Origin: Stegostoma tigrinum | Lineage: Eukaryota | Reading direction: 5' to 3' | Length of the DNA stretch: 64,000 nucleotides | NCBI RefSeq assembly: GCF_030684315.1 | Contig: NC_081373.1 | Span: 40,587,989 to 40,651,988 of the forward strand | Part shown: positions 1 through 64,000 of the stretch, piece by piece | Position numbering within the stretch: position 1 is the stretch's first letter | How the letters are laid out: each line of letters starts with the position of its first letter | The notes under the pieces: model-generated | Databases searched by the model: none | The model's input: the letters and a program-made list of their open reading frames with translations, nothing else | Told to the model about the DNA's origin: nothing | Program-made: the position numbers and the translations under genes

Positions 1-100
1 TGGTTTTGGGATGCAGTGGGTGGGGGGGAAGAGCTGGGCTGGTTGTGTGGTGCAGTGGGGGGAGGGGATGAACTGGGCTGGTTTAGGGATGCAGTAGGGG
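1..100 (-). repeat. 39-bp tandem repeat (about 2.5 copies visible) at the C-terminus of the PLE ORF
   Basis: The unit tggtt..ggatgcagtgggggga(g)gggatga(a/g)ctgggc recurs at about 1, 40 and 79. On the minus strand it encodes NQPSSSPPPTA-type repeats. Confidence 0.8.
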
Positions 101-1910
101 AAGGGGAGATTTTGAAACTGGTGAAGTCCACATTGATACCATATGGCTGCAGGGTTCCCAGGCGGAATATGAGTTGCTGTTCCTGCAACCTTCGGGTGGC
201 ATCATTGTGGCAGTGCAGGAGGCCCATGATGGACATGTCATCAAGAGAATGGGTGGGGGAGTGGAAATGGTTTGCGACTGGGAGGTGCAGTTGTTTGTTG
301 CGAACTGAGCGGAGGTGTTCTGCAAAGCGGTCCCCAAGCCTCCGCTTGGTTTCCCCAATGTAGAGGAAGCCGCACCGGGTACAGTGGATGCAGTATACCA
401 CATTGGCAGATGTGCAGGTGAACCTCTGCTTAATGTGGAATGTCATCTTGGGGCCTGGGATGGGGGTGAGGGAGGAGGTGTGGGGACAAGTGTAGCATTT
501 CCTGCGGTTGCAGGGGAAGGTGCCGGGTGTGGTGGGGTTGGAGGGCAGTGTGGAGCGAACAAGGGAGTCACGGAGAGAGTGGTCTCTCCGGAAAGCAGAC
601 AGGGGAGGGGATGGAAAAATGTCTTGGGTGGTGGGGTCGGATTGTAAATGGCGGAAGTGTCGGAGGATAATGCGTTGTATCCGGAGGTTGGTAGGGTGGT
701 GTGTGAGAACGAGGGGGGTCCTCTTGGGGCGGTTGTGGCGGGGGCGGGGTGTGAGGGATGTGTCGCGGGAAATGCGGGAGACGCGGTCAAGGGCGTTCTC
801 GATCACCGTGGGGGGAAAGTTGCGGTCCCTCAAGAACTTGGACATCTGGGATGTGCGGGAGTGGAATGTCTTATCGTGGGAGCAGATGCGGCGGAGGCGG
901 AGGAATTGGGAATAGGGGATGGAATTTTTGCAGGAGGGTGGGTGGGAGGAGGTGTATTCTAGGTAGCTGTGGGAGTCGGTGGGCTTGAAATGGACATCAG
1001 TTACAAGCTGGTTGCCTGAGATGGAGACTGAGAGGTCCAGGAAGGTGAGGGATGTGCTGGAGATGGCCCAGGTGAACTGAAGGTTGGGGTGGAAGGTGTT
1101 GGTGAAGTGGATGAACTGTTCGAGCTCCTCTGGGGAGCAAGAGGCGGCGCCGATACAGTCATCAATGTACCGGAGGAAGAGGTGGGGTTTGGGGCCTGTG
1201 TAGGTGCGGAAGAGGGACTGTTCCACGTAACCTACAAAGAGGCAGGCATAGCTGGGGCCCATGCGGGTGCCCATGGCCACCCTCTTAGTCTGTAGGAAGT
1301 GGGAGGAGTCAAAAGAGAAGTTGTTGAGTGTGAGGACGAGTTCAGCTAGGCGGATGAGAGTGTCGGTGGAGGGGGCCTGGTCGGGCCTGCTGGACAGGAA
1401 GAAGCGGAGGGCCTTGAGGCCATCTCCATGCGGAATGCAGGTGTACAGGGACTGGACGTCCATGGTGAATATGAGGTGTTGGGGGCCAGGGAATTGGAAG
1501 TCCTGGAGGAGGTGGAGGGCGTGGGTGGTGTCACGGACATAGGTGGGGAGTTCCTGGACCAAAGGGGAGAAAATGGAGTCCAGATAGGTGGAGATGAGTT
1601 CGGTGGGGCAGGAGCAGGCTGAGACGATGGGTCGACCAGGGCAGGCAGGTTTGTGGATTTTGGGAAGGAGATAGAAACGGGCCGTGCGGGGTTGGGGAAC
1701 AATGAGGTTGGAGGCTGTGGGTGGGAGGTCCCCTGAGGTGATGAGGTCATGAATGGTGTTGGAGATGATGGTTTGGTGCTCGGGTGTGGGGTCATGATCG
1801 AGGAGGCGGTAGGAGGTGGTGTCGGAGAGTTGGCGTCTGGCCTCGGCGATGTAGAGGTCAGTGCGCCATACTACCACTGCGCCACCCTTGTCTGCGGGTT
1901 TGATGGTGAT
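1..1910 (-). mobile_element. Penelope-like element, family A (Neptune-like): 5'-truncated RT + GIY-YIG endonuclease ORF, frame apparently open to the window edge
   Basis: The minus frame from 1910 reads ITIKPADKGGAVVVW...RFYLLPKIHK...GRPIVS...AMGTRMGPSYA...FLRYIDDC (YIDD codons start at 1169)...CNRRKCYTC...VVYCIHCTRCGFLYIGETKRRLGDRFAEH. The three motifs I checked (1910, 1169, 359) share one frame. The listed ORFs here are shadow frames. Confidence 0.95.
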
Positions 1911-2964
1911 TTGTTTTTAAAAGAAATGGACTCTTGCCAAATTGAAAAAGTCCGCAACTGAAAACAGAATAGTCCAGTTGGCTATTTTTAGAAATTATCA
2001 GCAATTAACAGATTAGAAACAAAGAAACAAAGTCAATGTCTCTAAGGTGTCACATGTCCCACTTGAAGTTCTAGTCAGGCCAAACACAAAGGAACTTCAG
2101 ATGATGGCTGGAATCCTACATGGGCCTGAACAATGTAGGCTTTGGTGAGAAATAAGGCAGAATCAAGCCAGAAGTCTGGTCAGGACTCTCTCAACGTCAG
2201 CAGCAACTTTTATGCAAGTTCTACATGTTGAGGCAAGGGTTCTCATTTGGGAGTAGTGAGTAGCCTAAAAAGGGGTACAGATTGTTGATGACCTAATTAA
2301 TTGTGCAGCTCACCTCTTCAGCACACGGTTTCCTATCCTACCACCTCTGGGAGGATCCTAGATGCCAAGAATTCTCGACATGGAAGTCAGAGCAGGAACC
2401 TGTCAGCTTCAACAGCAAACAAACTCCATGCTACTCAGCATGAAATATCACATCATGCTATAAGCACCAACTGCACACACCTCTCATTGATAAACATTGG
2501 ACATGTCATTTTCTACCCCTCAAAATCCTCATAGCACCTATCAATCCACCTGCAGGATACTCACAAAGACTTGAATTGCAGGTGGGACGTACTGACCACC
2601 AGCATTGAGAAGGCTACTACAAAAACTCTTTGCACTGAGGGGAAAGCATCCAGCTTATGGGTTGGACCAGGTTTTGTCTCAGGGCTGCTCACTTGCTCTC
2701 TTAGCACTTCCTTAGCACATATTTACATGCTCACAGTATCCATGCCTTGCTATGCTTTGCCTGTTACAGCATTGAAGCTTTAGCCAGAGACTAAAGGCTA
2801 TGAAGTACTGTCATAGTGACGTGCCCTTTTGCACAGACGCACAGACAGGATGCTTGTTGTGTTTGTCAGCAGGAGTCTGTCTGGTATATGATGCACCAAG
2901 ACTTCAAACTAACACTGACAGTATGTGCCAGCTGCCTGCACAGCAAGCTCACTGCATGTTCATT

Positions 2965-3990
2965 CAATCAAATGATTATGCCACAAACTGGAAGGGGGTA
3001 ACCCTCAGCCCAATCCAGGGATCAGTGCTGGACCCCTGTTGTTTGTGATATATATGAATGATTTGGAGGGGAACATAGGTGATCTGATTAGTAAGTTTGC
3101 AGGTGAAACAAAGATTGGAGGAGCTGCTGATACTGAGGAGGATTGCCAGAGGACACAGCAGGATACAGATAAGGTGGAATGTTAGGTGGACAAATGGCAG
3201 ATGGAATTTGATTTGGACAAATGCATGATGCTGTGTTTTGGAAGGTCCAATGCAGGATGAAAATATACAGTGAATGGGAGATACCTCAATAACATCAACA
3301 CACTGAGGTGTCTGGGTGCACATGTCCACAGTCCTCTGAAAGTGTCAACAGGTAGATAAGGTGGTCAAGAAGATAAATAGCATGTTTACCTTCATCAGTC
3401 AGGGCACAGAGTATAACAACTGACATGTCATGTAGCAGCTGTATAGAACTTTAGTTAGGCCACATTTAGAATATTGCAACCAATTCTGGTCACCACAATA
3501 CCAGGAGAACTTGGAGCCTCAGAAAGGGTACAGAAACAGCTACCTGGATGTCACCTGCTTTGAAGGATATTAGCTATGGAGTAGTGATTGGGCAAATTTG
3601 GTTTGTTTTCATGTGACTGCCAAAAGATGAGGTGGGAGGGGCAACCTGATAGAAGTTTACAAAATTGCGAGAGGCTTGGACAGAATGGATAGCCAGAGTC
3701 AATTACCAGGGGACATAGATTTAAGCTAAAATGGGGTAAGTTTAAAGGCGATGTGGAAGACATTTTTTTTTACACAGAGAACAATAAGTGCCTGGAATGC
3801 GCTGCAAGAGGTGATAGTGGAGATGGAGACAACAACAACATTTAAGAAGTATCTTGTCAGATAGATGAACAGGCAGGGACTAGAAGGGTATAGACCACAT
3901 AGAGGCAAAAGGGGGTTTAGAAACGTATCACGTCTTAGTGTAGTCTTGATAGGCTGAAGGGCCTGTTCCAGCGCTGAAGTGTTCTTTATT
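2965..3990 (+). mobile_element. CR1 LINE 3' fragment (RT C-terminus + tail), degenerate
   Basis: QGSVLDP, SKFAGETKIGG, WQMEFDLDKC and LVRPHLEYC-like segments; CR1 tail ...ggctgaagggcctgttccagcgctg. Confidence 0.9.
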
Positions 3991-4807
3991 CACTTATGGG
4001 GCGTGCCACTGAGGGTCTGAGGATCCTTGTAATATCAGGTATGGGCAGAGTCGAAAAGCTTCATCATGGTCATTCATCTGCTTGGGCATCTCATAGTCAG
4101 GAGATAAGGGCCATCACAGTCTGGGGAGTGGGTAACAGTCCCAGAAGGCCAACAGCAGCGGCAACAGTCAGGGCAATTGTGTATCATCAATCAGGGAACT
4201 GCAAATACATCAGCCAGGTGGGAGAGGGGACTCATTGCCTATTAGGGGGAGGGGGGGTTCAATGCTGGGGACAGTACTCAGTTACATGTGTTGAAGTAGG
4301 GACAAGGACAGCGATGGGGTCATGGTAGGGAGCAGGAGCAGTTAAATTGAATCGCATGGGAGGACATGATGATCCATGTGATGGGGATTATTGGCAGTGG
4401 CCACCACCATGGCTTCCACAGGACGAGCGGAAATGACTAGCGTGGATGAAATCAAGGTAAAAGTTTGGGGCCCAGGGAGGACAGTTGGAGGAAAAGTTGA
4501 ATATGGTGGGTCACTACCTGGGTCATGGCATGGCCGGTACGCTAGGCAAAAGGGGACGTGGAGACTCTGGGGTTACCTAGCAACCAGACCAAGGTTGGTG
4601 CTGATAGTGCCACCATGAGCTGTGTTCCCTGCCAGAATGCTTCAAAGGAAAGCCAAAACACACGATGTTTGATTCCGTGCTATTTTCTTCTGTGACATGC
4701 AATGGGCTCCATTGGGGGGCCAATGAAATCCTTTATCTGAGCTGACTCAACCTAAAATTCCAAATGTGACTGAAATGGTTGGGAATTGACAGCTTTACAT
4801 ATACCAT

Positions 4808-7090
4808 AATATTGACTCCAGACCCCGTGAAGTCTCATGGCTTCAGGTTAAACATGGGCAAGGAAACCTCCTGCTGGTTATCACATACCACCCTCCCTTT
4901 AGATGATGAAGCAATGCTCCTCCAGGTTGAACAACCCTTGGAGGAAGCACTGAGGATGGCAAGGACACAAAATGTACTCTGAGAGGGGGGCTTTCAATGT
5001 CCACCATGAAGAGTGGCTCAGCAGCAGTTCTACTGATCAAGCTGGTCGGGTCCTAAAGGAAGTAGTTGCTAGATTGCGGTCTGCAGCAGGTGGTGAGGGA
5101 ACCAACAGGGAAAAACATACTTGATCTCATCCTTACCAGTCTGCAAGCTGCAGATGCATCTGTCCATGACAGTATTGGTAAGATTGACCATTGCACAGTC
5201 CTTTTGGAGACAATGTCCAGCCCTCACACTGAAAATAACCTCCATCGTGTTGTATGGCACTATCGCCATGCTACATGGGACAGACTTCAAAAAGATCTAG
5301 CAACTTAAGACCGGGCATCCATGAGGCGCCATGGGCCGTCCACAGCAGCAGAATCGTACTCCAACATAATCTGTAACCTCAGGGCCCGACATATCCCTCA
5401 CCCAACCATTACCATCAAGCCAGGGGATCAATGCTGGTTTGACAGAGAGTGCTGGAGGACATGCCAGGAGCAGCACCAGGCACACCCGAAGATGAGGTAT
5501 CAACGTGGTGAAACCACCAAACAGGGTTACTTGCGTACCAACATCAAAAGCAGCAAGCAATAGACAGAGCAAAATGATCCCACAACCAACGGATCAGAAC
5601 TAAGCTCTGCAGTCCTGCTACAGCCAGTCGTGAATGATGACGGACAACTAAACAACTCACTGGAGGAGGAAGCTCCACAAATATCCCCATCCGCAATGAT
5701 GAAAGAGTCCAGCACATGAGTGCAAAAGATAAGACTTTATCCCCAGCATTACAAATACCAGTCTTCAGCCAATACAATTCATTCCATGTGATAGCAAGAA
5801 AGATTGGAGACACTGGATACTGCAAAGGCTTTGGGCCTTGACAACATTCTGGCAATTAAACTGAAGGCTTGGGCTCCAGAATTTGCCATTCCCCTGGCCA
5901 AGCTGCGTCAGTACAGTTATACACTGTCATCTACCTAACAATGTGGAAAATTGCCCAAGTATGTCCTGTGCATGAAAAGTAGGACAAACCCAAACTAGCT
6001 AATTATTGCCCCAGCAATCTCTCAATCATCGGTAAAGTGATGGAAGGTGTCTTCAACAGTGCTATCAAGCAGCACATACTCAGCAATAATTTGCTCAGTG
6101 ATGCCCAGTTTGGGTTCTGCCAGGGCCACTCAGCTCCTGACCTCATTACAACCTTAGTTAAAACATGGACAAAAAGCTGAAACCCAGAGGTGAGATAAAA
6201 GTGACAGCCCTTGACATCAAGAAATTATTTGAATGACTGTGGCATCAAGGAGCTTGAACAAAACTGAAATCAATGGGTATCGGGGGAAATTTCTCCAAAG
6301 GTAGAGATATGACTAAGACATAGGAAGATGGTCATCATTGTTGGAGGTCAGTCATCTCAGCTCCAGGACAGTTTTGCAGGAGTTCCTCATATTAGCGTCC
6401 TATGCTCAGCCATCTTCAGCTGCTTCATCAATGACCTTCCCTCCATCATCGGGTCAGAAGTGGAGATGTTCGCCAGTAACTGCACAACATTCAATACCAT
6501 TCACAACTCCTCAGATAGTGAAGCAGAATACTGTGGCAAGTAACTCACCTTCTGAGTCCTCAAAGCCTGTCCAGCATCTACAGGGCACATGTCAGGAGTG
6601 TGATGGAATACTCCCAACTTGCCTGGATGAGTGCAGCCCCAACAACACTCAAGAAGCTCGACACCATCCAGGACAAAGCAACGCGCTTGATTGGCACTGC
6701 ATCCACAAACATCCATTCCCTCCACCACTGACGCTGAGTAGCAGCAGTGTGTACTATCTACAGATGCCCTGCAGAAATTCACCGAAGCTCCTCAGACAGA
6801 ATTTTTCAAACCCAAAACCACTTCCATCTAGAAGGACAAGGGCAGCAAGTACATAGGAACACCATCACCTTCAAGTCACTCACCACCCTGACTTGGAAAT
6901 ATATCACCATTGCTTCACTGCCCCTGGGTCAAAATCCTGCAATTACCTCCCTCTGGCATTTTGGGTCAACCCACAGCAGGTGGACTGCAGTGGTTCAAGA
7001 AAGCAGCTCACCACAACCCTCTCAAGGGCAACTAGGTATGGGCAAGAATGTTGGTCAGCAAGTAACATCCACATGGCACAAAAAATGAAT
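4808..7090 (+). mobile_element. CR1-group LINE family 2 (APE+RT), 5'-truncated, with an internal deletion near 6525
   Basis: GLQQVVREPT, NILDLILT, IGKIDHCTV, QFGFCQGHSAPDL, ALDIK and SCFINDL motifs; tail ctcaagggcaactagg...gaat. Same family as 57804-61224. Confidence 0.9.
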
Positions 7091-8180
7091 AGAGTTATAA
7101 AGATGCTCAGCATGGAAACAGACCCTTCAGTTCAACTTGTCCATGCCAACCAGATATCCTAAATAAATCTAATCACATTTGCCAGCATTTGGCCCATATC
7201 CCCCTAAACCTTTCCTATTCATACACCCATGTTGCAATTGTACCAGCCTCCACTACTTCCTTCGGCAGCTTATTCCATACACGCACTACATTCTGTCTGA
7301 AAAACTTGCCCTTTATGTCCCTTTTAAATCTTTCCTGTCCCACATTAAACCTATGCCTAATAGTTTTGGACACCCCACCCTGGGGAAAAGACCTTTTCTA
7401 TTTACACTAGCACTGTCCATGTGGTCACTGCCTTTGATTCTTTTCCTCCTTTTTAAGGCCCAGTTGTTTTGTTCTTTTTTCTCCAAAGTCCCAAAACAAT
7501 GCAACAGCTTCTAAACCAGTAATTAATGTTCCTAGAATATAAGGAAATCAGCTTTGATACTGAAAATGCCTCAAAAAAGGAGCAACACCACAGCAACAAT
7601 GTTTTCTTGTCCTTCATCTTGGACTACCCAGAATCCGATGCAAAAGAAATCTTTTCTGAACCTTTCAAGTTTAACAACATTTTTCCTATAGTAACAAGAC
7701 CAGAACTGAATGTAGTATTCCAAAAGTGGTCGAACCAAAGCCCTGTGCAGCTACACCATAACCTCTCAACTCCTATGTTCAAAGCACTGACCAATAAAGT
7801 CAAGCATACCAAATGCCTTCCTCACAAATCTAACTAAGCTGCGACTCCACTTCCAATGAACTGTGAACCTGACTCCAAGATCTCATTGTTCAGCAACACT
7901 CCCCAGGGACCTTACCATTAAGTGTATAAGTCCTGCCCTGATTTGCCTTTCCAAAATGCAGCACTTCACATTTCTCTAGTTTCAACTCCATCTGCCACTC
8001 CTCAGCCCATTGGCCCATCTGATCAAGGTCCAGTTGTACTCTGAGGTAATCTTCTTCACTTTCCACTACACTTCCAACTTTGGTATCGTCTGCAAGCTCA
8101 CTACCCACACCTTCTAAATTCATATCCAAATCCTTTGTACAAATGACAAAAAAGCAGTAGACCCAGCACCAATCTTTGTT
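7091..8180 (-). mobile_element. CR1 LINE 3' fragment in two pieces (about 7091-7405 and 7660-8180)
   Basis: Minus-strand ELADDTKVGSVV...WAEEWQMELKLEKCEVLHFGK; reverse CR1 tail at 7091-7200. Confidence 0.88.
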
Positions 8181-8273
8181 CTCCCTTTTGCTATGATTTA
8201 GTTTTTGTATGTTAGTAAATAGTTACAAATTGCTTTGAAATGGTAGACATTGCTACAGAGACTTTGAGGAGGC

Positions 8274-8340
8274 ACAGATGTAAGATCTCACTCCTCAGAG
8301 ATACAGATGTTAGATCTCACTCCTCAGAGATCCAGATGTT
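8274..8340. repeat. 29-bp tandem duplication (2.3 copies)
   Basis: acagatgt(a/t)agatctcactcctcagagat twice, then ccagatgtt. Confidence 0.9.
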
Positions 8341-8666
8341 TTATCCAAAAGAACATTTGACATCATCCTAATGGGTGATGCCTCGTTATCAAGCTTTCGA
8401 GATCCAAATGTAACGATAAATAGTTTTATTTTACACCAATAACTACATTGCAAAGTCATTTATCAGTAAAATTGCTCACCAAGAAAGGTATACAATTTAT
8501 GTTGTTGTAAATTAGAGAAGTGATACTGTCATTTAAAAATTGACCCGGACAGAATATTAACTTTATTTCTGAATTCCAAAATCAGTGCAGAAATTCAACT
8601 CACAGACCTGAGCCAAGACACCTTCTAGCTTTGTTGAACTGAGAAACTAAAGTAACCTAAAAGCTT

Positions 8667-8897
8667 CAGAGATAATAGGAACTGCAGATGTTGGTGAATC
8701 TGTGATAACAAGGTGTAGAGCTCGATGAACACAGCAGGCCAAGCAGCATCAAAGGAGCAGGAAGGCTGACGTTTCGGGCTTAGACCCTTCTTCAGAAAAA
8801 TAAATTTTCCTGAAGAAGAGTCTTGGCCTGAAACGTCAGCCTTCCTTCTCTTCTGATGCTACCTGGCCTGCTGCGTTCATCCAGCTCTACACCTTGC
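8667..8897. mobile_element. Palindromic PLE family A mini-insertion (two head-to-head pLTR ends)
   Basis: The two arms are reverse complements. 14-bp TSD TAACCTAAAAGCTT at 8653-8666 and 8898-8911. Confidence 0.9.
8765..8795 (-). ncRNA. Minimal type-I hammerhead ribozyme motif; mirror copy on + at 8810-8840
   Basis: CUGAAGA-aGGGUcuaaGCCC-GAAAC-GUC^AGC: intact core boxes, stem II and palindromic ACGU stem III. Stem I is very short. Confidence 0.65.
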
Positions 8898-8919
8898 TAA
8901 CCTAAAAGCTTGAATGTTT

Positions 8920-10309
8920 GTGATCGGAGATAATGGGAACTGCAGATGTGGGAGATTCCAAGATAACAAAGTGTGAGGCCGGATGAACACAGCAGACCAA
9001 ACAGCATCTCAGGAGCACAAAGGCTGACGTTTCAGGCCTAGACCCTTCATCAGAGAGGGGGATGGGGAGAGGGCTCTGAGATAAATAGGGAGACAGGGGG
9101 AGGCGGACCGAAGATGGAGAGAAAAGAAGATAGGTGGAGAGGAGAATATGGGTGGGGAGGTAGGAAGGGGATATGTCAGTCCAGAAGGACGGACAGGTCA
9201 AGGAGATGGGATGAGGTTAGTAACTTTCCCCCCACAGTGGTTGAGAACGTCCTTGACCGTGTCTCCCGCATTTCCTACAACACATCTCTCACACCCCGCC
9301 CCTGCCTCAACCGCCCTAAGAGGATCCCCCTCGTTCTCACATACCACCCCACCAATGTCCGGATACAACGCATCATCCTCCGACACTTCCGCCATCTACA
9401 ATCCGACCCCACCACCCAAGACATTTTTCCATCCCCACCCTTGTCTGCCTTCCGGACAGACCACTTTCTCCGTGACTCCCTTGTCCGCTCCACACTCCCC
9501 TCCAACCCTACCACGCCCAGCACCTTCCCCTGCAACCACAGGAAGTGCTATACTTGCGCCCACACCTCCTCCCTCACCCCGATCCCAGGCCCCAAGGTGA
9601 CTTTCCATATTAAGCAGATGTTCACCTGCACATCTGCCAATGTGGTATACTGTATCCACTGTACCCGGTGTGGCTTCCTCTACATTGGGGAAACCAAGCG
9701 GAGGCTTGGGGACCGCTTTGCAGAACACATCCACTCGGTTCGTAATAAACAACTGCACCTCCCAGTCGCGAACCATTTTAACTCCCCCTCCCATTCCTTA
9801 GATGACATGTCCATCATGGGCCTCCTGCAGTGCCACAATGATGCCACCCAAAGGTTGCAGGAACAGCAACTCATATTCCGCTTGGGAACTCTGCAGCCCA
9901 ATGGTATCAATGTGGACTTCACAAGCTTCAAAATCTCCCCTTCCCCCACTGCATCCCAAAACCAGCCCAACCTGTCTCTGCCTCCCTAACCTGTTCTTCC
10001 TCTCACCCATCCCTTCCTCCCACCTCAAGCCAACCTCCATTTCCTACCTACTAACCTCATCCCACCTCCTTGACCTGTCCGTCCTTCCTGGACTGACCTA
10101 TCCCCTCCCTACCTCCCCACCTACACTCTCCTCTCCACCTATCTTCTTTTCTCTCCATCTTCGGTCCGCCTCCCCCTCTCTCCCTATTTATTCCAGAACC
10201 CTCTCAGCATCCCCCTCTCTGATTAAGGGTCTAGGCCCAAAACATCAGCTTTTGTGCTCCTGAGATGCTGCTTGGCCTGCTGTGTTCATCCAGCTCCACA
10301 CTTTCTTAT
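8920..10309 (+). mobile_element. PLE family A: 3' part (GIY-YIG + pLTR, about 9220-10309) preceded by an inverted pLTR (8920-9220)
   Basis: ORF 9114-9989 contains CNHRKCYTC...VVYCIHC...YIGETKRRLGDRFAEH. 11-bp TSD CTTGAATGTTT at 8909-8919 and 10310-10320. Confidence 0.93.
9023..9055 (-). ncRNA. Minimal hammerhead ribozyme motif in a PLE pLTR
   Basis: cuCUGAUGA-aGGGUCuaGGCCU-GAAAC-GUC^AG. Confidence 0.65.
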
Positions 10310-11767
10310 CTTGAATGTTTTTTTATTTTGTTTGTTACTCAATTCTCTTTCTCATTTTCTATTCTAGCTAATTGATGATCAATGAACCCTTGATACAATA
10401 TCTGTCCCTACAGATAAAGTAGGAACTTATTCTTAACCTGGTCAACACATTTGTACAAATTTTAGCATTCTCTTGTCCATTTCTGTAATAAAATGTAATT
10501 TCAGAATCAAAGAATCGTAGAATGGTACACCTCTGCAAAAGATTCAATCAGGTTCATCAGGCATGTCCTGTCTTTTTCAAATCCATGCTGGCTGTCCATC
10601 CGTGTCAAGAAGTTCAGCCAGTCAATCTGTCATGTCACAATGGGGATTTCAAGCTGTCTGGCCTCTAAATTCTGGGTTTTTGTTTTCTTCAATTGCAGAG
10701 TAACATGCTCCATCTTTGAAAATCCAAAAGCAAGATTCTTAAATCAAGGCAAATTTGGTAACTAATGGCTTGGGTGACTTCTATGTTTTCCCCTGCTTCT
10801 TTTAAAACCCAGGCACAGCAAAGATACACTGATGTCAATGTTTATGTTAATGACAAATTTTATTAGCATCAAAGACTAAACTGGTCAAAATTGAAATTCA
10901 ATGATTCAGAACTCAAAAGTTGAGCTGGACAAGTTCAAAACATTTCTTCGTCACATAAAATCTCAGTGTAAGCCAAAAGTACAAAACACTTACCATTTAC
11001 TACCCTTGAACAGACTGAACCTACAATCTCTATCCCAGAGAGGAAAAAAAGTAAAGAGGCTCAAGTAGTTTCTGGTTTAACACTATAATGATTGAAGTTT
11101 GAAATCAAAGTTCACTTTATCCTAGCTCCTTAAAACTGAGAGATCCCACACCATAACACTCACTTATGTAGTAATTTGCAATTGCATTGTGTTCCTGCAA
11201 TTAATTAGCTGTTGTTGTACCAGTGTGTACAATCAGTGCTGCTAAAACTCACTTTAAATGATGAGTCTGATAGGTCAAACTATTGATCAAATTTCCTGAC
11301 TAAACACAAAATTTAAATAGAACTTACCAGCAAGCAGTAGGAGCTGTCTGGAGAAGTGTCTGTCTGGCACCATTCAACATCCATCCAACTTTGATTTGTA
11401 CAGCAATGTCTCTTTCAAGAACACACAATCAAGTATCACACAGTGCAGTTATTTGGAGTCCTGCCCAATTTTAGTGAAGCTATGATTGGAGCACAACATG
11501 GAAAGAATTGGCTCTATTATTCCAGTTCTTAAAATCGGAAAAAAAAATCTCATATTTACCATAGTGTTGACATTTGAAGCCTCAAAAAATTTCTTCAAAA
11601 CTGGGTTTGATTCATAATCTGAGTACAAAAGTATATTGTCCTGTGGCAACCATTGGTCACCATTATGATTTTTCATCAGCTGCCAAAGAAAAGTGTGGGT
11701 TTATCTTAACCCCCTGTACGCATTCACATCACAGCAGGTGTCACCTGTTTAATTCCTTGTACCCAGT

Positions 11768-13050
11768 TATAGAGTCATACAGCATGGAAACAGACCCTTT
11801 GGTCCGACCAGTCCACACCGGCCGTAATCCCAAACTAAATTAGTCCCATTTGCCTGTGCTTGGCCCGCATCCCTTCAAACACTTCTTATTCATTTACTTA
11901 TCCAAACGTCTGTTAAATATTATAACTACACTGCATCCACCACTTCCTCTGGAAGCTCATTACATCTACGCACCACCCTCTGTGTGAAAAAGTTGCCTCT
12001 CAGGTCACCCCTTTTAAATCTTTCCCCTTTCACTTTAAACCAATGCTCTCGAGTCTTGTACTTCCCTTCCATATGGAAAAGGCACTTGCTATTCACGTAA
12101 ACTATGCTTCTTGCAAATTTAAAAACCTCAATAAGATCATCCTTTAACCTCCTACAATCCAGAAGAGAAGGGTCCCAGCCTATCCAGTATCTCCTATGAA
12201 CTCAAACCCTCTATTCCCAGCAACATCCTAGTAAATCTTTTCTGAACCCTCTCCAGCTTAATAACATCTTTCCTGGAACAAGGCAAATACAATTAGACAC
12301 AGTACACCAAAAGAGGCCTCACCAACATCCTGTACAATCGCAACATGACGTCCCAACTCCTGCAGTCAAAAGTCTGAGAAATGAAGGCACGTGTGCTGAA
12401 TGTCTTCTTAATCACCCTATCTATATGTGACACAGACTTCAGAAATTTATGTACCTGAACTCCCTGGGTCTCTGTGTTATACAACATAACCCAAGACCCC
12501 ATTTTTAACTACTTTCAAGTCTTGTCCTTGTTTACTTTACCAAAATGCAATACTTCGTATTTATCCAAATTAAGCTCCATTGGCCTCTCCTCAGCTTGTT
12601 GGCCCAGTTGATGACGATGTCTTTGTAATTTAAGATAACCTTCTTCACTTTTGACCAAATCACCAATTTTAGTATCATTCGCAAACTTACTGACCATGCC
12701 TTTTATATTCTCATCTAAATCACATAAATGACACAAAGTGGACCCAGCACCGAACTCTGTGGAACACCATTGGTAACAGGCCTCCAGTCAGAAAAACAAT
12801 CCTCCTCCACCACTCCGTCTCCTGCCTTTAAGCCAGTTTTGTACCCAGTTAGTAAACTTACCTTGCCCTGAATCTGATGTGATTTAACATTAATAATTAG
12901 TCTATCAAAGAACCCTATCAAAGACTTTACTAAAGTCCAAATAAAGAAAGTTTCCCACTCTGTCCTCAAGCTTCTTGGTTGCTTCCTCAAAAAAACTCAA
13001 TCAAGTTTGTGACACATGATTTCCCCCACACAAAATCATGTTGATTATCC
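11768..13050 (-). mobile_element. CR1 LINE 3' fragment
   Basis: WRPVTNGVPQSSVLGP, SKFANDTKIG and LVRPLLVYCV motifs; reverse CR1 tail at 11768-11880. Confidence 0.9.
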
Positions 13051-14171
13051 CTAACCATTTGTAAAGTACTAGTAAATGAAATATCCATTTGCAGGGTATA
13101 AAATTGAGGGTAGCTTTTAATGTATATATAGAATGGCACGGCTATAAAGGTTTAATTGAAATAAGTGTTGCATATATACACAAACATGAATTCTAGCACA
13201 AAATTGTTGTCATTTTACATGCTAGTTTGGCTTATACACAATTAGCTATGGTACTGGTTGAGAGAAACAGCCACTTTTCAATACCAATGTTCCCATACTG
13301 ACAAATGTCCATTGTTCTTTTTTTTGCCCCTGGGAACTGTGTTCCAATCTACTCTGAACTCAGGCAATAATATTCTCCTTTTTCTGACAACTATAAAGGT
13401 CCCCTAGTGAAATCAGTTTGAAAAGTCTGCATCTATTTCTTAACAGGTATGAATTTGCTTCAAAAAGCTGCCTATATTTCAACGCTAATTGGCCATCTTA
13501 TTCAGAAAGCATGCAAAGATGCCTAGCCTGGGAAATGGAAATGAAAGCTGTTATCCTTTACGCTGATAAGCAGAAAGTTTCACCCAAAATTTAAAGTCCA
13601 GAGAAAATCAGATCAGTTCTGGCTGAGAAGCCTCTCTGATATGTTAATATTGCAGCTCCAGCATCAATACACAGTGCACTGTCACAGATGTGAAAATTAC
13701 ATTACTGCACCAGATTAGAGCCTGATTTGACTCCTGCAGAGACTGCATGAGATTCCAAGAGTGAATAGTGTAAGTGAGTGGAATCTTAGCGGGCCCTGAA
13801 TGACGTGGGCTACGGCAAGAAATCTGAGGGCATCGCATGAGAGGTCAATTGAGGCCTTTCTCAACATTAGGAACAACAAATCGCATTTTCCAACAGAGCT
13901 CCAGGCTTCAAGATGAGATTGTTGCTAGTAAGTAGTGTGATGTCTATTAACAGGAATTATCGCTCATTATCACCCACAGTACTTATCAAACCCTCCACCG
14001 GAGAGAAACTAGATACTGAGAATTCCTAATATCAGAGTCAGAGTGGGCACTTGAAAACTCTGCAGCTCAGTCTGCTCCCTTGGACCTCTAGCCTGGGCAC
14101 CTGGCATAAACGCCTCAGGGCATGCTCCAACCCAGCAAACTCTTCAAATCCACCTGTAGTCCATTTCTTTA

Positions 14172-14524
14172 TTCTTTTTCAGTCATTCACAGACTGACGG
14201 TGTCGCTGGCTAGGCCAGCATTTATTTTCCACCCCTAATTGCCCAGAGAGCAGTTATCAATCAACTGCATTGCTGTGGGTTTGGAGTCACATGTACACCA
14301 GATCAGGTAAGGATGGCAGTTTCCTTCCCTAAAGGTGCACCAGATGGCATTTTCTGACAATTCGCAATGGTTTCACAGTCAACATTAATCTCTTAAGTCT
14401 AGCTATCTATTGAATTTAAATTCCACCATGTGCCATGGCAGGGTTTAGAGCCAGGTCCCTAGAACATTACCTGGGTCTCTGGATTTACATTCCAGTGATT
14501 ATACCACTAGACAATTGCCTCCCC
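14172..14524 (-). mobile_element. tRNA-derived SINE, full length, sharing head/body and tail with LINE family 2
   Basis: Degenerate A box (ttgtctagtgg) and B box (ggctctaaacc); body ...tagggaaggaaactgccatccttacc...; tail ggcaattagggg...aataaatgctggcctagccagcgacacc...gaatga. Confidence 0.85.
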
Positions 14525-15039
14525 TTCAATGCCACGTTATGGAATGCAACTAATGGCACATCCCATTGCAAAGCTGCTGCAAGGGTACTCTGCAAGTAGG
14601 GACAGGCACCCAAGCTTCCAAACTGGCCCATACAGCATCTCAGAGTTTCTTCTTTTATTTTCTTTGTGCTTGTTGAGTTTATGCCCTTCTGGATGCTCAC
14701 AGTCTGGTCTTTCCATGTAACACGTTGCCCCCTCAGCCAGAGCTAACAGGTACACAGTACATCTTTACTGATTTGCCTTTTAACACAGACACAAAGCCAA
14801 ACAGCATGATCGTTGTATGCAGTCTTAAGTTAAGTGAGTGACCACATTGCTGTAGGACACCACGTTATGGTGATCTCACGCCTGCACCACATGGCTGCAC
14901 CTCACGCAGTAAATACACTGCATGAGCTTCAAGAAGATGGCCACATCCCAAAGTCTAACAGTCCTCAGCCATGTTAAAGGAAGGCCTGGCGCAGTAAGTC
15001 AAGGGCAGCCACTGACTCATCTGTAGGTCTCGAGCAGTC

Positions 15040-16690
15040 ATTTGGTTATCAGGGAGGTCTTGGTCGGGAGAATCTTCTTGTAGGGGATGAGGAACCAATT
15101 GTCCACTGCCCCATCAACTCTCTCAGCTCTTTCTAGGCTGACACAAAGGGAAGGAGGGAGTGAAATGAAAGCTTGGATTGAGGATTGGCTGTCTGAGAGA
15201 AGGCAGGGAATTGGGATAAAAGGCTCTTTTTCAGAATGGCAACCGGTGATGAGTGGTGTCCCACAGGGCTTAGTCTTGGGGCTGCAGCTGTTCACTTTAT
15301 ATATTAATGATCTGGGTGAAGGGACTGTGGGCATTCTGGCGAAGTTTGCCGATGATACAAAGATAGGTGGACAGGCAGGTAGTACTGAGGACGTGGCGAG
15401 GCTGCTAAAAGATTTAGACAGTTTAGGAGGGTGGTCCAGGAAATGGCTGATGAAATTCAATGTGAGCAAATGCGAGGTTTTGCACTTTGGAAAAAAAAAC
15501 AGGCATGGACTATTTTCTAAACGGTGAGAAAATTCATAAAGCAGAAGTACAAAGGGATCTGGGAGTGTTGGTCCAGGATTCTCTAAAGGTTAACTCGCAG
15601 GTAGAATCCATGATTAAGAAAGCGAATGTAATGTTGTCATTTATCTCAAGAGGTTTGGAATTTAAAAGCAGTGATGTGCTTCTGAGACTTTATAAAGCTC
15701 TAGTTAGGCCCCATTTAGAATACTGTGTCCAATTTTGGGCCCCACACCTCAGGAAGGACATACTGGCACTGGAGCATGTCCAGCGGAGATTCACACGAAT
15801 GATTCCTAGAATGGTAGGTTTAACGTAAGATGAATAGCTAAGGATCCTGGGATTGTATTCATTACAGTTTAGAAGGTTGAGGGGAGATCTAATAGAAACT
15901 TACAAGATAATGTATGGCTTAGAAGGGGTGGATGCTGGGAAGTTGTTTCCGTTAGGCAGGGAGACTAGGACCCGTGGGCACAGCTTTAGAATTAGAGGGG
16001 GTAAATTTAAAATGGAAATGATGAGACATTTCTACAGCCAGAGAGTGGTGAGCTTGTGGAATTCATTGCCACGGAGTGCAGTGGAGGCCAGGACGTTGGA
16101 TGCCTTCAAGGCAGCGATCGATAAATTCTTGATCTCACAAGGAATCAGGGGCTACGGGGAGAGTGCAGGGAAGTGGAGTTGAAATGCCCATCAGTCATGG
16201 TTTAGATGGCGGAGTGGACTCGATGGGCCGAATGGCCTTACTTCCACTCCTATGTCTTATGGTCTTATGGAAAGTGAATGGCATAGCTGTTATTGCTGTT
16301 GCCTATGGGAGACAGGTTGCGCGGTTTTCTGGGTGAGTGAGTAGGCAGCACAGTGGTCACACAGGGTTAGTGTTCTGAGGGAACTGGGAGGGTGAGAGAA
16401 AATGAGAGATGTTGCAGGCAACAGTGAGAGTGATAAAGCATTAGGCTCCTGGGGGTTGCATTCAGGAACTGAAATAGAGTGAGTGCATTATAGCAGGGAG
16501 AAGATGATGGCACTAATCCTGGGCTTTCATTCAGATGACTAACATGGCACTGATCTAGGTGGCAAACTTTGACCAGACTGGCAGCATCTGGTCTTGTGGG
16601 AAGAGGACATTCTTCCTCTGTCCACTAAGATCTCGAGGTCCCTGCCCACAAAATCAAGTGCCAATTGCTTCTTGTCTCCCATGACTGAGG
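15040..16690 (-). mobile_element. Decayed Harbinger-type Myb/SANT-like ORF remnants (about 16520-16683 and 15040-15130), interrupted by a CR1
   Basis: Minus translation MGDKKQLALDFVGRDLEILVD..RKNVLFPQD..VWSKFA..ISAM, then ERAERVDGAVDNWFLIPYKK. Resembles Harbinger Myb-like proteins by eye only. Confidence 0.45.
15168..16270 (+). mobile_element. CR1 LINE 3' fragment, relatively young
   Basis: SGVPQGLVLG, FADDTKIGG, LVRPHLEYCVQFW and RTRGHS motifs; tail tatgtcttatggtcttatgg. Confidence 0.95.
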
Positions 16691-17409
16691 CAAGTGTCAC
16701 AAATCATGCAGGCCAGCTCTGGACCGATGGTGCTTCGCCAGGTGCATAATGGTGTTACCACCAGGGGTTAGTCTATTTTGGAACATCGCAACTATGGCAA
16801 ATGCTTCCAGATAGGGTGAGTGAGTGAATCAGGCTAGCATTGGATGAGAGAGGCGGGATAGATAGTTAATGAGGAGGTTTGGGATGATAATGCAAGAAAA
16901 CTCACTAGGCCTCAAGGGCAGAATCCCTCCATGAAATTCAACAAAAATAACAACCAAAATCTTATTTGATTCAGCTGACTGTTTTAGGGTTAATAGCATG
17001 TGAATAAGTCTAATTTCAATGAAATATCCAAATAATTCCACAATTTACTTCAAGCATATTGGCTTTAGCCTTCTCGTATATTTTGCAAACAAACTGGTAG
17101 TTTTGTAAAGTAGACAGTGATTGGTACTGCTCCTGTTCTTAATCTCAAATGAATATTAAAGCAAATGGTCTGAGGTATGCATTATTCTACTCGATATTAG
17201 AAATGTAGGGGCTGTTTCATTCTTTTCCGTGCCCAGCTGCACAATACAAATGTAAAATGGTTGCAGATCCTTCGTATTGAATATCTGTGATGAAATTGCA
17301 TGCCAAATTCCTATCGAGTTTCGAACAGAATGCACCTCACTCAGAAAAAGAAAGCGCAATAATAGTTGATGGGGTCAGCGTAACTTTAGCAGGAAAAAAA
17401 CGGATAATA

Positions 17410-17439
17410 ATGACTCAGCCAACCACTTTACATGACTCA
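17410..17439 (+). promoter_or_regulatory. Paired AP-1 sites; the first also matches the antioxidant response element
   Basis: ATGACTCAGC at 17410-17419 and TGACTCA at 17433-17439, in sequence where I recognise no TE. Confidence 0.3.
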
Positions 17440-17809
17440 CAATTTTCCTTTCCATTGACTTCACCCACAACCTAAGACTGACAAACAGACTTTCCTGAGC
17501 GAAGTACATCAGCTGTAAAGCGAGGCAGCAAGTGTCAGATTGAAAACATTTATCCTGTTGGAGACACTGCCAGAACTAAAATCACAAGTAAAGCATTAAA
17601 AATGTTTTCTGCACCTCAATGCACTATTCCAAATTAGGTTTTGATTTTAACTAATCTTGGCACTAAGTAAGACTTGAGAACAAATAATTATATTTTGCGG
17701 ACCACTGAGGCAAGAACTGAAGCTGTGCTGCATGACCACAGTTTCTGTGATACTTGTTCAAAAATAAAAATGTGACATGGATCATTAAGCATTAAATGCT
17801 CCCTACATC

Positions 17810-18350
17810 ACATGAAACAGAAAGTATTAGCATGCAGGTACAGCAGGCAATTAGGAAGGCAACCAGAATGACGGCATTTATTGTGAAGGTATGGAGTGTA
17901 AATGTAGAGAAGATTTGCCAAGAGTGTACAGGATGTTGGTGAGACTGCATCTAGAGTACTGGAGACAGTTCTTGTCTCTCTATTTAAAGTGAAGTAAGTT
18001 ATTTTTAAATCAGACTGTTCAGACTTGTTACCGCACATATCTGGGGAAGGTAAGATGTGAACCCAGGCCTCCAAGCTCAGATGAAGGGACACTATCATTG
18101 CACCACACTAACCCACCTTAAAGCAGGACATAATTGTATGAGGGTTATTTAGATAAGATCATTAGCTTGATTGCTGAGATTAAATCATTATCTTTATGAG
18201 GAAATTTCGACCAGGTTTGACCTGTATTGTTTGGATAATAGGAACAGACAGGAAAGTGGAGCGGAGGATGAAAATTTAATCAGCTACGATATTACTGAAT
18301 GGCAGAACAAGTTTCAGGGGCTTCTCCTGCTCCTATTCTTTACGTTCTTA
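17810..18350 (+). mobile_element. Old CR1 fragments
   Basis: HETESISMQVQQAIRKA and VRLHLEYW-like segments; decayed tail near 18300-18350. Confidence 0.7.
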
Positions 18351-18559
18351 TTGCACATATTTGTTCTACTTCATAGTGCAACTGTCAAATGCCAGAGGTG
18401 ATAGTTTTGTTGCGTGTTCCGGAAGATCAGTGGCCTGGGTATTCCAATTACTGGTGATTCTATTGCTTCATTCATTGGTGTCATTCATTTCCCAGATGAT
18501 TTACTGCAATCGTTCTCCACCTCTACATGTCCTGTGTTGCGCTCACGCGTTCAACGTGA

Positions 18560-19250
18560 CTCAACCACAACCAGTTCATTTTATGTCTCATCCATTTTTA
18601 TCTCTGCATTCATCTGTTAAATTTTCCACTCATCTTTTCCTGCATAATTGCTTCTGTTATTAGCCTCCTGCAATGACATTCCCAACATTCATTTTCTTGT
18701 TCTTAGATGTTTTCCACTTGATTTCCTCTTTTCTCTAGCCATTTCCAGTATCTCTTCATTAGTTTGTCTCTCTGTGTAGAATAAGCAGAACATTCTCCAA
18801 GATGTTACAATTTAATTGCATTTGTTTTATGAACTCTGTTTGTTGTTCATGGCTCCTAGACCTATAACACAATGACAAAGTGTCGCACTTTGGCATTTTT
18901 TTTGTAAGATTCAAGTTGAGTATTCTTGATGTTTAAGAATCTTTCATTTAAAAACTGGCATTGGTTATTTTAATTCTCCTTGGTTTTTGCAATTATATCT
19001 CCCACTATATGAGATGATCTGCACATGATACACAAAACTTTTCATTTATTCCAGGACTTGGCAGTTCACTTCAATTTGTCCTTTTAGAGTTAAGTCTTGA
19101 TTTAATCAACATTATCACAGTCTTCTTCACATTCATTCTTAACCTATGTTCCACACTCATTAGTTCATAATTTCCTGTACATCCTGTTCTGAGTCAACAA
19201 TCACTGTGAATCTCAAGTAGTTGATGTTCAATCTTCCCAATGTTGCAATC
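18560..19250 (-). mobile_element. Very decayed RTE-clade LINE fragment
   Basis: Minus-strand remnants GRLNINYLRF..VIVDSEQD and TERQTNEEILEMARE, typical of the RTE RT and C-terminal region. Confidence 0.5.
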
Positions 19251-20224
19251 AAGTAGATGCTCTAAGTCCCTGCAGATAGCTTCAGTGAACAAGATGAATA
19301 GTTTTGAGGACATATCATGTTCCTGGTGAAGTGCTGTTTTCTGAGTGAAGCAGTCGACAAGCCATCATCATGTCTCATCACTCCTGATTGAATCCAATAT
19401 TGATTCAGGATTATTCATTTAATCAAATGGTGCTGCTGTCGTACAAAATTTGAATATTGCTGAAAAGGAAGATAGTCTGCTGCACCATTGGAATTTCCTC
19501 ACTTACTTCAATGGGGGTTGTCTGTACAGGGTAGAAGTACTTCTAGGAGCATGCAGAAAGTCAGTGATGGGAAATATTGCCTTCAAACAGCGACAAACAC
19601 ACACTTAAGAGTGAAATGGTGGTGCTTCGAAATCATAAGTCACAGGAAAAGCAGGTTATGCATGAAAACTCCTGGGACATTGAAAGTTTGAAAGCCAAAT
19701 GGGAGCAAAAGATTGATTTTTACAAAGTACAAAATAGTCATTATTGCTAATTTCAGCTTTGTTTGCTTTCACAAGGCATGGTAATGCCATTACAATCAGC
19801 ATCTAATTCCTGGACCCTACTGGACACACAGCTAAGCAACCTCCTGTGCATTTCACATTGCATAGGTTACCATGCAGGAGAAGGCTGGCCACAGTGTTAA
19901 TCCCTCAGCATTTCGACTGGGGAAGCTGCTGCCAGAAACATGACTTCAACCATTGTCGCTTCCGAATGCATTGTGGCACCTCAGTAGAACAAGTACCTGT
20001 GTAGAATCACTGCCAGTAATTGAGAATGGCATTTGCTGATGACATGTCGGTGAGTAAGAGGATTTGAGACCAGAAAGTTCGGTAAGTGACATCATGCCAA
20101 TGAGTGTAAATAAGTCACCATATATGCCTCAGGAATATAGAAATCTAAATAATGGGACTCAAACTTCAAAAGAACAATGATTATGGAGAATGTAAGAATA
20201 TACAAACCAGGATGAGGATAAGAT

Positions 20225-21595
20225 AAGGTAATGGCCTTGTGGTACTATCATTAGACTATTAATACATAAAACAGGAAATGTTCAATGGAACTACATTCAA
20301 TCTTTGTGATGACAGATGATGGAATTTGAATTCCATTTTTAAAAAGTTGGAACTAAAACATCTAGCAATGACCATGAAACTATTGTCAATTGTCAGGAAG
20401 ATCTGATCTGGTTCACTAACACCCATTAGGGAAGAAAGCTGCTGCCTTCTGGAATGGCAGGCGGTGACAAGTGGAGTACCACAAGGTTCGGTGCTGGGAT
20501 CGCAGCTATTTACAATAGACATTAATAATATAGATAAAGGCATTAAAAGTAATATTAGCAAATTTGCTGGTGACACAAAGCTGGGTGGCAGGGTGAAATG
20601 TGAGGAAGATGTTACGAGAATACAGGGTGACTTGGACAGGCTAGGTGAGTGGACAGATGCATGGTAGATGCAGTTTAATGTGGATAAATGTGTGGTGATC
20701 CACTTTGGTGGCAAGAACAGGAAGGCAGATTACTATCTAAATGGAGTCAAGTTAGGTAAAGGGGAAGTTCAACGAGATCTGGATGTTCTTGTACATCAGT
20801 CAATGAAAGCAAGCATGCAGGTACAGCAGGCAGTGAAGAAAGCTAATGGCATGCTGGCCTTCATAACAAGACGAATTGAGTATAGGAGCAAAGAGGTCCT
20901 TCTGCAGCTGTAAAGGACCCAGGTGAGACCGTACCTTGAGTACTGTGTGCAGTTTTGGTCTCCAAATTTGAGGAAGGACATTCTGGCTATTGAGGGAATG
21001 CAGCTTAGGTTCACGGGGTCAATTCCCGGAATGGTGGGACTATCATATGTTGAAAGATTGGAGCGACTGGGCTTGTATACTCTTGAGTTTAGGAGGATGA
21101 GAGGGGATCTGATTGAGACGTATAAGATTATTAAGGGATTGGACAATCTGAAGGCAGAAAGTATGTTTCCGTTGATGGGGGAGTCCAGAACCAGAGGACA
21201 CAGTTTAAAAACAAGGGGTAGGCCATTTAGAACAGAGTTGAGGAAAAACTTCTTCACCCAGAGAGTGGTAGATATATGGAATGCTCTGCCCCAGAAGGCA
21301 GTGGAGGCCAAGTCTCTGGATAGTTTCAAGAAAGAGATAGATAGAGCTCTTAGAGATAGTGGAATCAAGGGTTATGGGGATAAGGCACGAACAGGATACT
21401 GATTGTGGATGATCAGCCATGATCATAATGACTGGTGGTGCTGGCTCGAAGGGCCGAATAGCCTACTCCTGCACCTATTGTCTATTGTCTATTGACTATA
21501 GACCCACGACAATGTGGTTGACTCTTAACTGTTCTCTGGGCAATTAGGTTTCACTGGCCTAATCAGTAATGCCCTGCTCATGAATTTACAAAAAG
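20225..21595 (+). mobile_element. tRNA-derived SINE (same family as 14172-14524), split into 20225-20446 and 21494-21595 by a CR1
   Basis: Head tggccttgtggtactatcattagactattaat...tagggaagaaagctgctgcc resumes after the CR1 as gacccacgacaatgtggttgactcttaactgttctctgggcaattagg. Confidence 0.8.
20447..21494 (+). mobile_element. CR1 LINE 3' fragment, young
   Basis: TSGVPQGSVLG, FAGDTKLGG, RPYLEYCVQFW and SRTRGHSL motifs; (ctattgt)n tail. Confidence 0.95.
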
Positions 21596-21885
21596 GAATA
21601 GGAGTAGGCCTTTCAGCCCACGGGGTATACAACTCCATCTTTTTTCTCCTGTATGGATCAAAAATCTGTCTAAGATTACCTTGAATATATTCAATGATCC
21701 AGCCTCCTCCCCTGTCTGCAGTGGGAAATTTCCAAAGATTAACAACCCCCTGAGAAAAGAAATTTCTCTTCATATCCGTCTTAAAGGTGCCACCCTTTAT
21801 TATGAACAGTAGCTCTAATTCTAAATTCCCCACAAGAGGAAACATTCTCAAGCATCCACCCTGTTGACTCCTTTCAAAATTTTAT
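21595..21885 (-). mobile_element. CR1 3' fragment
   Basis: FKTDMKRNFFSQGVVNLW on the minus strand. Confidence 0.8.
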
Positions 21886-22151
21886 TATTTTTTATTCATT
21901 CATTGGATGTGAGTGTCACTGTCTAGACCAAAATGGATTTCCAATTCTACCTTTCACTGGAGAAGGTAGTTGTGAATTGCCTTCTTGAATTTCCGCTTAG
22001 GCTGTAGAGGAACCCACGTTGCTTCAAGGAAGGATGTTCCATAAGGTTATCCTTGTGACAGTGAAGCAACAGTAATATACTTCCAAGTCATGATGGTGAA
22101 TAGATTGGAGGGCTGCTGTTCCTATCATCCTGTTGCCCTCATGTTCCTAGG

Positions 22152-22572
22152 TGTAATGATTGTAACGAGGTTAGCTGGGTAGACCTCATAGAATATGAGA
22201 TAACAAGGTGTGGAGCTGGATGAACACAAGCAGGCCAGGCAGTATCAGAGGAGCAAGAAAGCTGATGTTTCAAGTCAGGACCCTTCTTCTGAAGAAGGGT
22301 CCTGACCCGAAATGTCAGCTCTCTTGCTCCTCCAATCCTGCAATGTTCATCCAGCTCCACACCTTGTTATCTCATAAATGTCAGTTCCCTGATTGGACCA
22401 GATTAATAGACCCCATCAGGGAGTCCGGGCTGACAGATATAAACAGGAGAGTCAGAGGTTCTGTTCACTTGGATCTGGCTCGAAGGGAGCTGGATCGGTG
22501 TCAAGGATCCTCCATGTGTAAATAAAAGGTGATTTGGTAACTAGGGATATTGGCCTCTGTGGAGTTATTTCA
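22152..22572 (+). mobile_element. Solo LTR of the Gypsy family at 51827-56456
   Basis: TGTAATGATTG...GAGTTATTTCA termini; 5-bp TSD CTAGG at 22147-22151 and 22573-22577; internal TATAAA and AATAAA. Confidence 0.88.
22200..22370. mobile_element. Palindromic PLE mini-insertion inside the solo LTR
   Basis: Arms fuse at ccttcttctgaagaagg. Degenerate TSD ctcatagaatatgag / ctcataaatgtcag. Hammerhead motif on + at 22289-22319. Confidence 0.85.
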
Positions 22573-23167
22573 CTAGGTGGTTGAGGTTCCAAGATAGGAA
22601 GATAGGCAGATGCTGTCCAAGGGATCTTGGTAAATGTTTGCTCTCCAATTTGTTGATAGAGCCCATTATTGCTGTTGTGCATCATGGCGAAGGGCGTGAA
22701 TGTTAATGATAGTGCTAATGAAATAGGTTGTTTATCAGGGTGATATCAGGCTTCTTCAGTGCTGTTGAAGCTATACCCATTCAGGCAAATGCAGAGTATT
22801 CCAACACACTGTTGACAAGTGCCTTCTAGATGGCAGGCAGCAAATAAGGAGACAGGAAGTGAGTTACTCACTGTGCAATTCCTAGCCATATCTAAACTCC
22901 AGTGAATATAGGTCTAAGTTTTCAATCTATCCCATAAGATAACACCTTCATCCCAGGAATCAACCAAGTGAAACTTCTGTGACCTTCTTCCAATGGAAGT
23001 GTATCCCTCCTTAAAAAAGGAGGCCAAACATTGTGCCTGGAATACTGCATTATATCCCAATAACCTTTACTGTTGTAGCAAGACTTTCCCATCAGAACCT
23101 TACAACTTGTCCAAAATGTCATCCCTCTCTACATGTCAAGGTGGGCAGTGGTAGGTACCAGTGGTAG

Positions 23168-23394
23168 GTACACTCTCGGCAAATCTTCTCTACATTTACA
23201 CTCCATGCCCTCGCAATAAATGTCATCATTCTGTTTGCCTTCCTAATTGCCTGCTGTACCTGCATGCTAATACTTTCTGTTTCATGTGATGTCGGGAGCA
23301 TTTAATGTCTAATGATCCATGTCACATTTTTATTTTTGAACAAGTATCACAAAAACTGTGGTCATGCAGCACAGCTTCAGTTCTTGCCTCAGTG
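23168..23394 (-). repeat. Inverted local copy of 17703-17929
   Basis: About 225-bp reverse-complement match that spans both a CR1 piece and its unique flank. Confidence 0.9.
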
Positions 23395-23689
23395 ATAAAG
23401 CATGAAGCTCCTGGGGGTTGCATTCAGGAACAGATAGAATGACTGCATTATAGCAGGGAGAGGATGGTGGCACTTATCCTGGTGGCACAGAGAAGATCAA
23501 GGGCCTGCTATCCACTTTATTGTGCATATCTGACATGCTAAATATAAAGACTGCAACAATTGTACAGGTTTTCTTGTAAGTCCTGTATTGTTTATATATT
23601 TTTATGGAATTTATTTTCAAATTTTATGAATGAAGTATATTTTTGGAAAATCAATTAATTCTTTAATAGAGGATGAACAAAGAACACAC

Positions 23690-24249
23690 GAGAATCATAG
23701 ACCTGACAAATTTGGAAACTGACCCTTTGGTCCAACTTGTCCAAGATGACCAGGTATCCTAAATTAATCTAGACCCATTTGCCAGCATTTGGCCCATATC
23801 CCACAAAACCTTCCCTATTCATGTACCCCTCCAGATGCCTTTTAAACGTTGTAATTGTACCCACCGCCACCATTTCCTCTGGCAGCTCATTCCATACACT
23901 GACCACCATCTGTATGAAAATGTTGCTCCTGAGGTCCCTTTTAAATCTTTCCATTCTCAACTCAAACCTATGGCCTCTAGTTTTAGACTCCTCTATCCTG
24001 GGGAAAAGACCTTGTCTAGTTACCCTATCCAGGCCCCTCATGATTTTATAAACATCTATAAGGTCACCCCTCTGCCTCCGACATCCAGCGAAAATAGCCC
24101 CAACCTTTTCAGCCTCTCCCTATAGCTCAAACCCTCCAACCCTGGTAACATCGTTGTAAATCTTTTCTGAATTCTTTCACATTTCACAACATCTTTTCTA
24201 TAGTAGAGAGACCAGAATTGAACATATTATTCTATAAGCGACCTATATG
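23690..24249 (-). mobile_element. CR1 LINE 3' fragment
   Basis: MRGLDRV...SKTRGHRF...WNELPEE...GYGPNAGKW. Confidence 0.92.
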
Positions 24250-24252
24250 CTA

Positions 24253-24878
24253 GGGTGGAACTTTAATTCTCCATGCCACCCAACAATCAGCAGAAGGACA
24301 TTCAAATTAAGCTGTAAGGCATGGAATGGTATGACCTTCACCCTCCTGCTAATCCCCCAATTAATTCAGGGGGTGTGGAAGTTTGAAGTCAGTCTTCCCA
24401 ACCCAAGCAAAGTGAGGCCATTGAAGGTTAATTATTGGGGAGGTCGGGTTAGGATGGGCAGAGTCCAGCTAGCAGCAAAAGCAGCCTTTACTGAAAGCAC
24501 CCACCTCTGCTCTCCAAATCAACCCCTCCTCCCCCATCTGCTTCCCTGGATGCTCTACCTGTCTGGCCTTGGTAGTCTGCATCTCTTACCACTCCTCTGC
24601 CTTCCAGCACTGCTCTTGGTCCCTGGGGTCCAGTGCACTTCCAAAATTGGATACATTCCCACTGGTGTTTCTGCGACTGAAGAGCTGCCAAACCCCAAAA
24701 CGGCCAGCAGGACTTGGAGGTCAGGCTTTTGCTTCAGAAAACCAAGGAATCTCGACAACAGGCTGTGGGTGGCGAATTGGAATTGAACTCTGTTATGGTT
24801 CCCAGAAATGGTACAATGGGTTATCACTGTTTTTCTGGCCATTAGCTGGGCCACTGACAAAGCCATTAAATTCAGCCA
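24253..24878. mobile_element. Possible Harbinger-type MITE
   Basis: Imperfect TIRs gggtggaacttta / taaattcagcca with CTA on both flanks. A similar short element lies at about 56501-56637. Confidence 0.3.
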
Positions 24879-27249
24879 CTACTTTCAACTTCCGCCAACA
24901 CCACAGCTGGCCCTTTCAAAGTCGCAATGCCAACAGTATTTTCCGACTCTGATTCAATTACTCATTAATCCAAATGATGTACAACACTACCTTCAATTGA
25001 GTTAATGGAGGCTACCTTTCATTCTTTTAAAAAATAATCAGTTGAATTTATTTTGTCATCAGGCTAGAAGGCAAAATAAATGGCTCCAACTCACAGGACT
25101 TCACTGTGTGAAATCAACGCGATTTCTACCTAAAACAGATGAGAAATAAACTCACAGTCCACACATTTATTGATACTAAAAATGCATCTTTGTTAAATTA
25201 ATGCCTTAGCCCATTCAACAGGAGCCATGTGGATATCCTGATGACGCCATCTATGTTGCCAGTAATGTAGTGGACTCTATTTTGAGGCTCACTGTTAGTG
25301 ACTTGTGTTATGAAAAGCAAGATGATGATTAAAAGGAGTGGAAATTACTCACTTATAAAGTCAGAACTGCTGGACCCACAGAATTTTAAAGGGAATTGGG
25401 TTGAAATAAAACAAACAAAATTTGCAGGAAATATTCTCAAAGTAGCTTTTCTGGAAACAAGGGCAGCTGGATGGTAAAATAAAGGGAACGAGCCTGAGGT
25501 GAATATAATACTGGCAGCCAGAGGATTCTAAATTAGGAGTTAAAATATCAGCATGAAATATATTGAAGTCATTTGTCTTTACTTTGTGCCAAATTTATAT
25601 CCTCCTCTCTGATGCATTTTTTGCTGATGTTTGAGTCCAATGAATGGATTTGACATTACATCTAGTGAGTTTGCATTTGATGGGAGAGGCAAGACATTAA
25701 ACGGTTATTGATTAAAACAAAAGGTGTTAACATTCCAGGACATTTTGTACATGGTACCAAGTATCCCATTCTTTTTGACAGAGGGTCTGGAAACCCATGA
25801 ATTTGGAAAAGGAAATCTAGTTCCAACAGGCAGTGGTAAAGCATGGGTCACGATAGAGTTACATCAAGCATTCTGTCTATTCCTCTGGCACTTTCCATTC
25901 AGATGGAAAGGGCCACTTCTGCCTTCTCACATCAAATGGTGATGTTTCCATGCTACCCCGGGGTTTCCACCCTTTATACTCTCCACACTTTTGTGTGGAA
26001 TATATGATACAAAACTTTATAAAGAAAAGATAATCAATTCTGAAAAGAGAGTCCATTGACTTCCAGGAAAACCTACTTCCTCTTCCAGGAGCAGGGGAGG
26101 TGATATACTAAATGTTCTCCCAGAGTTCACCCAACATCCTCTCTGCCAAACTGACTTTCCGGTTCACAGTTGAGAGAGATACAACTGAATTATCCTGCTG
26201 GCCTGTCACATAGATCCTGGCAGAGCAGAAACATATTTGTATGCCACGCAGGTTTCCATAAACCTGTGAAGAAAATGAATTAACCATGGAAACGACCTAT
26301 TTGTGTCTGACCTGTGTATGCTGTATCCTTAATAAGATTGCCAGAAAAAGGAATGGGAGAAATTGGCATCAATATACAACCTAATGCAAATATGAATGCA
26401 GTGGCTCGTCGCTGCTGATTAGAAGCAAAGACTAGCTCCCCCTGACTACCACACACAAATTCCCAGCTGCCACTCACTCGAATCCTACCAACAACATTCT
26501 TTGGGTTTCAATTTATTCTGCTGACTCATGAGTTTTACCAGTATTTAATTAAAGCAATAAGTGGAAGTAAATTAGGAAAAGCATCATGTTGTAACAATTT
26601 TTTTATACCTAGCTGTTCAAATAGATTATGCCACCCTCCAGAAGCAGGTCAGTCTTGAACCTGGATCTTCTTACCCAGAGAAAGGGTCTTTGCCACAAGA
26701 TCTCTCAGTGATCAACTCATTGAGCAATATGCCTCATTAGTCTTGCCAAGTGTGCAGTATGAACAAAATTGAGAAGGAAATGAAGAAAGGTAACCTAGGT
26801 ATGTGGTCAATCCAAAAGAAAAGGAAATTTAAGAAAGCAGAAAGATCCCAGGTTCAGTTATAACCTCAATGTCAGTGAGTTTGTTTTGCTGCAATTGGAA
26901 AGCTAGAGACAATTGTCCTTCACAGCTTTCAGAAGTTAAGTTATTGTTGCTTATATAGTCTCAAATTTAAAAATATTCCACCAGTTAAAAGGTAGTGTGA
27001 TTTTCCCCTGCACTGAAAGATATACCTTGATATATTCAAGAGCAATAACAGACCACAGTTTTATTAACTCTGCTAATAATGTGTTACATCCAGAAAAGAA
27101 GCAGTTAAATATCATTAACCTATCTGCTACTTGTGAATAACCTGATTATAAATAACTGAAAAGGACTTTTAAAAGTGACACTGGACAGTACTTTTATTGT
27201 GCAAAAGTCTTCTAAGTCTTTGTGTCTGAAACAAAGCTAAGACCCTCCT

Positions 27250-27934
27250 AGATAACAAAGTGTGGAGCTGGATGAACTCAGCACGCCAAGCAGCATCTTA
27301 AGAGCACAAAAGCTGACGTTTCGGGCCTAGACCCTTCGTCAGAAAAGAGGGATGGGGAGAGGATTCTGAAATAAATAGGGAGAGAGGGGGAGGCGGACTG
27401 AAGACAGATAGAGGAGAAGATAGGTGGAGAGGAGAGTATAGGTGGGGAGGTGGGGAGGGGGTATGTCAATCCGGGGAGGACAGACAGGTCAAGGGGGTGG
27501 GAGGAGGTTGGTAGGTAGGAAATGGAGGTGCGGCTTGAGGTGGGAGGAGGGGACAGGGGAGAGGAAGAACAGGTTGGGCAGGCGGGACAAGCTGGGCTGG
27601 TATTGGGATGCAGTGGGGAGACGGGAGATTTTCAAGCTGGTGAAATCCACATTGATATCATTGGGCTGCAGGGTTCCCAAGTGGAATATGAGTTGCTGTT
27701 CTTGCAACCTGAGGCTGGCATCATTATGACACTGCAGGAGGCCCAGAATGGACATGTCGTCCAATTAATGGGAGGGGGGAGTTGAAATGGTTCACGACTG
27801 GGAGGTTCAGTTGTTTAGGTCTAGGCCCGAAACCTCAGCTTTTGTGCTCCTAACATGCTGCTGGGCCTGCTGTGTTCATCTAGCTCCACACTACGTTATC
27901 TCGGATTCTCCAGCATCTGAAGTTCCCATTATCT
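27250..27934 (-). mobile_element. PLE family A 3' end (minus, to about 27812) plus an inverted pLTR arm (+, about 27817-27934)
   Basis: DDMSILGLLQCHNDASLRLQEQQLIFHLGTLQP on the minus strand. TSD CTAAGA(C/G)CCTCCT at 27237-27249 and 27935-27947. Confidence 0.9.
27312..27342 (-). ncRNA. Minimal hammerhead ribozyme motif, well preserved
   Basis: CUGACGA-aGGGUCuaGGCCC-GAAAC-GUC^AGC. Confidence 0.68.
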
Positions 27935-29084
27935 CTAAGAGCCTCCTGTCTTGGTTGCCCTTCATGAACACTATCAACAGAAGTTAATGTGGTCAGTATT
28001 CCACATGGGTGGTCAGTTTTGTGGGTGAAGCGAGTTGCCAGCATAGGATTTTTTAAACCAGTCTGAAAGATCGTGAAACTCGATTTACAATATATGCTTA
28101 AAATTCCTGTTTGATTTTTAAATGCTGGTAAACTAACCTCAGGTGAATAGCAGAAACCAGAAGCTAATATGTGTGTCTTTGTCCACATCTGTCCTTAAAG
28201 TAAACGTTTGAGAATTGCCATATATGTTGTTTTCATATTTTAACTCCTCATAATTTGTATTGAGCAAGTATGATGAGAAATTTTGGTCTCTATTTGATAA
28301 TGGGGAACATCTCTGTCTAGATGTCGGATCAGATTTCAAGGACAATATTGATCTGTCATTTTATTTGTTTTAAATCATGTACTTAAAAATACACCACTTC
28401 TATTTTTACTTCAGGAAGAAATCTGCAATAAATCATTGTTGATTTGCAACATCCAAGATCTCCAGTTTCAGGATAATTAACAAGTCTAGCTAGTTCATAG
28501 CTTCTGTTTTACCTCCTGAAATCTGGGACTACTCATCATGTCAGAAACAGCCATGTCCTCCAAGCATAAAGTTTCAGAATAATATTATTTATAACATAAT
28601 TCACACTAATTAAAAAGTTTGTATGATAGCAGATGGATCTGTTAAAGATAATGCACTAATGAAAGAGCTCCATCTGCTACAGTAGACACCTTTACACAAG
28701 AAGCAAATATGTAAGCAATGGTGCATTGACAGTTATCTTACATAATGTGAAAAGGTCATTTTTGCCTGTTCATGTGAAGCACATTTTTGTAGCAATGGGA
28801 GAATTTGTAATCCATCACTTTTACTTCCAAACAAATTTCTGATAACATGCCTCGTGAGAAGAAAAAAATACTAAAAATAGATACTGTGTTAACTTCAAAG
28901 AAAACAGAAGGCAGTGAAATGTGGGCGAGAAATGATACATTCAACAAATTAGAATCAAAATTAACAGGTATGGAAGAGAAGCAAAGAAGGAAGCTGAAAC
29001 AATGAGAAAATGGATCCAGCCTGTCAATCAAATAGCAAATGTACATGAATACTTGGGAAAGGAAATGTAAAATCTCGATAGTTG

Positions 29085-29280
29085 TACTAGACCATTGAGC
29101 TTCTGACTCATTAGAGAGACAGCTGGTGATGGTTTAACCTAGGGGTCACCACATCTCACGCAAAGGGAGAGGTCAAGAAGGAGAATCCTTCTTGGTAACC
29201 TCAGCTGATACTACAATGAAACCCACACTGTTGACATGACTGAATTGCAAACCATCCAGTCTACTGAGCTGGCTGACCCC
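29085..29280 (-). mobile_element. Old tRNA-derived SINE, a different family
   Basis: The minus strand starts ggggtcagccagctcagtag (A-box-like); the body contains gtggtgacccctaggttaaaccatcaccag. Confidence 0.55.
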
Positions 29281-30719
29281 AGCAGCCCTGGGTATACCTG
29301 CCATTGATATAAACTTACCTATGATGCAAAATAATCTCACAATGACATACTGATTGTCACATTTTTATATGTTGTCTTTCAATTATAATGCATCCGCATT
29401 TATTATGGAAATATCTATATAAATGCAAATCTCCTTGCGCAATCTGGCCTTCGGGGTCTTGGGCAACTCTCTTTTCTCAGAGTACTTCCCAAAAATTGAG
29501 TTGATCCAACAACTTTCCCTGAGTAATTGAAATTTCTAATGTCCAAAATAAGCATTTAACCAAAATTAAATTACATGTTTTACAATAATATCACTAAATT
29601 TATCTATTAAATTATCTGTTGTGTTCCTCACATTATTTTATTTCATGGACTCTCATTTACTAAAAACTTGGGAATAGAGTTGATGGTCTTGAAATTTCAG
29701 GGTTAGAAGTGCAACATATGCAGAAATTCTAGAAAAACTAAGAAGAACTGAAGCAAAAGCAATTTCCGCCTTCACAAATGGCTTCTATGCAATTTCAAAC
29801 CAACAATGGCTGAAAATTGGGAAACTCCCACAAAACAATTGGTTCAATATTTTGGCTCAGGGCTGCGCAGTTATACTGTTTGGGTATGTGCAGTCTGCCT
29901 AGTTTTATAGATTGCAAAACTTTAGTTCGAGGAACAATACTATGGAATCTTTATTTTCTTCAGCTTCAAAAGCTTTCAAATTTATTCAAAGAGAAAAGTT
30001 AAAGGCTAAATTTCAAGAATGAGTCTGGTTTAAGTAAAAAACAGGAGACATTTTAATCTGTGTGTGACAAGCAAGAGGCAAAAAAAATGACAGTGATTGC
30101 AAGCCTCTGGAAACTTCACTGCATTGGTTAAAAACAGTGAAATGAATGAGTGGTTAGTATCAACGGCAAAGAAAGGAAGGTCATGGCTGGGGTGGGCTGC
30201 AAACAAATAAATACGAGAGAGAAGCATTTCTCTTCATGTAGGGTTGATTCAATTGTCACAAACAAACAACTAAAATTTGAAGCCAACTAATTACCTGCCA
30301 TGTGCTTCACTGACAATAATATCCTTGCTAACGGATTATAACTGAGACAAAGAAGCTAATTTAAGCATTTACAAAATATAAATTAAAAAACATTATTTCA
30401 CCATTTTAACATATACTAATGCTTGTTTTTGAAAATAAAGTGATTTTCAGGAAAGGAAATAGGGAGGAAGGATTGGAAAGGTGGAGGTGTGGATGAGACT
30501 GCTTGAAATGGAGGATGTCCTTCACTTTGCCAACAGAAGTATTGAGTACAATTGGCACTACAAACAATGGTATGGTCACCATCAAATTAGCAGTGGTTCC
30601 TTGAAGGCTGCAATGGGTGACGTCAACTGTATCTCAGTTAACACCACAATGATATATCAAGGAAGTCATCAGGGATCTCCATGTCTTGTTAAATATAATG
30701 GGCTCATAATCAATCGGGA

Positions 30720-31445
30720 ACTGATGACCTGGCAATATATGTGGAGACAAATTAGAGTTAAAGTTTTGGGTCCAGTAACCTTTTGTCAGAACTGATGGTA
30801 GCTAGAAAATGTTGGCTGAAAAGCAGAAGATAGGGTGGGGCGAGGGTTTGAGGAGTAAATGATAGGTAGGAGTTAGAGCCCAAAAGAGAAAGAAGAACAG
30901 TTGGGCAGACAAAGGAGTGAATAATGATCTGGCTAGGGGGATGAATAGCTATTAATGGAGACTGTTAGTGGCTAACAATGGGTTGTGTAATAGCAGACTA
31001 TGTGATATCAAGGCCTGGTGTGTGGGGGTAGGGGCAAGGACATGGGAGAGTTCAAGTCCTAAAGTTATTGAACTCGATTTTGAGTCCAGAAGGCAGCAGG
31101 ATCCCCAAGCGGAAAATGAGTGTTGTTTTTTTCCAGTTTGTGCCAAGCTTCACTGGAACACTTGCAGCAAGCCTGAGACAGAGATATTGGCCAGGGAACA
31201 GCATGGTGTGTTAAAGTGGCAGGCAATTGGAAAATCAGGATCTTTCTTGTGGACAGAATGTAGATGTTCTGCAAAGCGGTCACCCAGTCTATGCTTTGTT
31301 TTCCCAATGTAGAGCAGACCACATTGTGAGCAGCGAATACAGTAGACTACATGAAGTGAGGTGCAGGTAAGGTGCTGTTTCACCTGGAATGTGTGTCTGG
31401 GCGCTTGGATACTGGGGAGGTAAACAGGAAGGTGTTACACTACTT
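30720..31445 (-). mobile_element. PLE family B 3' end (GIY-YIG + pLTR with a decayed hammerhead)
   Basis: VVYCIRCSQCGLLYIGKTKHRLGDRFAEH; cagttCTGACAAaaggttactggacccAAAAc at about 30755-30794. Confidence 0.85.
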
Positions 31446-31799
31446 GCAGAAGTAGTTTCTTCAAGTGCAAATCATGAGAAACACTTTATTTAGGAGAAAA
31501 GCAAGAATGAGAAAACCTGAGGTTAAACCAACCAGGGAGACAACCCTATTTTGCAAGTAGAAATTCTGCAAGTTGCTATTGAAAGAATGCATTTATAATT
31601 CCTGACTTGGCCAACACATTTGTGTTTATGGTCTGGCAAGGAGCTAATATTATATTTTGTTTAAAGTAGACAACGTTTGAGATCCAAAATACTTACTAAA
31701 AGAATAAAGCTTCCAGATTTCAGAGTTTTGGACAAAGAAAAATAAACTTTTCTGAACAAAGTTAGAGCAGTAAAACAATTAACAATTCCATAGATTTCT

Positions 31800-32750
31800 T
31801 AGCAACTCCCTAGATGTTGGCAACACAATGGAAGACGCCAGTAGCATAGGAGAACGTCAAGAGAGTCAGGGGCAGAGATGAGTGTAGTGGCCTCACTGAG
31901 AGGGTCCTGGGGAGACTGAAAGGTCTTAAGGTGGATAAATCACCCAGAGCAGACGGACTGCACCCCACAATTCTGAAGGAGATGGTTGAAGATGGTTGAG
32001 GAGATTGTGGAGGCATTGGTGGTGATCTTTCAGGAATAACTGGAGTCAGGGAGGATCCCAGAGGACTAGAAAATGGCAAATGTAATGCTTTTGTTTAAGA
32101 AAGGAGTGAGGCAGGAGACAGGCAACTGTAGGCTGGTTAGTCTGACCTCAATTGTTGATAAGATTTCTAAGTTCATTACAGACAATGAGATTGCGGAGTA
32201 CTTGGAAGTTCATGATAAAACAGGGCTGAGTCACCACAGCTTCGTCCAGGGGAGATCATGCCTGACAAATCTCTTAGAATTCTTTGAGGATGTAACAAGC
32301 AAGTTAGACAAAGTAGAACCAGTGGACATGATTTATTTCTAGAAGGCCTTCGACAAGGTGCTGCACAGGAATCTGCTAAATAAGAGCCCATGGTGTTTAG
32401 GACAAGATAGTGGCATGGGTAGAGAATTGGCTGACTAGCTGAAGGCAGAGAGTAGTGATAATGGGGTCTTTTCCAAAGGTGGCAGCAGGTGACTAGCGGA
32501 CTTCCAGAGGGGTCATTGTTGGGACGACAACTTTTCACCTCATACATTAATGGATGAAGGAACTGAGGGTATTGAACTCATTGCCATGGAAGGCTGTTGA
32601 GACCAAGTTATTGAATGTATTTAGGATAGAGATAGATAGGGTCTGAGTAAGGGGATCAAGAGTTATTAGGAAAAGGAGAATGAGATTGAAAAACATATTA
32701 GCCATTATTGAAAGGTGGAGAAGACTCAACGGGCTGCATGGTCTATTTCT
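31800..32750 (+). mobile_element. CR1 RT fragment with an internal deletion
   Basis: ANVMLLFKKG...GNCRLVSLTS...GRSCLTNLLEFFE; CR1 tail at about 32700-32750. Confidence 0.88.
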
Positions 32751-32931
32751 GTGGGTCAGCAAGTCACAGTAAAAAAACTTTGTTGCCTTTAAAAGAGATT
32801 TCAATTCTTCACTTTTAAAGGACAACTTTGGAACTTCCTCACAAGTTGCTCCATCATAGACTGCCTTAATGACTAGACCTGCACTACCCTAGAATCGAGG
32901 CTTTACTTCAGCTTATACTCATGTTATAATC

Positions 32932-33517
32932 TGCTATGGACCAGACCAAACACCATCAAAATATATTCAGAAGATCGCTTAGACCGCAACTTTTTCTTAT
33001 TTTTAAAGGCAAGTGTAATGTGTTGTGTTCCAGATACAATTCAATTAATCAAACTAAGAGGCTTGCAGCAAAACACACTTTATTATTGCACTATAGTTAA
33101 AATACAAACAAAAGAAAGAAGAATTGGAACAACTTAGCTCTATTGCAAAACTTTACAGAATAATCAATATTTGAACTACTAAACAGCAACTGTTCTGATA
33201 CAGTAATATCCCATAAACACAGATTCGGTAAACTAGATTATCTCACATGCAAGGGTGGCAAGTATAGTCGGGAGAGATACATAGCAGCTTCCAAACCACA
33301 ACAGCAACTGAAAGTTAAACTAAAATGCTAGTTCTGTGAGAGCTTGACTCTGTCCATTCATGCTGCTTCTATTGTTCTAACTTTTTAAAAAGACACAAGG
33401 CCTCACAAGCTGTTTACTTTATTAGCTTAGAGCAGACCACTTATTACCTCTGTCTCAAGTTTTCTCCATAAAAAAAAACAGGTCAAGACACATCTCTTAA
33501 AGAATAGTATTATCACA
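32932..33517 (-). mobile_element. Solo LTR, second LTR family
   Basis: TG...CA termini with 4-bp TSD AATC at 32928-32931 and 33518-33521. Orientation is inferred from a minus-strand AATAAA near 33080. Confidence 0.65.
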
Positions 33518-34104
33518 AATCCTAGCTGGTTGCCTCAGCCATTTACCTTACTAAACCAGCACTGCCCGGTGTTTCTTTGAGCTTCAATCCTACTCAGTTA
33601 TACAAAGCACATACCACATGTGGAATTCCTTCACTACACTCAGCCATACTGAACTATTACTGGCATTTTGGGTTTCGTCTCAACTCCCACTTCTCATGTC
33701 ACTTCTCAGAGCATTTCCCCAAGACCTAACTCCAACTTTTAGCTGCACCTACCAGACCTTCTCGGTGTCCCAACTGCCCTGAGCCTACTATAGCAACAAA
33801 TCTTTCAGGGTGGAGCTCCACCTGCCTGCTGTCTGACTTCCTGACCCATCACCTGGCTTCCCTGCCTTGTGGTCTGCTTTGCCTGTCTGTCCCAGGTCTC
33901 CCTTCTCAAGTTTCTCAAGCCCATAGGCGTGCACTCCTGATGTCTCAGATGGCCAGGTTGTTTAACTGCAAAACACAGTAAAGGTCAGGCACAGCTTGCC
34001 CTGCTGCTGCTCTGAGCATGCAGATGTTGTCATCTACAAGAAAATGGAATCCTTACTGGAGCCCAAAACAAGATAAATTCAGGATTCATAACAGCACACA
34101 CAGT

Positions 34105-34290
34105 CATTGAGTCATAGAAGTGTGCAGCATGGAAATAGACTCTTCAGTCCAACATGTCCATGCTGACCAGATATCCTAAATTAATCTAGTCCCATTTGGC
34201 AGCATTTGGCCTATATCCCTCTAAACCCTTCATATTCATATATCCATCCAGATGCCTTTTAAATGTTGTAATTATACCAGCCTTCACCTA
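34105..34290 (-). mobile_element. CR1 3' tail fragment
   Basis: Matches the reverse tails at 7091 and 23690. Confidence 0.85.
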
Positions 34291-35689
34291 CACTCAGCCT
34301 TGCACACTCCACATCAGTCGGCTGGAATATTTCTCTATCACAAGGGATTGCATTCCCTAAATGGGCATCTGGTTTAGGATGACAGACTGTGCATCATGAA
34401 GATCAATACCATTATCCTGACTGCAGTCACAAGTATGTCAATGTGTGCTGGGCAGCTCTGCTGCCTTTATAAGAAATATAGATTTTAGATCTCCAGCTGG
34501 CTCTTGGAGAAGTTTCCCTTCTATGCATTGGTTCATGATTCCTTTTAACAGCCTGTGCATTGCTGCACTGGAGGGAAAGAGCACTAAATAGAGCATTAAC
34601 AAGCCAGTTGGTGGATGACTCAGGCATTGCTTCTAATACCCAGATTGTTTGGAGGAGCTTTGCAGCAAACACTGCAGTAGGCTTTCAAAAATGTGGAAAA
34701 TTATCCTATCGCATACCCATTTTCTATGAGTGGCCTCTAGCCACCCAATCTTCCACCACTTCCTGCTGTGATAAGTCTTTAGTATTAAAATTTGACAGAA
34801 AGCCCCAGGAAGTTAAAATCCAGCCCTGAGACTTACTCTGATCTGCTGATTGTGGAATTATTTTCCTCTAACTGAAACTTACTGATTTAGGCAATCAGTT
34901 CAGATCTGCTACATATTTACACCATTAGATTGAGGATATGAATCTCAATGATTCTATAAATCAACAGTTATTACCTAGGATAGGTTGAATAAGTAACCTG
35001 ACAGTACCATTTCAAAGTAAACTCGTTTATTTTGATAGTTGATAAGAAGGTTGCAGCGAAACCAAACAATGGCTCTCCCTCAAGGAGGCACTCAAGAAAC
35101 AGATGTCAGTGAAAAGGATGGCATTGGCTTCAAGACCTTCAGTAGCGATTCATTAAAACAGTGACAACAATGGAAAAAGTAAATTGTACACCAAGGAAAG
35201 GCATATGGAGTGTGAGAGAGCATAGGGCAGAGACAAAACACGGCATGGATATAATTCACAATAGCAAAAATAAAGTCTGTGCCAGTCAGCAGAAAGAGAT
35301 TAAAGGATATGTAAACTGGGCAGTGATCATTATTTAACACAGCAATAGCAAGAAATGTGTAGATATTAATTGGACTCAAAGGATCCTCTTTACATTTATT
35401 GCCAGTTTTGTGGCAGATTTTTGGAGAATGGTGGGAAAGTTAAAAAAAAATGGGACAGATGCTAACTATTGATGCAAATCTCCACAGCAATATCGTGTTG
35501 TCCCTGATGGCATTCACAAGAACTGCCACAAGTGAACATTTGATAACAGATAATTCAATGCCAGTCAATGATATTTGTCCTTGAAGGTGAACTACTGAAA
35601 TTTACTAACTGAAGGTAATAAATTGCTCTAAGAGATTTTAAAAGTTTAAACTTGATTTTTACTTTTACTTTTTTTTTCCTTACAAAGGG

Positions 35690-37445
35690 CCTATACCTGC
35701 GGTTTTAAAGGATGTGGCTCCAGAGATGGTGCGGACACTAGTTGAAATATTCAGGAACTGCATGGATTCTGGGAGGGTTTCAATGGTTTGGAAAGCTTAT
35801 ATTAAGACACCTTTGTTCAAGAAGAGTGGGAGACAAAAAGCAGATAATTATGGGTCAATTAGCATTTTCCCAATGATAGATATATGGTTAAAGTCCACTA
35901 TTCTAGAAGAAACAGGGAATTTAGAAAAATGTTTATGTAATCAAACAAATTCAACATGGTTTTGAGAAAGGGAAATGGTGGTTGACAAATCTGAGGATAA
36001 TATAAGTAGAACTGATAATGGGAACTGGTAGATATAGAGGATTCCAATTTCAAAAAGGCATTTAATAAGGTGCCCCATAAAAGATGATTGCACAAGATTG
36101 GAGCCCCCACTATTCGGGATACTGTATTAGCTTGTATTGAGGATGATTAACACAAATAACAGCAAGAGTTTTTATTAATATGTCCGTTTCAGTTTTAGAA
36201 AGGCATAATGAGCGTAGGGCACATGGATTAGTCCTAAGGCCTTAAATATTTACTATCTTTATTAGTATCTTCATGGAGGAGACAGACTGTGATATCTCCA
36301 AATCTGCTGATGATCCAAAATTATGTGGGAGGGCATGTTGTGATGAGGACATAAAGAATCTTTAACGGGATATATACAGGGTGAGTGAGTGGGCAAAAAC
36401 CTGGGAGATGAAGATTTTCATAAGAAAGTGAGTTCTTGCACTATGGTAGGGAGGCATAAGGCGCAACACTATTTAAATAGAGAGAAATATCAAGAAAATG
36501 CTGCACAGCGTGATTTGGAAGCTCTTGTGCATGAAACACAAATTATTAGCAAGCAGGTGCAGCAAATAATTAAGACAACAAATTGAATTTTGGATAACAA
36601 GGTGTAGAGCTGGATGAACACAGCACGCCAAGAAACATCAGATGAGTAGGAAAGCTGACGTTTCGGGTCTCGTCCTTTCTTCAGAAAAAAAAACAAATTA
36701 CCGCAAAAATCATTCTGAAGGGTCTAGACCCAAAACGTCAGCTTTCCTGCTCCTCCGATGCTGCTTGGCCTGCTGCGTTCATCCAGCTCTACACCTTGTT
36801 ATCTCAGATTCTTCAGCATCTGCAGTACCTACTATCTCTAAATTGAATTTTGGCCTCTGTTGATAGTGGCTGGAGTTTAACAGGGAAGTCTTATTATCAC
36901 TGTAATGGGTATTGGTGAGGCTGCATCTGGAGTACTTTGCAGAGTTTTGTTCCCTTTATTTAAGAATAGTGGTATTGGGAAGCAGTTCAATAGAGATTCA
37001 CTAGACTGATTTTGGAATGAAGCAGTTGACTTATCAAGAATGGATAAGCAGGTTTGTCTTTATTCATTAGAGTTTAGAAGAATAACGAATGATCTTATTG
37101 AAACATATGAGATTCTAAGGGGGCTTGACAAAGGCGGACATTGAGAAGATATTTCCACTAGTGGAGGGGGTCTTGAACTAGGATAGTTACAGATTAAATA
37201 GACTTCATTTAAAACAGATGTGAAGAATTTATTTTCCCAGAGGGCAGTAAATGTCCAGAATTTTCTACCCCAGATAGTTACAGAGGCTTTCTGCAAGTAG
37301 TGTGAAATATTAGGGAGTTGACATCCATGCTGAGTTGGCATTAAAGAGGATTTGAAGCTTGGGGCAGATCAACCATCATCTTTTTAAAGAGCAGGACAGG
37401 CTTGAGGGGTTGAATGGACTATTCCAGCTCCTATTTATGTTCTTA
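35690..37445 (+). mobile_element. Old CR1 RT fragment
   Basis: TPLFKKSGRQKADNY, FQKAFNKVPH and SKSADDPKL-like segments; decayed tail. Confidence 0.85.
36594..36839. mobile_element. Palindromic PLE mini-insertion
   Basis: 14-bp TSD AAATTGAATTTTGG at 36580-36593 and 36840-36853; A-rich filler at the centre. Confidence 0.92.
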
Positions 37446-38099
37446 TCACTCTTCTTTTTCTCTCTCAATCCAAATGGTTCCAATCTTAATTCTCCTTCTG
37501 TCATCCCTCTTTTAAACTTCTTTCAAAAATTGTTAAAGCTCATTGGTTAAGATGAATGTTGGCTCTATCATAAAGTCCCAGATGCATTAAATCTTACACC
37601 ATTCAGCTCAAGTATAATTTATACTCTAACTTCCTGGAAATGTAAGGAAAGCTGACATTATGTAACTAAACCTCGCGCCAGCAAGATCTGGCCATCATGT
37701 TCTGCTTTGGCAATTATGCCAACTCAAATAAATATTTTGCAAGCATGTCCTCACTTCACTTTCCAAATCATTCTCTATGTGAGCCATCAGTGTTAACAAG
37801 AAGTCACAAGGTCAACAAGTCTGTCGACTTTCCTATTGTTCTTTTCATGACTCTGTCACCACCTTGGTACCTACTATTGTCTTCAAATCTTAATTTCTTT
37901 TTCTCCTTGATATTGTATCCAATGTCTAATGTCCAAAGCTTTTCTGCAGGTTTCATGAAGACACTAATATGGCAGTTCTGTGTCACAATCTGTGCGCTGA
38001 TTTCCTCTTACACAAGGTAAAGGATTAGAAGGTAACCTGCTTCCCATGCAGGATATAACAGATGTAGGAAACAAAATAACAGCTATTAATGCCCTACTT

Positions 38100-38500
38100 A
38101 TTGGCACCCCATTCAGAAACTTAAACAATCATTCCCTCCACTACAGGTACACAGTGACGGTACCATGTAATATTTATAGGTTGCACTGCAGCATTTCACC
38201 AGTCTCTCCAGCAACATCTTCCATGTGACCTCAATAACCTTAGGCAAAAAGAGGTTACAGATGGAACACCAGCACCTGCAAGTTCCCCACCAAGCCAAAC
38301 ATCTTACTTGGAATAATTTCATCATTTCTTCACTGCCACTGGGTCATAAAACCAGAATCATTCTATCCAACACACTTACATCACAGGCACTGCAGCAGTT
38401 CAGGAAGGCTACTTACTACCACCTTCTCATTGGCTATTAGGGATGGCAACAAATGGTGAACTTATTAGTAATGAACACATTCTCCTGGAAGTACATAAAA
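38100..38500 (+). mobile_element. LINE family 2 3' fragment
   Basis: cattccctccactac...caccttctcattggctattagggatggcaacaaatg tail. Confidence 0.75.
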
Positions 38501-38942
38501 ACATCATTTAAGTCTTAGACTGTGTTCCTGCAATGTACACCTGTGACAAAAGAAACATTTTCTGATGAAGGAAAATGGTTTGAAGTATACCAAAGCATTT
38601 CCAGTGCATTGGTGGTAGGTTGTAGATAGTAATCAATGGATTGAGGGAAGAGGTGACTACATGCAGGAAACATGCTTAAGACAGCACACAGTTACAAGGT
38701 AAGTCTGCTTCATGTTTCTTTGGTGGAGTTGTAAGCTAACTGAACAATTGCCAACATTGAACAAAAGTTTGTGGAGGCCACAATTTTCCATTTGGATTGT
38801 ACTGTTTTTCATTGAGCCTTGTTTACTCAGGATGGAGAGAAAGGGGTGCCTTTGCTGGATATCTTGACCACATTTCAAATCAAGAGTAAATTAGGGTTCA
38901 GTGACCTAAAGAACCACAGAGCTCAGAAACTGCAGTAAACAT

Positions 38943-39045
38943 AGATAACAAGGTGTAGAGCTTGATGAACACAGCAGGCCAAGCAGCATCAGAGGAGCAG
39001 GAAAGCTGAGGTTGCGGGCCTATACCCTTCTTCAGAAATGGGGGA
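38943..39045 (-). mobile_element. Single PLE family A pLTR arm
   Basis: agataacaaggtgtagagc...cccttcttcagaaatgggg, with a decayed hammerhead. Confidence 0.85.
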
Positions 39046-41149
39046 TTTTTAATATAGAAAAGCTGCCTCTGCCCTTTCAGCTTCTCCCAACAAGAAACAC
39101 CCAACTTTATGATGAATTCCCTACAGAGTATAATCTGCAATAGAACCTATTCTAGATATTTAATCAGAACCAAGTAAAACTCAACTATGTCAATATGGGA
39201 TCATACCAGTGAAGAGAAGTATAAGCTATGTGTTCTGTTGTAAGAAGTCACTAACATAGACAACCTATTCCAATATCATAATATATATTTTGCAGCGATT
39301 TACAATGAGACATCTTTTCCCTTGAAGGTCACCATGCTACTTCATTTTTGGGATTTTCTTTTTCCCCTCAAACCTCCACTTTCAGTAAACACATACTCAA
39401 GCTTTTTTTCTATGAATAAATTATTTCACCACACTCTCCAAACCAACACTTGGATTTTGGAGTTTGTGTCAGGTGGTTTGTTTCAAGTTAATTTGGACTG
39501 AATGTAAAATGGTTAATGTTTGATTGATAATCCATTTAATTTGCATGATTCCAAGTAATATCTAATTGAATGGGTTCACTTGCTCCTAGCAGTCAATAAA
39601 AAGCTAAAAAAGTCAGTAAATCAATGAACACCTGAGCAGAATGTGCATAATTGATCTGCAATTACTTTTTCAATACCTTCAATAACCACACAAGTTAACT
39701 ATCAGCTTATCAAATTTTGAGTCAAATACTTTTGTTATAGCAACACAAATGTTCAAATCAGGATATAGATCTTAACACAATATTCTTTTGATATTTTCAA
39801 TGTTCACTTTGAGGTGAAAAATCCATATGAGGCTTCAAATTAGATTTTCCCCCTTTTGATAAAATGGCTGTCTGGCCTTTTAATTAACCAATTATCCCCA
39901 GCTGCAATGCTGAGAACCGGAGGCGCTATATTCCCAGATGACCAATCTTGGTAATTTGTGGCATTTGCCTCCCCCCCCCCCCCACCTCAAGGTTACATAA
40001 ATCTGGGTAAAGATTATTTATTTCATTAGCACCAAATCACCTTTGTCTTGGGCATATCTAGTGACTAGCAGTAAACATCTCTCAACAGAGAATCAATCAA
40101 GGGAGGCACTGACCTTAGATAAGAAAAAGATTTACTGTATGATAATAATAAAATTACTTCGGCATAATTAGGGAGCTGGCTCAGATATATCTAGTCCCTT
40201 GAAAAACTAGAATGGGTGGAGACAAGGAGTTCTACACATTGTGACATCATGGAATGAGTGGAGCAATGCAAAATGAACATTAACCCTTTCAGACTTGTAT
40301 ACAACACCAGTTGTATGCAAGAGACTCAAGCCTCTAAACTTGAACTCTACTGCCCTTCTGCTATGAGATTACTAAAAACATTTCACTAAATGCTATTGCA
40401 ATCTAAATTTCAGGATGTTTTCTCATAGTAAATACCTTTTAAGGAGAGAGAGACATATTCTATAGTTTACATCACCACTGAATTTGTTGCCTGCACAGCA
40501 TAACATATTCCCTGCTGTTTCTATCATGAATTCAGGAAGGTAACAAATATTTCAGATTGCTTTTGATGCTGACGTCTTTGAGGCTGTGCTTGCAAATGAT
40601 GCTTATGTGCTTCCCATCACTCCATTTGAGCGTTCTGACAACTGGCTGCATAAATTAGTTCTACTTTTGCTGTCATGCAAACGTAAATAAAATATTGAAT
40701 TCATTTTCCAAAAGTTGCATGAAAGAATCAAAACCCAATCATTTTGCCATTAGCCATGATCCTACTAAATCGCAGAGCAGGCTCTGGAGGTGCTGAATGG
40801 TTTTCTCCAGATTCTAATTCTTATTGTCTTATGAGCTTTTCTTCAAGATTGATGATTTTCGATTTTACACTGGCAAACGAACAGTTTCAGCACACAATGA
40901 TTTTTTTGCCTTCTTTCTGTTAACTGTGACAAAATGTCCTTGTGTTGTGTCAAAGGCTTTCCACTACAGCCGTTCACCTTGGCAGGATTTTGTGTTTGTT
41001 ATGTCAGAGCATCGCACAACCTATTAGTAATTACAAGGTGCTTCCGAGTATTGGTAAAGTTTACTGGCAATGCAAAATAGACTGGGAGATGGAGCTTTAG
41101 TTTAAAGTTACGAATTAATTAACACAAAGATATCAAGGAATGTAACAAA

Positions 41150-43550
41150 CTGCACACAAGATGTGGAAGCTTCTGAATGCCACTGTGATTCAGAGCAAAC
41201 ACGTCTGCAGTTGCAGGACCTTCAGCTCAGAGTCAATGGACCGGAGGCCAAGTTGCAGGTGCTGCAGAAGGGGGAAGGTTGCCTAGACACCTGGTTCCAG
41301 AAGACAATCATTCCCTTTAATCTACAGTCATCTGATTTGGCCAGTGCTCAGGAACGGGCGGGGAAGGCGGGGGAGATGTGTGATTACCGAGAGACTGCGT
41401 ACGAGATCCACATTGTTCAACTGGTTTGAAGTCCTTTCAGCTTGTAGTAAGTGCTGCTAACTGATCATGACACCATGCTTCAGGAAACCATTCAAGCTGA
41501 GGCGCTAACAGGAACAAAATGGTACTAGGGTGCAGAATAGCGAAGGGACTGACATTGTTCCCTGCAGCAAATAGCACTCATCCAAGCGGCTCTGTTGTTT
41601 GCCTAGTGCCAGTGTATGGGACGTCCGCTCTAAACTGGAGAAGAAATTGCAGAGGAAGTGGACAGATCCAGTGAACGTGTTGTAGGTAGGTACCAATGAT
41701 ATAGATAGAACTACGAAAGAGGTCCTGCTGACGCTTTATCAGAAATTAGGGTCTGAATTAGAAAGCAGAGCCTCTAAAGTAATCTCTGGAATTATGATTT
41801 TGAACCACATACAAATTAACATAGGGCAATTAACATTTGAGAAACTAATGCATGGCTCAAAGACTGGTCTGGTAGAAGTGGGATCCAGTTCATATGGGGT
41901 AATGAAATGTGAGGCTGGATGAACACAGCAGGCCCAGCAGCATCTCAGGAGCACAAAAGCTGACGTTTCGGGCCTAGACCGCCCGAAACATCAGCTTTTG
42001 TGCTCCTGAGATGCTGCTGGGCCTGCTGTGTTCATCCAGCCTCATTTCATCATCTTGGATTCTCCAGCATCTGCAGTTCCCATTATCACTGATCCAGTTC
42101 ATATGGCACTGGCACCAGCACTGGGGAAGGTGCGGTTTGTATTGTTGTGATGGTCTATACCTGGAGTGGCAAGCTGTATGACTGGAAAAATAGAAAGGCC
42201 TTTAAACTAATCAAGGGGCAAGGGATCCAGCTCAGATTGATGTTGCAAATAAAGGGGTAGAGTCAAGACAGGGGAGCAAAAGAACAATGTGGGAAATGAA
42301 GGTTAGAGAATTTCTGGACTGGACAGAACAGAAAACTCTAGGAATATACCCAACTGTCAATTCTAAGCATTGCAAAGATAACTAAGGCAAAACCAAACAA
42401 ACAATCTGTATCTGAATGCACAAAGAATGCATAATAAAAGTTTTTTTTTAAATTGATAGGCACACTTCAAAGGAAATAAATGTGATCTAATTGCCATTTT
42501 AATTGCATAGGGCTGCAGTTGATCAAGATTATGTCCTGAATATTAGCAAGTAAATGACATTCAACAACAGGAAGCATGGTCAAGATGGAGGGGTTAGCAC
42601 TCTTAAATCAACCATGACATTCATGCTGTAGTTAGAGATGACCTAGGTTCGGGAGATCAGATGTAGAATCGATTTGAGTGGATATTGGGAATTGTGGAAA
42701 GAAATCACTGGAGCAAAGTGATCTACACTATTCCTAACAATGACCACAATGTTGGGCGAAGTAAGCAAGAAGCAAAATTGTATGTGATGAAGGGATGACA
42801 ATCACCAGGTGACTTTAATTTGAGGAAAACATTGCATGAAGAAAAAGCATTTAATTGTGCAAAGGTGAATCAAAGATCGGATGATTATCCAGAATATAAA
42901 GAACAAGACGCTCGGTGAAAGGTTAATAATGCAAAAAACAGTGAGAGGAAGCTAGAACTTTAAAATTGGATAAAAAGTGCTTTTTTTTTTGCAGGTAGCC
43001 ATAATACAAAAGAATATAGAGTAACTGTTGGGTGTCTAGAGAGTCGGAATGGGGAGTTAGTAGTAAATAACAAAGAAATACTGTATGAATTGAACAAATA
43101 TTTTGCTTATGAATGAATATAATCTGTTTATTCAAGGGAGGGAGGCAGAAGACAGAACATTGTAGGGTATTTAACATGACATTTGTCATGGACCAGATTT
43201 TATAATTAAATATTTAAGGAGATTATAGTTGAGAAATTTGGAAAAATCCAAGGTAGTTGGGACTCGTTAACATGGTTTTGGCAAAGGAAAATCCTATTTA
43301 ACTGTCTGGAGATCTTTGAAGGAGTAAAATGGACTGTACTTGGATTTCCAAAAGGCATTTGACAGGGTGCAACAAAGATTATTGCATGAATTAAAAGCAC
43401 AGACAGTGCTCAAAGACAATAAATTGGTTGGTTAACAGAAAACAAATGTTCTGTTTTATAAATGGGTCACATTGGCAGTATGTGACAAATATTGTCCCAT
43501 GTAGGTCTACATTGGGGCCTCAAAATTTCACAATTTATATCAATGTAATT
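41150..43550 (+). mobile_element. Old CR1 with ORF1 (SGNH esterase-like) and deleted ORF2 pieces
   Basis: RLCCLPSASVWDV, VGTNDIDR and DGLYL are SGNH motifs, followed by YLNA (APE start) and RT remnants. Confidence 0.75.
41898..42090. mobile_element. Palindromic PLE mini-insertion, young
   Basis: Near-perfect arms fused inside hammerhead stem II. Perfect 16-bp TSD GATCCAGTTCATATGG at 41882-41897 and 42091-42106. Confidence 0.95.
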
Positions 43551-43551
43551 T

Positions 43552-44330
43552 AAATAAATGTGAGGTGTTGCGTTTTGGTGAAGTAAATCAGGTAGGACTT
43601 GTACAGTTAATGGGGCCTTGGGGAGTGTTGCCGAACAAAGAGACGTAGAGGTTCAGGTGCATAGTTCCTTGAAAGTGCAGTTGCAGGTAGACAGACAGGG
43701 TGGTGAAGAAGACATTTGGCATGCTTGCCTTCGTTGGGCAATGATATAGGAGCTGGGACATCATGATGTGGTTGTGCAGGACGTTGGTGAGGCCACTGTT
43801 AGAATACTGCATTTAATTCTGGTGTCCGTGCTATAGGATAGATGTTATTGTTAAACTTGAAAGGGTTCAGAAAAGACTTCCAAAGATGTCTCTGGGATTG
43901 GAGAGGCTAAATAAACTGGGTCATTTCCCCCACCGCCCCCCCCCCCCCCACCAATCCCTGAGCATCGGACGCTGAAGGGTGATCTTAGAGGTTTATAAAA
44001 CCAAGAGAAGCAGGGAGAGGGTGATTGGCAAGGCCTTTTCCCCAGAGTAGGGGAGTCCAACACCGGAGGGTAAAGACTTAAAGTGAGATAGGAAAGATTT
44101 AAATGGGACCTGAGGTGTAACATTCCCTCAAAGGGTGATGCATGTATGGCATGAGCTACCAGAGGAGATGGTGGAGGCAATTTCAACATTTAAAAGGCAA
44201 AATGGATGTGTATATGCATAAGGAGGATTTAGGCAGATATAAGCAATTCCTGGCAAATAGGACTTGATCAATTTAGGAATACTGGTTCGTGCCAAAAGGT
44301 GTGATTCTGTACTGTATAATTCTGACTGTA
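43552..44330 (+). mobile_element. CR1 3' fragment
   Basis: KCEVLRFG and LVRPLLEYCI motifs; tail ctgtactgtataattct. Confidence 0.85.
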
Positions 44331-44942
44331 ATATTCTAGGAAACCAAATTGAAAACTCACCCAATTTGATGAATATGTAGTACATTAATATGCTCATTGC
44401 AGTTGGTATTTCGTATACAGGCATACTAACATTTCTAGTCAAATTGTTGTTGACCTTTAAAGGATAATATTTTGTTTTCCTACTGCCAAAATCATACTAT
44501 TCAAAATTTACAATGAAGCCTTTTGCCCAATGAGCAATATTTAAGTCTCAATTGTTTAATAACTTTCACTAATATTGTATTGTTGCACTAATATTTCTGT
44601 GAATCTGAAACAGACCTAAGATAATACTGGGAAGTACTCAGCAGGTCAAGCAGCATCTGAGGGCAACAAAACTGTTAATGCTTCAGGTGAATTGTCTTCT
44701 GTAAAAAATAGAAAATATACAATTCACTTTTAGTTCCTGAACCATCATGTGGTTATAAGAAAATGTGATCAAGCTAAAGTACTAATTGTTTCTCTCCATT
44801 AAATGCTCCCTGAGTTTCTGTGGCTTTTTATGCTCTTTATAATACTATTCCAGATCTTGGACTGTATTTTTCACTTAAATCTTGAAGATGAACACTTTTT
44901 TTCAATCCTAATGCGAAATTGGAGCAACGTGGATTTGAAGTA

Positions 44943-45077
44943 AAAAGCAAAAGAATTGCGGATGCTGGAAATCTGAAATAAAAACAAAAATTGCAGAAAA
45001 GCTCAGCAGGTCTAGCAGCATCTGTGGACAGAAATCAGAATTAAACTTTCGAGTTCAATGACCCTTCCTCAGAACTG
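44943..45077 (-). mobile_element. PLE family B pLTR with a hammerhead motif (45036-45077); an older inverted pair lies at about 44600-44855
   Basis: cagttCTGAGGAagggtcattgaactcGAAAgtttaattctg on the minus strand. Confidence 0.75.
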
Positions 45078-45724
45078 GGTATGAACAAATTTCAATTCAT
45101 TTGCCTATCACCACAATTTAGCTGCCTTTTAAGAAGGTGGCACTTTAAACACACAGGGACAAAGTGTCCTTATCTGCACACATGTGGAGACAGTTGTAAT
45201 CAACTGTCAGGAATGGCTGCAGGAAATCTGGCCTTACCGGCTATAACTTGCTAGACCACTTCAGAGGGCAGCTAAGTGTTTACCACTGAGGGTCTGTAAA
45301 GTCACTCAGTTCAAGGGTAGACATCAAAGGCTAGTCTTGCTGGCAACATACACATCCCTTAAAAGAGTAAATGATATGGATGAAATCAAACATTTAACAA
45401 AAAAAAGTTTTGTTTCAAAAAACTCCAGTCAAGACATCTGCTACAGATTATTTGTGAGTTTTATGACAGATGTTCATTTTACATATTACAGCCAGTCCCT
45501 AATGATTCAGAAGTAAGTATCTTTCTGCATTAGCTAACCATCTGGATTAATGTCTGTGTTTCACACAATCTAACAAGACTTTCCTATTAGCAGCTATTGG
45601 AACTGATACTGAATTCGGACTTCGGGAATAAAATCACAAATCAGTTGAAGACTGAGGCCAGATTTTCACATTTAGGTCAGGTGATGAGGTTGTTGGTTTG
45701 CTCGCCAAGCTGGCTAGTTATCTT

Positions 45725-45764
45725 ACAGGCATTTCGTCACCATACTAGGTGACATCATCAGTGC
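45725..45764 (-). ncRNA. Hammerhead motif of PLE family C
   Basis: gcaCUGAUGA-uGUCACCuaguauGGUGAC-GAAAugccugu: 6-bp stem II; stem III and the cleavage triplet are mutated. Confidence 0.6.
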
Positions 45765-47338
45765 AGCCTCCGATGAGATGATGTAGTTCTACTCCACTTG
45801 GTATTTATATGATCTGGTCTGTTTAGTTGGCTTGTGTCATTTCTGGTTCAGTTCTGTATGGGTTTGTACATGGGGTCTAATTCCACATGGTTAAGTGCAT
45901 TACAGATTGAAAACCAGGCCTCCAAGGAATCCTCTGTCTGTCTGTAGTTGGCTTGAGCTCAGCTGGCCAAATTGTCCCAGTTAAATTGATGGCCTGCATT
46001 GTCCAAGTGCACAGAGATGAGGGTAGGTTCATATCATTTTGCTGCTAGCTGGTATCCTGGTGTGTATCCTGATGGCTATTTCCTTCCGGTCTGGCCGATA
46101 TAATGTTTGCTGCAGCCAGTGTAAGGTATTCTGTAAACCGTGTTGATCCTGCATGTCATGGGTATGGGGTCTTGAATGTTTGTCGTAGAGCGGCTGCGGG
46201 TTTGTGTGCCTCCATGATTCCTAGTGGTTGTAGGAGTGTCATTGATAGAGTAGTGCGGCTAGTGTATTGGGCCATACTGTCTCCTCTTGGCATTGTCTAT
46301 CTAGTAGGCCATTGCAGATGAAGTCATTGGGATATCGTTGTTAGCAAAGACCTTTTTTTGTGCTCTTCCTCCTTCCTGCACAGTTCTGGAATGTTGCAGT
46401 GAATTGTGGCCCATTGGAGTAGTGACCCAACACAGCTTTGTTTGTAGACATTGCTGTGGAAATTGAGGATTTGTTCAGTGTGGGTTGCCTTCCTATACAC
46501 TGTGGTTTGGAATTCCCCATTCGTCATTTGTTCTACCCCAATGTCTAGAAACCGAAGTTGATTGTTGTCTTCATCTTCTCGCATAAATTTGATCCTGGTG
46601 AAAACATTGAGATGGCATGTATTTTCTAACTTGCAACATTTTAATGACGACAAATATGTTGTTCACATATCGGATCCCCAGTTTTGGCTGCATAAGGGGG
46701 AGGGTAGTGCGTTCCAGTCTTTGCATGACTGCTCCTGCAATACGTCCTGAGATGGGTGACCCCATAGGTACGTTCTTGCTTTGTTTGTATATTTCGCCGC
46801 TAAAGATGAAGTGGGGTGAGGCATAGATCCACGAGTCTGAGTATGTAGTCCCTGCTGATGGAACTAGTTGGACTAGCGGTTTCTGCTCCATGCAGTAATT
46901 TGGCAAGTTTATCTTTCGGCTAGTGGTACGTCAATGGACGTGAATAGTGCTGTGACATCAAAGAATACCTTTGATCTCGTTGCTGAATTTTAATGTTCTT
47001 TAATGTTCTCTTTTAATGAGTGGATGGAGTCAGAATGTCCGTCGACCGGGTGTTTCAGTCTCTGTTGTAGATCCTTGGCCAGTTTGTGAGAAGGTGAGCC
47101 CAGTAGAGAGACAATGGGTCTGAGGGAGATGTCTGGTTTGAGTACTTTGGATAGACTATAGAAGCAGGGGATGTTCAAGACTTCTGGTTTCATTTTCATG
47201 TAATCTACCTTAGTTATTTGTCCCGCATTTTTAGTCTCCTCAACATTTGTGTAATCCTGTTTGCTAGCTGCAGTGCTGCGTCTATCCCCACCTTTTGGTA
47301 AGTGTGTGTATCTACAAGCAGTATCTGGGTTTTCTCAA

Positions 47339-48442
47339 AGATAATAGGAACTGTCAATGCTGGAGTCAGAGATAACAGTGCTGAGCTGGATGAACACAGC
47401 AGGCCAGGTAGCATCAGGGGAGCAGGAAAGCTGATGTTTCATTCTGAAGGGTCCCGACCCAAAACGTCAGCTTTCCTCACCACCCCACCAACCTCCAGAT
47501 CCAACACATCATCTTCCAACACTGCTACCATCTGCAATCAGACCCCACCACCAAAGACATTTTTCCCACCCCACCCTTATCTGCTTTCCAGAGGGACCAC
47601 TCTCTTTGTGACTCCATTGTCCGCTCCACACTCCCTCCAGCCCCATCAAACCTGGCACTTTTCCCTGCAACCAAAGGAAATGCTACATCTGCCCTGACAC
47701 CCCTCTCACCCCCATCCCAGGCCCCAAGAAGACGTTCCACATCAAGCAGATGTTCACCTGCACATGTGCTAATGTGATATACTGCATCTGCTGTTTCTGT
47801 TGTGGCCTCCTCGACATCAGGGAAACCAAGCGGAGACTTGGAGACCGCTCTGCAGAATACCTACAGTCGGTTCACACTGAACAATTGTACCTCCCAGTCG
47901 CGAACCACTTCAAATCCCCCTCCCATTCCTCAGACGACGTGTCCATCCTGGGCTTCCTGCAGTGCCACAATGATACCACCCGAAGGTTGCAGGAACAGCA
48001 ACTCATATTCCGCCTGGGAACCCTACTGCCCAATGGTATCAGTGTGAACTTCATAAGCTTCAATCTTCCCCCCACCCACCCCCCCACATCCCAAAACCAG
48101 CCCTGCCTGTCCCCGTCTCCTTAACCTGTCCTTCTTCCCACACCTAGCCTCATCCTGCCCCCATGACCTGTCCGTCCTCCCTACCTACACTTACCTTTAC
48201 CGGCTCCATCCCTGCCTCTTTGACCTGTCTGTCTCCTCTCCACCTATCTTCTCTTCTATCCACCTCCGCCCCCTCTCCCTATTTATTTCAGAACCCCCTT
48301 CCCCTCCCCAACTTCTGAAGAAGGGTCTAGGCCTGAAATGTCAGCCTTCCCGCTCCTCTGATGCTGCTTGGCCTGCTGTGTTCCTCCAGCTCTACACCGT
48401 GTTATCTCAGGTTCTCCAGCATTGGCAGTTCCTACTATCTCT
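47339..48442 (+). mobile_element. PLE family A 3' end (GIY-YIG + pLTR) with an inverted pLTR at its 5' side
   Basis: VIYCICCFCCGLLDIRETKRRLGDRSAEY; hammerhead motif at 48315-48345; no TSD seen. Confidence 0.9.
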
Positions 48443-48770
48443 GCTGTCATGATGTCTGTTCGTGTCTCTGTGGTTATAGTTTGGTCCAAGTATTAGGACA
48501 GCCTTCTCTGTTTTAAGTGGTCTACTGTATAGGCTTCTTATCCCAGATTCTGGTTTGTTGTTGTCCTCGTCTTTAGGCTCTCCTGTAGCATGTGTTTCTT
48601 CTTCGTTCTTGTCCTGCGTTGTTTGATAGTGATGGTCAGTTCCAGGATTGTGGTCCATTACTGGTCGGTAGTGTTTTGGTACAATGATTTTTAGCATGAA
48701 AATTCTCATTCATACCTTTAGCGCCAGTTGTGGGGGTTGTTGATCATTACCCATAGCATTCTCTAGCCTT

Positions 48771-49072
48771 ATTGTTCAAACGAGAGACGAGGAAGACAGC
48801 AATCCACTTGTATTTCTAGACCACAGGGCAGAAGGTATGACCAATAGGGAGTTCCAAACCACAGAATATAGGAAGGCAATCCACACCTGACCAAATCCTC
48901 AATTTCCACAGCAATCACCCCAATGCCCACAAACAAAGCTGTGTCAGGGCACTCTTCAAATTGGGCCACAACTCAGTGCAACATGCCAGGAAGGAGGGAG
49001 GGCACCTATACAAGGTCTTTGCTAACAATGGATATCCCAACAACTTCATCCTCAAGTGCTTATTAGATAGCG
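48771..49072 (+). mobile_element. Inverted internal fragment of PLE family C abutting its 5' end
   Basis: DQILNFHSNHPNAHKQSCVRALF...YKVFANNGYPNNFI on +, homologous to about 46300-46580 on minus. Confidence 0.8.
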
Positions 49073-49679
49073 ATTAAAAGGTGAGACCTGTTGGTTAGAA
49101 GGCACTTCTGCATTTTCCTGGACTTCAACATGGTTCTAGTCATGGTTTTTAAGCCGTTCAACCTTTACCTCTCCTCCATACGTACCCCATTTTTCCCACA
49201 ACCCTCATTATTCCCCATGACTTCTCCATAGTATTTCATATATCCCATACCTCCGTTCTGCCCCCATGTGTTATCTATGCTCTTTATGCATCATCTTCGC
49301 TCACCTAGGTACAGAATAATGACATTGGCAGCTCTTTAAAATGCACACTAAATAAAAATTAAATCAGGCATTCAACATTCCTTTGGAGAGAACTTATCCT
49401 TTGCAACCTTTTAAAACTGTTAATCAAACACAGCAAATGAAAATCCCTTTGAAGCAGCCTTTCATCTGGTCCAAAAACTCTCAGGCATTGCAAAACACTG
49501 CAAAAGTCCACTGTGAAAACAGCTGCTTAACCATTATTTTATCTTGCCCATGTTTGACGGGGATGCCATATTATGAACGCTATGGATGATTGAATCAGTC
49601 TTTTGTGGGACTGACTATATAGTTTCAACGGAAACTGTAAATTTTGTTTGATAGTTTTATTTCCTTGGAAAAGTTTTCT

Positions 49680-49845
49680 CTGGGTCTGGACTCAAGTCAA
49701 CCGTGTTCTGTGGATATCAATAGTTTTCTAAAATAGCCTCGTGAGCCATTCAGTTCAAGAGTAATTAGGGACAGGAACTAGGGCCAGCCTGGCCAGTGAC
49801 ACCCACACTCTATCTAAAAGAACTCACACTCTATCTAAAAGAACT
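49680..49845 (+). mobile_element. 3' part of a tRNA-SINE variant, ending in a perfect 21-bp tandem duplication (49804-49845)
   Basis: aaatagcctcgtgagccattcagttcaagagtaattaggga...gccagtgacaccc, then (cacactctatctaaaagaact)x2. Confidence 0.65.
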
Positions 49846-51826
49846 AAAGATAGGGTCTGGTTTTAATTCTGCATCAATGGATGGGTTTTGAATTATTTAA
49901 AATCTTGATACAATCAAAAGTGACAAGTGACTTTTAGTGAAATTTGGTGTCCATTAACTATATGGGTTTCACTTTCAGAGCATCAACAAAAAAAAAACAC
50001 ACCTACAAATTTTTAACATAGAACAATAGAGCACAGTACAGGTCCTTTGGTCCACGATGTTGTGCTGACCTACTGCCCTACTAAAATCAAACTACCCCGT
50101 GTACCCTGCATTTTAATAGAATGTTAACTCGGTGATATTTCTCACAATAATAACTATTCAGCATTTCTAGTTGTTTACAAGACAAAAGCAAATTGTGAAG
50201 CATTTCCATCAATTCATCATTTGTCTGAAATAGAAGGCTTTGAAAATTCCATCTTTGTTTCTTTCAAAGAATTTGGAAAAAGGCAAGGAAACAGCCAACT
50301 CCTTACAGTATGAGAGGACCCACCAAGATTCCACACACCCCTGTTGATGCAAACATTACACGCAGCAGCATTCTAAAAAAGACACATTCACAATTCCATT
50401 GTGAGATAGCATACTAAGACTTTCAATTAAAACCTATAACGTAGGCATTGCGAAATGAATAGACAAACAATGGATAAAATTCACTAAACTTGCATTGACA
50501 ATTGATTAAGTGCTGAACTTTGTTTTATTCAATTGTCTGATCACTGAAATTTAATTCTGACAACATCTAAATCATTACAAATTTTTGACAAAAATAAAAG
50601 CTGTACAATTCTCAAATGAAGAGATTGCCCACAAATTGATTTTAAAAAGCATTAGTACTGTCTGCAGCTGCCTGCCTTACTGCAGAAGGGTAAGCTGAGT
50701 TGAATCTTCCATTTGACCTGAATTGTTGGGAAGTCTTTACTGCTGTTGATAAATTCTGTGTGCACATAGAACACCACGCATGCAATAAATCAGATCCTGT
50801 GTCATGTGGCAAGGTAAAAAGGACAAAAGGTCGCCAGTACCTGTGGACAAATTGCATGTGTTTGAAAGAGAGGAGGATCTGGGAAGTTACAACTTTCAAC
50901 CCGCTCCAGTGAGCCACAATGTTCAAAACATTCAAGCTACATGTTTGCAAATAACAATGGTCAGGTAGGAGTAGAAACAATTCTGATTCTAAAAAGCAAA
51001 AATAAACTGTATTTCTTTCACAGTGAAAGCTACAAGGCAAAAGAGGTGTTTCTTGAGGTGGGCTTCTTCTCATGTTTCACAAATGTTTGTTGCACCTTGT
51101 GGTTGACAGTGAATATTAGTTACAGATTGCACACAACCTAAACCTCTTAGCAGATTAATGGTGCTGATCTGAGATATAAGCAAGTGCCAATGTAACTTTT
51201 ACAGCTTTTGTTCGGGGAATAGTGTTTTCACTTACCTTGGTCAATATTGCAGGGCATTAAAACTGTGGCAGTCTCTAGGGCATCATGATGTGTACTTATT
51301 GCCTAGGCAACCCAGTTCCATCACGTTTGCATCACCTTCTTAGGGGTCTTCCTATTCTCAGTTGGCAAGGAGTAATTTTTCTCCATGGCCCTCACTTCCA
51401 TAGATGCCAAAGAAAGCCTGAGAGACCAACTACCGCTGAACTCATCCCCGCATGAGGCATCTACTACTTCACAGAATCTGGCTGATTGTATGTTTCCAGA
51501 TTCCCACAAGTGCATGTGGCTTTATCCAGCTGCAGCAATTTTAATTAGTTAACTTTCTTCACTCCCAGTGGTGATAATGTAATGAGCAAAAGTTTTACCA
51601 CTGTAAACCCATTGCGACTATTTAATGAGAGCGCGCCCAGGAAAAAGCAGCAGTTCAGGAACGAGTGCACAAGGGCATTCACTGCATTTACAGCCTGCTC
51701 CCCTTTTAATAGAGACAGTGGAGATGGAGATGATAGAGTGCTGATGAGAATGAGGGTGTTGACAGCCTGATCAGCTCTTTTCTTCATGGACTGGATTCCT
51801 CAACCTCACTAGGGTTGGGAGCACAG

Positions 51827-54800
51827 TGAAATAACTCCTCAGAGACCAGTATCCTGTCGCCCTTTCCTTACATGTGCAAAGTCCTTGACAGTGGTCCAGC
51901 TTCCTCAGAGCCAGCTCTCAGGGTCAGAATGTTTTTATCTGTCAGCCAGGCTGCCCTAAGTGGGCCAGATTAACAGCCCCAGTCAGGGAACACAATCTAT
52001 GAGGTCCACCTTGCTGACCTGGTTACAGTCCCTACAGCTCACATTCTGAGCCTGAACACCTAGACCACTCCCTTTGCTTGAAGTTGTCCCAGGGGTGTTT
52101 TAGCACCAGGTCAGGTTCCTCCCCATCTGCATCAGATGCAGGTGGCATGTAATACACAGGAACTCTCCCCTTGCACCCAGAGGGTCTCTGGAGAGATTCA
52201 CTCTCTCTTCTTCCAACAGCAAAGGTGTCGATGCAGCAAGATCTGCCGTATCCGTTTCAGATGGAGGTCTTTTTAATGCTTGACAGAGAGGGAAAACCCA
52301 TGGGCTCCAATAACCTTTGACTGTTCTGGGGAGCGGGGCACATTTTGCTCCCACACAGTTTGCACATTCATGGCTTTCAGATGGTCCACCGGCTTGTTCA
52401 GGACCATCACTCCTATCCGAATTTATAAGTGACTGCCTGACCTTGCAGCGACCATCTCTCTTACACATGCAGGGCCATTTCCATGGTTCCGACAGCCAAC
52501 TTTGTCCCCCGTACTGAACTGTCTCACTTGACAGTCTGTCTTATGGCACTGGTGTTCCTGATGCCATTTCACCTCCCCAGCACCCAGATCCAGGAAGACC
52601 AGATTTAACCTGGTGCATAGTCTTCTCCCCATTAGTAACTCTGCTGAAGCTATCCCTGTAGTTACAGGCGGAGTGGTCCTGTAATCAAACAGGAACCGGG
52701 ACAGTTTGCTATGTGGGTGAAACTGTAGGCTGTTTCTTCAAACCTGCCTTCAAAATTTGGACTGCTCTTTCAGCCAGGCCATTAGATGATGGATGGTTTG
52801 GAGTTGTTCTTATGTCAAATCCCATTAGATGTTGGGAAATACTCAAATTTCCTGCTGGCAAACAATGAATCATTAGCTAGACAAACATTTCCGAGAGACG
52901 TGTATTGCAAAGAAGCGCACAATTTTTCTATTGTCACTCCCATGTTTGACGAATGAACTTCATACACGTTCAGCCACTTGGAGTGGGTGTCCACAATGAC
53001 TAAGAACACTGAGCCTATCAAACAGCCTGCAAAGTGAATGTGTAACCAAGTCCAGGATTTGCCAGGCCATTCCCATGAATGTGGGCGAATTGCTGGTGGT
53101 AATTTTTGTCCCTCCTGGCACTCTAGGAACTGCCACACCAATGCAGCAATGTCTGCATCCAAACTTGGCCACTGGGCACAATTTCTTGCCGACGTTTTCA
53201 TTTTTTTGGAAACCCAGCCAGTATCTGGCAGCAACCTTTACTCAGGACAATTACTGTTGCTCCCCATAATGACATGTTGCCCTCTGGGTCTGAAAAGCTT
53301 TTAACTCTGGTTGTGACAGCCCTTTGGTTTCCCCAGTCACCGCCTGCTGTTTCAGTTTTGCCATAAGACAGACTCTGTCAAGTGAGACAGTTCAGTACAG
53401 GGGACAAAGTTGGCTTAGGAACCGTGGAAATGGCCCTGCATGTGTGAGAGAGATGGTCTATGCAAGGTCAGGCAGTCACTTATAAAATAGTAATATTGTC
53501 AGCTGTGACTGGAAGCGTATCAAGAAAATTTAAAATCATTACAGACTCTTCCAGTGGTGGTACCTCCAGTGGTGTAATCACCAGCGAGAGGTAGCTCAGT
53601 GCTTCCACATTTGCTACTTGTCCTCACGTCAGTATTCCAACTTGTAATTATACACACTTAATGTTAAAGTCCACTAATGCCACCCTAATGCCATATGGGA
53701 GGCATCGCATGTCAATACCAGATCTTGCTTGGGATCATACTGTGCCAAAACTTAGAGGATGATAGCTGTTTCTTCACTTCCCTTGGAGCTATGGCTTGGC
53801 TACGTGGCTATTTCCAAGGGTGATCCTTTTTGTTGGTTGATGTCAAGGTGCCAGGATGGAGGCCAGGTTATCTATGAACATTGCATCATAATTCGCCAGC
53901 CCAAGGAAAGGTCTAAGCTCTGGTAAAGATGTAGGAGATGAGTCACCATTGATCATCCTCACTTTCTTCCAACAGGCTGTAACCCAGTCTTGTCGCTTCT
54001 GCAGCCCAAGTAGGTCACTTGGGTGCCTGGGACACACATTCTTGCCCCCTTTGGTGTACATCTGCCTGGGAGAACCCTTTAAGGACTATGTCCAAGTTTT
54101 CGCAGTGCTCCATATTGGTCTTCCCTGTTACTGGCACGCCATTGAGATAAATGGCAACCTGGGGTTAACCTTGTAAAATGTTCTCCATCTGCTGAAAAAT
54201 TGCACAGGTGATAATACCCTAAATGGCAGTCTCGTATGTTGGTACAAGCTCTTATGGGTGTTAGTTGTAGCATACTTCTGGGAATCCTCATCGAGCCAAA
54301 ACTGCAAGCACGCATGACTAATGGCCACCTTTGTGAAGCACAGTCCCCCTGCCAGCTTTGTGTATTAATCTTCTATTCAAGGGATTCTGCATAGATGCAG
54401 CTGCAAAAAGCAAGTTACCATTTGTTTAAAATCTCCACATAGGTGAACCAAACTGATGCTTCCCATTGCGTAAACTGGGCTGGTTTGATGATTCCTTCAT
54501 TTTCCAAGCTTCTGATAAAGCAAATAACTCTGGGCGGGTCTTGCAGAATCATGACTTGCTTTCTGGTCAACATGCAAGGTGGACTGGGCTCACTATGATA
54601 GTCCCTAGACCTTCCTAAAAGTCTCGAGAATTTAATTAGGACTTCACTCAGGCAGGTATTTTCTAATCAAAAAATATTGATCCAATCTGGGTGAATCTCT
54701 CAACTAATTTCACCCCATCAAGCTTGCCCTGAGCCTTTTACTAAAATCACTGGTAACTGAACCTGCTGCTCCTCACGTGAAACTGGAACTGAAGTTGCAC

Positions 54801-56456
54801 CATTAATCTATAAAGGTTCCCTCGAATACAGTCTCAGTCTGGCTGAGGTCTTGCACAATCATTAGAGTCCAGAGCGAACTTTGTAAAAGGCTGGCTCTGC
54901 AATTACTGATATGGCCGCTCCGGTATTGACCTCCATTCGAACTGGCTGACAATTTAACCAGCTATTTATTTTGCTTCTGATTTGGATGTTGCTGAGCAAT
55001 TTAACCATTCCAAGCCAGATGTAGGTGGGTTTTCCAGGATGTGCGCTCTCCTGAATACCAGCCTATGAGGTCTCTTGGGCCTAGTGGGACTCCTTTGCTG
55101 TCTCAAGTCAGAAATAACAGCAACTATAAATGGCTTGTTGGCCCGAACCCTCAAGAAAACATTTTAACTGTTATGCAGCTACAGAGTCTTTCCACCACTT
55201 CGACTGGGACTACACCAAGATCCTGGGACAGGCCAGGCAGAGACAGGCACGAGAATTCCTGGAAGCATGGCACTCCATGAAGCATGCTATTAATACACAC
55301 ATTGAACTCGACCCCATATACATTCCACTACAAAGGAAAACCAGAAATGAGGCAATCCACCTCAAGGGACCCCAGAGGTTCAAAACCAGGTGGGAAAACG
55401 TACCGATGATTCAGAGGCTGCTCTGAGGATGTTACCAAGCACAGTAACAAAACGTCTGCAAAACAACAAACTGGCTCGGCAAGTCAAACACGCACTACCC
55501 GAGCTACAGATCTACTCCAAAACCTGACGGAGTCTCCATTCAGGATATGTCCTGAGTGAAGCTATGCAATTCCCTTCACTCATGGTGTTCCCCAAGCTCT
55601 GGACTGATGAGGGTGTCCATTTCCATCGGAATGCCCTGTGCTCCTATGATCCACTTGCCACATTCTACCCCCCATGATAAAGCCAGTTGTAGTGCCTGGT
55701 TGATGTCCAGCTGGGCCAGCCACTAGGCGCTTTTGCATGGCTACATCATTACTCCTGCATACTAAATGGTCTCAACATCTCCTTAAGGGTTAAACCAAAG
55801 TCACAGGCCCCTGCCAGCTGCCTTAACTGTCAAAATTCCCAATACAGATTTGTCTGGCTCGCAATACCAAGTAAAACTATCAGTACCTCAGCATTAGAGG
55901 AGATTTGGGTTCACAATATTCCCTAACTAAATCCATCAACTCTTGAAAGGTTTTAAGTATCTGGCACCTCAGGGAAAGTTAAGCTCCTAATAAATGAAAA
56001 AGCTGCAGGTCCACAAGCTGTCGGGACAATTACTTGTTGCTTTCCAACTGCCCTAGTGTCATTTTCCTGGGAGAAAAATAGCATTCTTCCCACCATACTG
56101 GGCCCAGTCTTTGGCAGGGTTGAATGAATCAAGCTTCCCAAATAATGGCCTGATACCAAAAATGCTTACCCCCAAATCAAAGCCAACTGTTACAAGCAGG
56201 TTTCTTCAGAAACTGGCTTTATTCTTGTTGCCACTGAAATAACTCCAGATGCCAGTATCCCATCACCAAGTCACTTTATTTACACTTGGAAAGGCCTTAA
56301 CACTAGACCAGTTCCCTCAGAGCCAACTAAGTGTCAGAAAGTCTGACAGTCCACTTTTTATCTGTCAGCCGTGGCTCCTTGATTGGACCAGATTAATGGC
56401 CCCAATCTGAGAACTCCTATGAGGTCCACCTAGGTGACCTCATTACAATCACTACA
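51827..56456 (-). mobile_element. Decayed full-length Gypsy/Ty3 LTR retrotransposon (gag-PR-RT-RH-IN)
   Basis: LTRs at about 56235-56456 and 51827-52036 (TGTAG...TATTTCA, strongly diverged); PBS-like gtggcaacaag; gag LFGKLDSFNPA.DWAQY; protease EVNTGAAISVI; RT YATTNTHKSLYQHTRLPF and LRPFLGLANY; integrase WEWPGKSWTWLHIHFAG..FLVIVDTHSKW and HPSSNGLAERAVQ. Confidence 0.9.
55188..55525 (+). mobile_element. PLE family C 3' end inserted in the Gypsy gag region, with a hammerhead motif at 55420-55459
   Basis: HHFDWDYTKILGQARQRQAREFLEAWHS; gctCTGAGGAtgttaccaagcacagtaacAAAACGTCtgc. Confidence 0.85.
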
Positions 56457-57803
56457 ATAGGCACTCCACACCATTTTCCCAGATATGGGAGAGGATGCAG
56501 GGGTAGAATTTATTCCGTACATTGGAGATCTTTTTAGCAATACTACCAACATTAAACAACAAGCCACCCCCTGTACAGACCTGTGGAGAAATGGTCGGAG
56601 CCCCATTTTATTTGCTGGTTGAGTAGAAATCCTGCCCTAAGAGTTAGCAGTCAAACGGAGGCTGGTAACTCTCCAGTACCAGCAGCATTACTGGAACAAT
56701 GTTTATGCTGTTAGTCACACTCTGAGACTTTATGGACCATCAGTGGCTTTCTGGAGGTTGAACAGGATGGGGATTGCATGTAGTGGATCGCTTATGAGGG
56801 AGATCAATTGCAAGGACAAGGTAAACACTAGTGATAAGAAATCTAAACTGTAGCAATCACTGAGGAATGAGTACTGGGGGAAACTATTATAACTAAAGGC
56901 TGACAGTGCCCTCGAACTGACGGCCTGCATTCTATGGTCTTTTAAGAAGTGGTTGCAGAGTGAGTAGATGCATTGGTTGTGATTTCCCAAATTTCCCTAA
57001 ATTCTGGAAAGATCCTGGCAAATTGGAAGATCACAGAAATCACATCTCTAATCAAGAAATGAGGGTGACAGAACACAAGATCCTATATTGCCTGTTAGCA
57101 CAGCATTTGTCAAAAGGAAAATGCTCAAATCCATTACAAATTCAGACAGAGCCAAACTAGTTTTGTGCAAGAGGGATCATATTTAACTAACTTATTGGCA
57201 TCCTTTTTAAAAAAGGAACACAAGGTGAATAAAGGAAAGCCTGTAGATGTGGTGTATTTTCAAAAGGCACTTGACAATGTGCCATATCAAAGGTTACTGC
57301 ACAAAATAAGAATTAATGGTATAGAAGAATGTTTAGGCAAGAGGGAGATATGAGTTGGGTGGCAAGCTGTAACTAGTACTGTGTCACAGAGATTAGTGTT
57401 GGGCTTCACTATTTATGGTGTATATTAATGACTTTGATTAAGGGACCAAATGCGCAGTGGCTAACTTCACTGATGACAGACAGGCAGGAAAGTAGGGTAA
57501 TCTGTCAAAATGAGACAGAGTGTACAAGAGGATCCAATAGATTAATTGAGTGGATAAAAATTTGGCAGATGGAGTATAACATGAGTGTTAATGTGAACTT
57601 GTCAACTTTTGCAGGAAGAATAAATTAGCAGTTTATATATTTAAATGAAGAGAGATTGGAAACCACTATGGTGCAAAAAGATTGGGTGTCCTGGTACAAA
57701 AAACACAAGAAGATAACATGAAGGTGCAGCAAGTTAATAAAGACAACAAATGGAATGTTGATGTTCATGAAAACGGTATCAAGTTTAAATGTAGAGACGT
57801 GTT

Positions 57804-60800
57804 AGGCAAAGGCCTAGTGATATGTGCTAGTGGTATTATTGCTAGACTATTAATCCAGAAACCCAATTAATTTTCTGGGGACTGGTGTTCAAATCCTACC
57901 AGGGCTGAGTGGAATTCGAATTCAATTAAAAAAAGTCTGGAATTAAGACTCTACTGATGACCATGAAACCACTGTCCATTTTCGGGGAAAAACTCGAGGC
58001 CCACTAATGTCCTTCAGGGAAGGAAATCTGCCATCCTCACCTGGTGAGGCCTACATGTGACTCCAGACCCACAGCAATGTGCTTGACCCTCAATTACCCT
58101 GTGAAATGGCCTAGCAAGCCACTGAGTTGTAACAAACACTACAAATTCTCAAAGAAATGAAGCTGGACAGATCACCTGGCATCAAGTGAGGCAGTGGAAA
58201 AGACAACAGCAGAAACAGCCCGGTTGACTGTGCAAAGTCCTCCTCATTAACGTCCGGGGGCTAGTGCCAAAATTGGGAGAGCAGTCTCACAGACTCTTCA
58301 AGCAACTGCCTGACATGGTCATAGTCACAGAATCATACCTTTAAAATTTCCCAGACACCACCATCACCATCCCTGGATATGTCCTGTGCAGCCAGCAGGG
58401 TTGGCGCACAGTGGTATACAGTTGGGATGGTATTGCCCTGGGATTCCTCAACATTGACTCCAAACCCCATGAAGTCTCCTGGCTTCAGGTTAAACATGGG
58501 CAAGGAAACATGTTGCTGAATGTCAGATACCTTCCTTCCTCAGCTGATGAATCCATACTCCTCCACTTTGAATAACACTTAGAGGAAGCACTGACGATGG
58601 CAAGGGCACAAAATGTACTCTGGGTGGGGGATTTCGAAGCCCACCACCAAGAGTGGCTGGGCAGTAGTACTGCTGATCAGGTCCTAAAGGACATAGCTGC
58701 TACACCGGGTCTGCAGCAGGTGGTGAGGGAACCAACAAGACAGAAGAACGCCTTATTCTTGACCTTTATTCTTACTAATCTGTCAGCTGCAGATCCATCT
58801 ATCCATGACAGTATCAGTAAGAGTGACCATTGCACAGTCCTTGTGGAGACAAAGTCCGACCTTCACATCGAGAACACGCTCCATCGTGTTGTATGGCACT
58901 ATCACTGTGCTAAATGGGACAGACTTCACACAGATCTAGCAACTGAAGACTGGGGCATTCATGACGTGCTGTGGGCCATCAACAGCAGCAGATTGATACT
59001 CCAGCATATCACTCACTCAACCATTATTATTAAGCCAGGGGATCAAACCCAGACAGTTCAATTAAGATCGTTAATGAGGAGGGGATGCCAGCATCAGCAT
59101 GACACATATCTGAAATTGATGTCTCAAGCTGGTGAGGCGACTAAAGAGGACTACTTCCATGTCAAACAGCAAATGCAGCAAGTGATAGACAAATCAAAGC
59201 AATCCTACCACCGATGGATCAGATCCAAACTCTGCAGAGATAATGGGAACTGCAGATGCTGGAGAATCCAACATAAAGTGTGGGGCTAGATGAACACAGC
59301 AGGCCAAGCAGCATCTTAGAAGCACAAAAGCTGCCTCTGCCTTCATCAGAAAAGGATCTGATGAAGGGTCTAGGTCCAAAACGTCAGCTTTTGTGCTCCT
59401 AAGATGCTGCTTGGCCTGCTGTGTTCATCCAGCCCCACACTTTATTATCCCAAACTGCAGTCCTGCCACATCCAGTCGTGAATGGTGGTGGACAATTAAA
59501 TAATTTACTGGGGGAGGAGGCTCCATAAATATCCCCATCCTGAATGATGGAAGAGCCCAGTATATCAGTGCAAAAGATAAGGCTAAAGCATTCGCAGCAA
59601 TCTTCAGCCAGAAGTGCCAATTCAATGAACCATCTCGGCCTCCTCCAATGGTCCCCAGCGTTATAGATACTAGTCTTCAGCCAATTCAATTCATTCCATG
59701 TGTCATCAAGGAAGAGTTAGAGACACTGGATACTGCAAAGGCTACAGGCATTGACAAAATTCTGGCAATGGTACTGAAGACTTGTGCTTCAGAACTTGCT
59801 GCTTCCCTAGCCATACTATTCTAGTACAGTTACAACAGTGATATCGACTCAACAGATGTGGAAAATTGCCTAAGTATGTTCTCTACACAAAAAAACAGGA
59901 TAAATCCAACCTGGCCAATTACCACCCCATTAGTCTAGTATCAATCATCAGTAAAGTGATGGAAGGTGTCAACAACAGTGTTGTCGAGTAGCCCCTACTC
60001 AGCAATAACCTGCGCAGCGATGCCTAGTTTGTGTTCCATCAGGGCCACACAGCTCCTGACCTCATGACAGTGTTGCTTCAAACATGGACAAAAGAGCTGA
60101 ATTCCAAAGTGAGGTGAGAGTGACAGTCCTTAACATCAAGGTTTATTCGACCAAGTGTGGCATCAAGGAACCCTAGCGTAACTGGAATCGATGAGTATCA
60201 GGGGGCAAACTCTCCACCAGTTGGAACCATACCTGACACATAGAAAGACGGTCGTGGTTGTTGGAGGTCAGTCATCTCCGCTTCAGTACAGCTCTGCAGG
60301 AGTTCCTCAGGGTAGTGTCCTCAGCCCAACCATCTTCAGCTGCTCCATCAATGACCTTCCCTCCATCACAAGGTCAGAGGTGGGCATGTTTGCTGATGAG
60401 CGTACAATGTTCAGCACCATTCATGTCTCCTCAGATACTGAAGCAGTCCATGTTCAAATGCAACAAGTTTAGGAAAATGTCCAGGTTTGGGCTGACAAGT
60501 GGCAAGTGACATTTGCACCACAAAAATGCCAGGCTATGACCATCATCAATAAGAGACTACCTATCGCCCCTTGACATTCAATGGTGTTACTGTCACTGAA
60601 TCCCTCACCATTGATATCTTGGGGATTATCATTGACCAGAAACTCAGTTGGATTCACCACATAAACACAATGGCTACAAGAGCAGCCAGAAGCTAGGAAT
60701 ACTGGGGGAAGTGAATCACCTCCTGTCTCAAAGCCTGTCCACCATCTACAGGGCACAAGTCAGGAGTGTGATGGTATACTCCCCACTTGCCTGGCTGAGT

Positions 60801-61224
60801 GCAGCCCCAACAACACTCAAGAAGTTTGAGACCAACCAGGACAAAGGAGCCCCCTTGATTGGTACTGCATCCACCAGCATGCACTCCCTCCACCATCGAT
60901 GCTCAACAGCAGTAGTGTGTACGATCTGCAAGATACACTGCAGAAATTCACCAAAGATCCTCAGACACCACCTTCTAACCCATGACCACTTCCATCTAGA
61001 AGGACAAGTTCCCCCCCCCACCCCCCAAGCCACTCACCACCCTGCCTTGGAAATATATTGCCATTCCTTCCCTGTCCCTGGGTCAAAATCCTGGAATTTC
61101 CTCCCTAATAGCATTGTGGGTCAAGAAGGCAGCTCACCACCACCTTCTCAAGGGCAACTGGAAATTGACAAGAAATGCTGGCCAGCCAGCGGTGCCCACA
61201 TCCCACAAATGAATGTTAAAAAAA
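57804..61224 (+). mobile_element. Full-length LINE family 2: tRNA-derived SINE-like head (about 57804-58130) followed directly by an APE+RT ORF2 pseudo-frame (about 58231-61100), no ORF1
   Basis: A-box-like aggcctagtga at 57810 and B box tgttcaaatcc at 57886-57896; KVLLINVRGLVPKL..PDMVIVTESYL, WVGDF, SKSDH, GVPQGSVLSP and FADE motifs; tail gctggccagccagcggtgcccacatcccacaaatgaatg(A)n. Confidence 0.88.
59238..59449. mobile_element. Palindromic PLE mini-insertion inside the LINE ORF2
   Basis: TSD CCAAACTCTGCAG (59225-59237) / CCAAACTGCAG (59450-59460); centre ccttcatcagaaaaggatctgatgaaggg. Confidence 0.9.
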
Positions 61225-61535
61225 TTGTACATTATCATCATGAGACATCTTCTGGAAGTACTGAGTGAAGTTTTAGTCTCCCGATGTAAGAAATGTTGAA
61301 AATGAGAATGAAGCTGTTCAAAGAAGTTTCATACAACTCATTCCCAGGATGATGGGGTTGATCATGAGGGCAGATTATACAATTTAGTTGTATCCGTTAG
61401 AGTTTAGGAGAATAAGAAGTTATTTTATTGAAATATATCTGATTCTGAGGAGACAGGGTGGATGCTAAGATGATGCTACTCTTGAAGCCGACTCTGGAAC
61501 TTAGGGACATTGTTTAAAAATGAGGAGTTTCCCAT

Positions 61536-62420
61536 TGGTTACAAGAGCAGGACAGAAGCCAGGAACACTGTCACAAGTAACCCACCCCCTGAGTCCCCAC
61601 AGCCTGTCCACCATCAACAAGGAGTGCTGGAATATTCCCCACTTGCCTGCATGAGTTTACCTCCATCAACACTCAAGAGGCTTGACACCATCCAGGACAA
61701 ATCCGCCTGCTTGAATGGCACCTTAGAATCGTACAATCCCTCCCCTGCGGAAGCATGCCATTCAGTCTATCAAGTCCATATTGACCGTCTAAAGAGCATC
61801 CCACCTAGACCCATCCCCCTACACAATCCCAGTAACCTTGCATTTCCGACAGTCAATCAGTCTAACCTACACATCTTTGGACTGTGGGAAGAAACCAGAA
61901 AGCTCAGAGGGAACCCAAACAGATACAGGAAGAACATGCAAACTCCACACAGACAATCACCTGGGTCCCTAGCACTGTGACGCAGCAGTGCTAACCACTT
62001 CTGCCTCCGTGACCCTCATTGACCACATTCACAAGCATCTATTCACTCCACCACTGACACTCAGGAGCTGCATTGTGTACAATCTATAAAATGCACAGCA
62101 GAAATTCATCAAAGATCTTTAGACAGCACCTTCCAAACCCACAATCACCTCCAGCTTGAAGAACAATGGCAGAAGAAACACCAGAATCTGCAAGTTCTTC
62201 TGCAAACCACTCACAGTTCTGACTTGGAAATATGTCACCATTCCTCCACTGTCACTGGGTCAAAATCCTAGAATTCCCTCCCTAAGGGCATTGTGGATCA
62301 ACCTACATCACATGGACTGCTGCAGTTCAAGAAGGCAACTCACTGCCATCTTCTCTAGGATAAACGGTGACAGACAATAAATGCTGGCCAGCCAGCAACA
62401 CACAAGTGAATATGAAAAAA
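61536..62420 (+). mobile_element. LINE family 2 3' fragment, split by an HE1-like SINE
   Basis: LEYSPLACMS..TLKRLDTIQDK; tail aataaatgctggccagccagcaacacacaagtgaatatg(A)n. Confidence 0.85.
61724..62015 (-). mobile_element. HE1-like V-SINE (tRNA head, V domain, CR1/HER1-derived tail)
   Basis: Minus strand: agtggttagcactgctgcgtcacagtgctagggacccag...gtctgtgtggagtttgcatgttcttcc...ggtttcttcccacagtccaaagatgtg...gattcta. Confidence 0.85.
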
Positions 62421-62432
62421 GGCGGAGATGAG

Positions 62433-62931
62433 AGCGAGATAACACGGTGCGAAACTGGATGAACACAGCGGGCCAACCAGCATCAGAGGAGCAGGAAAGC
62501 TTGACATTTCAGGTCGGGTCCCGCTTCATCCAGCTTCACACCGTGTTATCTCAGATTCTCCAGCATCGGCAGTTCCTACTATCTCTGTGACAACTTTAAC
62601 CCCGCTGCGAAACCTCTTCAAGGATGCCTTCCTTAAAGAAGCTATCCCCCTCCCTCCGAAAAAACCTCAGTTCATCCCTCTCCCACTGCAACCCTCTTGT
62701 ACTTTCTTTGGCCTTGAAACTGCTTGACCACGTCCTAAAGCAAATCGGATACTACAGCCACATTTCTCAGTACCTGCCTACGGAACCGGATAATCCCCTC
62801 AAAGGAAGAAGGGTCCAGACCCGAAACATCAAGCTATCCTACTCCTCTGATGCTGCTTGGCCTGCTGTGTTCATCCAGCTTCACACCGTGTTATCTCAGA
62901 TTCTCCAGCATCGGCGGTTCCTAGTGTCTCA
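62433..62931 (+). mobile_element. Miniature PLE: inverted arm, pLTR end, ORF N-terminus, second pLTR
   Basis: 8-bp TSD GAGATGAG at 62425-62432 and 62932-62939; direct repeat at about 62525-62586 and 62871-62930; ORF start MPSLKKLSPSLRKNLSS at 62624. Confidence 0.8.
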
Positions 62932-64000
62932 GAGATGAGCGTTTGTTTTTGTTTTTCTCTTAGAGTCACTAGTCTGTTGAATTCTCCTCCCCAAAGACAG
63001 TGGAGGCTGAGTCATTGAACACATTCAATGCAGAGTTTGAAGAGTTCTCAATTGATAGGGGCAGGCTGGAAAGTAAGAGTTTTATTCACAATCAGTCTAG
63101 CCATGATTGTATAGTATAGCCGAGTTGGCTCAGGAGGGTCAATGCCCTACTCCAGATATTAATTCTTATGTTCTTAAGTGTTTCTTTTCAGCAGCTTAAA
63201 GCTTCCCCATGGTGGCTCCCTCAGTTGGGCACTGAATGCCTGATATTGAGAGAATTCCCCACATTGAGGCCACGGGAAAACTCAACAGGGTTTGCTGCAC
63301 AGCTTTCAGGAGGCACAGCAGACTCATTTGAAACCCAAAAATACATCCCAAGCCTTCATTGAATGCCAGTGAGTTCAGGGATAATTGGCTTTAAGTGGTC
63401 ATTAAAGAACGATTAACTGACAGTCTTCCATCAATATGTGGGATTCCCACATCGGGTCTTGGCTGACATTCAGTACAGCTTTCCTGCTGCCCAGGATCAC
63501 ATGCAGATATTCCCACCAGATTTTCCTAGCACCCACCATCGTCCCTGTTCCTGTGTGCTCTCTAAATTGCCCCCAGGTCTTTGAAGAGCAAAGTTGTCTG
63601 TCATGCAGAAATAAAGATAGTCCTGGAAATCTGTGCTATAAGTTGTCCCTAATGGTCTTAACTCTCTGAAATATTGGCAAACGCAATAATGATCCTGGTA
63701 GTTCTACAGGCCTTTCAGAAACTGCCATGCCTACCTCTGTTTGTTGTTCCTGCCAGACATCATTAGCTCGAAATAACCAGCTTACTTTGACGTCCACTAT
63801 TCATGTTGAACTGCTTAAAATTGCAGAAAAACTGTGTAAATCCAACATTCTGAAATCAGCATCAATAGCCTTTTTATAATCAGGAAGAGGAAAATATGTC
63901 TATAAATTCTTAAAGAACGTTGACATTCAATTTAGCAAAATTTTCAAACAGTTTCAGCTGAAAAAATTGCAGGAACAGAGTGTTATCTCTGTAAAATCCA

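What the first reader, a model, noticed from the sequence alone, without database searches (positions are those of the whole stretch)
8653..62939. Family of head-to-head Penelope insertions, many reduced to 170-250 bp hammerhead-centred palindromes with long TSDs
Seen: nine insertions (8667-8897, 8920-10309, 22200-22370, 27250-27934, 36594-36839, 41898-42090, 47339-48442, 59238-59449, 62433-62931) have pLTR 3' ends pointing outward at both junctions. Eight have TSDs of 8-16 bp (one degenerate), so each of those palindromes arose in a single event. Five have no coding sequence, and their centres all differ, so they are not copies of one MITE master. Established: inverted pLTRs at PLE 5' ends are known. 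Inference: both nicks of a staggered cut prime reverse transcription on the pLTR RNA and the two cDNAs join tip to tip. That would deposit hairpin/dsRNA-forming units at about one per 7 kb here.
Basis: partly seen in the sequence, partly recalled or inferred. Interest (0 to 1): 0.8.

Follow-up and report, generated by a model that had tools for sequence, protein, structure and literature searches.

The report
Head-to-head Penelope insertions in a shark
Nine insertions of a Penelope-like jumping gene in this shark DNA each consist of two copies joined head to head inside one target duplication; this is real and one was shown to have arrived as a single unit, but it is the already published hallmark of these elements rather than a new kind of thing.

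Summary
All nine head-to-head pairs sit at the stated coordinates. Seven have clear target-site duplications (TSDs) of 8-16 bp, one TSD is degenerate and one insertion has none. Five insertions are 171-246 bp palindromes without coding sequence.

New evidence here: contigs of a related species (about 7% diverged), from two samples, lack exactly insertion #6 plus one copy of its 16-bp TSD. That palindrome therefore arrived in one event.

Both arms of every insertion belong to the same subfamily. Outer ends fall at two discrete sites about 35 nt apart, and 7 of 9 insertions have one end of each type. This is the published Penelope-like element (PLE) "tail".

Inner ends cluster at or just upstream of the minimal hammerhead (14 of 16 truncated arms within 31 nt). 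None lies at the predicted ribozyme cut.

The architecture (inverted 5'-truncated copy, one-sided tail, one TSD) was published in 2013 and 2021. A purified PLE protein was shown in 2024 to cut and extend both target strands from two internal start sites.

This scan already reported the same pattern on another piece of this genome.

dsRNA formation, editing and small RNAs could not be tested because no RNA runs were available.

The parts
8653..8911 (.). Insertion #1. TSD 8653-8666 and 8898-8911 (TAACCTAAAAGCTT). Palindrome 8667-8897. Left arm (minus sense) has the tail; right arm is short. 12-nt A/T filler at the centre. Both arms keep the CUGANGA and GAAA boxes.
   Evidence: (I2)
8909..10320 (.). 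Insertion #2. TSD CTTGAATGTTT at 8909-8919 and 10310-10320. Inverted arm 8920-9222 (303 bp, with tail). Sense body 9223-10309 carries the GIY-YIG end of the ORF and a 3' pLTR ending at the short site.
   Evidence: I1
22197..22374 (.). Insertion #3. 171-178 bp palindrome with both ends short. TSD only degenerate (CTCATAGAATATGAG vs CTCATAAATGTCAG). Oldest pair of arms (79% identity).
   Evidence: I11
27237..27947 (.). Insertion #4. 13-bp TSD with 1 mismatch at 27237-27249 and 27935-27947. Body on the minus strand (27250-27817, EN-coding remnant, short end). Sense arm 27818-27934 starts at ref 125 (numbering on the natural copy 48200-48442) and carries the tail.
   Evidence: I4
36580..36853 (.). 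Insertion #5. 14-bp TSD at 36580-36593 and 36840-36853. 246-bp palindrome; left arm short, right arm with tail. About 26-30 nt of A-rich filler at the centre. Present in the related species.
   Evidence: I3
38943..39056 (-). Solo (one-armed) copy of the same family. Short 3' end; inner end about 11 nt upstream of the CUGA box. Present in the related species.
41882..42106 (.). Insertion #6. 16-bp TSD at 41882-41897 and 42091-42106. 193-bp palindrome whose arms are 98% complementary over 64 nt. Left arm short, right arm with tail. Arms start at ref 125 and ref 132, so neither holds a full hammerhead. Absent, together with one TSD copy, from contigs of the related species.
   Evidence: records 5, 18, 23; I8
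47339..48442 (.). Insertion #7. Inverted arm 47339-47441 (tail). Sense part runs from the CUGA box (ref 113-155), is joined to the EN-coding end of the ORF, and ends in a full 3' pLTR with tail. No TSD.
   Evidence: I9
59225..59460 (.). Insertion #8. TSD CCAAACT(C)TGCAG. 212-bp palindrome whose arms are 97% complementary over 61 nt. Left arm has the tail and an 11-nt net loss inside the hammerhead; right arm is short.
   Evidence: I10
62425..62939 (.). Insertion #9. 8-bp TSD GAGATGAG. Inverted arm 62433-62522 (short end). Then a sense fragment ref 182-243 (62523-62586), a 218-nt non-coding spacer and a pLTR 62805-62931 with tail. This is a partial tandem of a unit of about 345 bp.
   Evidence: (I5)
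48200..48442 (+). Natural copy used as the coordinate reference ('ref'). TATTTAT at ref 81. CUGAAGA box at ref 116. GAAA at ref 136. Predicted ribozyme cut after ref 143. Short 3' end at about ref 205-216. Tail from about ref 209 to 243.

Best explanation
What it is. These are ordinary integration products of an endonuclease-encoding Penelope-like element (PLE) family of a shark. Each was laid down in one event between two staggered nicks 8-16 bp apart.

How it works. The 3'-OH of each nick primes reverse transcription on a copy of the element's pLTR RNA. Each cDNA starts at one of two internal start sites about 35 nt apart. Both sites lie in a repeated TATCT(C) motif, and the stretch between them is the 'tail'.

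The two cDNAs grow towards each other. They mostly stop at or just 5' of the minimal hammerhead and are joined 3' end to 3' end, with 0-30 nt of filler. The result is a head-to-head pair inside one TSD.

When both cDNAs are short, the product is a 170-250 bp palindrome that lacks the element's putative TATA-like promoter.

Shown: the anatomy, the TSDs, the single-event origin (empty site), the discrete outer ends and the clustered inner ends.

Inferred: priming at both nicks, the use of two template copies, and the reason the cDNAs stop at the hammerhead (run-off at the RNA 5' end, or a reverse-transcriptase pause at helix II).
For: Anatomy.
- Nine outward-facing pairs.
- TSDs of 8-16 bp at the exact borders in 7 of 9, against 0.2% of random intervals.

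Single event.
- The related species' contigs, in three runs from two samples, join 41881 directly to 42091. They lack #6 plus one TSD copy.
- The same contigs hold both outer ends of the older #5.

Same source for both arms.
- Arms of one insertion always share a subfamily (9 of 9, p about 0.008).
- They are more alike than arms of different insertions (0.855 vs 0.817, permutation p 0.0015).

Ends.
- Outer ends fall at two discrete sites; 7 of 9 insertions have one of each.
- Arm lengths can be very unequal (303 vs 1087 bp in #2; 568 vs 117 bp in #4).
- Fourteen of 16 truncated arms end within ref 105-135; none ends at the predicted cut after ref 143.
- A conserved TATTTAT lies 34-35 nt upstream of the CUGA box.

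PLE identity.
- The ORF at 9114-9989 has a GIY-YIG match.
- Its 83%-identical whale-shark homologue has RVT_1 followed by GIY-YIG.

Literature.
- Inverted pLTR, one-sided 31-bp tail and 9-bp TSD are called the typical Penelope structure (PMC3846280; PMC8557442 fig. 2).
Against: - No direct observation of priming on both strands in this family.
- Two template copies are needed and nothing here shows where they come from.
- The excess of one-long-one-short pairs (7 of 9; P = 0.09 under independent choice) is not predicted. The in vitro work saw no strand difference in start site.
- #7 has no TSD and #3 has only a degenerate one.
- The sample is nine insertions in one window.
- The hammerhead is recognised only by core motifs. 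No Rfam hammerhead model matches.
Confidence: 0.7

Rival explanations
1. Self-priming or fold-back, the model offered for rotifer Penelope elements. An antisense (or sense) template folds back on a palindrome at the junction and primes its own copying, so the second arm is a copy of the first.
For: - Arkhipova et al. 2013 (PMC3846280) favour it because palindromes occur at inverted junctions.
- A short CTTC.GAAG palindrome overlaps the CUGA box here.
- The short insertions #1, #3 and #8 are nearly symmetric at the centre.
Against: - A copied arm should end where its template ends, yet 7 of 9 pairs have different outer ends, each at a discrete start site.
- Arms of #2, #4, #7 and #9 are very unequal, and the shorter arm still starts at the 3' start site rather than duplicating junction-adjacent sequence.
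- Fillers of 12-30 nt separate some arms.
Confidence: 0.12
2. Palindromic non-autonomous masters (MITE-like or retrozyme-like units) that are transcribed and copied as whole palindromes.
For: - Four short palindromes have a similar layout, with both arms reaching the CUGA box.
- #9 contains a 1.2-unit tandem of about 345 bp, close to the 363-bp mean retrozyme consensus reported for a chondrichthyan (bioRxiv 10.64898/2026.07.22.740005).
Against: - Centres, fillers, arm break points and tail placement differ in every copy, and two subfamilies are involved.
- In the relative, about 300 paralogous contigs diverge just upstream of the CUGA box with low agreement (0.43), so no shared centre is seen.
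- A copied left arm would not be expected to end exactly at a reverse-transcription start site.
Confidence: 0.08
3. Two independent insertions, the second homing in opposite orientation next to the 5' end of the first.
For: PLE endonucleases recognise their own sequence in vitro (PMC11167929, citing Pyatkov 2004). #1 and #2 lie 22 bp apart.
Against: - One TSD encloses both arms in 7 of 9.
- The empty site in the relative lacks both arms of #6 at once.
- Arm subfamilies always agree.
- No internal TSD is seen.
Confidence: 0.03
4. Cut-and-paste DNA transposon MITEs whose terminal inverted repeats happen to resemble PLE ends.
For: Palindromic shape and flanking duplications.
Against: - TSD length varies from 8 to 16 bp.
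- Termini fall at two alternative positions.
- The longer members carry PLE coding sequence.
Confidence: 0.01

Closest known systems
Canonical EN+ Penelope-like elements (Penelope/Poseidon type) as described in Drosophila virilis, Adineta vaga and fish (PMC2377424, PMC3846280, PMC8557442)
   Same: - An inverted 5'-truncated copy abuts the unit, with one short TSD around the whole.
- A 30-40 bp tail sits at one end only.
- The pLTR carries a minimal hammerhead.
- There is heavy 5' truncation.
- RT followed by a C-terminal GIY-YIG is seen in the closest homologue.
   Different: - Here most copies are reduced to two opposed pLTR ends without any ORF.
- TSDs are somewhat longer (8-16 bp, against 8-10 bp in the rotifer examples).
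- The family is from a shark and very high in copy number.
PAc (Poseidon of Anolis carolinensis) in vitro system, Frangieh et al. 2024 (PMC11167929)
   Same: - Two adjacent internal RT start sites whose spacing equals the tail.
- Both target strands are cut and extended.
- Hammerhead cleavage is not needed. In line with this, none of the arms here starts at the predicted cut.
   Different: - That paper does not connect two-strand extension with head-to-head genomic copies.
- It saw no strand bias in start site, whereas 7 of 9 pairs here are mixed.
- The start-site motif here is a repeated TATCT(C), not reported there.
L1 twin priming (Ostertag and Kazazian 2001; from my own knowledge, not read here)
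   Same: The second nick's 3'-OH primes on RNA instead of on the first cDNA. The result is an inverted segment inside one TSD.
   Different: In L1 the two segments are adjacent parts of one RNA (an inversion without duplication). Here both arms copy the same 3' region, so two template copies are required.
Minimal hammerheads of PLEs and animal non-LTR retrozymes (PMC4209133, PMC7229834, bioRxiv 10.64898/2026.07.22.740005)
   Same: - CUGANGA box, one unpaired base, a helix II closed by G-C, then GAAA and a palindromic ACGU before the cut site.
- Pairs of such motifs 100-700 bp apart on opposite strands were already noted in Schistosoma.
   Different: - Retrozymes are head-to-tail tandems. Only #9 has a partial tandem.
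- No Rfam hammerhead model matches these motifs, and helix I is weak.

Membership tests
EN+ Penelope-like elements | Single ORF with reverse transcriptase followed by a C-terminal GIY-YIG endonuclease | tested here: met
   - The window ORF 9114-9989 matches GIY-YIG at E 0.0014, 19.3 bits, just under the 22.6 cut-off.
- Its 83%-identical homologue P0001 has RVT_1 at residues 1-121 (22.7 bits, under its cut-off).
- P0001 then has GIY-YIG at residues 355-432 (23.2 bits, above the cut-off).
- The RT clade was not placed on a tree.
EN+ Penelope-like elements | pLTRs from partial tandems, often with an adjacent inverted 5'-truncated copy, the whole flanked by one TSD | tested here: met
   Nine inverted pairs. 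TSDs in 7 of 9. A partial tandem in #9.
EN+ Penelope-like elements | [quoted passage not shown] | tested here: met
   A tail of about 35 nt is present on one arm only in 7 of 9 insertions, on both arms in #7 and on neither in #3.
EN+ Penelope-like elements | Minimal hammerhead ribozyme motif in the pLTR | tested here: inconclusive
   - The core features listed in PMC4209133 are present in 7 arms.
- No Rfam hammerhead family matches, even at E up to 10.
- Helix I is 2 bp at best.
- Cleavage was not tested.
L1-type twin priming | The inverted and direct segments are contiguous, non-overlapping parts of one RNA | tested here: not met
   Both arms cover the same region, ref about 113-210. It works like twin priming but on two template copies.
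MITE / DNA transposon | Fixed TSD length and fixed termini | tested here: not met
   TSDs of 8, 11, 13, 14, 14, 16 and about 12 bp. Two alternative termini.
Animal non-LTR retrozymes | Head-to-tail tandem units each carrying a hammerhead | tested here: not met
   Only #9 shows 1.2 units of about 345 bp. The other eight are head-to-head pairs.

The most novel reading that the evidence does not exclude
PLE integration may be obligately two-sided and asymmetric. A dimeric particle would prime on both nicked strands, one protomer starting at the upstream TATCT site and the other at the downstream one; that would give the one-long-one-short rule. Most events would then be run-off copies of only the first 95-130 nt of the transcript. 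If so, the commonest product of this element family is a promoter-less palindrome centred on the hammerhead. The very many copies in shark genomes would then be a natural record from which nick spacing, start-site choice and junction chemistry could be read.
Probability: 0.25. Interest if true: 0.55.

Novelty: new member of a known kind. Interest (0 to 1): 0.3.

Why it matters
The integration mechanism of Penelope-like elements is still largely unknown. These genomic copies agree with the only in vitro study: both strands are primed, there are two start sites, and ribozyme cleavage is dispensable.

They also add three points that a genome-wide census could test:
- a precise empty site for a coding-free palindrome;
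- inner ends clustered at the hammerhead;
- a possible long/short pairing rule.

For genome annotation, such palindromes should be called PLE fragments, not MITEs or microRNA precursors. Rfam microRNA models gave sub-threshold hairpin matches to them.

Tried and rejected
- Rfam at gathering thresholds over the whole window gave nothing. At E up to 10 over 8600-10400 it gave no hammerhead, only sub-threshold microRNA-like hairpin matches that reflect the palindromes.
- The PDB sequence search with the EN-bearing ORF found nothing relevant.
I could not fetch loci from other shark genomes to enlarge the sample or to see a full-length element.
- Pyatkov et al. 2004 is not held.
- No RNA run was listed, so expression, small RNAs and A-to-I editing could not be examined.
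- I looked for papers linking PLEs to twin priming and found none.
- My own hammerhead regular expression was too strict. It found only one of the family's motifs plus two from other families.
- I built no consensus. A natural copy (48200-48442) served as the coordinate reference.
Full report
**What is there.** I used one natural pLTR arm as a query. It also finds one clear solo copy (38943-39056, minus strand) and a weak one (44630-44671). An independent inverted-repeat search recovers all nine at 81-98% complementarity. Five insertions (#1 8667-8897, #3 22197-22374, #5 36594-36839, #6 41898-42090, #8 59238-59449) are 171-246 bp long and hold nothing but two opposed pLTR ends. Four (#2, #4, #7, #9) hold more.

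**Target-site duplications.** Read at the stated borders they are 14, 11, 13 (one mismatch), 14, 16, about 12 (one indel) and 8 bp. #3 has only a degenerate one and #7 none. In 3000 random intervals of the same lengths, an exact flank repeat of 8 bp or more at any of 121 offset pairs occurred in 0.2%.

**Identity of the element.** The sense part of #2 carries an open 291-aa frame (9114-9989) with a GIY-YIG match just under Pfam's cut-off. Its relatives are numerous in sharks and rays. The nearest is a whale-shark protein, 83% identical over 92% of the query. That protein has a reverse-transcriptase match followed by a C-terminal GIY-YIG match above the cut-off. This domain order defines endonuclease-bearing Penelope-like elements (PMC8557442).

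**The hammerhead.** The pLTR carries the features listed for minimal PLE hammerheads in PMC4209133: a CUGANGA box, one unpaired base, a 4-bp helix II closed by G-C, then GAAA and a palindromic ACGU before the cut site. One-sided G/A changes opposite U occur in helix II. No Rfam hammerhead model matches, even at a permissive threshold. Helix I is at best 2 bp, so "hammerhead" rests on core motifs only. Only 7 of the 19 arms (18 paired arms plus the solo copy) keep both boxes. #6 has no complete motif in either arm. An intact ribozyme was therefore not needed for these insertions.

**Single-event origin.** Three lines of evidence support it.
- One TSD encloses both arms in seven insertions.
- The arms fall into two subfamilies (AGCTTTTGTGCTCCTGAGATG in #2, 4, 6, 8; AGCTTTCCTGCTCCTCTGATG in #1, 3, 5, 7, 9). 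The two arms of an insertion always agree (9 of 9; chance about 0.008). They are also more alike than arms of different insertions within a subfamily (0.855 vs 0.817; permutation p 0.0015).
- A related species (coded organism B) holds about a tenth of the sampled 31-letter words of the laid stretch 36500-42200 and differs by about 7% in unique DNA. In three runs from two samples and two studies, its contigs run 40168-41881 and continue without any intervening letter at 42091-42200. The same contig goes on for a further 1100 nt beyond the laid stretch (records 5, 18, 23).

The missing 209 nt are exactly insertion #6 (193 nt) plus one copy of its 16-nt TSD. This is a precise empty site. It fits #6 having the most similar arms (98% over 64 nt).

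The older #5 is filled in that species at both outer ends, and the solo copy is present too. No orthologous site with only one arm was seen.

**Outer ends.** In sense orientation every arm ends at one of two places about 35 nt apart. One is near GTTATC(TC). The other is near ATTATCT(CT), after the stretch CTCAGATTCTCCAGCATCTGCAGTTCC. Both ends lie in a repeated TATCT(C) motif. Seven insertions have one end of each kind, #3 has two short ends and #7 two long ones.

In organism B, about 160 paralogous contigs stop matching at the short site and about 310 at the long site. Both are followed by heterogeneous T-rich sequence (table 7), so both ends are used genome-wide.

This is the published PLE "tail": a 30-40 bp extension often present at only one end (PMC8557442, fig. 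2). In Adineta vaga it is a 31-bp tail optionally present on one of the inverted pLTRs (PMC3846280). Frangieh et al. 2024 (PMC11167929) showed in vitro that it equals the stretch between two adjacent internal reverse-transcription start sites.

**Inner ends.** Positions are numbered on the natural copy 48200-48442 ("ref"), where the CUGA box is at ref 116 and the predicted cut follows ref 143.
- Nine arms end 0-11 nt upstream of the CUGA box.
- Two arms end at ref 125.
- Three arms end at ref 132-135, on the two sides of helix II.
- So 14 of 16 truncated arms end within 31 nt.
- None ends at the predicted ribozyme cut. This agrees with the in vitro finding that unprocessed RNA is the substrate (PMC11167929).

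A TATTTAT conserved in the three copies scored sits 34-35 nt upstream of the CUGA box. The main cluster could therefore be the RNA 5' end, meaning the cDNAs ran off the template. A reverse-transcriptase stop at the structured ribozyme is the alternative, and I cannot separate the two here. But the inner ends are far from random.

**Mechanism.** The geometry is that of staggered nicks leaving 3' overhangs of 8-16 nt. The plus-strand 3'-OH at the left junction continues into an antisense arm. The minus-strand 3'-OH at the right junction continues into the other arm. Because each arm begins at a bona fide start site, each looks independently initiated on RNA.

Fold-back or self-priming models were proposed for rotifer elements, on an antisense template (PMC3846280). 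They predict matching outer ends and equal arms. Here 7 of 9 pairs are mixed, and #2 (303 vs 1087 bp) and #4 (568 vs 117 bp) are very unequal. Their shorter arms still start at the 3' start site.

The purified Anolis PLE protein cuts and extends both target strands and is predicted to be a dimer (PMC11167929). Priming at both nicks is therefore the best-supported reading. It remains an inference for this family.

It differs from L1 twin priming in that both arms copy the same region, so two template copies are needed.

The excess of mixed pairs (P = 0.09 under independent choice) is only a hint and is unexplained.

**What the palindromes can do.** As RNA they would fold into near-perfect hairpins: -129 to -148 kcal/mol, 15-21 standard deviations below shuffled sequence. 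Their arms start downstream of the TATTTAT, so they lack the element's putative promoter and would need read-through transcription. No RNA run was on offer. dsRNA formation, editing and small RNAs are therefore untested.

**Not every copy is paired.** Besides the solo copy of this family, the window holds solo copies of other PLE-like families:
- 44600-44700 and 44950-45075, both on the minus strand;
- a hammerhead-like motif at 45727-45761, also on the minus strand.

Roughly 9 of 13 PLE-like insertions here are head-to-head.

**Novelty.** The head-to-head arrangement inside one TSD with a one-sided tail is described as the typical Penelope structure (PMC3846280, PMC2377424, PMC8557442). Pairs of minimal hammerheads 100-700 bp apart on opposite strands were noted in Schistosoma (PMC4209133). 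I found no paper that links two-strand extension to the inverted genomic copies, or that uses the term twin priming for PLEs. That link is a small step. This scan has already reported the same pattern on another piece of this genome, with the same verdict (s1-881875).

- the empty site in a relative;
- the clustering of inner ends;
- the TATCT(C) repeat at both start sites;
- the argument against fold-back.

**Limits.**
- The sample is nine insertions in one window.
- The species was not determined by me.

Noticed in passing
window 52422-53486: A 1.06-kb unit bounded by inverted termini of about 115 nt that are 94-98% complementary (I7 and I12). It is unrelated to the pLTR family. The interior looks like a retroelement or transposase remnant on the minus strand. 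Not identified.
   Followed up: partly
window 8898-8919: Insertions #1 and #2 lie 22 bp apart, tail to tail. Their TSDs overlap by 3 nt (CTT). This is either a local hot spot or the second event landing at the edge of the first.
   Followed up: no
window 44600-44700 and 44950-45075 (minus strand): Two solo copies of a second, distantly related PLE-like family. They share CTCAGCAGGTC.AGCAGCATCTG (direct repeat D1, 90%). The second copy has a hammerhead-like CTGAGGA...GAAA motif at 45042-45072.
   Followed up: partly
window 45727-45761 (minus strand): A third hammerhead-like motif with a 6-bp helix II (CTGATGA-TGTCACC...GGTGAC-GAAA). Presumably it belongs to another PLE family. Its context was not examined.
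   Followed up: no
window 62587-62804: A 218-nt non-coding spacer lies between a tail and the next pLTR inside insertion #9, and it is unique in the window. It is either the body of a retrozyme-like unit of about 345 bp or host sequence captured between pLTRs, as described for rotifer elements.
   Followed up: partly
window 36500-42200 (reads of the related species): Bins that hold pLTR sequence collect summed contig depths of about 1-2.9 million, against about 10-15 for unique bins. The family is therefore extremely abundant in the related species too. An 18-nt length difference lies just right of the #6 empty site.
   Followed up: no
window 8817-9046 and 8721-8884: Rfam plant and animal microRNA-precursor models give sub-threshold matches (48-53 bits, against cut-offs of 85-200) to these palindromes. 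This is a likely source of false microRNA calls in shark annotations.
   Followed up: no

Follow-up and report, generated by a model that had tools for sequence, protein, structure and literature searches.

A short insertion in Stegostoma tigrinum DNA consists of two inverted arms (69/70 aligned nt identical) flanked by a duplicated target, and one arm carries about 35 nt at its outer end that its partner lacks. This locus (I7 in Table 1) raises the questions of what kind of element makes such insertions, why the copies end where they do, and whether the two ends of one insertion are coupled. Self-comparison of the window, i.e., the whole 64-kb stretch of DNA that was analysed, detected the short inverted-repeat family at ten places. 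PMC8557442, PMC3846280, PMC2377424, PMC6155905 and bioRxiv 10.64898/2026.07.22.740005 are cited below for the available parts of their texts.

The inserted element has a linker of the Neptune/Nematis type

Frames linked to the inverted repeats encode a reverse transcriptase (RT) followed by a GIY-YIG endonuclease. The frame at 3-1916 (-) holds both in a single ORF, with the RT first and GIY-YIG at the C-terminus, which is the order of endonuclease-bearing (EN+) Penelope-like elements (PLEs). Pfam analysis of this frame gave RVT_1 (E = 8.5e-5) and GIY-YIG (E = 0.002), neither match reaching the Pfam cut-off; its homologues carry PF00078 and PF26215, and some carry PF01541. The translation has DKG at residue 9, YIDD, and VYCIHCTRCGFLYIG at residue 507 with His residues downstream. 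DKG together with a CCHH zinc finger, two cysteines of which (CxxC) lie inside GIY-YIG, is likewise characteristic of EN+ PLEs. CNRRKCYTC at residue 469 (CX4CxxC) fits the CX2-5CxxC linker between RT and endonuclease, and the linker motif is present in 47/61 homologues of at least 800 aa. In the available clade definitions of EN+ PLEs, which also include the DKG motif, this linker is found in Neptune and Nematis and is absent from Penelope/Poseidon (PMC8557442). By its protein motifs, then, the element is classified as an EN+ PLE with a linker of the Neptune/Nematis type and falls outside Penelope/Poseidon, since a linker zinc finger is present. Its three top-ranking homologues come from sharks, namely whale shark (88% identity), zebra shark (94%) and bamboo shark (78%). 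A PDB sequence search gave no matches. The copy that holds the frame is probably young; it is 5'-truncated near 1913, with the N-terminal third missing and the inverted partner arm absent.

Insertions in the window

A profile built from eight arms detected 20 strong segments (19 outer arms and a read-through piece) and a short internal piece at 47445-47477. Two weak arms of an older family, 44615-44687 and 44953-45070 (-), were left out of the counts; they belong to a different pseudo-LTR (pLTR) family and have a similar hammerhead-like box. As in other EN+ PLEs, nine insertions are two-armed and inverted, seven of them with an accepted target site duplication (TSD), and I10 contains a partial tandem. 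A tail of 33-36 nt was found on a single end in 7/9 two-armed insertions. The tenth, I6, is a lone short arm missing from the earlier list of insertions. Neither a partner arm nor a TSD was found for it, and an 11-nt copy of its flank at 40068 was rejected as a TSD, having no element arm beside it.

Both arms of each insertion belong to the same subfamily, and private variants are common to the arms in I7, I9 and I10. An assembly artefact was rejected on the grounds that the arms differ by 2-14%, TSDs are present, and an empty paralogue exists for I9. I2 sits directly at the right TSD of I1 (8898-8925), where the two duplications overlap by 3 nt. The arms of I3 meet exactly at 22290, the midpoint of a CTTC-T-GAAG palindrome that belongs to the element itself; the outer 33 nt of these arms (22194-22226 / 22344-22376) are perfectly complementary and extend 6 nt past the usual short end, the inner parts being 84% complementary, and conversion between the arms may have changed one end. 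Element coding sequence was also captured: the short arm of I4 includes the end of the nuclease coding, the segment 47478-48443 (+) of I8 is part of the nuclease coding up to the long end, and the piece 62525-62804 of I10, the sole read-through piece in the window, comprises the tail, a 38-nt spacer and the probable first 60 codons of the ORF. The latter piece was caught between the two arms by template jumps.

No TSD was found for I8. This insertion lies within a decayed second PLE-like RT element (46200-47338 and 48444-49070), which has its own inverted segment (46297-46580 / 48784-49070) and which we take to be Poseidon-type by its motifs. I8 probably came with a deletion of target, presumably of about 200 nt or more, an unproven figure based on a motif. 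To measure this deletion, homologues of the flanking RT were sought, and none of 78 candidates was significant; with a profile built from 61 long homologues, the left flank could be positioned immediately after DKG, but the right flank could not be placed. Elsewhere, 31060-31413 (-) is a decayed PLE nuclease-coding fragment (tblastn matches) without a recognisable arm. An inverted repeat of about 128 nt (52422-52548 / 53359-53486, 93% identical), unrelated to the PLE arms, flanks a decayed frame at 52815-53237 that, we assume, resembles the integrase region of an LTR retrotransposon.

Table 1. Positions of the element features and insertions in the window (ref, position on the read-through copy)
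Feature	Position	Strand	Description
RT-linker-GIY-YIG frame	3..1916	-	stop-free, 638 codons, 5'-truncated copy; 3' end beyond window edge
I1	8653..8911		TSD 14 nt (8653-8666 / 8898-8911); arms: long 8667-8797 (-), short 8810-8897 (+)
I2 TSD	8909-8919 / 10310-10320 (locus 8909..10320)		11 nt exact; about 16 nt allowing 2 mismatches
I2 arms			long 8925-9222 (-); short 9223-10309 (+) with linker, GIY-YIG coding and 3'UTR
I3	22185..22379		short/short; TSD doubtful, about 9-10 nt by eye, missed by automatic search
I4	27237..27947		TSD 13 nt, 1 mismatch; short arm 27250-27817 (-), long arm 27818-27936 (+)
I5	36580..36853		TSD 14 nt; A-rich spacer between short arm 36594-36686 (-) and long arm 36713-36839 (+)
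I6	38943..39045	-	lone short arm
I7 left TSD	41882..41897	+	16 nt, exact repeat of 42091-42106
I7 inverted pLTR arm	41898..41980	-	short end ref +25, inner end ref -58
I7 direct pLTR arm	41981..42090	+	long end ref +61/62, inner end about ref -51
I7 PLE tail	42055..42090	+	about 35-nt stretch between end sites, single arm only
I7 right TSD	42091..42106	+	
I8	47339..48443		long/long; left arm 47339-47441 (-), hammerhead piece 47445-47477 (+), 47478-48443 (+)
Minimal type I hammerhead-like motif	48315..48346	+	CUGAxGA box, 4-bp stem II, GAAAC-GUC; recurs in arms
I9	59225..59460		TSD 13 nt, 2-nt deletion in right copy; long arm 59238-59340 (-), short arm 59357-59449 (+)
I10 TSD	locus 62425..62941		8 nt exact; 10-12 nt with 2-nt gap
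I10 parts			arms: short 62437-62524 (-), long 62805-62931 (+); between them read-through piece 62525-62804 (+)
First TATCT motif (short end site)	62547..62551	+	read-through copy, ref +22
Second TATCT motif (long end site)	62580..62584	+	ref +55, 33 nt downstream of first
Probable element ORF start	62624..62804	+	38 nt past long end; from translation

Outer ends fall in two clusters

Ends were measured on the only copy that reads through both of them (ref +1 = 62526). The 19 outer arm ends comprise 10 short ends, with a minimal position of +21 to +29, and 9 long ends at +59 to +62, and none falls at +35 to +58. Under a uniform spread the probability of this bimodality is about 1e-7, a value that refers to a gap picked after the data were seen. 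The preliminary description of this DNA had placed the ends at two fixed TATCT positions, and this holds, with individual ends scattered over several nt. The spacing given there, 35-40 nt, is corrected to 33 nt between the motifs and about 35-36 nt between the end clusters. Its typing of the ends was right: seven of the nine two-armed insertions are short/long, I3 (22195) is short/short and I8 (47339) is long/long.

The element was also said to continue beyond both ends, as it indeed does (62586-62804), reaching an ATG at 62624. The frame opened by this ATG gave weak matches to a profile of homologue N-termini (positions 4-58, iE 0.005 and 0.026). Because the element runs past both ends to the probable ATG, both ends represent internal RNA positions upstream of the probable ORF start. 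RNA folding at the end sites was no better than that of shuffled sequences in 7/7 folds (z from -0.63 to +1.54), and a possible 7-bp pairing of the tail with an upstream GAUGCUG showed no covariation.

Target site duplications and pairing of end types

The automatic search found TSDs of 14 nt in I1, 11 nt in I2, 13 nt in I4, 14 nt in I5 and 16 nt in I7, with p ≤ 0.004 against 1000 random pairs; for I7, 0/1000 random window pairs scored as high. The 8-nt TSD of I10 was weaker in this search (p = 0.049). That of I9 was assigned manually and has the support of an empty paralogue of its target repeat near 5600, and that of I3 was chosen by eye. TSD length ranges from 8 to 16 nt. There was no clear bias for AT-rich targets (GC content 0.39 in the TSDs vs. 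0.43 in the window).

One short and one long end were said to be the usual arrangement of an insertion. This stands for the insertions with an accepted TSD, where 7/7 are mixed (p = 0.037 with fixed margins, 0.008 binomial), whereas 7/9 among all two-armed insertions is within chance (p = 0.20 with fixed margins, 0.09 binomial). Short/long coupling within an insertion is likely but not proven, since the TSD-flanked subset leaves out exactly the two exceptions (I3 and I8); in addition, the TSDs of I9 and I10 are weak or hand-set. Among the seven mixed TSD-flanked insertions the tail is on the left in three and on the right in four.

Sequence matches at the junctions

The TSD edge was described earlier as often continuing the element sequence for 3-6 nt. 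We scored the exact overlap over 14 TSD-defined junctions, with a null that allows chance matches on either side of the junction, and obtained 15 nt vs. 9.9 nt expected (p = 0.11). Exact continuation of at least 3 nt was found at 2/14 junctions (4 nt at 10310 and 3 nt at 59237); both ends of I3 (22195) also continue for at least 3 nt, with a TSD picked by eye. Exact microhomology was therefore rejected as a rule; the short-end test gives p = 0.002 once I3, with its by-eye choice of TSD, is included. The continuation "ctgatc" quoted as an example is absent from the sole read-through copy, which reads CTGTGAC. This copy and the arm ending at 42090 belong to different subfamilies, so that the 42090 junction can be scored only to 1 nt. 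More generally, the reference beyond +62 comes from one subfamily only, and the long-end overlap of the second subfamily was scored against the continuation of the other. A search for the sequence after the long end in the second subfamily, with frame 62521-62724 against protein representatives, gave one match, to an unrelated tandem-repeat protein.

Loose matching gave a different picture at the two kinds of ends. Over the first 9 nt, short ends matched at 29/63 positions vs. 18 expected (p about 0.003), and long ends matched at 20/63 (p = 0.35); control flanks taken from the other nick at the same positions matched at 19/63. The p value for short ends was 0.001-0.027 when one end was left out at a time, below 0.04 for windows of 6-14 nt, and 0.10 for 4 nt. 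With free choice of offset, the short-end excess over the other-nick flanks nearly vanished (34 vs. 31 matches). For n = 7 and several tests run, these results are suggestive of loose pairing at short ends only. The proposal that priming is aided by microhomology is unsupported in the form of exact 3-6 nt pairing, and the Poseidon element PAc starts at a non-homologous site (PMC11167929).

Inner ends and a hammerhead-like motif

The inner (element-5') ends also cluster. Counting the 19 outer arms and two internal pieces, 10/21 segments end at ref -65 to -69, just 5' of the hammerhead-like CUGAxGA box, a count of positions read from the alignments. The cluster takes in both arms of each of I1, I3, I5 and I9, together with I8's internal piece and I10's right arm, at 8797-8810, 22290, 36686-36713, 47445, 59340-59357 and 62805 of the window. 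Other inner ends lie at about -1, -48, -51, -58, -58, -60 to -66, -77, -236, -542, -904 and -1063. A-rich filler is present at the inner junction in I1, I5 and I9. The right cDNA of I10 reaches -65 and then resumes from ref +279, i.e., a template jump. Such clustering may reflect either a fixed RNA 5' end at which synthesis runs off or a site of strong pausing. Transcription of Drosophila Penelope starts inside the pLTR (PMC2377424).

The predicted cut of the hammerhead-like motif lies between ref -40 and -39, with the core boxes and stem II seen by eye on the alignment. Pairing is kept in 91% of cells, with no compensatory change and no excess over shuffles. Rfam gave no match at the gathering score and no hammerhead match; the 25 sub-threshold matches in 8600-10400 were mostly miRNA-precursor models on inverted repeats. 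Minimal hammerhead forms are expected in PLEs (PMC6155905), and PLE hammerheads are also treated in bioRxiv 10.64898/2026.07.22.740005. None of the 21 segments ends at the predicted cut, which is consistent with uncut RNA being the template, as in vitro (PMC11167929).

A model for insertion and its alternatives

We consider it probable that reverse transcription starts at two internal sites, usually one for each of two staggered nicks, and that head-to-head joining of the two cDNAs follows. The RT-nuclease protein would probably act as a dimer and bind the element RNA within the pLTR, between the putative hammerhead and the ORF start that follows it, and would nick both target strands about 8-16 nt apart, giving the TSD. 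Each nick would prime internal reverse transcription at, or directly behind, one of the two UAUCU motifs, which are spaced by 33 nt; as a rule the far site would serve one nick and the near site the other, so that a tail would be left on one arm only. The cDNAs would grow inwards, many of them stopping where the putative hammerhead has its 5' edge, about 65-69 nt upstream of the anchor. Their head-to-head joining would make use of the CUUC-U-GAAG palindrome, of short overlaps or of A-rich filler. Some cDNAs may jump template and bring in pieces of the ORF. The element identity, the two end clusters, the TSDs and the inward stop cluster are all shown by the shark window. Internal RT starts and both-strand nicking are assumed by analogy with the literature on the Poseidon clade, and we infer the coupling of the two sites in one event, the dimer and the nature of the inward stop.

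The two defined start sites proposed in the preliminary description gain support from PAc, for which they were demonstrated in vitro (PMC11167929), and by analogy may apply to the shark element. Its further proposal of one start site per target strand is plausible: it fits 7/7 TSD-flanked insertions, but the sample is small, 7/9 is not significant, and PAc shows no strand difference. Several observations count against the model: with PAc in vitro, neither a difference in start site between the strands nor a single event that used both sites was observed (PMC11167929), the pairing over all nine two-armed insertions is within chance, and no folding or covariation signal was found at the sites.

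A single RT start at the far site would yield exactly one long and one short end if the cDNA folded back at the palindrome or was copied, the short end being produced either by a nuclease or when the second target overhang anneals close to the first TATCT. In its favour are the loose complementarity at short ends only and the joining of I3 exactly at the palindrome centre; the tail was attributed by Craig et al. to nuclease-mediated resolution (PMC8557442) and the junction palindromes by Arkhipova et al. to self-priming (PMC3846280). The arms of I2 and I4 speak against it. The short arm reaches ref -1063 in I2 and -542 in I4, whereas the long arm stops at -236 and -58, so the short arms hold about 830 and 480 nt absent from the long arms, and the tail is on the long arm only. 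Each arm thus has sequence that its partner lacks, which points to separate templated synthesis of both, neither being copied from the other, and argues against a simple fold-back, which PMC3846280 prefers as the origin of junction palindromes. The short/short I3 and the lone short I6 also exist, and both sites were seen as RT starts in vitro (PMC11167929). We regard a single start as unlikely.

About equally unlikely, in our judgement, is that two start sites are chosen independently for each nick, e.g., where a symmetric dimer carries two RNAs, in which case the surplus of mixed insertions would be noise from a small sample. The overall count (7/9), the one short/short and one long/long insertion and the lack of a strand difference in vitro all agree with independent choice; the 7/7 mixed TSD-flanked insertions do not, both exceptions being without a clear TSD, and in the literature the tail is often at one end only (PMC8557442, PMC3846280). 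It is very improbable that the palindromes of 200-250 nt are copies of one or a few non-autonomous masters which already had one long and one short arm, so that their ends would have been passed on by the master instead of arising at each insertion. I1, I3, I5 and I9 are indeed similar in size with inner ends near ref -67, but all inner junctions differ in sequence, two subfamilies share the pattern, ORF-bearing insertions have the same ends, and the TSDs vary in length.

Two internal starts with head-to-head joining can be developed into a more specific cycle, which we put forward tentatively and hold to be rather less likely true than false. In it an asymmetric RT-nuclease dimer would assign the two target nicks to different start sites, priming unpaired at the far site and by loose pairing of 8-10 nt at the near site, and the cDNAs would run off a fixed RNA 5' end just before the hammerhead-like core, in the manner of retroviral strong-stop DNA, before head-to-head joining or a template jump. 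Such a cycle, if true, would explain the one-sided tail, the inverted pLTRs and the regeneration of the pLTR.

Relation to published work

The two-site ends and their cause are the already-published PLE tail and its two RT start sites (PMC8557442, PMC3846280, PMC11167929); the shark Neptune-type element confirms this known tail pattern and adds no new system. What may be new is quantitative, namely the end-type coupling, the loose pairing at the near site only and the fixed inward stop. No counts of coupling, site-specific priming complementarity or inward stop were found in the literature searched, a search that left most subscription papers, including the original tail descriptions, outside, and a literature search on Penelope/Neptune retrotransposons in sharks found nothing. 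The present evidence comes from one 64-kb window, and the published biochemistry from a Poseidon element of another clade. Since 64 kb already contain 10 insertions, a large natural sample is available in these sharks for counts of coupling, priming complementarity and the inward stop.

Comparison with known systems

In LINE-1 twin priming, cDNA synthesis is likewise primed from both target nicks, and the product is an inverted insertion flanked by a single TSD. There the poly(A) end serves the first primer, whereas the second pairs with internal sites that vary from case to case, so the arms do not overlap. The shark arms, in contrast, both span one and the same stretch of the element and begin at fixed positions.

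Closer likenesses are found among PLEs. The inverted 5'-truncated copy, partial tandems, tail and DKG are shared with EN+ PLEs (Penelope/Poseidon, Neptune, Nematis and Naiad), in which a tail of 30-40 nt is often at one insertion end only, and the CX2-5CxxC linker with Neptune and Nematis (PMC8557442). That work differs in crediting the tail to nuclease-mediated resolution, and the available part of it gives no pairing statistics. Drosophila virilis Penelope has an optional 34-37 nt repeat (34-bp repeat) at the pLTR 3' end, as in the shark, and differs in having a 5'UTR intron (PMC2377424). Adineta vaga Penelope carries a 31-nt tail on one of two inverted pLTRs within a 9-nt duplication; it resembles the shark element in its inverted pLTRs, optional one-sided tail and palindromes at the inverted junction and pLTR 5' ends, with TSDs of 8-10 nt. 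It belongs to another clade and host, its pLTRs are about 190-220 nt, and its junctions were explained by self-priming on an antisense template (PMC3846280).

The closest comparison is with PAc (Poseidon_Ac of Anolis carolinensis), which nicks both target strands, extends each of them and is predicted to form dimers (PMC11167929). Its RT starts at two internal sites that bound a 30-40 nt tail, genomic ends map there, starts occur without homology to the cut DNA, and ribozyme cleavage is dispensable (PMC11167929). PAc is of the Poseidon clade and is without the linker zinc finger that the shark element has; its sites lie inside the ORF, whereas the shark sites lie about 38 and 73 nt before the probable ATG, and its motif is AC-rich, the shark motif being UAUCU. 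Target homology is absent from PAc starts, whereas shark short ends show a loose match. The available main text and methods of PMC11167929 give no count of end-type pairing per insertion. In the PAc template (PMC11167929, Methods; counted by eye), ACAACA occurs twice, once at the start given there (+111-118) and once 36 nt farther upstream. This repetition resembles the two TATCT motifs of the shark, and the upstream copy would be the second PAc site. As in PAc (PMC11167929), the two end sites of the shark element bound a tail of 30-40 nt, and its putative hammerhead lies upstream, apparently uncut.

Follow-up and report, generated by a model that had tools for sequence, protein, structure and literature searches.

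The element at 57804-61224 of the window, which is the whole 64,000-nucleotide stretch of Stegostoma tigrinum DNA that was analysed, is a dead member of the elasmobranch Zenon-1 family. This LINE is 3.3 kb long, has a single ORF and naturally begins with a tRNA-like head of the SINE type. It is one decayed LINE copy on the + strand and is nested in a canonical CR1. The family is already catalogued as Zenon-1 of five elasmobranchs, and the SINE-type 5' end of the catalogued Zenon-1 has apparently gone unremarked. A matching SINE has both LINE ends. Judged from the promoter boxes and the T-run content, the coding RNA is probably made by RNA polymerase III (Pol III) from the head (probability roughly 0.55).

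From 5' to 3', the element is composed of a tRNA-like head, a SINE-type body, a spacer of about 110 nt, an APE-RT ORF2 and an A-rich tail, and ORF1 is absent. Its length minus a nested insert is 3,199 nt. The tRNA-like head (57804..57905, + strand) carries a degenerate A box at 57810-57820, behind which a short duplication disturbs this copy, and a B box at 57887-57895, where GTTCAAATC at 57887 matches the B-box pattern exactly. The SINE-type body (57906..58125, +) is common to a free SINE up to about 58087-58095 and shows 72% identity to SINE 14510-14268. The spacer (58126..58233, +) belongs to the LINE form only and is matched by the whale-shark gene models P0044 and P0075. It encodes, in the ORF2 frame, a basic extension rich in Arg, Lys and Gln, and the AUG at 58157 is in the +1 frame.

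ORF2 starts with a decayed APE endonuclease and linker (58234..59232, +; Pfam PF14529, Exo_endo_phos_2, E 2e-7). The APE start KVLLINVRGL lies at 58234, about 110 nt past the end of head and body, and the endonuclease frame used as a phmmer query returned 581 matches at E≤0.001. A palindromic repeat of an unrelated family (59233..59454, 222 nt, no strand assigned) was inserted later and is missing from another copy of the LINE at 4808-7090. Behind it follow the decayed RT domain (about 59890-60690) and the C-terminal part ending KKAAHHHLLKGN (59455..61160, +; Pfam PF00078, RVT_1, E 2.5e-7; tblastn to intact relatives). Both the APE and the RT domain exceed the Pfam cut-off in the window fragments (PF14529 and PF00078), and many stops and frameshifts interrupt the frame. 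The 3' tail common to the free SINE (61146..61224, +) contains a stem-loop at 61177-61190 and then an A-rich end, with A7 at 61218-61224. This A7 is short, as in an old copy, and A-rich ends are present in three other copies. The copy at 4808..7090 (+) belongs to the same LINE family, is 75-85% identical in blastn pieces, and is 5'-truncated and headless.

The sequence-only reading had placed a head and body of about 320 bp some 100 bp ahead of the INVRGL motif, leaving no space for ORF1. This arrangement was confirmed, with head and body at 57804-58125 and the APE at 58234. The distance from the 5' end of the element to the APE start is about 430 nt without a long frame, and no ORF1 fits there because no stop-to-stop frame of at least 60 aa lies wholly within 57871-58324. 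The same reading took the head to stand instead of ORF1 and the missing ORF1 to be unusual, which did not hold, since the Zenon and Rex1 elements surveyed by Stuart et al. 2026 (PMC13343379) all lack ORF1, and every Zenon in that survey ends in poly-A. Zenon elements ordinarily have no ORF1, so the head is not a substitute for one.

The host CR1 was said to break at 57803 and to resume at about 61225, and the alignments agree. Its left part, from the RT region (57463..57803, +, reaching left to about 57000, with decayed RT frames), aligns to the CR1 copy at 20560-20901, and the part where it resumes (61225..61489, +) aligns to 20909-21175. The joined flanks align unbroken to the canonical CR1 copy at 20560-21175, with 381 of 636 columns identical and a score of 186 (best of 30 shuffles, 44), and a gap of 7 nt is found at their junction. 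No target-site duplication around 57804-61224 was seen in the flank alignment. Since head and ORF2 lie in a single break between otherwise uninterrupted CR1 flanks, they were inserted together.

The elasmobranch Zenons of Stuart et al. are RhiTyp_, CarCar_, ScyCan_ and HypSab_Zenon-1 and SquAca_Zenon-1/2/3. The first 400 nt of the window element are collinear by eye with the published Zenon-1, and exact copies of window motifs are present in 7, 6 and 5 of these 7. The whale-shark consensus is, by eye, the closest to the window copy, and its head (57804-57905) lines up, again by eye, with the beginning of RhiTyp_Zenon-1. In a FastTree tree of 108 RT pieces built without Zenon-labelled proteins, the copy lies 1.6 from the unlabelled single-ORF relatives P0013/P0007 and 3.3-3.5 from canonical CR1, the RT pieces of which are short in the window (74 and 123 aa). 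An identity as canonical vertebrate CR1, which has an esterase ORF1 or clusters with esterase-bearing CR1, was rejected, as the element has no ORF1 and its RT is distant from the window's CR1 copies.

The word 'tRNA' has 0 occurrences in the searchable text of PMC13343379, its supplement and the preprint; in the accessible text of the paper 'Pol III' has 0 occurrences as well, and 'SINE' appears once in a historical remark. Supplementary Table 3 of that paper gives 59 to 2,313 copies examined per family, with ORF2 broken in nearly all of them. Its Supplementary Table 4 assigns 3.2-6.8% of four shark genomes to the LINE, a figure that may include SINE copies matching the head. No tRNA-headed shark LINE was found described in the literature searched; Repbase, Dfam, subscription journals and some supplements (PMC5499810, PMC4824008) were outside this search and may hold the head or the SINE.

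Consensuses, gene models and contigs together indicate that the junction between head and ORF2 is family-wide and that the family itself begins with the head. In the first 400 nt given in the supplement of PMC13343379, every one of the 7 elasmobranch Zenon consensuses, which represent five species, starts with head, body and spacer, and none of them, as published, has any sequence upstream of the head. The head is found in 0 of the 3 hagfish and coelacanth Zenon consensuses over the same length. Among 12 close shark-type proteins, 4 have a translation of head or spacer before the APE start, each from a different whale-shark gene model. The body is matched by P0006 and P0132, the body end together with the spacer by P0044, and the spacer by P0075.

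Contigs from four public runs, each run bearing the label of a different organism, were placed on 57600-59200 at 80% likeness; such contigs do not tell the start site, strand or polymerase of an RNA. Their depth, which is evidence of presence only and not of copy number, rises sharply at the head start in these runs. Before 57827, 646-765 contigs of each DNA-type run have loose ends that show an intact A box and, further up, unspecific sequence, and SINE and LINE copies are indistinguishable at these ends. In the spacer, shared differences were seen in at least 76-127 contigs per position in run X1. Among the 32 pieces listed, of some 160,000, one contig from a diverged copy bridges body and endonuclease start in run X1 (58049-58273, 39 differences), and another does so in run X6 (58066-58283, 43 differences). 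A search of metagenome and viral contigs for the junction pattern found nothing, which is expected of shark DNA, and a word-based protein search gave 1 weak match.

A chance nesting or a consensus artefact, in which a 5'-truncated LINE landed in or beside an abundant SINE and the true 5' UTR differs, would suit the great abundance of the SINE, which shows as a contig depth peak at 58032-58085, and also the canonical CR1 that lies inside a copy of the SINE at 20230-21590 of the same window. However, the same junction and spacer are present in 7 of 7 consensuses, in the four whale-shark gene models and in the bridging contigs, and the one host break holds head and ORF2 with no SINE remainder on the right. 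This explanation is largely refuted and is considered very improbable. What had been proposed from the sequence alone, an amplified, SINE-headed, ORF2-only retrotransposon inserted as one unit, stands: the host break is single, and the junction is not unique to the locus but recurrent in consensuses that share the head in their first 400 nt and are without ORF1.

The A and B boxes are located at the 5' end, the B box being exact in this copy and the A box intact in the contig loose ends and in the consensuses. Both boxes are kept, by eye, in the consensuses of five species while the sequence between them varies, and the B box of the HypSab consensus is imperfect by eye. Six B-box 10-mers had 6 occurrences among several hundred consensus starts (first 400 nt each), all of them in elasmobranch Zenons. 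The position of the boxes at the extreme 5' end is that seen in SINEs. ARAGORN reported 0 tRNA genes on the window copy and Rfam gave no tRNA match in its head; the sister SINE head at 14451-14512 reached an Rfam tRNA score of only 13.7 bits (E 1.8). Among the 80 metagenome loci of distant relatives, no tRNA was found by ARAGORN in the 48 examined, and the A/B pattern occurs upstream in 2 of the 47 with a frame of at least 800 aa, neither being among the nearest relatives. Head and tail had no blastn match in the 80 loci. Among the Zenons compared, the head is confined to those of elasmobranchs, and nothing similar is present in the 80 distant loci. The folding of the leader and of the head was no better than that of shuffles. 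For the decayed head the z value was -0.59, which says little either way.

The free SINE of the window (14165..14520, - strand) was delimited by alignment to the LINE head/body and tail, and consists of head and body followed by the LINE tail, with no coding part. The first approximately 285 and the last approximately 75 nt of the LINE are both present in it. Its tail aligned to three LINE tails with scores of 49, 36 and 58, for which the best of 300 shuffles reached 28, 29 and 37. The SINE branch point in the contigs lies at 58081-58087, and the most frequent path is that of 872-1,037 contigs in each DNA-type run, which depart from the LINE at 58087 and continue into the tail. The shared tail, which contains the small stem-loop, begins inside the last codons of ORF2 (K-G-N-stop) after a short microhomology of the TCTC type, and in copy 4808-7090 the stop likewise follows KGN at 6994. 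Because both LINE ends occur in the free SINE, the latter is, on these alignments, the LINE without its coding middle, and the microhomology at the joint fits an internal deletion of the LINE.

For the identity of this SINE, we presumed that V-SINE HE1 could be set aside. A body of the Deu-SINE or SacSINE1 type was rejected on the Deu motifs, two Deu core motifs being unmatched in head or free SINE at ≤3 mismatches. The Deu domain alignment shown in the supplement of PMC7245038 has no resemblance to the body, and the Meta and UCON3 domains were set aside by eye against the alignments in that supplement.

The simplest origin would be a template switch followed by deletion. In an ancestor of sharks and rays, a Zenon reverse transcriptase would have switched onto a tRNA-derived RNA, the fusion would have become the master copy, and SINEs would then have derived from the headed LINE by deletion. 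The opposite order, in which a tRNA SINE that already existed gained a Zenon ORF2 between its body and its tail and became autonomous, so that both LINE ends are SINE-derived, is unlikely. It is consistent with both LINE ends being common to the free SINE, and ORF2 may be the incomer because the elasmobranch Zenons group with crustacean elements and not with other vertebrate Zenons according to PMC13343379. Against this order, the shared tail begins in the last codons of ORF2 after the TCTC-type microhomology, as expected of a tail native to the LINE, and the A-rich end fits the poly-A tail given for Zenon in PMC13343379.

For transcription of the headed LINE, we propose that the head acts as an internal promoter with TFIIIC bound to the A and B boxes, and that Pol III would start at the first base and traverse the 3.3 kb. 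The promoter would be copied into every full-length insertion in this way. The ORF2 protein would bind the 3' stem-loop tail and insert the RNA by target-primed reverse transcription, which is the mode of other CR1-group LINEs, and the free SINE presumably depends on the same ORF2 protein. In vertebrates, a stretch of at least four T terminates Pol III transcription, and a read of 3.3 kb appears possible because the sense strand is without such T-run terminators.

The T-run test concerns one copy. In 2,868 nt of its body, 0 TTTT were found versus 3.8 in dinucleotide shuffles (p=0.013) and 6.2 in mononucleotide shuffles, while A4, C4 and G4 runs numbered 12, 11 and 9 in the same body. When the head was included, there were 2 TTTT versus 4.4 expected (p=0.13). 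The published consensuses lack both of these head T runs, and at one of them, 57981, G stands in 66-75 contigs of each DNA-type run; by eye, no TTTT was seen in the first 400 nt of five Zenon-1 consensuses. Fifty-nine related ORF2 frames served as controls, these being frames of at least 600 aa from the 80 metagenome loci after 21 shorter ones were dropped. TTTT was absent in 0 of the 59 (minimum 2), and the 10 frames of similar T content had 2-13, although the controls are distant CR1-group relatives from other organisms, mostly T-richer and many with ORF1. Copy 4808-7090 has 4 TTTT versus 3.2 expected and is not depleted; none of the 4 is in the 57804-61224 copy, and 2 are copy-specific as judged by a third copy. 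One canonical CR1 copy likewise has only 1 TTTT run in 1,001 nt. Scarcity of TTTT, put forward beforehand as a check on Pol III, was upheld for the body of this copy, but not with the head included or in copy 4808. The T-run signal is modest.

Transcription by Pol II is a real possibility, to which we give somewhat less than even odds. Here Pol II would make the coding RNA from an internal promoter in or behind the head, or by read-through from host genes, and only the short SINE would use Pol III; the head would have been acquired in a single template-switching event and retained to mark the 5' end or to act as a processing signal such as a tRNA-like cleavage site. LINEs are generally regarded as Pol II transcripts, as stated in the accessible part of PMC5786205, a capped RNA would easily explain ORF2 translation, the other Zenons are headless (0 of 3 in hagfish and coelacanth), and a T-run signal of this size would not be out of place. 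Against it, the consensuses of five species carry intact A and B boxes at their 5' ends, T runs are lacking here but present in all 59 controls, nothing lies upstream of the head in the 7 published consensuses, and several out-of-frame AUGs in the leader would impede cap scanning.

In this copy the spacer extends the ORF2 frame upstream with a basic peptide, interrupted by stops at the level of single copies. Across 22 close proteins, at a coverage of 1-12 per column, ORF2 residues 1-239 contain no conserved Met column, and the three in-frame Met of this copy in these first 239 residues are shared by 0 of 5, 1 of 9 and 0 of 8 covering proteins. The +1-frame AUG at 58157 is the sole one seen by eye in 6 of the 7 consensuses as published. 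Most of the nine intact distant relatives listed have a Met shortly before the endonuclease, and these starts are choices of the gene caller. Because no conserved in-frame AUG is present before or in the endonuclease, ORF2 translation seems to depend on non-AUG initiation, re-initiation or a frameshift. RNAs made by Pol III usually have no cap and are short, so efficient translation of ORF2 would need an added step. Tentatively, ORF2 might be translated from an uncapped RNA by a non-AUG start within the spacer, or by ribosomes that shift into its frame from the upstream +1 frame opening at 58157.

LINEs have been held to be Pol II transcripts, and SINEs to be Pol III transcripts that share only the LINE tail, whereas here the 5' end of a LINE in sharks and a ray is a SINE head. 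If transcription by Pol III is true, the RNA would be a natural long Pol III messenger, the translation of which becomes testable. Whichever polymerase is used, deletion of the middle of a headed LINE would be a route of SINE birth. Shark repeat annotation will mix up the SINE with the LINE ends.

Several known systems resemble the element in part. U6/L1-type chimeras, which are one-off dead inserts, likewise have a small-RNA 5' part fused to a LINE, whereas the fusion found here is itself the master form that replicates. R2 is a precedent for an uncapped LINE RNA, as proposed here, that is still translated, but the R2 RNA is co-transcribed by Pol I and cleaved by its 5' ribozyme. Compared with elasmobranch Zenon-1, the window copy has the same single APE-RT ORF, the same A-rich tail and no ORF1, with 3,199 nt against published consensuses of 2,886-3,314 nt; the element itself does not differ, and the published account, in its accessible parts, leaves the head undescribed. 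Hagfish EptBur_Zenon-1/2, coelacanth LatCha_Zenon-1 (= CR1-5_LCh) and invertebrate Zenon also have a single ORF, no ORF1 and poly-A (PMC13343379), but, unlike the window element, EptBur_Zenon-1/2 and LatCha_Zenon-1 have no tRNA-like head and no shared body motif in the first 400 nt given.

Bipartite short forms are described only for RTE, Ingi, Vingi and R2 (RIME/Ingi, NARTc, Vingi, Bov-A from Bov-B, and R2 deletions), and in these a small-RNA head is thought to be added later to the short form, according to the accessible text of Kojima 2018 (PMC5786205). The two-ended short element is the same here, but its parent is of the CR1 group and is already headed. SacSINE1, described with a tRNA-derived head and an L2-type tail in the main text of PMC5499810, and the Deu-SINEs share the tRNA-derived head and the shark host, but the Deu domain does not match the body found here. 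The tail of the SINE in the window matches that of a Zenon LINE. Zenon or CR1-Zenon 3' tails are carried by the ZenoSINE of Heliconius (PMC6685494) and by bivalve SINEs (PMC11481361), as far as the accessible text of these papers describes them. In those systems only the tail is shared, whereas here the autonomous LINE also has the promoter head and the body of the SINE.

The free SINE carries the same head and body as the Zenon LINE, followed by the LINE's tail, and has no coding part. By eye, the head of the SINE at 14520–14165 looks like the white-shark and catshark Zenon heads, and the head at 20230–20445 looks like the whale-shark one, these heads being the starts of published elasmobranch Zenon consensuses (PMC13343379). 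Because the two SINE heads resemble different Zenon heads, the SINE subfamilies may track LINE subfamilies. When contigs of public runs were aligned to 57600–59200, a second drop in depth was observed across 58088–58124. It may reflect a second, longer SINE form that departs from the LINE where the body ends; this form was not seen in the loose contig ends among those listed.

In the window at 20230–21590, a canonical CR1, represented by its 3' half (20440–21440), interrupts one copy of the free-SINE family, whose head lies at 20230–20445 and whose remainder follows at 21493–21590. Such nesting is ordinary and mirrors the headed LINE within CR1 at 57804–61224. The Zenon family is also represented by 3' fragments at 61533–62420, interrupted by another repeat at about 61722–62025, and at 21880–22870 on the minus strand.

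An inverted-repeat element (59233–59454) is nested in the Zenon ORF2, flanked by what looks like a 6-bp duplication. Its family occupies at least 11 further sites in the window, for example 8666–9055, 27213–27344, 36555–36843 and 41860–42091. A pattern search found a hammerhead-ribozyme-like core in several members. The family presumably resembles Penelope-type ends. Its sole Rfam matches were to microRNAs, hairpin-driven and under the cut-off.

P0017, P0035 and P0128 are predicted host-type proteins whose gene models splice in pieces of Zenon ORF2; the element thus contaminates shark gene annotation.

Perfect A and B boxes also occur in a metagenome contig (L025:183–235), about 40 nt upstream of ORF1 in an unrelated element of the CR1 group that has two ORFs. 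They could belong to a neighbouring SINE or to an independent headed LINE.
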